Source of the DNA: Takakia lepidozioides
Taxonomy: Eukaryota; Plantae; Bryophyta
Direction: 5' to 3'
Assembly: GCA_030704615.1 (NCBI GenBank)
Contig: CM060733.1
Coordinates: 46,314,001 to 46,378,000 of the forward strand
Length of the DNA: 64,000 bases
Shown here: piece by piece, positions 1-64,000 of the stretch
Position numbering within the stretch: position 1 is the stretch's first letter
Layout of the letters: the number at the start of each line of letters is the position of its first letter
The notes under the pieces: generated by a model
The model's input: only the letters and a program-made list of their open reading frames with translations
The model's database searches: none
What the model was told of the DNA's origin: nothing
Translations under genes and position numbers: made by a program

Positions 1-419
1 TGGCTTCGACGATTTTAACCCCTAATGGACGAGCCCATTTTTTGTGGACCAACTACAAAACGGAACATACCCTCATGGATGAGGGATTGGTCCACCAAAC
101 GGAACGTATCCTCATGGATGAGGGTATACTTCTCAGTTGACAAACATCCACGGGGATGAACCGTATGACAGTCACCCTACCTACTTCATGCACCTGCTCT
201 AAAATTTCAGATGATATGGACGTGTGATTAGGAAGATTACAACAAAAATCCAAGCCCAGAATTTCTATTGTACTCCAATTTAAGAGTCAAAAAATGGTTT
301 GACAAGCATTTGGCCTACCAAAATGATTTCTCATTCATACATGCTGTCCAAATTCGGATTATGTGGCACCTAAAGCAAAATTTCATAGCCCAATTCCAAA
401 ATCTCATAAGGTTTGCTTT

Positions 420-490
420 GTATGGCCTGTGTGTTGAGCAGTAGGCTCAGTAAATTCACTGGACGTTAAAGAAACTTTATCTTTATCTTT
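420..490 (+). repeat. 3' fragment of the SINE family also present at 21421-21547
   Basis: About 70 bp near-identical to 21479-21547, ending in GGACGTTAAA plus a (CTTTAT)n tail. Confidence 0.75.
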
Positions 491-1170
491 GTATGGGAAA
501 ATAGGGGGGGTAAAAAATACAATATATTACAATTGAACCCCCTTGGGGTGTCCAATCTTTTAGTGGAACCACAATTCCAGCGGTCATGTTCATCTTTGCC
601 TGATTACTAACTACCTTGAAAAAAATATCATCATTCTAACCTATATACACATACATATTTTTGAACATTCTTCCTTGAATCCCAACTGAGGCTTCAGGTA
701 CTTGGGAAATTTTTGATATGTATGATAGATGCATGATTGTTGACAAGTATGGGGAAAGAAAAAGACTTTGTCGACGGGCAAAAATCCAAAAAATCGCCTG
801 CTTCAAAACCAGTGTTGTGCGGGTATATTGATTTCAATATACCCTTAGGGTATAAGTAAATTATTTTTGTCAAATCATTTATCCTCCGGGTATGGATAAA
901 TTAACTTTTCAGATTTCTATATAACCCCCGGGTATGGATATATATGCCAAAATATACCCTGAGGGTATGAATAGTTTCCGGGTATGGATAGTTATTTCAA
1001 TTAATATATAATTTAATGGTTTTAAAGAATATATGACGTTCTTCAATATGTACAAAACACAAAAAAAACAATCTAGGGTAAAAGAGAAAATTGATAAGAT
1101 ATTGCATAATATTTTGGTGTTAATTTCCAATGCAAGATGGAGGAGGTTTGAGATTAAAAAAACACACATT

Positions 1171-1366
1171 GGCTGGTAGCTCAGCTAGTAACCCGCTGCC
1201 ATGCCCCCTGTGTGGGATTGTTCGTGACGGTACATCAGGCGTTGATCGTCGTGTAGGTCTCATGGTCCATAAATGAAAGGGGGTTAATCTTTCCCCCTCC
1301 TCAAGGGCCTGAATTGTGGACTGTAGCTCCCAAGTTTCCTCCAAAAAAAAAAAAAAAAAAAAAAAA
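1171..1366 (+). mobile_element. SINE-like element with poly(A) tail
   Basis: A-box-like GGTAGCTCAGCTAG at the 5' end and A24 at 1343-1366. No clear B box. Confidence 0.45.
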
Positions 1367-1916
1367 TCCCCCTCAAGACCTAAATTGTGGGCAGGTATCC
1401 TTCTATATATATATATATAGGCGAGATCTGAAGATGTATTGTTTGGGTTATATGACATTTTAGGAATGATATATATGTAGCATTTGTTTTAGTTGTGATT
1501 GGAGCTTTCTTATAGCTCCATCTTCTCGACTCTCGTATCTCTCCTTGTGTTGAGGAGGAGGGGGCTACGCTAGATTTCGTTTGGATAAAAGTTGCCAAAA
1601 GAAAGAAGTGTCATTCATCTGTGGATGCTGCTCGATCAGCTTATCGTTCACTGTATCATCCATTTCTTGCACACGCGTGTGAGGTGAGACAGTCCATACT
1701 ATCATCCCAACACTCCAATATAGAGAAAACCTGTAAAGCTTCTGAAATTAGGTGACTACAACTTCATACCTAGTACAAGTTTCTTCTGCATGGGAAAAGT
1801 ACTATCTTGTGTACTCCACATGGATGGTAAATAGTAAGCTCTTCCAAATATTGCAAGTGCTGGAATCTAATTGAGTATAACAATGAGGAGGACTAAGCAA
1901 CACTGTGTATATCATA

Positions 1917-2460
1917 TCATATATACTCAATACTCGCACTCGATGAGCCAATGAACATTGCTCTTCCTCTCAATCCAATTTTTTCCATCCAATGCTCACG
2001 AATCATTGATATGAGTTCAAATAGATTGCATACACGTGTAAATTTTTCTACAAACAAGCCTTCTGTGAATATATCTACAATTTGATCAAAAGTAGGCACA
2101 TAAGAAAGATGAATTTCGACTTCAATTAGCTTTTCCCGAACAATATGAAATTGTATGTCGATATATTTTGTCTGCTTGGGAAACAATGGATTGTGAGCTA
2201 ACTTGATGCAGCCTATCTGAGAGAAGAAGTGTCGATAAACCAATGATACCAAGCATACAACGAAGCCAAACAATTTCTTTAGTTGTCTGCACAAAACTTG
2301 CGACAGATGCATAATCTGTTGTGCTACGTGCCATGCACTATTGTTTACACAAACCCCAAGCAACATAGGTCATTGTGTAAGAAAAGTATATACCCACTAC
2401 ACAATTTTTGATTATCGAGATCGGCTACATAATTTGCAGTCCAATGTAGTCATGAAGGAA
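1917..2460 (-). mobile_element. Ty1/copia RNase H remnant with PPT and start of the 3' LTR
   Basis: LAHNPLFPKQTKYIDIQFHIVREK...VPTFDQIVDIFTEGL and ARSTTDYASVA...KEIVWLR are copia RNase H motifs. A purine tract GAGAGGAAGAG precedes TGTT at 1957. Confidence 0.85.
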
Positions 2461-3215
2461 CTATCCATGCCTACTACAAATTAACGCCACTAAAACTGAT
2501 CGAATCCATGAAGTGGACACGCAGTGGATCATGAGCATTGGCGTTGTAAGGAGCAATACCAAGTTGAATAAGTGCACGGTACAATAAGGCAACGACAAAT
2601 ATAGATACATATCTTCTGATAAACCTCCAAGGTATCATAGACGACGACATTCCGGTTGTGATACGGCCTCTTGGGGACCCTGTAACAAAGTTATTTACTC
2701 AGGTTTCTCTTTACTTGGAGACTGTAGTGGCGGAGGATGAGATCGGGGCCCTAGAGTCACGCACCTGAATGAGAAAAAGACAATGGAAACTACATGTCTT
2801 GAAGTGCTGGAGCAAGAGATTGGGATGTAGTTACAACCTCTAAATCATCAATCGGTTGTGACGTTTCCATACGCCCTCACCAACCCTCCATGGGCCTTTT
2901 ACTAAAGGAAAACGACTTCTTTTCCACCCCACAAATCATGTACCAATGTCTCCCTCTGATCATTCCACGATTGAGAAGTATGTAATGAACAACATTTCTT
3001 AGAAGTTTAAACTTTAATTTCTTCATACACGGCTGCTGATATCAAGTTCATTTAGACTTTTAGCTATGTTGTTAAAAAAACCGCCACAAACAGGTCTTAA
3101 ATATAACCTTGATTGCAACTAAGAAAAAAAGATATATTAAAATGTATTCAAAGAATAGAGGGGCTTGGAGGGAGGTTAACAACAACCACGAAAACAATGA
3201 TGAGTAAGAACAAAC

Positions 3216-4425
3216 CTATGGAATAGGATCTGATAACCAAGGATGAATCAATGCTTCCGGTGCAGTGCACTGCTTCGATTTAAGCTTCATTATAAACTGC
3301 TGAGCAGATTTTGTACTCGTAGTTATCGTAGACACTCGCTGTTCTAAAAGTCTTCCAAGCTGATACATATCTAACATGGACGTGTAAAAGTTGTCTTCCA
3401 ATGTCTCAATGCTTCTGTCTAAGAAATGTTGAAATCATTCTGGTACTTGAGTCTAGTTCTTCTTTCAACTTACAGTCGTGCTTCTCCATCCGGGCTTCTA
3501 TGAGGGTTATGCGCCGAGCCCGATGGTTGCCGTTACAGCCAATTCCATAGCCATTCGTGCCCTTGTACCAATCTGCACGGGATGTTGCGCGGCTGCGACT
3601 GTTTCCAGGTCAATTAGCATGAATTGCTCATTTGATACCTGCAAAATATTAAGGAACTGGATATCCCTGTGAACGAGGCCCGGCTCATGGAGGACATACA
3701 AGGCTTCGCACACATTCGTGGTCAAATATCTTGGTATCTCGCTCAGACCTCAACATGGGCTGGTATCCAAGATGATTAATCTCAACTGTATAGGTTCATG
3801 TACGATTTATGGGGACCTCGTTCAAATTTCCCTTATTAAACACGGAAGGGAAAGACATTTTTCTCCAGCTTTGTAAGGCTCCCTCGGTATCACATCCAAT
3901 TCAAATGTGAACCTCACAAAAACTATTAAAGTTCTTGATGGACTTACAAACTTTGTTAAGGTAGAAATACATTATCAGTGAGCAGAGCATGGCGGCCTAA
4001 CACATCAGGGACTAAGTCTACCATTTTCTTAATTAATTGATAGACATAGTCGATGTTTAGCAAAAACTCGCAGTAACCGGATTCAATTGATAGGTAGGCT
4101 CTTCTGATCTTGCCATACTTGTAGCCAATATAAACCCTTTGGAATTCTGAGCCTGTCGCTATGTAGCCCAGAATCATGAATGAATTGTATCTCTCGTTAA
4201 ATATGGTGGAAAGTGACTTCACCTTTGCCCTAAGATCATCTTCAGCAGCACCAAGACTGGAAAGCTCAATGTCTTTACCAATAAGAAAGGTGCATCCAGA
4301 CGCTGTGAGGAGCTTGTGTCATTTCTTTCATAGCAGATGGAAATATGTGAGGTATTCTTGATATACTTCAAAATTCTCTTGGCATCTACACAATGTGCAC
4401 GAGTACTGTGTGTAGTACAAAACAT
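3216..4425 (-). pseudogene. Crinkler (CRN/CR)-like REase + protein kinase pseudogene
   Basis: Frameshifted fragments. REase-like: FLIGKDIELSSLGAAEDDLRAKVKSLS...ILGYIATGSEFQ. Kinase: ALYVLHEPGLVHRDIQFLNIL..FMLIDLETVA and DMYQLGRLL...ALIHPWL. Confidence 0.7.
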
Positions 4426-4779
4426 AGCAACAACATAAGCTCAAGGCACCCTAACAACACAACAAAAAAAGAAAAGACCTAGCACACAAAGGCTATGAAG
4501 GCACATAAAGGCCCTTATATATCCTGATTAGATATACCTTTCATTTTAACATATACCCTTTAGAAAAGTAGGGTATATTGAGCGTCTTAATATAGGGTAA
4601 ATATAAGGATAAAAGGTATATCATAAAAATATACCCTGATATAAGGGTATACATCCGGGTACCTAAACTGTGCCACACCATGGTATATATATATCAATAT
4701 ATATCAGGGCGGGTATATCAGGGTAATTTATATACCCGCCCAACATTGAGAAAAAACCACTCAATTTTTTTGTCACAAG

Positions 4780-5124
4780 GACAACATTTCGGTTGACCAT
4801 GATTGGGTCTCCATGTTGAAATCTCTTCTTCCCGTCGCTTTACTAGGATCTTGTGTTTTGCCTCACACTCATGTATATATGGATTGTTCTTCAATATAAA
4901 CTCATAGACTTGCTCAACCACCATGTTCGAGAATTTTATCCTGTTTGAAATCTTGGGAAAACAATGTCATTGGTTAGTACATCCTCATCTTCTTTCCACA
5001 TCTGATGGGCTTTTTTATCCACCCTTGTCATGTACTGAATGCAATAGAACATAACTTCTTGTAATGTATATCCCTCTGTCATGTTACCCTCTGGGTGCGC
5101 CGTTTGTTTTACATGTGCTTTCAA
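4780..5124 (-). pseudogene. CACTA transposase remnant (DUF4218 region)
   Basis: KAHVKQTAHPEGNMTEGYTLQEVMFYC matches the K..V.N.A.PEGSI.EGY consensus. Confidence 0.75.
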
Positions 5125-5619
5125 ATCTTCATATACCGTTCGAGGAAATACATTGATTGAGAATGAACAGGGCCGACAATCTCAGCCTCTTCCACTAAGT
5201 GCACTATCAAGTGCATTTGGATGTCAAAAACGAGGGAGGGAGGTGCATCTCCAACATACACATTACCACCACCGCCTCCACCTCCATGCGATGAAAATCC
5301 ATTTTCTCCATCTCTTTAGAACAAATCCTCTGGAACAAGTTCCCCAACTTGTAGATTGCTTCACGAATGTCTGAAGTCAATGACTATCCATGCGGTTTTA
5401 GGAAGACCGATGGAAGGAGGCGATTGCGGAAGGGTCACGCCAAATCGACCAAGCATAAAGTGGCTTTCAATCTTCTACGAATTGGGATATTGGGCGGTAC
5501 ATATTCCACCATCAACATTATTACATGCATACTAGCATATTACACATGTTGAATGAATGTTCTTGTCACTTACATGTCAAAGTAATAATTATGTAATGAT
5601 GTGTGGGTGGGAATATATG

Positions 5620-6060
5620 CAGGACCTCAAGATTCGTCGAATTCTAGATCTTTTGTATATTGAGAAGAATGTTTGCACGTCATTTTTGGCTGGCACACCG
5701 ACAAAAAAATGAGTGGTTGCAAAAGGAGATTCTCTGAATGTGAGACGAGAGTTAGGCTTGAAGAGCAATGACGTTGCATGCTACATCTATGGGTCGAACA
5801 AATGGTGTGTACCCAAAGGGTGTTTCACATTGGAAGTCTAGGCCAACACCTTGACAATGGACAAATGATGAATATTAGAAAATGAGAGTCACCATCTATG
5901 TTATCCGGACACCAACCAACTATGGGTCATCACTTTGTGTGAAGTTCAGCGAAGATACAATATTCCATGGTTTGAAGTCTCATGACTACCGCAATATATT
6001 GCAAGACATCTTGTCACTTGCAATACATGGGATTATTCTGGATCAAAATTCCACCGAACA
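5620..6060 (+). pseudogene. CACTA Tnp2 transposase remnant
   Basis: YIEKNVC...RTPTNYGSSL...HGLKSHDYRNILQDILSLAI. It lies in the opposite orientation to the DUF4218 piece. Confidence 0.75.
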
Positions 6061-7778
6061 GTGACAGTGCAGTGTCTTTAATGTGCAAGCTTTTCATCCA
6101 TTTACTGAGTAATATGTACTCAAAATGTGGTAAGTCCTGTCAGCAAACTGCTCATGCAGTATAATAAAGTAAACCTTTCACTCCTAGTAAATTAAGCTCG
6201 AGTAACTACTGAACCTATCCATCTCCATATGCATACAGGTGGTCCACCACCGTGCCAAAACTGATCTCGAGTTGTTTAATATTACTCGAATGGAGTGTAA
6301 AAACTAATCTGTTGGTTTCTTAAAATTGAACAAGATCAAAACTTGCCGCCTGACTGTCGGCAACGGGCCATATATGTTTTCTCAAAATGAAATTCACAAC
6401 CTCACTATATCCCTCATTTCTCTCTCTCCAACCAAGAACCACATCAACTTAACATCTCCACAAGACACGAAAATTGTGAGGGGCGAGGGTGGCGAGGCCG
6501 CCGATTGGCAAGCGGCAGTGGAGGCAAACTACACAGGAACTCGGGTCAAAGATAGTCAAGGATTACCTTGTATTGCTCGGGAGTGCAGTGTTGTTCCCCA
6601 AGCGTCCATTCCCTTTAAATAACCTCAGCTGTAGCTTGCTGGAGGTGGTGGTGGCTCGGCTACAGCAGCCGCCTACTACTTTGGTGTCAGAGATTCCCTA
6701 ACATCCCACATAGGTCACCCCAATGAAGGCAAGCCTAAATCTACATACAAAAGCGCGTGAACATAGCCAAGTGCAAGGTCGAACCAGGAGCTCTAATGTA
6801 TAGACCACAAAGTAGCAAAATGGAACAGTTTTCGCCGCGCAACAGCCTACAAAGTGGGTAAGTTTGCAGCAATCAACGACCCCAAAACGTATGAGCTCAC
6901 AAAATAGAGCCCCCTACAAATGGCATGCAATAGAAGAACAAGAATGAATGTATGTATGGAAAACGCTCTTATGGAAGCTAATTAAGCAGGCTCCAAGGAG
7001 GCTCGACACATTGTGGGCTAAGACATCTGCCATCTGCCATCACTCCTGCCATCTGTTGCCACCCTTCATTCCATGGCGGGGTGTCTGCATGTGTCCATAG
7101 GGGCAGATATGCATACCCTACATGCAACCATCGCCGTAGTTTTTGGCACCGTCCCCATTCAACCTACGACGTGGCTAGGTCAATGGTGCTTGCGGGTCCT
7201 AAACCACAAAATTTTGGGTACCTCTCTCCACTTCGAAAAATTCTAGATGACGCTACTTTTATTGTTTTAGGGTGCCATAAGGACAAGCATGCGCGTAACT
7301 TTAGGCGCTACAACTGTCATTCAGACACAGTTTTCATCCAAGTTCATCCAACAATTCAACATCAGGGATGATTTTTTATGCGACCCGTTTCGGATTGCGT
7401 CGTCCATCACGGGTTAAAATTGCTTTTTTGTAAGAGGGAAAGTTCTACTGCAGGACGAACTTTCCGGGATTTCAGAGTCGTCGGAGCCAAAGGGCAGACT
7501 ATTCCCTCCTCCCCCTTGCCCCTAGTCAGATTACGCAAATGGATGTGACTATATTTACAAAGGGAAGTTTCCAGAACTATATTCCCTTAGATAATATGCA
7601 TGTTCTATATATATTCGTTGGGCCTTTTGGAACATTCCATGAATTTGAAACTGAAGTAAAAGTAAATACTTTATCAAAGAGCATGAGAGGTTAGCCAATG
7701 AATCAATGGTTGGAAAAATATTTCTAATATTTTTAAATATAAAAAATGTTTTCTTCCTCTTTTATAGATTGACCTTTT

Positions 7779-8013
7779 GGGGCCGAGTGGGCCCGTTTTA
7801 TTAAATAAATTTGAATTTTCCTAAAATAATTACTGAAGTGATACATATGGGATAATGAAGATTCGCAGCGGTCAAAGCGAAAGACCGAAGGGTACAGAAT
7901 ATTTGGTCACGTAGGGCATTATACCAGCACGCACCTACAGTGCCGGTCCAGGTCACCATTCGGTCACCGCATCTCGGCTTAGGCCGTGCGCGGTGTTTGT
8001 GACCAAACCCTAA
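7779..8013 (+). promoter_or_regulatory. CDC48 proximal promoter with site II (TGGGCC) and telo-box
   Basis: GGGGCCGAGTGGGCCC at about 7779-7794 and AAACCCTAA at 8005-8013, about 100 bp before the ATG. Confidence 0.5.
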
Positions 8014-8111
8014 AAGCAAGGGATTGCGTAGCAAAGGAGAAGGGAGGGAGAGACAGACCGAGTGTGTCTGTGTCCATTCCTGAAGATTGTAGGAAAGAGA
8101 CACGTTTCAAC

Positions 8112-13599
<5,488 letters not shown>

Positions 13600-14319
13600 C
13601 AATGCTGGTTGCTTTGAACTAGTAGGTGACTTCTTTGTACTGCAGCGAGATGGAGTTTGGCTATCGCCGATAGAAATTCATCCTAAACCCTCTTCTGCCC
13701 AGTTTTAAAAAACCCTCACGGTGTTTATTCATCTGGTTTACATCTGTGTGTGTGGCACGGCAATTTATTCTTTCAATAATTCTTCAATGCAGTACTATGT
13801 ACTGGTACGCCGGGAAGCATAGAGGCTGCATCACCGTCGATTTGGTAACTTGAACTCTTTGCACACATGGAAAGGATTGGGAGAGTTCCAAGTCAATACA
13901 AGGTACTATGCATGTGTCATCTACCAATCTTTTTTGCAGTCAGATAATGAGACAAAACTGTCCTACAGATGAAAACATTTGCATGTGTCTTTGCACCACG
14001 ACGGTTTCTCAAAGTTTGTCTTGGCACACAGTACTGTACATTGGGTATAAACTATGGTGAACTGCTTGTGGCTTCATCTGTGTGAAGCAAGTGAACCTGC
14101 GCATGCAGGTTCATTTCCTGTTTACTCTATGTACAACCTGCATGTATCAGCAAAGCTTGCATGCATGACACCTGTTTTATTTTAACCAAACTAGCAACAT
14201 GTTTCAAATTTCTAGTCATTTCAAGAAGTCTCAATCAGCTTACTTATTTTAAATTCTTCTTAGTTACCCAGGATCGCCCTTTACACAAAGGCACACCGCA
14301 GTGCAAAACTGGTAGGTTC

Positions 14320-14968
14320 CAGTGTTGGACCGGTATATATGGTCAGACCTGAGTATACAGAAGGTATGAGTAATGGTATGAAGAACCATACCCTATTGGT
14401 ATGAAAGAACATTATACCTAGGTGCATAACCTACTCAGGTGGATACTGAGTCAAGGATTTGCTCATCGATGCCAGACCAGCCTGGGTTGTCGTTGTTGTT
14501 ATACTGCCTGCGATACCATTATTGAGGATTGCAAGCGGCAATGGAGCTCAGTATGGGATATGAATAAGTAGGGTATGAATATGAGCTCCAGTGAGCACTT
14601 TCAGTCGTATCAGGCAGTGCAGGCTGGACAAATTGCTCAGACTCCTCTCTGCAGGGGAAGTGGAAATCTGGTCCTGGCTACCATGACTGCAAAATAACTG
14701 AAAGACAGTGTACTGTAAACAAAGGCTCAGCATCATAACTACCATACCAATGTTTATATACCCCCAGTATCAATATCAAAAAAATTAATACCATTACCAT
14801 ACCCATACACTATCCATTTTACAAGACCTCTTACCCTATTGATACCATTAATACTCTATCAGGTCATACCTGCCACCGTACCCTTACCAGCCTGGTATGC
14901 ATAAGGGATCAGATCCTCATACCAGGACCAGTCTGGTATTTAAAAATACATATATCAGTCCAACACTG
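14320..14968. mobile_element. hAT MITE
   Basis: TIRs CAGTGTTGGAC...GTCCAACACTG. Perfect 8-bp TSD GTAGGTTC at 14312-14319 and 14969-14976. GGTAT/ATACC subterminal motifs. Confidence 0.9.
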
Positions 14969-16217
14969 GTAGGTTCTCCTATTTCATATCTTTCAGAAAG
15001 TGAGAAGCATCTGCTCATAGCGCAAAAACCAAGACCATAGATTTTGTCAGCAACTGCAACATGGTAAGATCATTTGAGGTTTGACATATTTTGGCCACTC
15101 AATTTGTCAGTGATTGCTAAAATTGATGTTTCTGGTCATTTGAGTGAGGAGGCCTAGACATTGACATTAAATGTGTGCTTATATGAATATTTCAGTCGCA
15201 CCATCGACAGTCCCTCTCGAGGATAGACAACTACAGATAAAAGAACTATTGAAGGAGGTCACGTTGAGAATTAACATTTTGGGGATGCTTCATCCGAATT
15301 CAGATAGACCACTCCTCGAGAGAGTTGGAGGCTGGAGTGTTCCAAATCTGCAACATGCAGCATGTACTGAACCCATCCATCATGCGTGGGAAGGATTTGC
15401 AGGCCAGTCGTGCGCCTAAGATGAAAGGCACATGTCCAAACTGAATGTCAGAATGTCGACATGACAGGGAAAAGCTTTGCTCTTAGTGGCTGCGAGAGGC
15501 ACAGTTTCTGTTGCTGTGATTTGGTAAGTACAGATGTCCCCTACAGCAAGTAACCGACATCAAGAGAACCGACATCAGGAGAGATCTGACAGAAGGAGTT
15601 GAAATCGAAAATGAGGATGGGTGGTTGCAGGGGAAGCACACCACTTGTTGAAGAGAATCCTGCAAGGCTCAAAAAGGAAGAGCAAGCTGCGCCGCCATAG
15701 TGACCTGCATCAGGTCCATCATGCCAGAGGTTTGTCATTTCATCCACCGAAGAATGCTGACTATGGAAGAAATGCATACACACTTCTGGTTGGCAAACAA
15801 AACCAAAGGATATTCTCGTGCATTATCTTCAGCCAACCCATACCTCCAGGTTCACCAGATATGTTTAGCAATATTTCTAAATATAGGATGTCGTGATTTG
15901 GAAGGAAATTCTCTATTTAGGCCTGCTCATTGACTAGGCCAGATCACAGTTACAACAGAAAGAACAAGGCAAGAAATGTGCCTTTTACTATCTTGTCAAT
16001 GGCTGTTACAACCTACCCACCTGCTGATGGAAGCATTAGCTCTAATCATTCTACTAAGTATGCATTCTTCACCAAACAAAATATGTGTAGAAAAGCAAAC
16101 TGTAGCAAGGTGCTCGAGGACCTGCGAAGGGGCTCAATAGGCATACTGCCTTGCACGCACTCCAAGTTGGAGAGAATGAAGTCCTCTGCATTACCATGAG
16201 TCTTCAAGCCTGGCTCA

Positions 16218-19200
16218 TTACTTCTCACCATCCAAACTGTCAGGTTCGGAGATCAAGAAATCTTCTATTTGTGACCTGTTCAAAGGACAACCACAGAAAA
16301 TTCATAGACAAAACTAGATGGTTTCTCAAATTCCAAGTCTGCATCCCTATCCCCACTCAAGAAGAAAGGAGAAAAACTCCAGTAGGCCAAGATAAGCTCT
16401 CATGAAGGTGGCATTGTGTAATCCCAGGAGAATAGTGACGGAACGAATGTGACAGGCTGGACAAGACCTCACCTCAACCAACTTTGCCTGCTTGTTTTGT
16501 TCACAGTCACTCTCTCCCTCATGGCCTGAGGCAGCAACTCATACATCTTCTCAGCCTTTGAACCACTCTCCGAAAAAATTTGGAACCAACAGCTGGAACA
16601 GCAACTGCTTTGAAACGTGGATGACGTGAGAGAAAAACCTCCTTTCTCCCTGTCTGCATCAGAGTCATCTGTATCTTCCTCCTCCAACACATGCTGGCTT
16701 TGTCTTTTCTCACCTGGAGGGACAGATGCTGGTGTTCCATCATCTGGGTGATTAAAATCTCGCGTGTCTAAGGGAGCACTGCATATTAAACAGAGAGGTT
16801 CCCTTTCTGACTTCCCATTTTTGTCGGTGCTGTTTCCTTGAGTACCACAATTGGCCTGAACATCTCTACGCCTGCGATTGGCGAAGTATGCAGAAGGACC
16901 GTCTGGTGATACATTGAAACCAAAAGGCTTTAGCTTTGCTGCTGTCCGAGCTATTGTGTACTCCCTTGATGAATTTTCCTCCTACGCCATCCATCAATTC
17001 CCCCACAGACATTGTTAAATACACCATTAGATACTCATAATCGCTCTCATGCTACAGTATGACTTAATTGCAACTGAAACTGGCTGGGTGCTATGACAGT
17101 TCCAAAAAAAGATTCTCAGCCAACTGGCAGGGCTTGCATCCGGCCAAGTGGATCTGAAAAAATATTGCACTTGGAAGCACATCTGTAAGGAAGGATGAAA
17201 ACATAGTGACTTACCTATGAACCTTCATATGCTGACCAAATATAGCTCAAATGAGACCATAGATAAACTACAACCATCTAATGCCTTGAAGGTTTTGACG
17301 CACACATTGAGAACTGGTACCTGAAGCAAAGAAACAAATGCATGAGCCAAGTGGTTAATGCTGCCAGATGGGTCAGCCATGGTTGACAGTTTTCTGATGA
17401 ACACAGTCTCAAGGCTGCAGCAAGCATTCACAAGTTTTATCAAAGGAGAACATTCAAATCTTGGCTCCCCCCCCCGACACTCTGTTCTGTAATAAAGACC
17501 ATCCATTGGACACACAGCCAATCCATGACAACAACAACCAAGCAGGTGATATTTGACTGGAACTTTGCAACATAGCATGCCAGCAAAAAGCATCCAAATA
17601 TCTCCAATGTATATATTCCTTTGCTCCAGGCTGGCCCAATTGAGGACACATAATGCCAAAATGGGGATTCAATCTGGCATCCTGTCACCAGAGGGAGTAG
17701 CATAATATAATTAGTATTAGCAAGAGCAGTCAGATAGTACACAACTATTTCTGGCATAATATAATGAGTTAGCAAACTGGAGGGCCCGATCACAGAGCAT
17801 GACACACTGAGGCTCATCCCATGTGAAGAGAACACACTTAGCTAGATGGCAGTGCAAGGCGAGCTCTCGAGCAATGCAATCTCGCAACGGAAGGACTACT
17901 GGAACATGCCACCTGGCATCCACATGCTGGATGCCTGCTGGCAAAGAATATCCTTGTCCCTGAAACCAGACCAGCCAAGAAGAACTAATCACTATCCTAC
18001 ATAAACATTGATGCACAGTAGTCAAATTATTTTGCCTCTTCACACACGGCTCAATGTGCAAAAACAAACAAAATCAACACCCATATAGCACTGCAAAGAA
18101 AGCATGGCCCAGTGGTTAGACACAAGGCTGCCTTAGTGGTCGTGGGTTCAAAGCCACACAGGTGTATGTAGGATGTCACCCATCATGGCCAAATTAGCCA
18201 TCAAAAGGGGTAACTCGGTCAACCGGACACCTAATGTGTGTTTACTACGGACTTTTGATTGGGGAACTATGTTTCCCAAGTTACGGCTATTAGAAGGTGT
18301 CCACCTTCCAAACGAAAGGCAGTAACCTTCTGGGTGAAGCGACACCATAAGTTACGCTTGCTTCGGCAGGAGTCAACCCCCCTTTTTCTACTGCATAGAA
18401 AAATTGGATTCATTTAGCAGACATGACACATTAGAAGAAATGCTTAGCAAACAAAACAACATAAAAAGTTGATTATTTGGCACCCGCCACTGCTGTAGTC
18501 TTACAACTCGGAAATATACTCGCCAAATTTACTTTTACTAGTAATCATGGTTATGTCTGCCAGTTCTTTAACTGGCACACATAAGCCTGTTGCAAGTTTT
18601 GGATCACAACTACATTAAATAAAGCATAAGCTTAGGATAATTCCTCCAGAGGGATGCCAAAACCCATTATCCAAATAACTATAAGAAGATACACAGAAGA
18701 CGTTGTTTGCCAGAGGCTTGTGGCCCTATACACAACGCCCAGTTTGAGCAGAACCGTAACTGTTACAAATGGCTACAAGAGCGGAGTGGTGTATCACCTT
18801 AGCAGTGGCTGCTATAACATGTGCCGCAATGCGAGTGGTGCATAGACCTAGCACAATCTTTGTGTATCCGTGCTCTTGAGCCACCTGCAGTATGATCCAA
18901 GTGAAAAGTATGGAAGATTCATAACTCCTACATATGTGATTTAAAAAACTGTGCACCAAGTAATCTAATGAACCAAATGACTGGACACTATATTTGCAGC
19001 AGCACAAGTGCCTAAACTTGCCCTTGGTAATGTCAAAGGAGGTTTGTTGCAATGTTCACAAATTTTGCACCAAACGGACCCTTGGTGGTGGTCAGTGTGC
19101 AAAACATGAGAAGTTTAACACATACCTGTTGGAGGACATGCATCCTTAGACACTCTAATAGATCCTCTTTTCCTGTTGCATCCACAACACTCTCAAATAA

Positions 19201-20378
19201 TGCTCTGAGCTGTTGCTCTTGAGATCTTGTCTCCTGTTCTTCCCTTGCTTCAACAAAACCTCCAATTTCCTCCTTGTAGAGCCTAGTTGAGCCACCAACC
19301 GTATTCGACAAGCATCCGGGTAATTGCTCTTCAATTCTTCCCCGTACTTCGCCAGACTTAGCTAACCCAATCAACCTGGCAGTTTCATTGACACTACCTG
19401 CATCTCCATCTCCCTCTCCATCCCCACAACTGGATTGCTTGTTCTTAAAGGCCTCCTCCAGCCGAGCAATATGTAGCACTGTGGCCTTCTGACCTCCAGT
19501 TGTCACAATTGAACTAATTGCATCAGCAAAAACTTTGGCATCAGGGATAGGGATTTGCAAAACCGTAGATTCATCCACGAACACTACACCGAGGCCAAAC
19601 ACATTGAGCCCGCGCTCCCCGGAGGCATCCATATTATTCTGTGCCTTGGAACGGATTTCTCTGAGAAACTCCAGGGCGACTCTGTAAAGTTGAAACACGG
19701 TATCAATCCAAAGTAGTTTGACGCTTCACACCAAGCCAGACTCTCTTTGTTACTGTATTGTTTTTTACTGTGAGCAGCCTATCGCACTAACTTGAGCCTC
19801 TGAACGGGGAAAAAGCCTCCGAACAGCATTTGCAATTAGACTTCCACAGGCGCTACGCCCTCCAGAGTACTACAATCAGCAATTCCCAGGGACAGGTCCA
19901 TTTGATTAACGCAACATTGGGCCTGTTTTTCTGCTCTATTCCAAAGTGCATGCAGGGTCAATAGCCACAATAGGGTCGTGAGTGAATATCTTTGAGAGAA
20001 TCCTTAAACAGCACAAGGAATACACTAGATTTCAACCACACTTTTTCACCTTTGTTTTGCAGGACCTGTAAAATGAACTAACCTGGAAGCCTGCCCGCCT
20101 GAAAAGGCAACAAGGACATTGTCGGTGGGTCTGATGAGGGCATGATTATTGACAGCAGTCTTGAACTTAGCCAAGAGGCTGGCATGAAGGCATGAGGCAC
20201 ACATGGGTTCTGTTTGATTAGCCACGACCCTTGCAGGTAATCCGTCCTTGCATTTGCTGCATGGCTGCGTAGACAGTTTCTGCTGATACTTGAGCCTTCC
20301 TTGGCCACAGGAGCTGTCTGATCCACAAGGTCGGCCACAACCCTCATTGCTTTGGCTGTCTACCACAGCATCCTGCAT
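16218..20378 (-). CDS. CTU2: Cytoplasmic tRNA 2-thiolation protein 2
   Basis: Exons 20378-20083, 19681-19126, 18884-18798, 17959-17838, 17414-17321, 16981-16473, 16275-16218. Motifs CSKC...CASC, VLVAFSGGQASRVAL, TGKEDLL, GQGYSLP, VLPLRDC, CLICSAPL, CSSC, RSQIEDFLI. Confidence 0.9.
18102..18389 (+). mobile_element. tRNA-derived SINE in a CTU2 intron
   Basis: A box TGGCCCAGTGG (18105), B box GGTTCAAAGCC (18145), T-rich tail. 12-bp TSD ACTGCAAAGAAA (18090-18101) and ACTGCATAGAAA (18390-18401). Confidence 0.75.
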
Positions 20379-20484
20379 TAAATAGACAGTCTAGAGTTGT
20401 CAGATCCTGCAGCAAATCGAATTGCTTTTCATATCCACTGAGGAGCTGGTTTAGAAGAAAATTAACTGGCAGAGAGAGACAGAG

Positions 20485-21110
20485 AAAGAGGGACCTTCTT
20501 TTCCATGGTTTCCATAACAGGGTTGAGGTAGTTCACAGCTGTGTCAATAATAACGGGACCTTCTTGCGCTCGAGAATTGCCGTTGAAAATACCTTGTTCA
20601 ATTCCGGTTACTGCACCACCCAAATTAACAATTAGGATATGTTCGTCTGGCTCTAATAATTTCGAAGGGTTATTACTTGGAAATGCTCTCTGACATTTGT
20701 TGAAGAATAAAGCCGCAAGTTGCTATCTGTGCAAGAAGATGCGATCCATGTACAGTAAAACAGCCCGCTCCTTCCGAAAGAGTGGGCATCTGCAGCTCAA
20801 AAGCCTCGGAACAGGAGACTCCGTTGTTTGACTGAAATGGGCACTAACAACATTCACTCAGACATATCAACTGCGGCTCAGTAATTCTAAGCAGCTGCGT
20901 GTCTGGTGCTTCCTGCAAGCTTATTCATGGCTTAGGATAAGGCAACAAACATGAGATTACGACAAGGCACCCCCAATTAGAAACCAATTTTCACATTTCT
21001 TTTCGAAAAAAAGAAAAAATTTCTACCATAAGAAATTCACAGGCGAGATCATAAGGCAGGGGAAACATACGCTTCTGGGATCTCTCAACGCAGCGAAGGC
21101 ATCTTGTCTC
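20485..21110 (-). pseudogene. Decayed inverted copy of CDC48 exon 1 / intron 1 / exon 2
   Basis: Reverse complement of 20559-20589 matches CDC48 9188-9218 at 30/31. ATGGAAACCATGGAAAA and AAGGTCCCTCTTT are also shared. The 21030-21090 region resembles the exon 1 donor region at 8137-8210. Confidence 0.75.
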
Positions 21111-21420
21111 ATTCAATCACACCATCAAACTCCACCGATAAACTCAAACTCTACCGCACGCAAAGCTCATCTTCTTTCCACATCACCCAACTCCAAACCC
21201 AACCAGCGATCGAAGAAGACACTCAAATCTGACAGACTCTCAAGACCCATGCTGCACGGCTGTACTGTTCTTGAGCAGGGTTTTAGAAGCAGGGGACAAA
21301 CAGGAACTGAACCCGAACCTTTCCCTAACCTAATCTCCAGGCTCGGCGACGCATCCGTGGGTACCGTGAGGAATGCAATAAAGAGAAACTTTGTTTTGTT
21401 TTTGTTTTGTTTTTTTCCCC

Positions 21421-21547
21421 CACGGATCCTGGGTTCAATCCCTCAACATGTGCCTTCAGACCGTCCATTGGGCCCTCGATGGCCTGTGTGTTGAGCAGTA
21501 GGCTCAGTAAATTCACTGGACGTTAAACAAACTTTATCTTTATCTTT
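21421..21547 (+). mobile_element. 5'-truncated tRNA-derived SINE
   Basis: B box GGTTCAATCCC at about 21432, (CTTTAT)n tail, second copy at 420-490. Confidence 0.65.
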
Positions 21548-21916
21548 AGTTAGGAAAAAGTCACCATATTGCACAATATTTATCATACGTGTAGCCAGGT
21601 GGACATAAGACGTGTCGCCACCTCTGCACTCACCCATAAAACATATTGCCACGTCAGGCCCTTGCCAAAATGGGAAAAAAAGGGCTGATTCTGTTCATAG
21701 TTGGTAGGGGCCTTAATACTGAGGCGGGCTGTTCGCTTTTGCTATTTTACGTCTGCCCTAGGCTTGCCAGTCTGGTTCACGGCGCACTATATAAGTATCT
21801 CGACTGGCCTCGCTCACCTGCACAGACTCATATCTCTGTCATCTCCCTTGAGGCGAAAACTGTTTGTCTCTAGATAGAGCTTTTCCCCACTTAGCTTTAC
21901 AGAATCCGAGTGACAA

Positions 21917-23043
21917 ATGGGCAAGAGTCGGAAAGTTGCACAGAGAGAACCCATCAAAGGTGAAGACGGGGATTTCGGGCGTCTACCCGAAGAGATTGTA
22001 GAGATTATTCTTGCGCATCTCCCGGTGCGCGATCTTCTTACATCCCAAGCACTGTGCACTACGTGGAGTCGCTTCAACCTCGTGAAACCTTCCTTTCTGC
22101 AAATGCGTGTGAAGATGGGCGTGGAATTGACAGATTGGTTCTTTCCCCTTTGTTTTGGTATAGAGCACGGCGCGATTTCTCGTCCGAAGAATAAATTGGG
22201 TTGGGGAATGCATCACGCATCAAAGGAATGGCAAATGATTTTTTCTTCTTTGTCGATCCTTCCGAATGGAGTCAAGAGTACCGTTCTTACTGCAGCTGGG
22301 GGCTAGTATTATGTCGTCAAGGAAGTCACCCGAAAACCGAGCAATTGTATGTTTGTAATCCAGTGACCAGGAGTTGGAAGCAGTTGCCTGATCGATGGGT
22401 CAATGGAAGAGGCCGTGCAACCATGTACGTTGATCACCTGTCTGGGACATACAAAGTTTTTGTCTTTGGCCCGTTGTTCCTCCAAGTTTACAACTCTGCA
22501 ACACAAACGTGGATGCAACTTACATATCCAGCTGATGTCCTGTTGCGCGTCCCGCAGGATTGTGTGGTGTGCTTCTATTTCCTGCAGGAGCTAAGTCACC
22601 GTCGAAGAGACGTAATCACGTTGAACGCATTTCACATCAAAGAAGGACAGTTCCTTACCTTATTTGTAAGATTCTTCAAGAGCTATTGTGAAGAATGTAT
22701 GAGGAAGCCACGGCTTGTGGCGTGCATGGATACTCTCTACCTTATCGGAGTTTCATGGGCGGGCCTGCAGCCTAATTTTACAAAATCGATTGTGAACTTT
22801 CGTATCACCCGGATTCAGCTGCAAGGAGAGGAATATAAAATTTTCCCGGTAACCCAGCTGTCGCATGATGTCGGTAAGACGGATGCCGTTACCCCGAGAA
22901 GCTTTCGAAGACAACTGGCAATGCGCACCTGGGGAGATTATCTCTTGTGGTACAACGTCAGGAATAATATATTGGCGTCTCTGATCCATCTGACTGGCAC
23001 AAGCTCCGCTACCTTCCCAACGCAAATTTTGCACCGAGTTTGA
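21917..23043 (+). CDS. Intronless F-box protein (F-box-associated/kelch-type C-terminus); frameshifted at about 22300
   Basis: F-box FGRLPEEIVEIILAHLPVRDLLTSQALCTTW. AAGG|LVLC...YVCNPVTRSWKQLP joins if one G is added to the G5 run at 22298-22302. Confidence 0.8.
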
Positions 23044-24694
23044 CTGCCACTCCTTGACAGTATATATTGATATGTACAGCTTTCTGATCATGTTCAAGGA
23101 AGATTTGAGTGTAACTTGCTGCCATTTGCAGTTTAGATGTCCGCTAGATCTCAAGAAGTAGGCACTGCGCATGCTGTGAATGTTAGGAGCCTCCCGAGTT
23201 GTCAGAAGTAGGGAAATACAGAACTCAGTCACTGTACACCAGCTCAAACAACAACTGCATAGTTGGAGCTAATTGATCTTTCTTGCATGTGAAGTAAAGC
23301 TTCTCACTACCATATGTTATAGCAGTGCATTGAGGAAGTGTGGGAAAGTTATCTCCAGTGCACCCAAGGATTACCACATCTAATAAGACAATAACCTCCA
23401 AGTGCAGTTGTTTATATGCTAAATGTGTGCACAAAGGATACACAGACCGACCTTGTTAACCCCTTGAGGACGCGCCTGTTTTTGGTGGGCCCCGCCCAAA
23501 ACCAAATTTACCCTCATGGTTCTTCCCCACAAAATTCTATTAGAAACAGCGAGCAGAGAAATTTCAAGAGCCTTATTACTTTCTTTGCTCATCAACCTCA
23601 AGAGAGACAGACTGGAAGATGACCCGGGCAAGACAAACATTTTGAGAGAGAGAGAGATCAACCGCTAATGTAGGAGCGGCCTGATCTATTAAACAGTAAA
23701 TCAAAGCTCGAAATTTTGCCAACATCATGAGACAGACAAAGACATGATGCAAAAAGGTCTCATGATGCAAAAGGGATTGCCCCAAGCTCTAGAAGTTGCA
23801 AGCATCTTGAGTTTGAGCTCCAAGAGTAAGAAAGCTCTAGAAGAATATCCCGCAATTGGTGAACAAGGCTGGTGGAGATAACCTCTTTTCTTCAATATTC
23901 AAAACTGCGCAGGAAACCCATTCCTTGCATAATTGTCGCCCTTTCCTATTTTCTCTTAGAAGAGGAGCTCTTGCTCCTCATCACCACTATTCCACTTGAA
24001 ACCTTCAACTCCTCGGGTCTTTTCATAGTTTCCTACCTCTTCAGATCTGGAAAAGAGATTTTCGTGCATTATCACTATGTTTTCACCCACAAGGCTGGCG
24101 GCCGACATGAGAAATCCCATGGCTTCAATTCATGGCCAAGATGTATGATGTCCATCATGGGTACAGAAAGGACAATTATCTGCTTGCAATCTGCATCCTG
24201 TGTAGATCATGCATCAAGTAACCTTCCCCTTCCCACTTTACTGATGCCTCCCAGACCCTGAGTAGAATCTGTAGATGTAAGAGTGAAACAATCTGGTCAT
24301 GGATGGCCAGTGGCACCTTGTATGATATCTTTCACAAGGTTGAAAGGAAGTGACAAGAAAGACCAAATTAACATTGTGAGAGGCCAAATGCTGTTAGGTG
24401 TCTCTCCATGTCACTTCAATCCTGAAAATGGGAGAAAGAATTACACCTGACCCCATTGCACAAGCCAGCTAGACCCATTCATTCAACCTGTAACCCGCGC
24501 ATTTGTTGTCATTCCTAACAAAAATAAAGCTCTCAACAAAATCAATCAATCAACCACAAAAGGAATATGTTGCCGAGCAAGAATTAAACTCTGAGCCTAG
24601 AAATTGACTCTAGCAATAGAAGACGACTTATTGCCTCTAGCCTGAAGTCAGACAACTCTAAGCCATACAGACATTCAGGTATGTCAGACACGCT

Positions 24695-25123
24695 TTACTT
24701 CTTAACATATTCCACCCCTTTCTCTATTGAACTCTTCAGTTCCTCCTTCAGGGCTTCCAACCCCTTCCGCTCATAATCAGAGAGGGAGCCCAAACCCAGC
24801 ACTTCCTCCACACCTTGGGGACCCAATTGCACCTGCCATTCACAGAGCAATAACCATTACAAAGAGCTACAAACTGCAACGTTGCTGCTACAATGTATAT
24901 CAGGACCAAATTGATTGCTCTTTTCCTTCCTTCCTTTTAGTGCCCACCTAAATTTTCTTCCGTCACTGCTTTACAAGAACTAACATTGACTGCTAAACCA
25001 ACTAAACAGTACCTTAGATGAGAAAAAGGGCAACTCAGTTATGTTGGATGCCACATAGCTGCACTCCACTACACCTTTCACACCAGTAAGACCCTTGAGA
25101 CATGCCTCTGCAAAAAGTGCCCC
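24695..25123 (-). pseudogene. Malate dehydrogenase (mitochondrial-type) 3' fragment, last two exons
   Basis: [37 protein letters not shown] | intron 25012-24833 | [45 protein letters not shown]. No upstream MDH exons were seen. Confidence 0.8.
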
Positions 25124-26848
25124 TGACCCATGATACGATGAAGTATAAATTAAACACGGGTTACCACCAGTCTCAACCACAATAACTCAAGAACTTTAAG
25201 TCCCCTGACCTCTTCATAATATCAGCATACACAGGAATAAAATTTTCAGACACAATTGAACGATGCTAAAGCAAACAAATTTAAAAACCACAGTAAGAAC
25301 ACAACAAACACTTTACAAGGTTAAAAGTTTCTAGTTACTTGGTCATATAGTACAAAGCCCAGATGTATGCACAAGGTAGCACTTCAAAATCCAAGGTAGC
25401 ACTTCGGGCACCACTGCCCAGTTTCATAGAGCAAACTGTCACCACTGATAGAAATGAAAAAATATAGTCTCAGGCACCATAGCCTAATTTCAGACAACGA
25501 AGCGGCACTACTGTCATAAGATAGAAGACGAAGGAGGCGGGCACCATCATGCCCACTTAAATCACAGTGGGCACTTGCCAAACGAGTCCAAAATGCATCC
25601 TAGCCACCATGGCATGAAAAGTGGAACAAATCCGAATGTCCTATGCGAACCAAGGGAATCTCACTATACTTGCGGAAATGATGGAAACAAATGGAGGGGT
25701 CACAGCAGCAAATAAGAGTTCTCAACACAACTACGAGACACCAATGTCTAATTCTACAAAGAGACTCCATAACGCCCACGTGGCACAACTCCGCTCCACT
25801 TGTCAAAACAGGCATCATAGGGAAAATCCTCAAGATCAGTGGTACAAGATCATGAACTTGCAATTTCTGAGGAGCATCCTTTTGGCAGCAGCAAATCCAG
25901 TTAGACTCAAACAATGGAAATATATTGTCACTTATGTTTACTCATCCTCTTCGTTTGGGCTCAAAGGTCCGAATTCATCATCATAAACCAACAGCAAGGC
26001 CTCTGTGAGCCAGTGTAATATAACAACATGCAATCACCAAGCATGCCCAACGAATGCAGAGGGAGACTCCAAGAGGGAGGGAGGGATATGTTAAAATGGC
26101 GAGTCAGTGCTGTGTGAAGCACGGGTCATTAGAGCTGATGGCCACTCCAGCAGCTATCAGTGCCATTGTAAGCAGTTCTGAAAGACTGCACTATTGTCCC
26201 AAAACTCTCTGGTAATACCCCCTGAGGCCCTTTGTAAGAGGATCGGGATGCTTGTTATGGCCATGCCTTTGTGATGGCATATTTTCAAGGACTTGCCTGA
26301 ATCTTGTTTGATCCATAAACGCGCAGATTATTTTATGCCAGTGGGTGGATGACATGAATGATATTGACAGGACAAACAACTGGTGAAGGAATGTGCAGCC
26401 CTGTAGATCACTGCCAAGAACGCTGTCATCTGAGCTTGCAAGGCATAACAACACAAAGGTCCGTCTTTCTTGAACTTCCTCCTTCACATTTACAAATCCT
26501 GCCAGAAAAATTGGAGCTGGTTCACAGTGCAGTTGCATGAGCTACAGAAGTAAAGCAAAGCCACATTGCCATTGAATGAAAGAAGACAAACCTCATCACT
26601 GTTCTTTCTTTGCTTAACCACTTTTGGTTCTACCATCCTCCAATATTATTGGAATATCTGGACCGACTGAGAGACATAATCAGAGACCAACTTGTATGAA
26701 CAGGCAAATTTCAGATCCTTAACCATGATGAAAGGATGAACCAGTGGCCCAAGATTTTTTACATCAATTGTAATTTGTGGCTAAAGAGATCTGGTCTAGT
26801 AAGTTATGTACAATGCAAACTGTTGCGATGGGCTACCAAATAAGTTTC

Positions 26849-29800
26849 TCAGGATCGCTGCAAAAGTTTACTGATTGCAGCACTAATACGATCATCAGGG
26901 ATCTGGCGATAGTTATCGTAGAAGTCCAAGATCTCCATGGCTATATTCTTTATCTGCACATCAAGGCCCAAGTACCTCCATTTACAGCAACTCAACATAC
27001 ACAGCCCACACGGCTCTACACTCTTCATTATGGATAGCCCCACAAACCACCAGCTAAGATGCACGACTTTCAACGATTTCCAATTTTAAATTTGAGTAAT
27101 ACGCCTACTTCACATTTAAAAGACAAACTTGTAATACACATTCCAAAAATGAGCTTAATTCAAGATATAGCATTCGGGAGCTCCAAGTGAGACACCCATT
27201 GCCAGTAATCTGCAAGCAGGAAGAGAGACAGGTAGCATTCATGTCACGGCATTGACCTCAATCAACTGGTCACAATCTAATGACATTTCCACAAGGCTAC
27301 GGCAAACGTTTTATGAGTACATTCTATCGGCTGTTCATATGCTTGACATGGATAAAAGGCATATGAACTTAGGACAAAACACATAGAAAGTTTAATTATC
27401 GTACACCAACCACTGCTGACGAACCAAAATAAAATGTGGAAGTGCATACCACATTCATATCAACACGGAGTTCCTCAAACCAGCTTCGCGTCTCCTTTTC
27501 TTTAAGCACGCTTGCAATGTAGATACACGCGAGTGCAATCATGAAGGGTGGGTACATCAATATTAAGTCTGTTCTGTATGAGTCGTTCACTAGTGACCTG
27601 CCTCCCAACCCAACCAGCTAGTAAGGTGTCACTCACCAACAAAACTGAGTAAGCCTTTTACAGTGTAATAAAGTTTAGCACATTTTGACATTCAAGATAC
27701 AACCAGGATTCTACCTGTACAACCTTGAGTACTAATGAAAATGGCAGTTTTCGTCAAACTTATTGAAACATGATGAACAAACTGCATAAAAGTTGCATTA
27801 CTGCACAGAGCTACAGTTGCCCTCCTTCAAAGAACGAGGGACTCCGATGGTCATCCACCTAGCTTAAACAGAAAGCCTATCATCACAGGTGAAAGTCAAT
27901 GGCAACGTCATTAAGGGATGTAGAGGGTCACCAGGTGAAAGAAGTTATATCTGTCAAACCTGCGTCTTGCAACAGTCTGTGGCAAAAAACACCAATGGAA
28001 CACATCAGAACAGTTTGGAGCTACAACTGTATTCAAGGCTACCACTCTGGAATTAAGCAGGTCAGACGGGTTTTTTCCATTTCCAGTACGTAAGAAAACC
28101 TTTTTTATGTTCCAAGGACTGCTGTTTCCTAATAAATGCACCCAGCAATTCAAATTTAATGCCATCTGGCAGCCATCATGATCGTCACCAGAATTTACTT
28201 GAACAGCTCCTACCAAATACAACCATAGAATCATTAAAGATCTTTGCTCCAAACTTTCTCTAAACACTCACTGGATGAGAGGGCGGTAGGGGTGATAGAT
28301 GACAAGGTAGTAGTCCAATGCTTCCAGCAGTCGCATCTCCATCTCCAGAACATCCTTAATCTCGTACCGATGTGCTCTATCGTCTGCTGCTGTCCCATGT
28401 TGGAAACTCATCAGCACAGGGGACTCGGGAAATACTTGTAAGTAACAAGCTTCAATTATCACATGGGAAAACAAACAGCAAAGGATACAGAATCTGAACC
28501 AAAACTGCTAGCTTGGGCAGGCTGCCCTAGATAATGAATCCTGGCATTTTCCTCAGCAAAGACTTACAATAGCGATCGTGCCAGATTTGAACACATTATT
28601 TCTGTGCTTAGACCACAAGGCACACATACTAGAAGCATTACAGCACATGCTAGTCAGTACTATGAACATGAAATTAAAAGCCAAAAACTACTCACACAAA
28701 AAGAGGCAATGAAATGTTGAACGGATCTTCTTCATGTAGAAAACTAGGAGCTTGGCCTGCACAGTGCTCTCTTCAGCCTTGGAGGCCAAGTATAAGCAAG
28801 CAGGAGCCACCAAGCGAGGGTCGTACTCTGAGAAACTCTTTCTGCAGTGCCCCCAGCAGCACAACTAAGAAAATTTCCACGTCTTGGGCAATGCGATAGA
28901 GTACAAGAAATAACCAGGACCGGTATAAATAGGCGGATGAAGTCACATGCCTGGTGTAGACCCGCCTGAAGTAGGCAATCGCTGTTCCAACCACCCTGCA
29001 ATGTGGACACTCAACCATCATTAATTGGCCTCGCAACTTGCTTATCAGAGTCTGAAAACTGCCCTACAGACATATGGTCAAGGTATTTCGTTCAGTTGAA
29101 GTCTATCTCCTACAAAAGAAAATACATCAATCTAAGTGAAGAGTAATCACCATGCATGTCAGAAGTTATCATACCATACCCAAATGGTCAAGAGGATTAT
29201 ATGTTTCAATTTACACCAACTACATTGCTATAAACTTGCATCACCATCACCAACACCTTGCTCGCACTGCATATCGTGGGCTGAAGGTTCAACCATTTGT
29301 ATAACTACTGAGCATCACACAGATTGTAGTGTAGCCTAGTCCCAAATATAATTTGCAAAAACTGATTTGTACTATCTGGAATGCTATGTCAATACCCGCC
29401 AGAGACGTATGCTGCTGTTTCAGACATAGCAGGAAAACTGTGGCATATGTGTGTAACACTCTCAAATCCTCGAAGAGTGCTTGTTGCTAGCACAATCAAT
29501 AGTTGGTCAGGTAGCTATTAGTAGGAGGTATGATTGTTTCAGATCAAACCCATCATCTCACATGGACCTCTAGTGAGCACTCCCATTCAGACGCCCAGAA
29601 CAAAGCTTAATCAGTGGACAGCCCCGCGTCTAATGTTGAACACCTGGGCAATCTAAACTGAACCTCTGCCTGCAATCACTTGGCATTTCTTACAAAGACA
29701 CAGATCTTACCTTTGCCTCACTTTGGCATGCGTACCCAGTGCCCTGATGTCTGCAACCCATATTAAGCCGGAAACATATCATATATCAGTTGGGAGATGG

Positions 29801-30799
29801 GGAGACATGTGGATAGTTCAAACCTGCTAGACTGTAATTGTCTGCTACTCTGGCTTCAGAGTTTCAAGTTCAGTTGGTTCAGCAACTTCAAAGAAACACT
29901 GTGTGATCCCTGCAGCCAGTGATTAATCTCAATGGTAGAAGTTGCAGCAACATTTGCCTTGGAGACCTGTGCTAGCAATTGCTGATAACATATTATGACT
30001 TAGGCTGATTTAACACTGCTGATTCAAGAAGCAAATCAGTGGTTTTACGTGGGCCCAAAAGTGGAGTTTTGTTCAGAATGTCACTTGTTTGAACCAGCTC
30101 TGGATTTCCACAGCAGCATATCTTGGAGGGTTAGAACAATCCTTCAAGGTACTTCAATTAAACTGGAGAAAAGAAGGGTGTGGTCCAGTCTCTTGCACAC
30201 AAACGACATTGATCCCCAAAACCCTGTACCAACACTTACATGAAGATAGATAGATCTTGAGAAGCTTCACATCTTCAGGCGTTAAACCACGTTCCTGATC
30301 AGGCGGTAAAACATGGCTGACCTCCTCTTGGTCCAGCAGCTTCTTGCTGGATTCCCACTTGACGAACAGATTTAGGGGTCAAGTTACTTCCCATCTCAAG
30401 CAAGTTCAAACTGGCTAGCAAGAAACTCTAGCTGTATCAAGAAAAATAGATGCAAACATCCTAGTTAATACTAGTGCACCATTATCCTTGATATATACAT
30501 CTGGTAGGGTGAACACTTGGACACGGCGTTGCACCTCTGTACACAAGAAAAAGTGGAGGCTCAATGACGATAGGAATCTACTTCAAGAAACACCAGAGTC
30601 ATAGCCATAGCCTGATGGGTGACAGAGACAAGAAGCCCGTGAATGCAACTTGAGTTCTCTCTCCCATCATTGTTCAGGGAAAAATTGTTGAGAACAACAG
30701 GACCTTAGCTGTCATGATCAGCGAGAAGCACGATCAACATAAAACAAGGTTAAAGTAGCAGAATTACCAGTGAGAAGAGGCCCAGAAGTTGGCCGCCAT
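26849..30799 (-). CDS. CYCC: Cyclin C (Mediator kinase module)
   Basis: Exons 30799-30768, 30346-30240, 29750-29711, 28995-28951, 28841-28723, 28389-28272, 27976-27932, 27597-27450, 26953-26849. Motifs MAANFWASSHC, VRQRVVGTAIAYFRRVY, CLYLASKAEES, LLEALDYYLVIYHPYRPL. Confidence 0.93.
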
Positions 30800-31479
30800 C
30801 CTAGTCCCCACTCTTGCATGTACTGAACATCCAAGAAACAATGAGTATTACAACAAATCATTCGAAACGAGGAAAAGTGCAAAAACAAGGAGCAGATCGA
30901 AGTATAACTAGGAATAACTTCCACTCCGCCCGCCCCTACTCATTCTTCTGAATGGTTTCTCCCTCCACACTACACAGCACTCTTTCCCGCATACGGTTTC
31001 ACATCCATCAACTACAGATTACTCAGCTCAATGGCCAAACAGTTCACGATCCTTCAGTGAGCACCTTCCTCCGTATCTCACCCGACTAGTGACAAAGCTC
31101 CTCCATTCAGCCGAGCGACATCGGACTGACCAGAAATTGATGAACAGGACGACAATTCCTCCCAGGAATCGAACAAGACTGTCGTGAAATCAACCACTGC
31201 ACAGATCGCCAGCTCTGCAGGCTCGCATTTCCGAGCACTCCACACGATCTCTTCTCTTGTATGCAGAGCAAAGCTTCCAGAGTTCGTGGCGAAACCAGCA
31301 TTCTTCGATTTTAGGTTTCGCCAAAAATGCAGTAATCGTCGTCCTCATATGCTTAACCTAGTTTAGCCAACTTTCTTATATTTTGGACGTGCTATAGCCT
31401 CGCGTGTCTGTTTTAGGGTTTAGAGGACACGCTCTTCTTATGTGAGTATTCTTTACAATTAAAAATAAAATTCCTGCAT

Positions 31480-34400
31480 AGCTTTATAAAAAGACCCAAG
31501 TGGGGTGATTGTACAAATGGGTGTAACTGTCCCCAAGAGCAAACAACCAAAGCTCGTAGAGCTAGATATATTAACACAAAGAAAGAAATCAAACTATTCT
31601 AGTATAACCTACACTCTGAAGAAGGTCAGACAACAAGAAGAGGGTGGATCAGAGAGTGCGGGGAGGCAAGATGAAGCCGCCCCAGCAACCTCTGCCCGAC
31701 GTAAAATAGATTGAGCTTGAGCATTTTGCAAAGCAACAGAAACTCGTTGTCTAAAGAAAGCTACAAGAACAGAGGCGTATGGGCTTCTAAGGCTTTTGTT
31801 TTCTGTTGCACGATGGGCACAGGTGCGAAGGAACTCGTTGAACTGGTGATGCAAACAACCACAGATCTCGACTGCCAAAGGAAGGAATATGTCTGTGGAA
31901 TGACGTGCCCGATAGTCATGCTCCTTTCCCTCAGAAAACTAGACGGGCAAAAACCCAATTCAGCAGCCTCACCTTGCGTTGATACTTGGGAATTGATGCC
32001 CGCAGCTACTGAAGCGGCAACTCCCTGTGATGAGGTTGTGCGGGGCAGGAGATCCGACCTAGCAGGATCAGCGATACGTCCGCCAATGTACGCAGTCCGT
32101 CTTGTGAGATAGCAATGTCAACCCGTCGTCGAGTGGAATGGTGATTGTGGGTCGATGGGAGTATGTGCACCTGCTCTCGAATGACATGTATCTCAGCATC
32201 ACGAGCAACCGCAGCTACTGCATCCCGGACGACGTCATGGGTCGCAGTGCGTTCTCCACCGCAAGGGCAACGAAGAAGATGTACGCCGAGTGAATCGAGA
32301 GGATAGCGACAAACACACTTTGTAGTCCTAACACATATGGATGCGGAAGACCCAGTCGAACTCGTAGGGAGGTGGTAAATACAGCAGAAGACATACGGAA
32401 GGGTGCAATGGTTGGTCGTACCGTGAGCCACACGCCTGCTCCGGGCCCTGCGCACGAGAGAAGTCTGGCCCGATGTGCATCAGAAGGAGTGTCGGAAAGC
32501 ATGCTGGCAAATGAGTGTCGGTGCACGCGTTCCATGATGGTATCCCGTAAATGCTCCAGATCTTGAGTGACCAACTGTTCAAAGGGTGGCAGACAAGCCC
32601 ATGCTGGTGTTGGGATGAGATCCTGCGCTGAATGAAGATGTTGCTGGAAGGACAAAGAGCCATCGTCGATGTGGGCAACCACCTCCATGAGAAAAGGGCG
32701 TTGCTGACACAGAAACCGAGATGCCAAGGTTGGAGCGACTAAAGCCCAACTACCTAGGAAGACAACAGGGGCAGTGACGACTGTGGATAGTAAATCCACT
32801 CCTCCAGAAGAGATCGGGAGGGTAGCCTGACGACATACCAAGGGCCCCTGCTCACTATCAAATGCACCTGGGCCTAATAGGCGACCAAAAATCCCCCTAA
32901 CAGTCGTATCAAAAGAAGACAGAAGCTCTACAAACTGGGGAGTGGGGGGGAAACAACGCAAAAAATAAGAAGGACACTGTAAAAAGCATTTGGTGATAAT
33001 GCCATGGGCTACCTGCATATCGCCTAGTTTGGGAAGAAGCTCTATATGGCTTGTATCCTGTAGCAAAGTGTCTTGGAGGAAAGATGTTGTGTAAGGGGTA
33101 CTACCAAAGGGAACACCTAACACTCGAATACCCTCAGATGGTGCTAGAAAGTCGACAGGGGGCACGAAATTTGAAGGCAGACCAGCAGGTGACCAACCTG
33201 TGGATTTGCGAGGTTGAACAGTGAGCCCAAGAGAGTGAAGTTGGGTAGCAAAGTGATGGAAAGCCAAAAGGATATCAGTGGGAAGGCCAGTGGTGTCATC
33301 ATCAGCAATAGAAGGAAAAATACAAGATTGGAAGGCTTGCGCAGATGAGCGAAGGGCTCGGAAGTGGGCAAAAGCAAAAAGAGGTCCCCCTAATGGATCG
33401 CCCTGATGGGTTCCTACTTCGGACTGGATTATAGAAATATCTCCGGTACGGGTGTGATGACTGTAAAACAAAGGGGTGGAGGAAGCATAAAACAATCTCA
33501 CAAAGGGAATGAGTTGATGGCATGTGCCGTCGGCTGATCGCAATTCTTGAAATATTGCTGATCTGGACACCGTGTTGAAGGCGTTGGTCACATCCACCTG
33601 AAGGATGACCCAGTCTGGATGAAGGTCAAGGGAAGCCCGAATCCCATGCACCACCACTTCACAACCTCCCGGAGTAGCGACCCCAAACTGATGTGGAGAA
33701 AAGTGAGAAGAAAAGACCTCCCGAAACTGAATGCAGATAGAGCGGCTCACCAAGCAATACATAACCTCCCCCACTGCAATAGGACGAATCCCACCTGTGT
33801 TATTGGACATGGCCAAGAGTTGTGCTGCTCCAAGCAAACGTGCTACTGGGGTAGGTATGTGTCCCATCGCAATGAAAGAGCAAACTTGGAACAGCTGGGA
33901 AAAGCCACTAGCAGAGTCATGTGGATTGAGACAGTCACGGAGGTGTTCATACACCAAACCAGACAGACCGGCTGCTGCAAGATGAGGGGCTACGAGTGAA
34001 TGCTTGTATGAAAGTATCCCGATCCAATTGAAGGTCCTCATCAGGTTCAAAGTCCTCCACAAAGGAAAGAAGGATGTTGTCCGCACTAGGGTGGAGATTC
34101 TCCAAACCTGTGACAGTATCAGCCGTAGGCGGTGCTGGGGTAAGAGGAGCAAGAGCTCGAGTTGCATGGGAATACTCTCCTGCCCAGCCTAGCATAAGAC
34201 TCTGACGAAGACGCATGTGGATGGATGGAGTTGCCTGGTGTGGGCAATCATGAGCTATTTGCGCCACAAGTGCTTGTGCACGTAGATAATGTTCGTCTTG
34301 AAGGGTTTCCCAGTCCCCAGAGAGAAATCTACGAAGACGGGCACGCGTCTCTTGATGTCCGGATTCACCACCACGTGGAGGCAAAACTAGACACCATAGG

Positions 34401-35450
34401 GGAAAAACAGAAAAAGGTGCCAAGCAGCAATGTCGTAAGGGTCCCGAGCAAGGTGGTCCAAGGGTAAGCGAAAAGCATGTTGTACCTCTCTGCGAAGCGC
34501 CATTGGGATGCGTGTATAAAGCCGGGGACAGGGCAAACCCAAATGAAATGCTGCCAAAACATCAAGGGCCGCAATCCAAAGCCATGCATGTGTAGAAGGA
34601 GCTACTAACGGGGTAGGCAAATGACTGTCCGGAGAAGACTGATTGAGTGTAGAACACGTGTGCCGATGACGCGCAAGCCCCCTGATACGGGCAAACATCC
34701 GACCACAACCTGGACAAGGCACTCGGTTTGGTGGAGAAGATGGTGGTGCTGGTGGTGGGAGATAAGATGGAGCAAAAGAACGGGTGGTCTGATCAGGTGA
34801 ACCTGTCCGCTGTCTAGAAGGAGGTGGCGAGCCAGGTGGAGAGGTAAGCTCTGTGGGAGGCCACCGTGAACCTGAAAGGCGTATTGGGGAAGGGCCACTG
34901 GCCCCTTGATTTGGAGTTGTCGTGCCTCGCTTGGGGTTGTCGGGTACCATTCCTGTAGAGCTGTGACCTTGGGTAGAATGGGAGGGTTCACCATCAGCAA
35001 TGCTTCCTCTCCTCCGTGGATGAGGGCTGATGTGACTGGAGAGGGGGGGTGTAGCACTACTCCTGGCCCCATTTCTGCTGCTCCTAGGATTGTCTTGAAA
35101 GGAGGGACAGGGCCCACCACCCATATTTCCCCTGGCTGTACCATGGCTCTGGCGGATTTGCCTAGTGTAAGGGGGCTGACCACCCTGGCGACTAGGGTTA
35201 CCTTGTGTGGCAGAGAAGGGCCCACCATTATCACGCTGAAGGCTGGTGTGCGAGGAGTGGGCGGGCCCAGCACCAGCCTGCACAGCTGTTGTGTCCCGTT
35301 TAGACCCACGGTTGGGGCATCTACCGCCTCTAGCCGCCGCCATCGGCCTCTGCCCGCTGTCGACCATCGCTTTCCATGGAAGGCTTCTCGAAGACGCTGC
35401 TCCTTACTGCTCAATTCTCTGTTGAATCTCTGCTGCTCTTCTCTCGAGAT
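31480..35450 (-). mobile_element. CRE-clade non-LTR retrotransposon (C2H2 finger, RT, CCHC knuckle, restriction-like endonuclease), frameshifted
   Basis: CPGCGRMFARIRGLARHRHTC; RT motifs GIRPIAVGE, HQFGVA, VDVTNAFN, GTHQGDPLG, IADD; CVC...HLLRCPCGGERTATHD; RRVDIAI...TLADV; RQRVSVALQNAQA. The single ORF is broken into about 5 frames; ends are approximate. Confidence 0.88.
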
Positions 35451-35599
35451 CTATCTCTACATATATGATCAAAACAACTATCCCAGAAGCTCCTACAAAG
35501 ACTATCTCTCTCTCACTCAAGAAGACGATCAACTCTCTCTCTGTTGAAGACTTATTGGGAGGCATTCATAAAGCAGCTTCTCAGTCTGCAGACAGCAAG

Positions 35600-36493
35600 T
35601 GTATGTATGAACAATGTTACAATTGGTGTTTGTTTGTGTGAGCTGTTGGAGTCACTACCAAGATGGGGTTTCACAAGTTTGTGAACAAGTACCTCTTCGG
35701 GTTTCTTCTGTGTTAGAACCAAGGGCTTGTACAGTATGATCCGGAAGGGATGTGTGGCATACCATGGAGCTTCAATATCTAAAGGACCATTAGCATGATG
35801 CTGCCATAAGAGACCACATAATTGTTGCAGATGGAGGGGTCTTATGCATTCAGTTGAAAATCAAAGGGCTCGGTAAGGTTTATATTGTGTACGATCCTCT
35901 TTTGAAGAGTTGCAGATAAACTACCCTACCCTACCCGACAATTGATGGGCATTTTGTGAGGCTGGAAAGCTGGCGTTGGAGTAGGACAAATCTACCGAGG
36001 CCTATGAATCAATACCGTTGTGGCACTTTGGTGAGCACCCTATGCTCGGCTTTAATCTGTCACATTACACATATATAATGTGTGTAAGAGTGCCCAGGGT
36101 CTATCAACATATCTCCACTTGGGTACCAACTTTTGTAGGTTAATGTGAAGGTGAGAAGTGTGATTTGAGGCAACATTCTTTGTGCCTTTTGTTGTGGGAA
36201 GTACTGTAATGGCAAGAACATATCTTACAATTTGTCATGGTGATCGCATAATGGTGTGTTGTCCTTACATAGGCTAAGTATGAGCTGCTGCAGGTTTCAT
36301 GGAAATTGGTTCATTTCTGTATCCAAATTGCGCTGTAAGAGAAAGAGCTCAGTTGGTGATATTTGTGGCAGAACAAAAGTATAATTTGCAATATAGAGAT
36401 GGGAACTTCAAAGTTATTGGATACTCGGCAGCTCGAAAACTCGTTAGGGCTAAACTTCGGATAAATGAGTGTAATGCCAATGATGCACACAAC
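35600..36493 (+). pseudogene. Degenerate F-box-associated gene (target of the MULE cluster)
   Basis: IVADGGVLCIQ...YIVYDPLLKSCR* at about 35820-35920 resembles the GGLLC..VCNPLT.SW motif. Multiple stops. Confidence 0.4.
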
Positions 36494-37014
36494 GCCTCTC
36501 ATTTTAAGATAATAGCGTCTTCAATGGGCACGTACGAGGTGGCCGATGGGCCCCGCGCATGGACGCCCGGCTCACCCCACCCCGCCCACCCCGCCCTACC
36601 CACAGCTGCGCGCGGTCGCCCAGCCGCGGGTGCGGTTGCAGCAACTGCGCCCGCCCTGCCCGCGCCCCTGTCTGCCGCACAGCCAGTCCCCCACTCATGA
36701 GTCCGCTGCCCTCCAGTCTGCAAGTCCACTGCCCAGCAGTCTGCCAGTCTGCCAGTCCGCTACCCAGCAGTCTGCGAGTCCGCCAATCTGTCCGCCAGTC
36801 CGTTGACGGCGCAGGATCTCCACTGTCCATTCCCATAATCCATCCGAGCCTCAATTTTTAGGGTTGCAATTCAAACCTTTATCCCTGCCACTTGCTACTT
36901 GCCAGCAGCCGCGAACGTGCGCACTGTGCTCCTGGCACGTTGTCGATCGTGTCCTGGGTACTACGGCGCATTTCTTGCAGGTTCAGAAGCGTGTCCTTTG
37001 TATTGTTTTAGGGC

Positions 37015-39235
37015 ATGGACGTGGAAGTAAAACCCGATGATATACTGATCACGGAAAGCCCGCTTATACGACCTCTTCGACAATGTTTGCAAACACCAAA
37101 ATCAGAACCCTTCAACAGGAAGGATCTCCATTGGAAGAGTGAGACGCAATATGGGTTTATGGGTGAGCGAGTGAGTGTTGAAAAGGCCTGCATACCTTGG
37201 GATAGAGTTGGCGACTTTGTCCTGGGAGAGGAGAGTTTGGAAGACTACCCCACTCAGTTTTGGGTGAATGTCCATTCTAAAGTGGAACCGGCACGTGAAA
37301 AGCGCCCAGAGCCAACACATTTTTGTCCAGTATTATGTATGCACCATCCTCAGTCCTTTTGATGTTTCATTGCATGTCTGTTGTCATTTTTTGTTTCACG
37401 AGTTCTCTGATTTTATGCTTCCACAAGTCGTTGGATATCGATTTTTGAATTTTATGTCCAAGTATCAATGCTGCTACGGTCCTTATGACAAACGCACCAA
37501 CAATGCAATAGTGGAGGATCCAAAACTGAAGCGTGGAGGACCTCTTGTGGGTAAGGCGCAAGGGCCCAAGGAGAAAGAAGTCGGAGTATGGAGAGTCTTA
37601 CAAGCGTGGTTGTCAATGCCGTTTCAAGGTCCAGCAATGCTATCTCGCCCCTGACATCTGTGTCATCACGTACTACAACAACATGGAGCATACAAATGCG
37701 CAAGGGAAACCCTCGCATGGGAAAGTCCGCTGAGTTCAGGAACACCCACGCCTATGCACCACACATTAGCGAGGAATTGAAAGCCTGGGTCGTCGAGTGT
37801 TTGTGCCGAGGCCTGTCGGTCGCCCAAATCATGATGGAGCATAAAGAGCACGTGATGAACGACACCGGCTTGGGCGATGCATGGACCCGTAATGATTTAT
37901 TGTTGGAGCAAGATGTTCGCAACCTTGCTGAGAAACGTGCGTGGCAAACCTTCAAAAAGCACGCCGATGATGCGGAGAGTGTGCGCATGTGGAGAGACTA
38001 GAATCCTGCGTCCGTTTTTTTCTATCAAGAGGAGAAATTAGAGCCAACATTCGAGCATTTTGATGGAGATTTGACATTCACTATTGGCATAGAGACTCCG
38101 TGGCAGAAACAACAAATGCTGGAACTAGGACATGCCCATATTGTTGCATGCGATGCAACCTTTGGGACAAATCATGACAAGGTACTATTCAAACAATTCC
38201 ATGGACTTGTGGGAGCATGATAGCATAGTACCATGCAGCATTTACATAAAATTTGGTGTGCTGACCCTTTCTGTATATTTTCATGTGTACGTTGCGGAAG
38301 ACCGAGGGGCAGACCCACAGTGAACCGCTACAAACCTCATCACTCTTATGAAGTCTTCTGGTATAGAACTAAGCGGAATTTGCATGCTCTGACCATCTGA
38401 CATTGTGCATTCCAACAGTTCCCATTGTACACGTTGATGGTCTTTGACAAATGGATTGAACGGTATACCAGTTGCCTATATCCTATCCGCGAAGAATCGG
38501 GCAACAAACCTGGTGCCGTATATACTTGCGGTACGAGACATCCCTGCTGAGAATGTTATTCTTCCCTTGAGTCCTGGTGAACCAGCTACATTCTCAGCAG
38601 CAACCACCCCGGCACAACATACATTGTTTACAATCCTGATTGCGATTGGGCTTGTTGCACGTGCCCATGGGCAATGAAGGGAAATTTATGCAATCATCAG
38701 GTCCGTGTCCTGAAGATGTTGCACCCTGACCTGCAGGATGGCCTCCTTGTGTGCGCTTGTGGCACGGTGCTGGGAACCATTCATGGAGGATTACCTAACT
38801 TGCTCTTGGGCAATGGTGCCGGTGTCAATGACGAATCCAATCAGTTCATTGAAAGACCTCCTCCGGACAACTTCCCATATGACGAGGCACCTCTGGAGGT
38901 CTCAGCCTCAAATGGAACAAGAATTCGCGGGCATACTTCGCATTGTAGGTGATGACAAATACCTGGAGGCACATGCCCGATCTGCTCTTCATATGTGCAA
39001 AGGGCAGCTCGTTGATATCATGGCGAAAAGTGCGGCTGGAATGTTGCACCCTGCGGCAACGAAGGCTTTCCGTCCTCTGAACGACAACAACAACATGTCT
39101 CTAAAAAGGAGACGAGATTTCGTGGAGGCCTGGAAAACCCGCCGTAGGGTTTGCGGAGAACCACCAAGAGGGTGTCTGCACCTGCACCTGCAGCACATAT
39201 ATACTCGAAAATTCGCAAGGTTTCAAGTCGTGTAG
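37015..39235 (+). pseudogene. Element A SWIM/MULE-type transposase
   Basis: IPWDRVGDFVLGE, KRGCQCRF, AYAPHISEEL, ACDATFGTN, PLYTLMVFD, GIPVAYIL, SWIM CTCPWAMKGNLCNH. Stops, frameshifts and an internal deletion at about 38538. Confidence 0.85.
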
Positions 39236-39399
39236 GTGTCACCAAAAAGACAATATAATTCTGCAATTCCTGTGGTAGCATTGTCCATTTCTGAAATACA
39301 AGTCCGTCCACTTTCATGTGCACATTAACAGTACTCATCTACAGTCTCCACAATCCCAGCAGACTCCGGCACAAACTCCCATCAGACGGCTACAGAGTC

Positions 39400-39490
39400 C
39401 CCCAACGGACTCTTGCACAGTCTCCCAACGGACTCCCACACAGTCTCCCAACGGACTCACACACAATCTCCCAACAGACTCACAGTCAGC
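39400..39490 (+). repeat. About 23-bp tandem repeat x4 (CAGTCTCCCAACGGACTCNCACA)
   Basis: Directly visible units carrying the GACT/AGTC motif. Confidence 0.8.
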
Positions 39491-39949
39491 AGACTGCGCA
39501 CGCCAGTAAGCCACTCCGAACGTTTGCTCACCACACTCCCACCTCATCCCTGCAAGTCTCCCAGTGGACTGCTGGACAGACTAAGTATCAAGCAGACTCA
39601 TCCACAACAACAGACTCAAAATGGACAGGCTCCCAATGGACTACCTCCCTAACGACTCATGCCAATCCAACGTCCCAGCGGACTCATGGACATGGTGCCT
39701 ACCAGACTAGGTACCAGACCCACCAGTCCCAGCCTCGGCAGCATACTGCTCGTACATTCAAGCTCAGCAGACTCAGATGCACAGTGCATGAAAAAATTGA
39801 GACCATTGTGTCCATTGAGTTTAGTGACAACAATACAAAACATGCCAGCACCCACAGTACACAAAAGTGTTCATCAATCACCATTGGAATAGTAAGCGAA
39901 AAGACTCGCATTTTTTATTTTGGTACACAGACTTCACAGGACAAGTACA

Positions 39950-42110
39950 TCATACTCATGAGAGCAGTTTATCTAGATTGTCCAACCCCCGCACGATATA
40001 CTAGGCACACTGCATTCGCTGCCCAAGTGCAAACTTGAAAGTAAACCAGTCCTTCGTGAAAGGTGTTCCTCTCTCTGGCTTTGCAGTCTTGGAGACATTT
40101 CCTCTGACTTTTGCCCACTCATAAAACACTTGAATGAATGACATTTCTCGTGCCACTCCGGTGAGTCCATCGAGTACCGTAAGCACTCAGCATGAAGCTT
40201 CCGAATCCACCCTAGAACAAAGGGACAACTATGCATGTCCCTGATAGAGTTCAGGTGAGTGTAACAGCCCTTGCGGAGGTCGATGATACAAACACTCCAG
40301 TGCCCCCTGCAATGGTATCAAACAACATGGCGTCATTGCACAGTCATGATGGGCAAACTCAGCAGACTGACACCCAGCAGACCGAGCACTCAGCAGACTC
40401 AGCACTCAGCTGACTCAGCAGACTCAATCTTCAAACCCAGTCCACTGGACAAATACAGAGGTCAACTTAATTGCTCAGAGTCAAGAGGACACTGCGAAAC
40501 CAGACTCTGACTCATGAGACTCAGTCTCAGCAGACTCGGAAGAGTTCTTACTCGTCCCCAATTGGCACCAAAATGAAATCGCACTCTTTCAAGTCCTTGC
40601 CCAGTCATTCAATGTTGAGGCAACATTTGAAGACCTCCAGAAGGCTTTCATGTTGCCCTGCCCCCAATGACTTCAACACCGTCCACGCCGACGTTGGAAG
40701 AATAGCAATAGTCTTGGTGAACGCATCCTCAACCGACTTATCATAGAATCGACAACTCAACCTTCCGGAGCGCCTTTATGTCATCCGGCGATAATCCGCA
40801 TTCAAACCGTGGGTCCCCTTCAAAAAAATCAGCACATTGGAATTACCCGCCTTTGACGTGCATAGCATGTGCTTTGCCAAACCGAGCACCCATCCTGCAC
40901 AGAGCAGACCATCCTTCGGGAAGCCTCATGTACTGAACAAACTGACGTCAACATGGTACCAAACACTCTACAGGCTTAATAGTTCATTAGTAGACTGAAC
41001 ACTCACTTCCGCATGAGAGGGGAAAACAAGAAAGTGGAAGAGACCCACTTCTAATAGACTTCCGGCACAACAGACAGAGAAAATGAGGAGTCCCACAGAC
41101 TGATTTCACAACAGACAAACTTCCAGCAGACTGTAAGTTCAACAGACTAACGCTGAAACTGATTGAGACGAAGCGGCTTCATATTGGAGGCACTTCTTTG
41201 CCAGCAGACACACTGCGAAGAGACTGGCGGCAGAACAGACTGACAAAGTACCAGGCGAACAGACTGATATCCATCGGGGAACGATTGTCGAGCACACCTC
41301 CGGTTCAGCAGACTGGTTTGCAAAGAAGCGGGCAGAATGAAGACAAAAGTGAGTAAGGGGAGAACAGGAAAGTCGAACACACCCATTGCAAACAGACTCT
41401 CGGCACAATAGACTGATGCATGCATAGTCCAACAGACTGATATCCATAGAGAAGAATTGTCCAGCAGACGGACGTTTCGCCAGACTGGCAGGAGAACAAG
41501 CCAAAAGACTGACCGGAGGGAAAACAAAAAGTCGAACAGACTTACTGCAACAGACTTCCGACACAGCAGACTAACAAATTTACAAGTGCGACAGACTGAT
41601 ATCCCAACAGACGGACTTCCAGCAGACCGCCTCCAAACTGACTGTTATGCACGCGATAAGGGGAATATCCGGAGCACTGACGCGCCAGCGGACCCACTGC
41701 GAACAGACTCGCGGCACAACGGACCTCAAACATCCACGCGCATATGCGGATGCAATTGTCTCAGCTTGGTCCGTCTCCTGGCAAATGCGACATTGTACCG
41801 ATTCTGCACCTACTTCCGTCGTGGGTCAGACATCTGCATTCAGCAGGTGCGTGTGGATGTTTGAGGACCTTAGGACTGGATGGTGTTCCGTGACGACTTG
41901 TATTGCTTTTTTGTGCTGCCATCCTTTATATAATACCATGTGGATCCATCACAAAGCTGGGTTTCTTCATATTCTCCACCATTTTCCACAACTTATGCAT
42001 GACGGATGGAAGCCGCTATACTTGGTCACATAAACAGTCCCATCGTCCGATACAAAATCTATAATACAAGCCCCCATGTGCATACGCTTCCGCCATTTTC
42101 GCGCCCATGT
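39950..42110 (-). pseudogene. Element A cargo gene: N-terminal Cys finger ... Ulp1-like protease
   Basis: MAEAYAHGG, VQCRICQ...RGC..VVP, IAILPTSAWTVLK...GKDLKECDFILVPI and FTKDWFTFKFA are all colinear with the element B cargo gene. Confidence 0.7.
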
Positions 42111-44532
42111 TACCCATGGGTTCCTTTAACGAACTAAACTTGTGAAGGCTCTCATGAGGGATGTAGTACGAAGGGGCTAAACGTATCATGACGAATCACA
42201 AGTAGAGGACGTTATCGAGGATAGATGTCCGCATTTTCTATATTTATGACATAGAACCACACCATAAAACGAAGGTTCCCGAAAGCACAACAAGAAGGCA
42301 AAAATAGTGGAAGCATATACACGATGGTGGCTGTAGTGCCGAGACAGTCCTCTCATGTTCAAGCACACGCTTCATCATCATCATGGACATCGCACGCAAA
42401 AGAGGAACAGTCGCGTGCATGGAAACGCCTACCGCAACATCGGACAACAAAGAGCCGTCAAAAGAGAGAGGCCGGGATTTGGTGGCAAGATCATTGCCAT
42501 TTTCGCAGCCCTAAAAATGGAGGGCTCGGATGGGTTATGGGAACGGACGGTGGAGATCCTATGCCGTTAGTGGACTCGATGGCAGCGGATTGGCCGGCAG
42601 CGGACTGGCGGACTGGCAGACTGGAGGGCAGCGGACTCATGGGCGGGGGACTGGCTGCGCGGTGGACGGGGCGTGGGCGCTGCTGGTGGGGCGCGGTTGC
42701 TGCAGCCGTGCCCGCGGCTGGGCGACCACGCGCAACGGTAGGCGAGGCGGGCGGGGCGGGCGGGTGGGGTGAGGCGGGCGTCCGTGCGCGGGGCCACCAG
42801 CCACCTCGCACGTGCCCATTGAAGACGATATTATCGTAAAATGAGAGGCACACACAACGCCTCTCATTTTTGAATAATTGGGAGTTTATGTCGTGCGTGT
42901 GGGACAGGGTGCGCACGCCCGCACGGACGCGGGGTCGCCCTCCTCCGCCCCGCCCACCCCCACCTGCCAGCTGCGTAGCGCGGTCGGCAGCCCCGCAGCC
43001 GCCCGCGGCCCTGCCCGCACGCCGCCCAGCCCGCCCCCAGACCACGGCCCCCGCCCGCCCGCCCTCGCTGCTGGGTCCGCCCGCCATCGGGTCCCCAGTG
43101 GGTCTGCCCTTGTTGGGGTCTGCCCAAGCTCGGTCTGCGCATGTCGTCCGGCAGACCACCCCAGACCGGCACAACAGACCCAGACCTACGTGGCGCGCAT
43201 CTGCCCGTCCAGATCTGGTTTATCCAGACCGTCCGGGTTTAGGGCATGGCACTCGCCGATCTCCTCAGACCCCCTTTGTTTTTTTTTTTTTTTTTTTTTT
43301 CTCGTGTTGTTTGCTGCTGTTTGTTGTTTGACTGTTTAGAACCAACAGACTTGGCGGTTGTGCGGAATCCCTTTGCATGACTCCATGGACTCTTTGGCAA
43401 CGTCGGAGTCCATCATTTCAAGCCACAGCCTTTTTTGTTTGTATGCTTCTACTATTTTTGCTTTGTTGTTCGCGTATTCGTGGGACTGTTTGAGCGCGGG
43501 GAAGTGAGTTACATTGAGTTTACAGTGTAGACTTGAATGGAAGTATTTAGGTCTTTGCTAACAAGTCAACTCATTTAGCGGACAGCAATTGAGAATCGGC
43601 CTTTCCCTTGTCACACTGTCTTGTTCGAGGCTTGTCCTCCATATAGCATGTGTGGAATGGCATTGCAAAAATAACGGAAGCATATGTGCATGGCTGGCTG
43701 TATAAAATTCTGATTTCCTCCCGAGTTCCGTCTCTTGGATGTTGTTTGTAGGTGGACCCATCGATGCAAGACGAAATGGGCATGTGTGGCAGAATTTTTT
43801 GTGCAACGAACCAGTGGACCTTCCAAGTGTTACCATGACAGTGCGGGGATGCAGAGACCCAGCCGGGGGACCATTGAAATGGTGAAATGGGTGGGGACAC
43901 ACTGCAGACAGAGGGCAGAGCGGGAGAAGAGAAGAGTGCACCATGCCAGTCCAGACGAGAAGACCGAACCAACAGACCAGCCTGGAGAACTCTGGTCAGA
44001 CCCTGACGGCAGACCGAGTGCAGACAATCTTTGCCTCACGAATGCGACAGACCAGTGGCACAGACCCTTTTGGCAGACCCTTTTGGCGGACCCTTTTGGT
44101 GGAGACTTAGGGCAGACCATGGAAGTCCTTGGTGGCGGCCATTATTGTGCCTCCGGGACGTTTGATGTTTCGACGGCAGTCCAATGGCCGACGTGCATGG
44201 CCTCGGCGGTCGCACGCGTGCTCATGTCACACTTAGCAATGAGCCGTTACGTTGGGGTCCTTGCCTCTTCCTCCTCTTGCGTCTTTCGCGTCTCTCCACT
44301 TTGCGACTGCACGGTGTGTTGCGCTTCATGGTTTTTGCCTCTTCGACTCGACGATTCGTTTGTAGCGCCCGCCCGCTCTTCAAAGGCCGCGTGCCCGTCG
44401 TTGCCGAAGTGCAAAGGTATCAACTTCACCAGACTTCTTCACCGCCAGACCTTCATTTCCTTTTTTTGCTTGCTCTTCTTCATTTGCATTTAGCAGACCG
44501 TCTCTGACACAATTCCTCCTTAGGTTCCAGCC

Positions 44533-47195
44533 ATGGAAGAAGCTTGCCCAAAAGGCGGAGCCGATTGGGTGGAATATGTGCATGCCCCTCGCCACAAAGC
44601 CAAGAGAAGGTACTGGTATGAGCCAAGTGAGTACGATGCTAAAATAGTAGAAGCATTTTTGGACTTGCGCGAAGCGAAGGAGAAAGAGAACTGGCCAAAG
44701 GATCGGTTTCAGTGCCCCTTTTGCCCCGATATTGTCAAGGACAAAGAGACTCTAAACCGCCATGCCCTTGATGGAGGATGCAAAGGTATGGTCCCTGAGA
44801 ACTTCAAGCCTTGGCCCAAGCCAAGTTCGTCTAAGGCCGCAAAAGAAATCACTGCAAAGTATAGGGGTGCGCATGTCGTCGCTCGATCTGCTGAGGAAGT
44901 GCGGCAACGTTATTACACTGAAGCCGGCCTACTAGGCCCCGGCCTCGTTGTGCCAGTGAAGAAAATGAAGCTCAGTGATGGAGCTAAGAAAAATGTAGAC
45001 CACAAAAGTCACAGATCTGGCAGTACCAGTACTGGCAGACCACGGGATATGAGAGTGAGTAGCAAAGAATTGCAACCAGGTCAGTCCCAGCAGACCAACA
45101 CCAGCGGACCACAGGCTGCCGTTTTAACTTTGTCGTCCAGTGGGGATGACTCAAGTAAGGAAGACTCTCATGAAGAGGAGGATCATGTTCAGGACATGTC
45201 GACGGAGCGGCCGAGACTACTTGTGAGACCGTACTTGGTGAACGACCCCATTGGGTACGCCCCGCCGGTACATGACCTAACCCTTGACTCGGACATCCCC
45301 ATGGAGGAATCACACCCTCAAACAGACCCACGACGCCCACCACATATCAGACCCAACAAGCAGACCAAGAAACAGCAAACCCTGACTGACGCTCATGGAG
45401 ATGTAACGGGCACCCCTGTCCGCCCTGGCACATTATACCTGCTTCCCCACGGTTTTCTACCAGACCAGTACCAAGATGAATCAGATCCGGACTTTTTCCC
45501 TTTTTTGTATGCTTATGTGAGATCATGGCAGATACAGCAGACCATTGACAAGCCGAGAAGAAGTGGGTGGAGGCACGATCACACCCAAGGGATGAAGACT
45601 ACAACGGCCTCCAGGTACTTGAACCACTCTTTCTGCCGTCTACCGTATTTGAATCTTTCGATTTCCTGGTTGCAATTAGTGATATGCTATGCTGGGTGTT
45701 GTATGTGTGGCCCGCTGCTGTCGGTATACTGTTCTGGGTTTGCTATTCTGTACATGGTACTGCATTACTTATTCTGGTTGTGGTTTGCTCTATAGGTCCA
45801 GAACCGTGTGACTACTTTCCTCTGTTGCAAATCATAATGTTTTATTATTATTATTATATATGTGGTCTGCTACAAACCGTCTACTGTTTTGGGTCTGCTT
45901 TGCATAACATGGTACTGCAGTTGCTTTGAAAGGCGCACTACTGCCGTGGCTGTGGTTTGTTGCATGGGTCCACGGCTATGGTCTACTACTATGCTCTACT
46001 GGTCTACTGTAATGGCCTACTGGTGTATGGTCTACTGGTCTGCTGTCAGGCCCAATCTACTAGTCTATGGTCTACTGCTCTATGGTCTACTGGTCTAATG
46101 TGAAGGCCAATATTGCTGTTTGTTTTCAGGAGGCGAATGCGCAAGACAACCGAGTGTACAGGGCTTTGCAAATCTGGAAGTACAGGTTGAACGGTCCTCC
46201 CTTGGAAAATACACTTGTCCGGAATGAGGTCCGTGATATTCGTGACTACATCCTGAGTCTGTATCCACAGACGGCTGATGCCATTGCATCAATTCAGGAT
46301 GGTACCACTGGCCGCGCAACAGGCCTCCCTCCATCTGTTGTAAAGGCTTTTGAGAGCGTCGGTCAGACTAGTAGTCCCGGCTCAGTGGACCTTTCTTCCG
46401 TGATCCGTCCTCCAGCGGACCTTCGTACATCTTTAGCAGACCCTCAGCAGACCACATTGCGTGGTCGAACTGTTTTCCCATTTGGCAGACCATGGCGTCC
46501 TCCACAGCGGTCTGCAACTGATGAGGAGGACCCCACTCTTCCGAAGTTTCGTTGTGGGGACAACAATCGGCATCTGGACTGGTACAATGAGCTTCACCAC
46601 ATCGTCGCCTCCCGGTGGACCTTTTCTCCACAACACTCCTCAATGGAGTTCACGGCGGAGGAGGCGACTCGTATTTTTGACAAAGCCCGTGAGTATGGAG
46701 TGGCGTTTCTGGCAGAGGAGACCGAGCCACCGCTTATTGCGCAACTCTTTCTCATGCACAACCCACGCCCACTGGAGATAAGGCACATGACCATCGCCCA
46801 CCCAATATTTGGTGTTCGTCCAAAGCACTTAGCGAGCTTGACAGAAACTACTTTTGAGGAGATGGCAGATTGTTTCCTACGCCGTCAATGGATGCAATTT
46901 GGCAATTTCAGGTCTTACACCAAATTAAAAAAAAACCTTCATAACTTGCGGATGGACCTGCTGCACGGAAGCGAAGAGGCTCGGGAAAGTATCACGCAAG
47001 ACGCCATGATGTGGTTTGTGACTGTGCAGGAGCGTGCAGTTTTCGACATTGCATTCAACAAACGACATGCTTTCCAAGTGCTCTGGAGCGGGTTTCCAGC
47101 AGAGGACCGTGTTGCAGCTCTGGGAGAGCTTGACGAGGCCTTCATGGATCAGCTTATGAAAGATATTGGACTGTGGACCACAGTCCTAGATCATG
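44533..47195 (+). pseudogene. Element B cargo gene, 5' half (CxxC...H...C finger plus unknown helical domain)
   Basis: ORFs of 420 aa and 389 aa; FQCPFCPDIVKDKETLNRHALDGGC; probable intron 45615-46129; phase-1 donor at 47196. Confidence 0.65.
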
Positions 47196-47460
47196 GTATG
47201 TCATCAAACCGAACAGACCTTGTTAACAGACCTTGACGTTGACCACGAACGAAGACCTTCTAGCAGACTTTATGAACCATGACAACCAACAGAGCCCCAT
47301 GTGAATCAAACCCCATGTATTCTTCCGTTTGTTAGCGGACCAGGGATGAGTGCTTTGTTTTTGACATGTCACATGGTCTGCCCTGTTTAATCTCATGCTT
47401 GTGGCAGTGCTGAATACGAATGCCCGGTTCAGGCACTTCTGACTTTGTGGCCGCATGCAG

Positions 47461-48724
47461 GTCTGTTTTCACAAGAGTAAGCATTTTCCTTTGCCTTTGG
47501 CATGTACGGAAGGCCTGGGTCAAGCAATCATGCCAGAAAATCAGTGATCCGGGAACATCCTCGAAACTGTTGGTAGATATGGGCGACCTTATGTACTGCA
47601 GAGGTGGACTGCAGAAAGAAGACGAAGCTGTGAAATGGGTTAAGAAAAAATTGAAGGCAATGAAAAAGAAATATCCGTCTGGTCAGTTGTTCCTCCACTA
47701 CATTCATGTGTACTGGGTTCCCAAAATCGCTATGTGGTGTACTGTTGCCCGCAACATTCCACATGCAAGCCAAGATACTAATGCAAGCATCGAGGCATAC
47801 CACGGAAACTTAAAGGCAAGACTTAATATGGGCAAAGGCAAAATGACCGGTCGAAGAGCCGATTGGCTCATATGGGAGTTGACTGGGCGTGTACTGGTCC
47901 ACTACTGGTACGGCATTCATCTGAAGACGTATGGGTTTATTCGCAACGATAAACAGGAAAAACACATTTCCAGTGCAATATGTGCAGCCCGTGACATACC
48001 TCTTTCACGTGTGACTTTGCCTGCAGCGCCTGGGCAACCTGCTTACATGATCAGCTCCTCCGATCCGAATACAACGTGCACCGTGTTCAATCCAGAGTCG
48101 CAGTGGGCCTGCTGCACCTGCCCGTGGGCGCTGAAAGGCAATTTGTGCAAGCACCAGGTTCGGGTCATAAAGTTGTTAAAACCAGACCTGCAAGACGGTC
48201 TTATCGTCCGGACATGTGGTTCCCACTTCGGTACTGTTCACGGTGGGCTGGAGAATTTGGACGAACACGACGACATGGCAGCATGCGACCTCAAAAGTGG
48301 TAACGTGCGTGCAAGCGCAACCCCGAACACGACAGAGTCATTGCTCACGGCAGACCTGTTGGAAGCTATTTTGAAACGGGAGATAACCGACCTGCTTGAC
48401 CTTGTACACAACGACACATACCTTATACACCATTGCTTGTCTGCGGTGCGTGTTTGCCGAGGGCAGATGCAGGACATCCTCGTCATAAAAGCTTCCGGCA
48501 TGTTACACCCGGCTGCAGCACGAGCGTTCAATCGAGTAAAAGACAACAACAACATGTCATTGAAGAGGAAAAAAGATTTTGTTGAACATTTTCAAGCTCG
48601 GCGGAAAATGAAACTAAATGGGGGGAAACGTGTGTCTGCCCTTCCCCCTGTTAGCCATATTTACTCGGCTCTAAGGCAGGTGTTTCATCGTCCAGAACTG
48701 AGAAAGATGGATCAATCTAACTAA
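47461..48724 (+). pseudogene. Element B transposase, C-terminal half
   Basis: LCLWHVRKAW (CxxH), DTNASIEAYHGNLK (catalytic E region), SWIM CTCPWALKGNLCKH. Uninterrupted ORF. Confidence 0.88.
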
Positions 48725-48762
48725 GGACAGGACCTGCAGTTGTCCAATGCGGTAGATCAATT

Positions 48763-49015
48763 CTCACCTGCAGTAGACCAGATCGGCAGACCATTATTGT
48801 AGACCACCTGCAGTAGACCAAATCGGCAGACCGTTATCGCATACCACCTGAACTTGTAGACCAATTCGGCAGACCATAATTGCACACCACCTGAAGTAGA
48901 CCAGATTGGCAGACCGTTATTGCAGACCACCTGAAGTAGACCATTTCGGCAGACCATGATTGCACACCACCTGCAGTAGACCACCACTGACTTGTAATAG
49001 ACCAATGCGGCAGAG
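48763..49015 (+). repeat. About 40-bp tandem repeats (CACCTGCAGTAGACCAGATCGGCAGACCATTATTG...)
   Basis: About 5-6 degenerate units, each with 2-3 YAGACC motifs. Confidence 0.8.
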
Positions 49016-49145
49016 CATCTGCGACTCCCTTAATGTGCTTTTTAAAGGTTTGATGAATGAGACCATGAAGTCAAAAAATGAGCCAAAGTGAACCAGTAAA
49101 CGAATGTAGTAGAGTAATGAAGCAAGTATAGTTCAATGAAGCAGA

Positions 49146-49730
49146 CCAAAGACAATACACTCGACTAACGATGGGACTGACTTGTGCCCCACATTTAGCC
49201 GACCACCGAATTTAGTATACCACTATCTCACGGAGCAGACCAACAACCGTGGAGGTAGCAGACCAATAACATTAATTCAGTAGTAGACCACGTCGAGGAG
49301 TACTGCATACATCGACAGATCAATAACATCGGACAAGCACACCACGTGGATCACTACTCAATACAAAACGTCGACCAGAAGTAGTAGCAGTAGACCACGA
49401 CAGCAGACTCATGAAATGTTCCACAGACCATATGAAGCAGACCAATACAGTACAGGGGTAGCCCAAGACAGTACACTCGACTAACGATGGGACTAACCTG
49501 TGCCACCGAATTTGCTATACCACTATCTCATGGAGGAGACCAACAACCGTGGTCCAAACTAAGTCCACTTCGTGGAGATAGCAGACCAATCACTTCAGAA
49601 GCAGACCATGATCAGGAGTACAACATACATCGGTTCACAAGCACACCACGTGGAGCACTACTCAATACAAAACATCGACCAGAAATGTTTAACAGTAGAC
49701 CATGACAGCAGACTAATGAAATGATCCACA
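49146..49730 (+). repeat. Direct duplication with about 315-bp period
   Basis: TACACTCGACTAACGATGGGACT, CAAGCACACCACGTGGA and CTACTCAATACAAAAC each occur twice. Confidence 0.8.
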
Positions 49731-49790
49731 AAAGTGTACATCATATATAAAAATGAACAGACCTGCACCATAGACCACATGAGTGAATTT

Positions 49791-52700
49791 TCATTTATTG
49801 CCAGGCCTAGATGAAATAACCCGGACTTCGGAAGAGTCTGACACGTCCGAAATCTTCCTAGATGACAACTGTCTTTCTACAACTACATTCTTCATAGTAC
49901 TAAGTGCTTTCAAAATGTACTCAACACACTTTAGGTGTTGCCTGCAAGCATAGCGGAATGTAAACCACTTTGAGGTAAACGGTGACATGAGGTAAAAGCC
50001 ACATTCCCAAGAGAAGGGTTGTTGTGGCACTTCAGGGACATGAAAATTGAATCCAGTGGCCTCGTCCCACGACGCAGTGTGCGGCTCCAAGCCGAGACAT
50101 GCTCCATACACATTTCGTATACATGGCAATATCTCCACGGGTTTGTGCATCTCTTTGATTGAGTTCAGATGAGTTAACACGCGGAACACCCGGTCAATAA
50201 TCACCAAACTCCAATGAGACTTGCCACAACGCAGGGCGCATCAGCACAAGGGAACAGCTGCAAATCAAAATGGCAGACCCATTGAGCAGATTGGTAGACC
50301 TGGGCAGACCAATGTTGCAGACCAGTGATGGTGGACCAATGATACAGGGCAGAGAAACAGTGGTACGCATGAACGCATAGCACTTATCCATCAACTATTG
50401 GTACCAATATGTACTTGCAGGTCTTCAGGTCCTTCCCCATACGATGCACTGTCAATCCGTGCTCCACCTGCGAGCGAACCCGTTCCTGACCTGCACTCCA
50501 GTGAATCTTCACTACACTCCAAACCCACGTCGGAAAAATAGCAACATCATTATATGTCTTGACATCCAAATCCTTCTGATAAAATCTACACCACAACTCA
50601 AGCAAATCGGTCTGTAACCTCGGATTCCTATTTCTCTAGCGATTTGAGGTCCTCGGTGGAAATACTGCACTCAAACTGTGGGTCATTTTCAAAAAAGTAC
50701 AGCATTGCTTTTCCCTCAGAGATATGTGCGTTGAAAGTGGAGCCAAATCGGGCATTGCACAAACTCGGAAAAACCCTTTAAGAACCGGGCTGGCGGACCC
50801 AAAAGGACCAGACCTACAACGGATACGGTTCCGGACCCAAGGACCAGACCAACGGAGCAGGCCAATGGAGCGGACGAACGGCAGCCACATCTAACCCAGC
50901 AGACCCATGAAGTAGACCCATACAACCTTTTTGCTGCAGACCCATAGACTTGGTGTGTTCAGAGCATCGCAAGCAGACCAATGACACTTACTTTTGTTTG
51001 TTACGCAGCTCCGCAACTTCGCTCTCCAATTCCAAGCAGACCTTCCGGTCAGCACTCATGTATACTCCGGACTTCGGTTTTTTGGCAACGCCTTTTTGGG
51101 GGGAAATTGTTTTTAGCCTCGGGTATGGCACGCCATCTGGTATGCGCTTCTTCCCAGCTCTATTTGGTGAAGCAGGTTCCTCTAACTTCTTTTCCAATGC
51201 AATAGTCGCCTCCTTCATACCCTCCCGGAGCTGGTAGCTCGGCTTCGCAACAAAATTTTGTCCTGGGGTTTATTAACACTTTGTGGTCCCGTTCTAGACG
51301 CTTCCTGCACTCCATGGGTCGAACTGGCCCCTACGGTGGGGGATATCACTACTGGTACACCCTTTGTGCTTGACCGCATGTTGAGCACCTGCGACGGATC
51401 ATGAGCTAAGACCTCAGACGCCATAACCTTCACACGAATATCAGACCACAAAACATCAGCAATGACCACCCAAATGCACTGGGGAAAAAAATGGACTGCA
51501 AAAATACAATGGAATCAGACCTTTGTGGGCGCTGTGGGTGTCTGCAATTGCACCACTCCTGTGGCAGGTACATCTTCGACTACAGTGATTGGTTCCACAG
51601 AATGAGAAGGGACAGAAATATGTGCATGGGTTTCAACAAGGTCTGATGAATGGTCTACTATGGGGTCGAACATGCGGAGCACCCTATCAACGGATTGGTC
51701 TATTGCTAGTAGTGGGTCTTCAGACGAGTCGGGGTCCACAAAAGTAAGCGGCAAAATGGCCAAAGATGCATCCTCATCTGCAGTAGACCCTGCCTCTAAC
51801 AGATGGGGAAGGTCACCGACCAAACTGTCACAGTCATAGTCCATTGTTGCAATTGCAGAATTGGTCTGTACTATGGATAAATGAGCACTGACGCCTTCCC
51901 GGTTCTGTTCAGGCAGTGCTGTGTCAGAAGGTCTGTGGCAAGGGTAAGGTCCACTACCATTCTCTGCTTCTCAGCAGATGTTGCAGTGGGGGGGGGAAAA
52001 GAATTGCTCCTCTCATTTTCGGCGACTCGTATGTGCCAGGGAGGATGGGCGTTGCTTCCTGGGTTATCGCCAGGTCTCCAGATGGTCTGATGTCTTGCAC
52101 TGGCAAGGTCTGCTGATGTTGGAATGGTGAGGTGTCGGCGTCCATACCTGCGTCGCGATACACTTTTGCGGTGCATTTGTCAAGCAATGTACCAGCCAGG
52201 GTGTCCTCCGGCAAGGTCTGATCTTCTCTCCTCTGCTCCAGCAAGGTCTGATCAGGTCTGCACTGGTCAAGAAATGTCTGCTCTGAGACGGTCTGGTCTG
52301 GTATCCTCTGGTCTTTTGGGGTATGGTATGTTGTGCACTCGGATCGTCTGGAGTCCTGCGCTATGGTCTGGTCTTCTGTGGTCTGCTCTTGTCTTGTCTG
52401 ATTTGGGGTGGTCTGGTCTGATTTGGTATGGTCTGGTCTTGTCTGGTCTTGTCGGGTTTGCTGTGGTGTGCTCTGGCCTGCACTAGTCTGCTCAGGTCTG
52501 ATTTCCACTGCAGCGGTCTGCTTTGCCAAGGTGATGGGTGCCCGCTGATCTGGAAAGGTTTGTCCATGTCCGATCTAGAAGTTGTTATCTGCAAAGGTCT
52601 GCATAACCAAGGTCTCCCCAGTAATTTTGGGTAAGGTGTGCAATGCCTCCACGAAAGTCTGTTTTGGCAACGAAAGTTTTTGTCACCCACATTCTCTGGC

Positions 52701-53019
52701 TTGGGATCACTGGCAATCCAGTCGGGGGTATGCTGTTCCTTGTTCTCCGTAATCTAGTCGGGGGTCTGCTGGTTGGCATGTCAGTACTTGGGATTTGGCT
52801 GGGAAGGATCTGCTCGCTCCACAGTCTGCTCGCTGCGGGTCTCCTGGGTCTCCATGTGAGTTGGGTTCTGTGTGTCTGCTGTTGTACGAACTCCAATAAG
52901 CCTACACTTAACGGGTGACTCGACTCCAGAATGGCCACGGAGGGCTTGTAGAAGCTGCCTTGCGCCATTGGCATACTGGTCAAGAGCATTCCGAACAAGC
53001 TCGTCCTCTGGATCATACT
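49791..53019 (-). pseudogene. Element B cargo gene, 3' half: QT-rich low complexity region plus Ulp1 (peptidase C48) domain
   Basis: KYILVPIVD | HWSLVIID...HLNS...VPQQPFSWECGFY gives the His, Asn/Asp, Gln, Cys order of C48 proteases. Confidence 0.8.
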
Positions 53020-53025
53020 CTGCAA

Positions 53026-54770
53026 GACAATGAAGGCATTTGGCCGCCAGTTGGGCTTTTCCTGAAGGAGGGCATCACGCAATGCTAGCACCACGGGATA
53101 AGGTCTGATGTTCGATTGCGTGCTGACAAAATGTATGCAACCGGAATTCCGTTCAACCATTGGTCGAACACCATCAACGTGTACAAGGAGAACTGCATGA
53201 AATGACAATTTGTAATTAGCAAACCAGTGTCGTACCGACAGGAACATGGTCTACTGCAATAGGGTGAAAACGCACATGGTGTATTGCAACTTGGTGAACA
53301 CGCATAGGGTGTACTGCAACTTGGTGAACATGCACATGGTCTACTGCAACATGGTGAACACGCAAAAGGGTCTGCCCTAAAACAGAGTGCAGTGGAAGGT
53401 CTACTGGAACAGGGTATACTGGGACAGGGTCTACAACAGTTAGGTCTATCGGGATTGAGGACGAATAAGCAATGCACCACAAGAGTGTGAGACCATTGTA
53501 GTATGCTATCATGCTAGCAGAAGCCCATGGAGAGGGTCCATGGCAGACCTTGTGATGGTTAGTTCCAAATGTAGTGTCGCAAGCTACGATGCGCGCATGG
53601 CCCAAGTCCAACATCTTCTGCCGCTGCCAAGGAGTCTAAATCCCAATGGTGAAGGTCAAATCTCCATCAAAATGTTGAAATGTGGGTGCCAATGATTCCT
53701 CCTGGTAGAAGAAGACCGAGTCCGGGTTTTGATCTTTCCATATTGTGCGTCATCAGCGTGTTTTTTGAAGGTCTGCTAGGCTCGTTTTTCAGCGAGATTT
53801 CAGACATCTTGCTCGAGGAGAAAGTCGTTGCGTATCCATGCGTCTCCCAAGCCACTATTCTGCATGACGTGCTCTTTGTGTTCAATCATGACTTGGGCGA
53901 CACTCAAGCCTTGAGACAAGCATTCCATGATCCACTTTTTGAGCTCCTCGCTAATATGTGGAGCATAAGCATATCGGCTGAACAGGAACTCAGCATATCC
54001 GCCATGAGAGGGTTTTCCGGGCACATCCAGGTGTTGCATGTTGTTATAATATGTGATGACCCCAATGTCTTGAGCAAGATAACATTGCGAGACTTTGAAA
54101 CAACAGAGACACCCACGCTTGTAAGACTTGCCATATTGGCTTTTCTTTCGTCTTGGATCTTTGTGAGGATTATTGCTTCCAGCCCCAACGTCCGGACCTC
54201 CTCACTTGACTTTAGGATCCGTGACAGTCAAATTGTTGGTGCGCTTGTCCTCTGGTCCATAACAACACTGATACCTGGATAGGGTCGTATGTCATCGACA
54301 CCCATGGAGTTCTGCAAGCATGTAAGACAGCCTAAATCCTATCTACATATCATGCATGTACATGTCCGACAAGCACAAGCACAGGGCATGAACAAAGAGG
54401 CAGTGCGGGAATATGGTGCAGACATGACAGAGGTTAGATATGTGTTAGCTCTTGGAGCTCTTCGCGGTCTGGGCTTCGCGTTAACATGCACATTTATGTA
54501 AAATTGGGTGGAACATCCATCTCTACTCTCCTCTCCAAGTACAAAGTCGGGCACTCTCTGCTAGGGAATACAGGCCGTGCGGACCTGCACTTGAGAGCCC
54601 ATGTATCCAGAGCGACTCTTGTTCTTCCAGTAAAGGTCTTTGCAGGAAAATGACCCATCTTTTGGTGTTTGAAGACATTGTCGCAGTGGACGTATAAGAG
54701 AGCTTTCTGGTTGGGCATCGACGGCCGCTGCTATATACGGTGCAGTACCCCTTCGCACACTCGAAAGCAC
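53026..54770 (-). pseudogene. Element B transposase, N-terminal half
   Basis: LIRPLRQCLQTPK, DFVLGEES, YAYAPHISEELK, ACDTTFGTN, SLYTLMVFD, WRPNAFIV. Stops and frameshifts present. Confidence 0.85.
53245..53430. repeat. About 30-bp intronic tandem repeat (GGTSTACTGCAACWTGGTGAACACGCA)
   Basis: About 4-6 units in a transposase intron. Confidence 0.75.
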
Positions 54771-57144
54771 CTGCAATACGACCTGGAAAAGTGGAAGCGA
54801 AGGACGACAGCACGCACGTTCTTGGCAGGACGGAAGCGTGTTGGCAGGAACAGACTAGAGGGAGGAAAAGATCGATGAAACAGTCTTCGCCCACGATTGG
54901 CGGCGGCTACCATGCCCTAAATCCGGGCGGCTACGATAGTAGCGCGGCATCACGGTGAGATGGGCGGCACATCATCTGGGGTGCGTTTGGGTCTGCCGGA
55001 TCGGGCTGCTTGGCGGCAGACCGCGCAGACTGAGCTTGGGCAGACCCCAGCAAGGGCAGACCCACCGGGGACCCGATGGCGGGCAGACCCAACGGCGAGG
55101 GCGGGCGGGCGGGCTAGGGCCGCGGTCCAGGGGCGGGCTGGGCGGGCCCTGTCCTACACACGCGACATAAACTCACACAACTACCTAGTCCTGAGACTTA
55201 GAATATTTCAAAGATAGAGATAGATATCCATACGGGATGTCGGTGTTATTTTCTCATATTTGTAACGTGTTGTCGTATCTACATAGTATTCTGTCTACCA
55301 TGAATGTATCCATTCCTCAAATTGGTAACCACGAGCACGAGTAAGCTCAATTGTCCTAAAGAGATGTGTGGGGTGGTAATGTTTACATTTGATTCTATCT
55401 CACGCAGCACTAATGGGAGTCAGATGCAGATAGGAGCAACAAAAAGGATCTCCATATCAAACAAATGCCTATCTTGTCTATGCAGTGGATCCCTCAAGAC
55501 AGTTCTCACATACACGAACTCTCCCTACATGGATGGGGTTGGGGGACTGGATCATAACAAGAAGTCTCTTTCAAGAACTCCACCAGATGCGGCCTCTGAT
55601 TAGGGTTTCTCCGCAAAATGATGTGTACTTCAAAACCCCAACTTACCCTGCCAAAAGATGATACAAGTCATCAAGGAATTTTGCTCCATCCCCATCTTTG
55701 ACTTTGGCCCCCTACCTTATGGGGGAGGGTCTTGTTGAGCAGGTCTCCCTGCCATTTTTTCTTCACTCCCCCTTTTCATGAAAGCAATGGATTCCTCTTG
55801 GGAAGAGGGGTGGTTACATGGACGCCAAGTCTACTACTGGGGCCTGGGTCAAATCCACTCCAAAGTTGACGGCTTTAGAAGGGGTGGGGTCTCCATTGAA
55901 GGAAGGTTCTTGTATGTGAAAGTTATGGGCTAGAAGAGTTTTCAAAGGGAAGGAGGGTATGGAGAAGTTCATATCAGCAAAGTCAAGGAGGCGGCCACCA
56001 CATGAATAGAAAAAGGGTCGGGCAAGAGCAAAAACTTGGAGGGGGGAGGGATGGGAGAGGAGATCACGACACAGAAGCGCCCACATTTCGGATTTCCACG
56101 TGAGGCCATGGAAACACTACAATTGCGGAGAGACTTCCGTCTCATTTCCTGTCCTCTCCAGCATGCACTCATGCATTTACTTTTTGCAACACCCCTCCCT
56201 CCTACTTCAAAGGACAGTCTGCTCTTTCCGGATGTGCTTCCAAAAGAAAACACGTCCACAAGATGAGATCTCACGCTATACTCGAAGGAGTTGCGGCCAG
56301 TGGGTAAAGCCTGTCATTAAATCTATGACCCGTAGCGGGCCCCTACACAAATGCTGCTTTTCAGTCCCCTGAAGGAGCAGCTTTTGCATTCCTTTGGCAA
56401 TATCACTAAGACACGGAGAGTTACTGTTTCTATCATTTATAACTGCTTCTACACTTGCCAGCAGGAGAAGGAAGCTTGCTTACTAAAACTGGAATCGGGA
56501 GTGCAACTCTCACTTCATTGCTTGCTTTAAGGTGGACGGCACTTGCAGGTAACAGGGGAGCCGTGGGTCATAGCATGTTTGCAGTAACGTTTGAGTGAAG
56601 ATATCCTAGTGTGCTGTGACTCGTGTTTTGTAGCGAGATGCAAGGTGCCCGTTGGTAGACGACAACAACGCTGGTAGGAAAGGAGCATGGTATCAGCCAC
56701 GACTCCACTCAAACTGTGTTTATGACATCCAATCAACCTAGCCCGTACTCAAGCATATCAAGACCCAATTTGCACTTGGAACTTCACATTTACATGCCCC
56801 AACATCGTCACTTAAAGAGCTGTCAACTCTGACCCCCATGCCTGCACCGCACTTCTGCTGTTCTCACAGTCCAACCAGCATTGTCCTTCCAAGTAATCTA
56901 GAATCGTGGGCTATGTACAAGACAAACATCTGTACTCATCTGTCACATGTGCTCTATGCATCGCCATCCCAGATCACGTCGTTTTTGGTCTAAGACACCA
57001 CTTGCCTCATTGCTAAAACAGTTTATTCTACATTATTCACTGAGCAGCTTGTACTACATCATACTCTAAGCTGGACAAGAGTCGAAGTGTACAATCTTCG
57101 TCTGCAAGTTGCAGTTGGCTATGCAGCCTGCTTCGACAAACCTC

Positions 57145-57687
57145 TTACCAGTCGAAGTGAGCTGTCCAGTGATTGATATCAGCTAGATAGGTCCCTGAAA
57201 CCTTACTGTTGACGACTGTGGCATAACCCCTGGCCCTGCGGAAGTCTCCAGTGCCGCCCACGATAGCAACCTCGTTATATATTGAACTGATGTTGAGAAG
57301 ACCCGCGAGCACGAAGGTCCCATTGTAAGGATAGTATACTTTGTTGACTATGGACGCATGGAAGTGGACACTGTTGTCAGCGTAGTTATGACGAGCTAAT
57401 GTGCCGATGCTTTGACCATAGTACGTCGAATTCCGGTCCTTTTTCTCTGTCATTTTCTGGTCCGAAACTTCGATCGTGCCCAAGGTGGAGTTTGTTACCG
57501 GAATAAGGTCGTCACTCAAGGAGTTGCTGCCAAACGTCTGGTATTGGTACCAAGAGAACTTGTGGGGATGCTCACGGTTTGAATCATCAACCATCTGCCG
57601 AATGTAAGTAAACTCGGACAACACAGGAGTGCCCACCATCATTAGTACCAAAAGACCCAGCGCCAGAAGTGAACCCATAGTGGCCAT
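57145..57687 (-). CDS. Secreted dirigent-like protein, copy 1 (180 aa)
   Basis: Signal peptide MATMGSLLALGLLVLMMVG; YNGTFVLAG; EVAIVGGTGDFRRARGYA dirigent motif; several N-glycosylation sequons; intronless. Confidence 0.85.
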   Translation of the reverse strand: MATMGSLLALGLLVLMMVGTPVLSEFTYIRQMVDDSNREHPHKFSWYQYQTFGSNSLSDDLIPVTNSTLGTIEVSDQKMTEKKDRNSTYYGQSIGTLARHNYADNSVHFHASIVNKVYYPYNGTFVLAGLLNISSIYNEVAIVGGTGDFRRARGYATVVNSKVSGTYLADINHWTAHFDW

Positions 57688-58442
57688 AACTCCAAAATCA
57701 GCTGCAGCTCGCAGGAGATACACACTACACACACACCCTCTCCTCGCCTCCTACTCGACACCCTCCGCTCTGAGAAGCTCTCTAATATCTTGTGTGATCA
57801 CTGATTCACTGTGCCTTCCTCCCATACTCTGGCAGTGGCTATAAACAAACTGTAAACTGCCTTGCTGACTCGACCCTGCATGCGACGTGCAGGAGTCAGG
57901 CTATCTATCCTCTCGTCAACTCATAAAGCAACCAGGTTGTAAAGTAGTCTGCGATCGAGGACCCTGCATGTAACTACGTACATACTGACGGACTATGACT
58001 GTCATCGCTGGCTGGACACCTTCTAATACGACAAAAAGAAGAACTTTCCAAAGCACCTGCAGGAGCTTCTCGTGCTCCGACACATCCTGCCAGTCCTCCT
58101 CCCTTATTGTTACTTAATTTGGTGGCCTCTTAGGATACACCCATGTCATCTCGATTCCGCTCACTCTCTCAGCATCGCTGCCGCCTCGTACTACATAAGT
58201 TACACACACACACACACACACAAAACATGTGAACGATCCAGTCTCTGCATTCTACAGACTGCCCTCTGATCAGTCATCACTATTCCCGATGCTCTGGATT
58301 GTAGCGCTAGGTCTGCTCTGATGCACTGAATGTAGACAGGAGAGTACCTCCCTCCGTAAAAACCTGCTCTAGATTTTCCTTTGTACTTCTTAGGGCATTT
58401 TGAAGTAGAATATACCCACTAGTGGATCCCATGGAACCCGTG

Positions 58443-58572
58443 CCTAAACCCTAAACCCTAAGCTGGAATTGTACCAAATGTTATTCTGAACAGTAGTCTG
58501 TTGGACATGTATGCCAGAGGTGGGAGCATCGAGGTTGAAAATGGCGTGTTCGACAATATGGCTCAACGAGGC
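58443..58572 (+). pseudogene. Short telomeric repeat fused to a single PPR-motif fragment
   Basis: CCTAAACCCTAAACCCTAA is followed by AGIVPNVILNSSLLDMYARGGSIEVENGVFDNMAQRG. Confidence 0.6.
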
Positions 58573-59699
58573 TGCAAAACGATGCATTCGTGCCCGCATT
58601 CTGATGATCACAAATCTTGCCAACCCTTTGGGCACTTTATATCCTGATGCAACCCTGAAGGTGCTATCTCACAACTGATAGTCTCCATGCACAGTCTCTA
58701 ATGGTGTGAGACCCCAAGTTGATTTCACATGAATGTGTACACAAACCACACTGGCACTGCATACTACGCAGTCACATGAGCCCCCTGATTGCACCCAGAG
58801 TGCATCATAGAGAGGGTCACTGAAAACTTCATGTATTTTAACTCACATAGCATTGATAGTTGAGCAGCACCGATGGGCAGTTACATGAATTTCGTTTCTG
58901 TGGTCATGGACTCTTTGTGTCTTTAGAAGTGATTTTCTTGCTATCTTGTGCTGGAATAGTACTAATTCGCAAAACTAGCTGGTGCTGTAAAAATTTCAAC
59001 ACAAATGAGATCATGGTTTCGTCTTTCATTAATGTTGGCCATCCTTTCAACCTTGTGATTACACCTGGCTTGAGTAGTTGTGCACTGGGGAACTAGCTGA
59101 AAATTATAGGCAGTCAGTTGAGTCTGGCATGAGAGATAGAATTATTACTAAGAGTGTCCAAATTTCCTTTCCTGGTTACACATAATTTCAGGATTTGTGA
59201 ATAGATTTGTTGGTACATGGGTCTGCTGTCACGTCTCAATGTACAAAGGAGGTTTCACTTCCTCAAATGGCCTGCAGGATGCGTAGGATCCTTTCAGTAA
59301 GAGTGTAATGAAACTGTTGCTGGTGGGCTGTCGATCCAGGACTGCATGTTCTTTTGGATGTCAAAATCTATGTGTACTCCAAATTTGGGTAAGGTCCAAG
59401 GTTGTCCTATCTTTTCAGACTATCAGCAGCCTTGTGGCTAGAGGTCATGCTGGAGAGAGAAGGGATAGAGAAAAGACACTGAATCTGTAGAACTGATCTC
59501 TCATGGATAGGGCCCTCAGTTGAGCAGTTTGTGAGCATGGAAAAGGTGGCTAGCAATGCAGTCTCAGAGAAGCGGACACATGTGTGTGTCTGCGTGTATG
59601 TTCTGACCAGTGTTGGGCGGGTATATGGGTTTTAACTTACCCTCCGGGTTCTGGGTAATGTTTTTCTTTAAAAAAATGAGGAACAGGGGACAGCGGCCC

Positions 59700-60440
59700 T
59701 GGAATATATTGATAGAGCGAGGAAAAATAAATCTCTGAGAGCCATGAAGGCATAAACAAGCGATGGGTCAACTGCCCCAAGATCACAGGAGACCCAAAGA
59801 ACAGAAAGACAACGAGCCATAAACTATCTCAAAACATCAACTAAAATGCAACAGGTAGAGAGACTAACTCTAAGGAACCAAGCCAGAAGATCGACTTGCT
59901 GAAGCCCGGAGAGCGAGCTTAGCGCTTAGAACGAGGTGGCTTGAAATTGAGGAAGGCTTTAACTGTGGAGCTGCTGTTTCTGAAATGTCCTGGTCAGCCT
60001 CAAGAGAAGACAGTCAAAGATTTGGCAAACCCCCAGCCTGCTGGAAGCCTGGAGGTCCAGGTAGTGCCAGCTTCTGAAAACCCATAGCAGACGACCCCTC
60101 CCCTCTCCCCCAGGAATTGATGAATTGCACAATGAGGGCGTCAGAGAACATCTGCAGAAAGCTGAGAGCAACACCCCCCAAGCTTTGTTTCCCGCTGTGA
60201 GCAGATCACAACAAACAGGTTGCAAGGTGACAAAATAGGGAGTGGGCTATTAAAAAGACATTGTTACATCTGTTCTTCCAGAGATGCCAAAGATTGTGAT
60301 TGCTGCCCACACTGGCAGTTGGACCAAGTGGAGTCGTTGTGGATATTCCGCAAATGAACAGCAACACTGGTGGCAAGGACGCAACTCTAGAAGTTCTAAC
60401 TCTAGTCCAAACCATTTGTGCCCACCTGAATGTGTGAGTG
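59700..60440 (-). mobile_element. L1-type LINE 3' remnant
   Basis: HLLFICGIS...W and NLWHLWKNRCNNVF resemble the zf-RVT / W.IW..RN..VF region. Confidence 0.6.
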
Positions 60441-61517
60441 TGCTCCTAGCGGGATGGAGCATTGGATAGAAGATGCATTTACTTATTGCCACTCCCCTCC
60501 TTCCTACTTCCAAAAACAATCTGCTCTTTCGTGACGTTCTTCCAGTCCAAAAGAAAACACGTCCACAAGACAAGTTCTCACGCGATTGTCGAGGAAGCTG
60601 TGGCCCGTTCTGCATCGGTAGCAAGCTCCGAAATGAATGCAGCTCTTTAGTCCCCAGCAGGAGCAGCTTTTGCATTCTTTGGCAACATACTCTAAGACAG
60701 AGTTACTATTTCTTCTCGTGCATTATCATTTATAACTTCTTCCACTGAGCTCCGTTGAAAAAAGCAGAAGTGCGGTGGCATGGCGGTCAGAGTCGACAGG
60801 TCTTGAGTTACGAAGCTGGGGTTTGCGAATCTGAAGTTCTAGTGCAATTGGGTGTTGATCATATTCTTGAATACGGGCTAGATTGACTGGATGTCATGGA
60901 CACGGTTTGAGTGGAGTGGTGGCTGATACCATGTTCCTTTCCTACCAGCGTTGTTGTCTTCTACCAACGGGCACCTTGCATCTCGCTTATACTAAAACAC
61001 GAGTCACATCACACTAAGATGCAATCACTCAAATGCTGTGATCCACGCCTCCCCTGTTAGCAAGTGCAGCTCACCATTAAGCCAGCAACGAAGTGAGAGT
61101 CGCTCTCCCGATCCAGTTAGTTATACCTTCTGCTGGCAAATTATCTCTAAGCAGAAAATTAGCTTCAGACATGACACAAAATAGGGGGAAGGTGGGCAAC
61201 CCAAAACACTTATATCAACGTAGGGTGCATCCATGCCGCAGTTCCAAACAGCATTGTCCTTCCAAGTAAGCTAGTCTCCTGGGCTGCAAGAAAAACATCT
61301 AAACTCATCTGTCATGCACAATGCCTGTATTACCAGATCCTGTCGTTTTTCTCTAAGATGTCCAACAGTTGGGCACTCATTTCTAAAACACAAGTTATTC
61401 TACATTGTGCACTGGGCAGCTTATAGTACCTCATACTCTAAGCTGGACAAGAGTCGAGCTGTACAATCTTCTGTCTGCAACTTGCAGTTGTCTATGCAGC
61501 CTGCTTCGACAAACCTC

Positions 61518-62066
61518 TTACCAGTCGAAGTAAGCTGTCCAGTGATTTATATCAGCTAGATAGGTCCCTTCAACCTTACTATTGACAGCTGTGGCATAAC
61601 CCCTGGCCTTGCGGAAGTCTCCAGTGCCGCCCACGATAGCAACCTCGTTGATTGTTGAACTGATGTTGACAAGACCCGCGAGCACGAAGGTCCCATTGTA
61701 AGGATAGTATACTTTGTTGACTATGGACGCATAGAAGTGGATAATACTGGTGTCAGCGTAGTTATGGCGAGCTAAAGTGCCGATGCTTTGACCATAGTAC
61801 GTCGAATTCCGGGCCGCAGTCGCTGTCATGTTCTGGTCCGAAACTTCGATCGTGCCCAAGGTGGAGTTTGTGACCGTAACAAGGTCGTCACTCAAGGTGT
61901 TGCTGCCAAACGTCTGGTATTGGTACCAAGAGAAGGTGTCGGGGGGATCAGTGCGGTACATTTCATCAACCGTCTGTCGAATGTAGGTAGACTCGGACAC
62001 CACAGGAGTGCCCACCACCATTAGTACCAAAAAACCCAGCGCCAGAAGTGAACCCATAGTGGCCAT
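61518..62066 (-). CDS. Secreted dirigent-like protein, copy 2 (182 aa)
   Basis: Paralog of copy 1; EVAIVGGTGDFRKARGYA; intact ORF. Confidence 0.85.
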   Translation of the reverse strand: MATMGSLLALGFLVLMVVGTPVVSESTYIRQTVDEMYRTDPPDTFSWYQYQTFGSNTLSDDLVTVTNSTLGTIEVSDQNMTATAARNSTYYGQSIGTLARHNYADTSIIHFYASIVNKVYYPYNGTFVLAGLVNISSTINEVAIVGGTGDFRKARGYATAVNSKVEGTYLADINHWTAYFDW

Positions 62067-64000
62067 ACCCTCGAAGTCAGCTGCAGCTCGCAGGTACACA
62101 CACACCCTCTCCTCCCCTCTTGCTCGAAACCCTCCGCTCCGAGACACTCTCTAAGTAATGTCCTGTGTGATCACTCTGCCTTCCTTCCTAGCGCTGCCTG
62201 CGGATATACACTATAGCCAGCCTTGCAGACTACTCGACCCTGCATGCGATAAGCGTGATCTGTTCGCCAGTATCACAGTCGAATGTACTTAAATGCCCCC
62301 GACTCCCAAGTGAGGTACACGCTGCTTTGGGTACTGCAAATCCTGTTGTCGACCCATAAAGCAACCACGCTGTAATAAGTTATTAGTCAATGAACTCTGG
62401 GATCCAAGTCTCTGCATGCAAGTAGATAATGGACGTACAACCGCTTCTGGACGTGCTGACTGTCATGACACCTTCGAATACGACAAAACAGGAGCTTTCA
62501 GAAGCACTTCAGGAGCTTCACGTGCTCCAACACATCTTGCTAGCCCTCCTTTTTTATTGTATTCTGCTTACATATTACCATTTGCTACTACCCATCTCAT
62601 CGCTCACACTCTGCATCGCTGACACAAAACATGTGAACGATCAGCCTTTGGATTCCAGATGATGTGGCTTCAAATAATCACGTGGATAACTTCCGATGCA
62701 GTGAATGTGGACTCCGGTGTGCTCCTCTCACGAAAGTACCTCCCAACGTGTCGGCAACTCTTGAAGGGTGATATTTATATATATATCTATATGCGTGTGT
62801 GTGTGTGACATGTGTGTGTGTTGACGGTGGGCTGATCACCAACAACAAAGCACCCAAATATAGACCACCTCGAAAGTAGTTGTGTGGTTCAACTGAACCC
62901 ACCGATGAGTGCCACAGAGGTGTCCACCTTCCTACTCTAAGGTAGCGACACCATAATCTACGCTTCCTTCTGGAGGCGTTGTTGTATATGATATTTTACC
63001 TTATGGAGGCGTTGTATATGTATTATATATATATAGTGCGGGAGTAGAAGGAGAACCCAGCTGCTCTCTGCCTTGGATGGGGAACTTAGGACGAGTCATT
63101 TGTAGGAGGATTTCTGACTCGCAAAATTGAGTGGAACGACTCCACCCCCTCCTGCTGGCAGCTCAATTAGTGTCAGGCGCTCCCCTATCCACCTAAGCGT
63201 AAAAGAGGCAGCATGTAGCCGTCTCGCTTCTTGTCCTCTCCTTGATCCACTAACTTACGGGACTTAGATTCTGTGTTTTCCTGTCTTCTCTCTCACGGAT
63301 ATTCTGACTTGAACTATGAGCGGTGTCTAGTTTTTCAGCTTTCATGAAAACTGTAAGGTTATTTTTTCCTTGCCTTTTTCAATAAACTGGGGCTTTATTC
63401 CCCTTTCTGCATATATATATATATATAAGAAGGAGACGTTGGAATTGACACATTGATCCGGAATGCCTAACATGGGCAAAAGGTCAAGTTTATGGTTCGA
63501 TCCACATTGGGCGGGTAGATGGGTTTTCACTTATCCTTTGAGTCCGAGTAAAATGTGTTAAGATTTAATTTTTGGTAATATAAAAATATACAACAATGTC
63601 GGAATTTGTGTTGAGGGTAAGGATAAAATCAGGGTATAAGTATTATAATGTATTATTAGAAGGACTATAAATCCAGAATTCTTTTTTAATTTACTTATAT
63701 ATATCATAAATATTATAATTAGATATATGTTAGATTATAATCAAGATATTACAACTCTGATGTCACCCGTACTCATACCCCTCATTCAAGGATACAATGA
63801 TGAAAGATAAGTGAAAATGTAAGGGAGTCAAAAAAGGATGACGCCTCCCCAAAGGAAGCCTACTATTGTAAATATACGACAATAATACAATATACCCTTA
63901 ACATACTGTACATATATATTTTTTATTTTTATTTTCTTTTGCGAGGTATACAGTATACACTCGAGTCCCAAAATCTGCTACACCAAGTTTATACATCTAG

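What the first reader, a model, noticed from the sequence alone, without database searches (positions are those of the whole stretch)
36494..55174. Two long-TIR transposons whose transposase resembles the domesticated plant SWIM genes At4g13970/At1g60560
Seen: both elements have long GC-rich TIRs and a transposase with IPxxRVxDFVxGE, CxYGP, KRGCxCxF, AYAPHISEEL, TPWQ, DxTFGTN, PLYTLMVFD, CLWHVRKAW, TNxxIExYH and a SWIM finger; A also has a 9-bp TSD. From memory of the Arabidopsis proteins, these motifs follow At4g13970/At1g60560, which are static single-copy genes in angiosperms. Inference: these are mobile members of the MULE-like lineage that gave rise to those host genes. At least two subfamilies with different termini are present, each with a MuDR-like layout of two convergent genes reading inward from the TIRs.
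Basis: partly seen in the sequence, partly recalled or inferred. Interest (0 to 1): 0.85.

Follow-up and report, generated by a model that had tools for sequence, protein, structure and literature searches.

The report
Two decayed SWIM-type Mutator transposons
Two broken copies of a Mutator-type jumping gene sit back to back in a single target site of a land-plant genome, and their transposase belongs to the same protein family as a conserved, unstudied seed-plant gene family, which points to an old taming of a transposon for which I found no published description.

Summary

- **The elements.** Both are long-TIR elements of the Mutator superfamily, with GC-rich arms of about 300-400 nt.
- **Shared terminus.** They do not have different termini. 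B really starts at 42859 with the same GCCTCTCATTTT end as A. GAGTTTATGTCG is internal, and B's right arm has lost its last 23-24 nt.
- **Target site.** CACACAAC occurs at all three junctions, so A and B went into the same target site one after the other.
- **Both copies are dead.** A has lost about 200 codons, including the second catalytic Asp, CLWHV and TNxxIExYH. B carries a balanced 5.6-kb inversion (about 47440-53025) that splits both of its genes.
- **Second gene.** It is a zinc-finger plus Ulp1/C48 protease gene, as in KI-MULEs, not a mudrB-like gene.
- **Link to host genes (supported).** The transposase matches conserved seed-plant SWIM genes, annotated "zinc ion binding" or "SWIM zinc finger family protein", at E 1e-35 to 1e-37 with collinear motifs. 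Relatives pass Pfam MULE. None hits the FAR1 or MuDR DNA-binding models.
- **Limit on that link.** In the tree the window groups with TIR-bearing metagenome elements, not next to the host clade.

The scan has noted this family at eight or more other places in this genome. No paper describing it was found. Repbase could not be checked.

The parts
36486..36493 (.). Target-site copy 1 (CACACAAC; the 9th base, at 36485, is G)
   Evidence: Read directly from the sequence.
36494..42849 (+). Element A (6356 bp). It is an internally deleted, decayed copy with the terminus GCCTCTCATTTT at both ends.
36494..36880 (+). A left TIR, GC 0.64, carrying CAGTCYGC-type subterminal repeats
37015..39235 (+). A transposase pseudogene. 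It keeps IPWDRVGDFVLGE, CCYGP, KRGCQCRF, AYAPHISEEL, DATFGTN, LYTLMVFD and the SWIM finger. It has an in-frame TAG at 37999-38001, at least 3 frame changes, and a deletion of about 200 codons at 38521/38522 that removes the second Asp, CLWHV and the catalytic Glu.
39962..40827 (-). A remnant of the second gene. It has a Ulp1/C48 core (GHWSVCIID...HLNS), is frameshifted, and the catalytic Cys position reads Arg.
   Evidence: Pfam Peptidase_C48 at 20.5 bits, just below the 20.7 cut-off. Alignment to B.
42440..42849 (-). A right TIR
42851..42858 (.). Target-site copy 2 (CACACAAC; base 42850 is A), shared by A and B
42859..55174 (-). Element B (about 12.3 kb). It lies in the opposite orientation to A. 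Its true left end is at 42859 and its right end is truncated.
42859..43258 (+). B left TIR. The first 23 nt (GCCTCTCATTTTTGAATAATTGG) were previously read as spacer.
   Evidence: A-left aligns in register from 42859: score 135.5 against shuffles of 63.5 +/- 7.3.
44533..47236 (+). 5' part of B's second gene. It consists of two open frames of 420 and 389 codons (44533-45795 and 46067-47236), with a CxxC...H...C finger in the first.
   Evidence: No family was recognised.
47440..53025 (.). Inverted segment of B (breakpoints good to +/- 2 nt). Undoing the inversion joins ...NAFIV to SDFVAAC... in the transposase. It also places a TTGCAG acceptor and the exon EYDPEDEL... downstream of the second gene's 5' exons.
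47440..48724 (+). C-terminal half of B's transposase. It is open for about 428 codons and contains the second Asp (TSD), CLWHVRKAW, TNASIEAYH and the SWIM finger CTCPWALKGNLCKH.
49794..50635 (-). Ulp1/C48 protease domain of B's second gene (HWSLVIID, HLNS, QQPFSWECGFY)
   Evidence: Pfam Peptidase_C48 at 22.5 bits, cut-off 20.7.
50991..53019 (-). Middle exons of B's second gene, now inverted. They include a Gln-Thr-rich stretch built from CAGACC repeats.
53026..54707 (-). N-terminal half of B's transposase, decayed. Stop codons lie at 54561-63, 54202-04, 53800-02, 53776-78 and 53636-38, with a frameshift near 53095.
54901..55174 (-). B right TIR. It lacks the terminal 23-24 nt and an internal block of about 97 nt that is present in the left arm.
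55174..55181 (.). Target-site copy 3 (CACACAAC). Its first C overlaps the last retained base of B.

Best explanation
A and B are two dead cut-and-paste transposons of the Mutator superfamily (MULEs) in a land-plant genome.

**Intact form of the family (inferred).** It has GC-rich TIRs of 300-500 bp and an 8-9-bp target duplication. It carries two convergent genes:
- a multi-exon transposase with an N-terminal Cys/His finger, a DDE (MULE) core and a C-terminal SWIM finger;
- an accessory gene encoding a zinc finger, an unknown domain and a Ulp1/C48 protease.

**History at this locus (inferred).**
- A and B are different subfamilies. Their transposase DNA is about 67% identical. A is saturated with CAGACT and B with CAGACC. 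Both share the same 12-nt terminus.
- They integrated one after the other into exactly the same target. This leaves three copies of CACACAAC.
- The likely reason is that a transposase bound at the resident end directs the next integration to the adjacent duplicated site. This step is inferred, not shown.

**Decay (shown).**
- A lost about 200 codons of the catalytic core, with breakpoints at the short LA(V/L)RD similarity.
- B suffered a balanced 5.6-kb internal inversion that cuts both genes.
- B also lost 23-24 nt exactly at its right terminus.

**Wider family.** The transposase lineage is the mobile side of a plant-wide family. The other side of that family is three conserved seed-plant host orthogroups, the At4g13970/At1g60560 type.
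For: - **TIRs and termini:**
- **Three CACACAAC copies at the junctions:**
- **Transposase motifs, A's deletion and B's strand switch:**
- **Balanced junction** (...NAFIV | SDFVAAC...; TTGCAG acceptor plus exon on the other side).
- **Stop codons:**
- **Peptidase_C48:** 22.5 bits in B, 20.5 in A.
- **Pfam MULE above its cut-off in relatives:** the clade member P0002 at 35.8 bits, and P0155, P0170 and P0171. There are no FAR1 (PF03101) or MuDR DBD (PF03108) hits.
- **Relatives share the layout.** L001-L004 have the same two convergent genes. L003 has TIRs of about 500 bp. The same terminus has different flanks in L002 and L003.
- **Link to the host family:**. In the tree the window clade has 100* support and the host clade 99*. 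DDE columns.
- **The C-terminal half is lineage-specific.** It finds only 707 representatives at E<=1e-3 among 1.84 billion proteins, so the mass of ordinary MULE and FAR1 proteins is not matched.
- **Element-specific hexamers:**
Against: - No intact copy and no empty site were seen, so mobility is inferred from structure, from relatives and from unchecked scan notes.
- The window's own pieces are too short to pass Pfam MULE directly.
- The TSD matches at 8 of 9 positions, not 9 of 9.
- B decays unevenly. The left 10 kb holds about 1240 open codons. The right 2 kb holds 5 stops, a frameshift and two TIR deletions. A single neutral history does not explain this.
- No MuDR, FAR1 or MUSTANG sequences could be put in the tree, and the tree has no outgroup.
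Confidence: 0.85

Rival explanations
1. These are ordinary MuDR- or FAR1/Jittery-clade MULEs, and the resemblance to the At4g13970/At1g60560-type genes is only the general similarity shared by all MULE transposases.
For: All MULE transposases share the DDE core and often a SWIM finger. Embedding neighbours are generic "MULE" and "SWIM" clusters from many phyla. No MuDR or FAR1 reference sequence was available for the tree.
Against: - The C-terminal half finds only 707 representatives in 1.84 billion proteins, and host-family members score E 1e-24 to 1e-35 among them.
- Similarity to the host genes also covers the N-terminal finger and the helix-turn-helix-like exon (39% identity, E 1e-15).
- No relative hits the FAR1 or MuDR DNA-binding models.
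Confidence: 0.06
2. B is not one element with an inversion. It is either an assembly error or a patchwork of two different B-type copies: an old right end with a decayed N-terminal half, plus a younger left part.
For: The two parts of B differ sharply in decay. There are no stops in about 1240 codons on the left. On the right there are 5 stops, a frameshift and two TIR deletions. No reads could be laid on the region.
Against: - The two transposase halves abut to within a codon (...NAFIV | SDFVAAC...).
- The other pair of ends restores an intron acceptor and exon of the second gene. That fits a two-break inversion in one molecule and would be a coincidence for a patchwork.
- No long inverted repeat lies at the breakpoints that could mislead an assembler.
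Confidence: 0.12
3. The tandem A-B arrangement with three CACACAAC copies did not arise by a second integration next to a resident end. It arose either by unequal exchange between two alleles that carried A and B at the same hot-spot site, or by chance re-use of a preferred target motif.
For: The end product T-A-T-B-T is the same under all three routes. Nothing in the sequence tells them apart.
Against: Exchange across 8-9 bp of homology is rare. All three routes still need two independent hits on the same 9 bp. The two elements share the same 12-nt terminus, so one transposase could recognise both.
Confidence: 0.25
4. The inversion created a new plus-strand chimeric gene, made of the zinc-finger and unknown-domain exons plus the SWIM-bearing C-terminal half of the transposase. 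This gene is kept open by selection while the orphaned N-terminal half decays.
For: Three long open frames lie on one strand (44533-45795, 46067-47236, 47420-48724) with about 1240 codons and no stop. The N-terminal half has 5 stops. If disabling hits fell evenly, the chance that all six land in the N-terminal half is about 4e-4 (own arithmetic).
Against: There are no expression data and no second copy from which to measure constraint. The rest of the inverted segment may be equally open, which would leave only the N-terminal half as the odd part. Gene conversion from intact copies, or local methylation-driven C-to-T decay, could explain it; all 5 stops are compatible with C>T or G>A changes.
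Confidence: 0.06

Closest known systems
KI-MULEs / C48-MULEs (Kaonashi elements; Hoen et al. 2006, as described in PMC4948706)
   Same: A Mutator-superfamily transposase is paired with a second gene that carries a Ulp1-type Peptidase_C48 domain. Some clades have TIRs.
   Different: The transposase here is not of the mudrA type. It falls in the lineage shared with the At4g13970-type host genes. The protease gene also has a Cys/His finger, an unknown domain and a Gln-Thr-rich linker. The position of the catalytic Asp reads Asn (HLNS) in both copies.
VANDAL elements of Arabidopsis, e.g. VANDAL21/Hiun (from my own knowledge, not checked here)
   Same: They are multi-gene MULEs whose interior is loaded with a short family-specific motif. 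Accessory genes travel with the transposase.
   Different: VANDALs lack long TIRs. No VANC-like protein was recognised here. The motif here (CAGACT or CAGACC) also runs through coding sequence.
MuDR of maize (mudrA/mudrB)
   Same: Long TIRs, a 9-bp class target duplication, and two convergent genes reading inward from the ends.
   Different: There is no mudrB-like gene. No relative hit the Pfam MuDR DNA-binding model. The C-terminal half does not retrieve the bulk of MuDR-type proteins.
Seed-plant host SWIM genes of the At4g13970/At1g60560 type (three orthogroups, here called H1-H3)
   Same: The order of blocks is the same along the whole protein: IPxxRV, CxYGP, RGCxCHF...CHG finger, YAPxISEEL, DxTFG, LYTLLVFD, xDD, CLW(H/R)V, IExYH and SWIM. 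Identity is 29-39% and E-values are 1e-15 to 1e-37.
   Different: The host genes have short branches that follow the species tree, typically one 90% cluster per orthogroup in each species, sitting on chromosome-scale contigs. Whether they lack TIRs and a partner gene was not examined. Angiosperm H1 has lost the first catalytic Asp.
FHY3/FAR1 and MUSTANG (known MULE-derived plant genes; PMC4948706)
   Same: They are host genes derived from MULE transposases, with TE relatives still present in some genomes.
   Different: They come from different MULE lineages. FRS and MUG arose in angiosperms, whereas the three orthogroups here already include gymnosperms. No paper naming them as transposase-derived was found.

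Membership tests
Mutator superfamily (MULE) | DDE transposase recognised by the MULE domain model (PF10551) | tested here: met
   The clade member P0002 (39% identical to B's C-terminal half) scores 35.8 bits against a cut-off of 27.6. P0155 scores 44.1, P0170 52.2 and P0171 59.1. The window's own pieces are too short to score but align to the D1, D2 and E columns.
Mutator superfamily (MULE) | Terminal inverted repeats, often long (100 bp or more) | tested here: met
   A's arms are about 390 nt. B's arms are about 380 nt on the left and about 270 nt on the right. Both share the terminus GCCTCTCATTTT.
Mutator superfamily (MULE) | Target-site duplication of 8-11 bp, typically 9 bp | tested here: met
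   CACACAAC is exact at all three junctions. The ninth base differs: G, A, and lost at the third copy.
Mutator superfamily (MULE) | C-terminal SWIM-type zinc finger (frequent, not universal) | tested here: inconclusive
   CxCx(n)CxH is present in both elements. Pfam SWIM scores 17.7-17.8 bits, below the 19.6 cut-off.
KI-MULE / C48-MULE | Second gene with a Peptidase_C48 (Ulp1) domain inside the element | tested here: met
   B 49794-50240 scores 22.5 bits against a cut-off of 20.7. A 39976-40317 scores 20.5 bits.
MuDR sensu stricto | mudrA-type N-terminal DNA-binding domain (PF03108) and a mudrB-like second gene | tested here: not met
   None of 20 proteins scanned (relatives and host members) hit PF03108. 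The second gene is a zinc-finger plus C48 gene.
FAR1/FHY3-Jittery lineage | FAR1 DNA-binding domain (PF03101) | tested here: not met
   There was no PF03101 hit at E<=0.01-0.1 in the relatives or in the window's pieces. The RGCxCxF...H...CHG finger resembles that fold only by pattern.
At4g13970/At1g60560-type host gene family | Sequence similarity along the whole protein | tested here: met
   E 1e-37 to Ginkgo H1, 9e-35 to cacao H2 and 1e-15 for an N-terminal exon. Motifs are collinear. The Arabidopsis sequences themselves were not available. The identification rests on transferred names.
At4g13970/At1g60560-type host gene family | Membership of the conserved single-locus seed-plant clade (orthology) | tested here: not met
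   The window falls in a separate clade with 100* support. The host orthogroups form their own 99* clade. The window copies also have TIRs and a target duplication.
Zisupton / KDZ | KDZ-type transposase domain | tested here: not met
   No such Pfam family appeared in any scan.

The most novel reading that the evidence does not exclude
The seed-plant genes of the At4g13970/At1g60560 type form three orthogroups that already existed before gymnosperms and angiosperms split. They would be an unrecognised ancient domestication of this particular MULE lineage. TIR-bounded, two-gene mobile members of the lineage survive in non-seed plants, and a multi-copy member occurs in Taxus. Because orthogroups H2, H3 and gymnosperm H1 keep all three DDE residues, the host proteins might still cut DNA.
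Probability: 0.4. Interest if true: 0.65.

Novelty: new member of a known kind. Interest (0 to 1): 0.45.

Why it matters
**The locus.** It is a pair of dead transposons. Three features are instructive:
- two related elements share one duplicated target;
- the deletion at B's right end stops exactly at the terminus;
- the internal inversion is balanced.

All three look like scars of transposase activity.

**The family.** This is the more interesting part. It ties a conserved, functionally uncharacterised seed-plant gene family to TIR-bearing Mutator elements. That would add an older case to the short list of MULE-derived plant genes (FHY3/FAR1, MUSTANG). It also gives a concrete hypothesis for mutant and biochemical work on those genes.

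**Caveat.** The scan has already noted the same family at eight or more other loci of this genome, some apparently better preserved. This window is therefore not the best exemplar.

Tried and rejected
- **Pfam on single exons and ORFs of A and B** gave no MULE hit because the pieces are too short.
- There is therefore no read support for the junctions, no copy number and no expression data.
- **The PDB sequence search with a full-length relative found nothing.**
- **The second gene is not conserved at sequence level in the clade.** Its 5' exons have no detectable relatives in L001-L004 and only weak embedding neighbours.
- **L003 shows no target duplication.** Its two flanks may come from different copies merged by the metagenome assembler.
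- **No empty-site paralogue of the flanks exists in the window.**
- **Literature searches** for At4g13970/At1g60560 as exapted transposases found nothing, including the supplements of PMC5715367. Hoen & Bureau 2015 is not held.
- **CpG depletion does not clearly separate B's two halves:** 0.61 against 0.82.
- **Homologous recombination between inverted transposase copies** was considered as the cause of the inversion. I rejected it because it would leave two whole chimeric genes, not split ones.


Full report
**1. What is at the coordinates**

Inverted-repeat search finds two nested sets of arms. Set A pairs 36494-36783 with 42585-42849. Set B pairs 42879-43258 with 54901-55177.

A global alignment of A's arms extends to about 390 nt. 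The first 60 nt are 90% identical, and the figure is 73% over all columns including gaps. The arms are GC-rich at 0.64-0.71, against about 0.45-0.50 around them.

The terminus GCCTCTCATTTT occurs exactly three times in the window, at 36494 (+), 42838 (-) and 42859 (+). GAGTTTATGTCG occurs at 42882 (+) and 55163 (-).

**2. The termini are not different**

The 23 nt between the two "elements" (42859-42881) start with A's terminus. A's left arm aligns in register with 42859 onward, well beyond those 23 nt. For example, CGCATGGACGCC in A lies opposite CGCACGGACGCG in B only about 2 nt out of step. The alignment score is 135.5, against 63.5 +/- 7.3 (maximum 86) for shuffles.

So B begins at 42859 with the same terminus, and GAGTTTATGTCG is positions 24-35 of its arm. 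B's right arm lacks these terminal 23-24 nt. It also lacks a block of about 97 nt that the left arm has.

**3. One target site, three copies**

CACACAAC stands at 36486-36493, 42851-42858 and 55174-55181. The layout is T-A-T-B-T.

A and B are too different to be a local duplication. Their transposase DNA is 66.9% identical over 1230 nt. They also carry different internal hexamers:

| Hexamer | In A | In B | In the flanks |
|---|---|---|---|
| CAGACT | 5.2 per kb | 1.1 per kb | 0.5-0.8 per kb |
| CAGACC | 0.8 per kb | 7.6 per kb | 0.2-0.4 per kb |

(All counts.)

Two separate integrations into the same 9 bp are therefore needed. I infer that a transposase bound at the resident end steers the next integration to the adjacent duplicated site. 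A hot-spot target or unequal exchange cannot be excluded.

The deletion at B's right end stops exactly at the element/target boundary. This is what a one-sided transposase cut followed by resection and end-joining would leave. That too is inferred.

**4. The transposase genes**

Exons were handled one by one by reference.

- **Element A (plus strand, 37015-39235).**
  - Every N-terminal motif and the SWIM finger are present. CLWHV and TNxxIExYH are absent in all six frames.
  - Alignment to relatives shows a jump from ...NRATNLVPY to ILAVRDIPAENV. About 200 codons are missing, including the second catalytic Asp and the catalytic Glu.
  - The junction lies in a short similarity: VLALRD upstream and CAARDIP downstream in B.
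  - A also has a TAG at 37999-38001 and at least three frame changes.
- **Element B.**
  - The N-terminal half is on the minus strand (54707 to 53026). It carries five stop codons in conserved positions and a frameshift near 53095. All five stops can be explained by C>T or G>A changes.
  - The C-terminal half is on the plus strand inside the open frame 47420-48724.
  - Read across the two breakpoints, the protein continues ...NWRPNAFIV | SDFVAACRSVF...LCLWHVRKAW. This matches relatives to within a codon.
  - The other two ends put a TTGCAG acceptor and the exon EYDPEDELVRNAL... behind the second gene's 5' exons.
  - This is a balanced inversion of about 47440-53025 that breaks both genes.

**5. 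The second gene**

In B it has four parts:
- two long open frames next to the left TIR (44533-45795, which has a CxxC...H...C finger, and 46067-47236);
- the inverted middle exons, including a Gln-Thr-rich stretch that is the CAGACC array read as codons;
- a Ulp1/C48 domain at 49794-50635, with HWSLVIID, HLNS and QQPFSWECGFY;
- Pfam Peptidase_C48 scores 22.5 bits against a cut-off of 20.7.

A keeps a frameshifted remnant that scores 20.5 bits and has lost the catalytic Cys.

The layout of two convergent genes is seen in A and in the relatives L001-L004. B has it once the inversion is undone, in the opposite orientation to A. This is the KI-MULE/C48-MULE arrangement described in PMC4948706, not mudrA/mudrB.

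**6. Family assignment**

The word-indexed search found nine relatives, two of them with a MULE domain.

The exhaustive search with B's C-terminal half found 707 representatives at E<=1e-3, 244 at E<=1e-10 and 29 at E<=1e-30, among 1.84 billion proteins. This half therefore does not match the mass of ordinary MULE and FAR1 proteins.

Named hits include:
- eight mutually divergent proteins of the liverwort Riccia sorocarpa;
- two Adiantum fern proteins;
- a Taxus cluster of 18 near-identical members spread over many contigs;
- seed-plant proteins.

Pfam MULE passes its cut-off in P0002 (35.8 bits), P0155, P0170 and P0171. ZSWIM1-3_RNaseH-like and SWIM also appear. FAR1 (PF03101), the MuDR DNA-binding model (PF03108) and KDZ models never appear.

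The relative L003 has TIRs of about 500 bp with the terminus CCCTAACATTACC. The same terminus has different flanks in L002. This supports mobility of the clade in another organism.

**7. Relation to the host SWIM genes**

P0008 led to 528 proteins of about 700 residues from angiosperms (including Amborella) and gymnosperms. They sit on chromosome-scale contigs and are named "SWIM-type domain-containing", "zinc ion binding" or "SWIM zinc finger family protein". PMC6265505 lists AT4G13970 as "Zinc ion binding". The Arabidopsis sequences themselves could not be retrieved, so the equation with At4g13970/At1g60560 rests on these transferred names.

Pairwise results for the window against host proteins:

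| Window piece | Host protein | Identity | E-value |
|---|---|---|---|
| B C-terminal half | Ginkgo H1 | 29% over 255 residues | 1e-37 |
| B C-terminal half | cacao H2 | 31% over 229 residues | 9e-35 |
| A exon 37741-37998 | Ginkgo H1 | 39% over 80 residues | 1e-15 |

The zinc-finger, D1, D2, E and SWIM blocks are collinear in all.

A maximum-likelihood tree was built from 47 rows with the quick search and SH-aLRT support, and is unrooted. It gives:
- the window in a 100* clade with seven metagenome or Logan sequences;
- several Riccia clades, a fern clade, and the Taxus multi-copy, Cryptomeria and Amborella_809 lineages;
- a 99* clade of three host orthogroups, each with gymnosperm and angiosperm members on short branches that follow the species tree.

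The window's clade is therefore kin of the host genes, not their sister. The direction from transposon to host gene is the parsimonious reading because the wider superfamily is mobile, but it was not tested with an outgroup.

Host H2, H3 and gymnosperm H1 keep D-D-E. Angiosperm H1 has lost the first Asp.

**8. What remains unexplained**

B decays unevenly. About 1240 codons on the left are open. The right 2.1 kb holds 5 stops, a frameshift and two TIR deletions. If disabling hits fell evenly, all six landing in the N-terminal half would have a chance of about 4e-4 (own arithmetic).

Candidate explanations are gene conversion from intact copies, local methylation-driven decay, or selection on a chimeric plus-strand gene created by the inversion.

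**9. Context and novelty**

The window is from a land plant: it has two dirigent-domain ORFs and an AAA ATPase gene. Beyond that the species is unknown. The elements lie in a TE-rich stretch, next to a reverse-transcriptase ORF.

Earlier notes of this scan list the same kind of element at eight or more other places in this genome. Those notes are unchecked, but they agree with a multi-copy family.

No paper in the library describes At4g13970/At1g60560 as transposase-derived or describes this MULE lineage. Some database names already say "MULE transposase domain-containing" for host members. Repbase and Hoen & Bureau 2015 could not be consulted.

**Verdict:** these are real but dead members of a known kind of element (C48-bearing MULEs). 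They belong to a lineage whose link to a conserved host gene family appears undescribed.

Noticed in passing
window 36494-42849 and 42859-55174: Each element is saturated with its own hexamer. CAGACT occurs at 5.2 per kb in A. CAGACC occurs at 7.6 per kb in B. Both occur at 0.2-0.8 per kb in the flanks. In B the motif runs through coding sequence, where it reads as Gln-Thr repeats. The two motifs differ by one base and may be the binding site of an element-encoded protein.
   Followed up: partly
window 42859-53025 versus 53026-55174: B decays very unevenly. About 1240 codons in three plus-strand frames have no stop. The right 2.1 kb has five stops, a frameshift and two deletions in the TIR.
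   Followed up: partly
window 32215-35367, minus strand: A 650-codon ORF with a reverse-transcriptase domain (RVT_1, E 1.4e-10) lies next to a 326-codon ORF with a C2HC/C2H2-type finger. Together they look like a non-LTR retrotransposon just left of element A.
   Followed up: no
window 57145-57732 and 61518-62147, minus strand: Two dirigent-domain ORFs lie about 4 kb apart (E about 1e-15 each). This is a small tandem gene pair and marks the genome as a land plant's.
   Followed up: no
window 10501-12094, plus strand: Two exons of an AAA+ ATPase gene (AAA at E 1.6e-27, AAA_lid_3 at E 1.4e-16).
   Followed up: no
L003 68-568 and 10085-10586; L002 about 6835 onward: A metagenome relative of the element has TIRs of about 500 bp with the terminus CCCTAACATTACC. 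The same terminus has different flanks in two contigs. No target duplication is visible in L003, perhaps because the assembler joined the flanks of different copies.
   Followed up: partly
proteins P0224 and P0321-P0334 (Taxus chinensis): Eighteen near-identical members of one 90% cluster are spread over many Taxus chromosomes. This suggests a recently amplified member of the same family in a gymnosperm. In the tree it branches just outside the host clade.
   Followed up: no
host proteins P0010, P0074, P0091, P0117, P0119, P0124, P0125, P0193, P0196: The host orthogroups H2, H3 and gymnosperm H1 keep all three DDE positions. Angiosperm H1 has His or Asn at the first Asp. CLWHV has become CLWRV in most host proteins.
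   Followed up: partly
window 49794-50240 and 39976-40317, minus strand: In both copies of the C48 domain, the position where Ulp1 proteases normally have the catalytic Asp reads Asn (HLNS).
   Followed up: no
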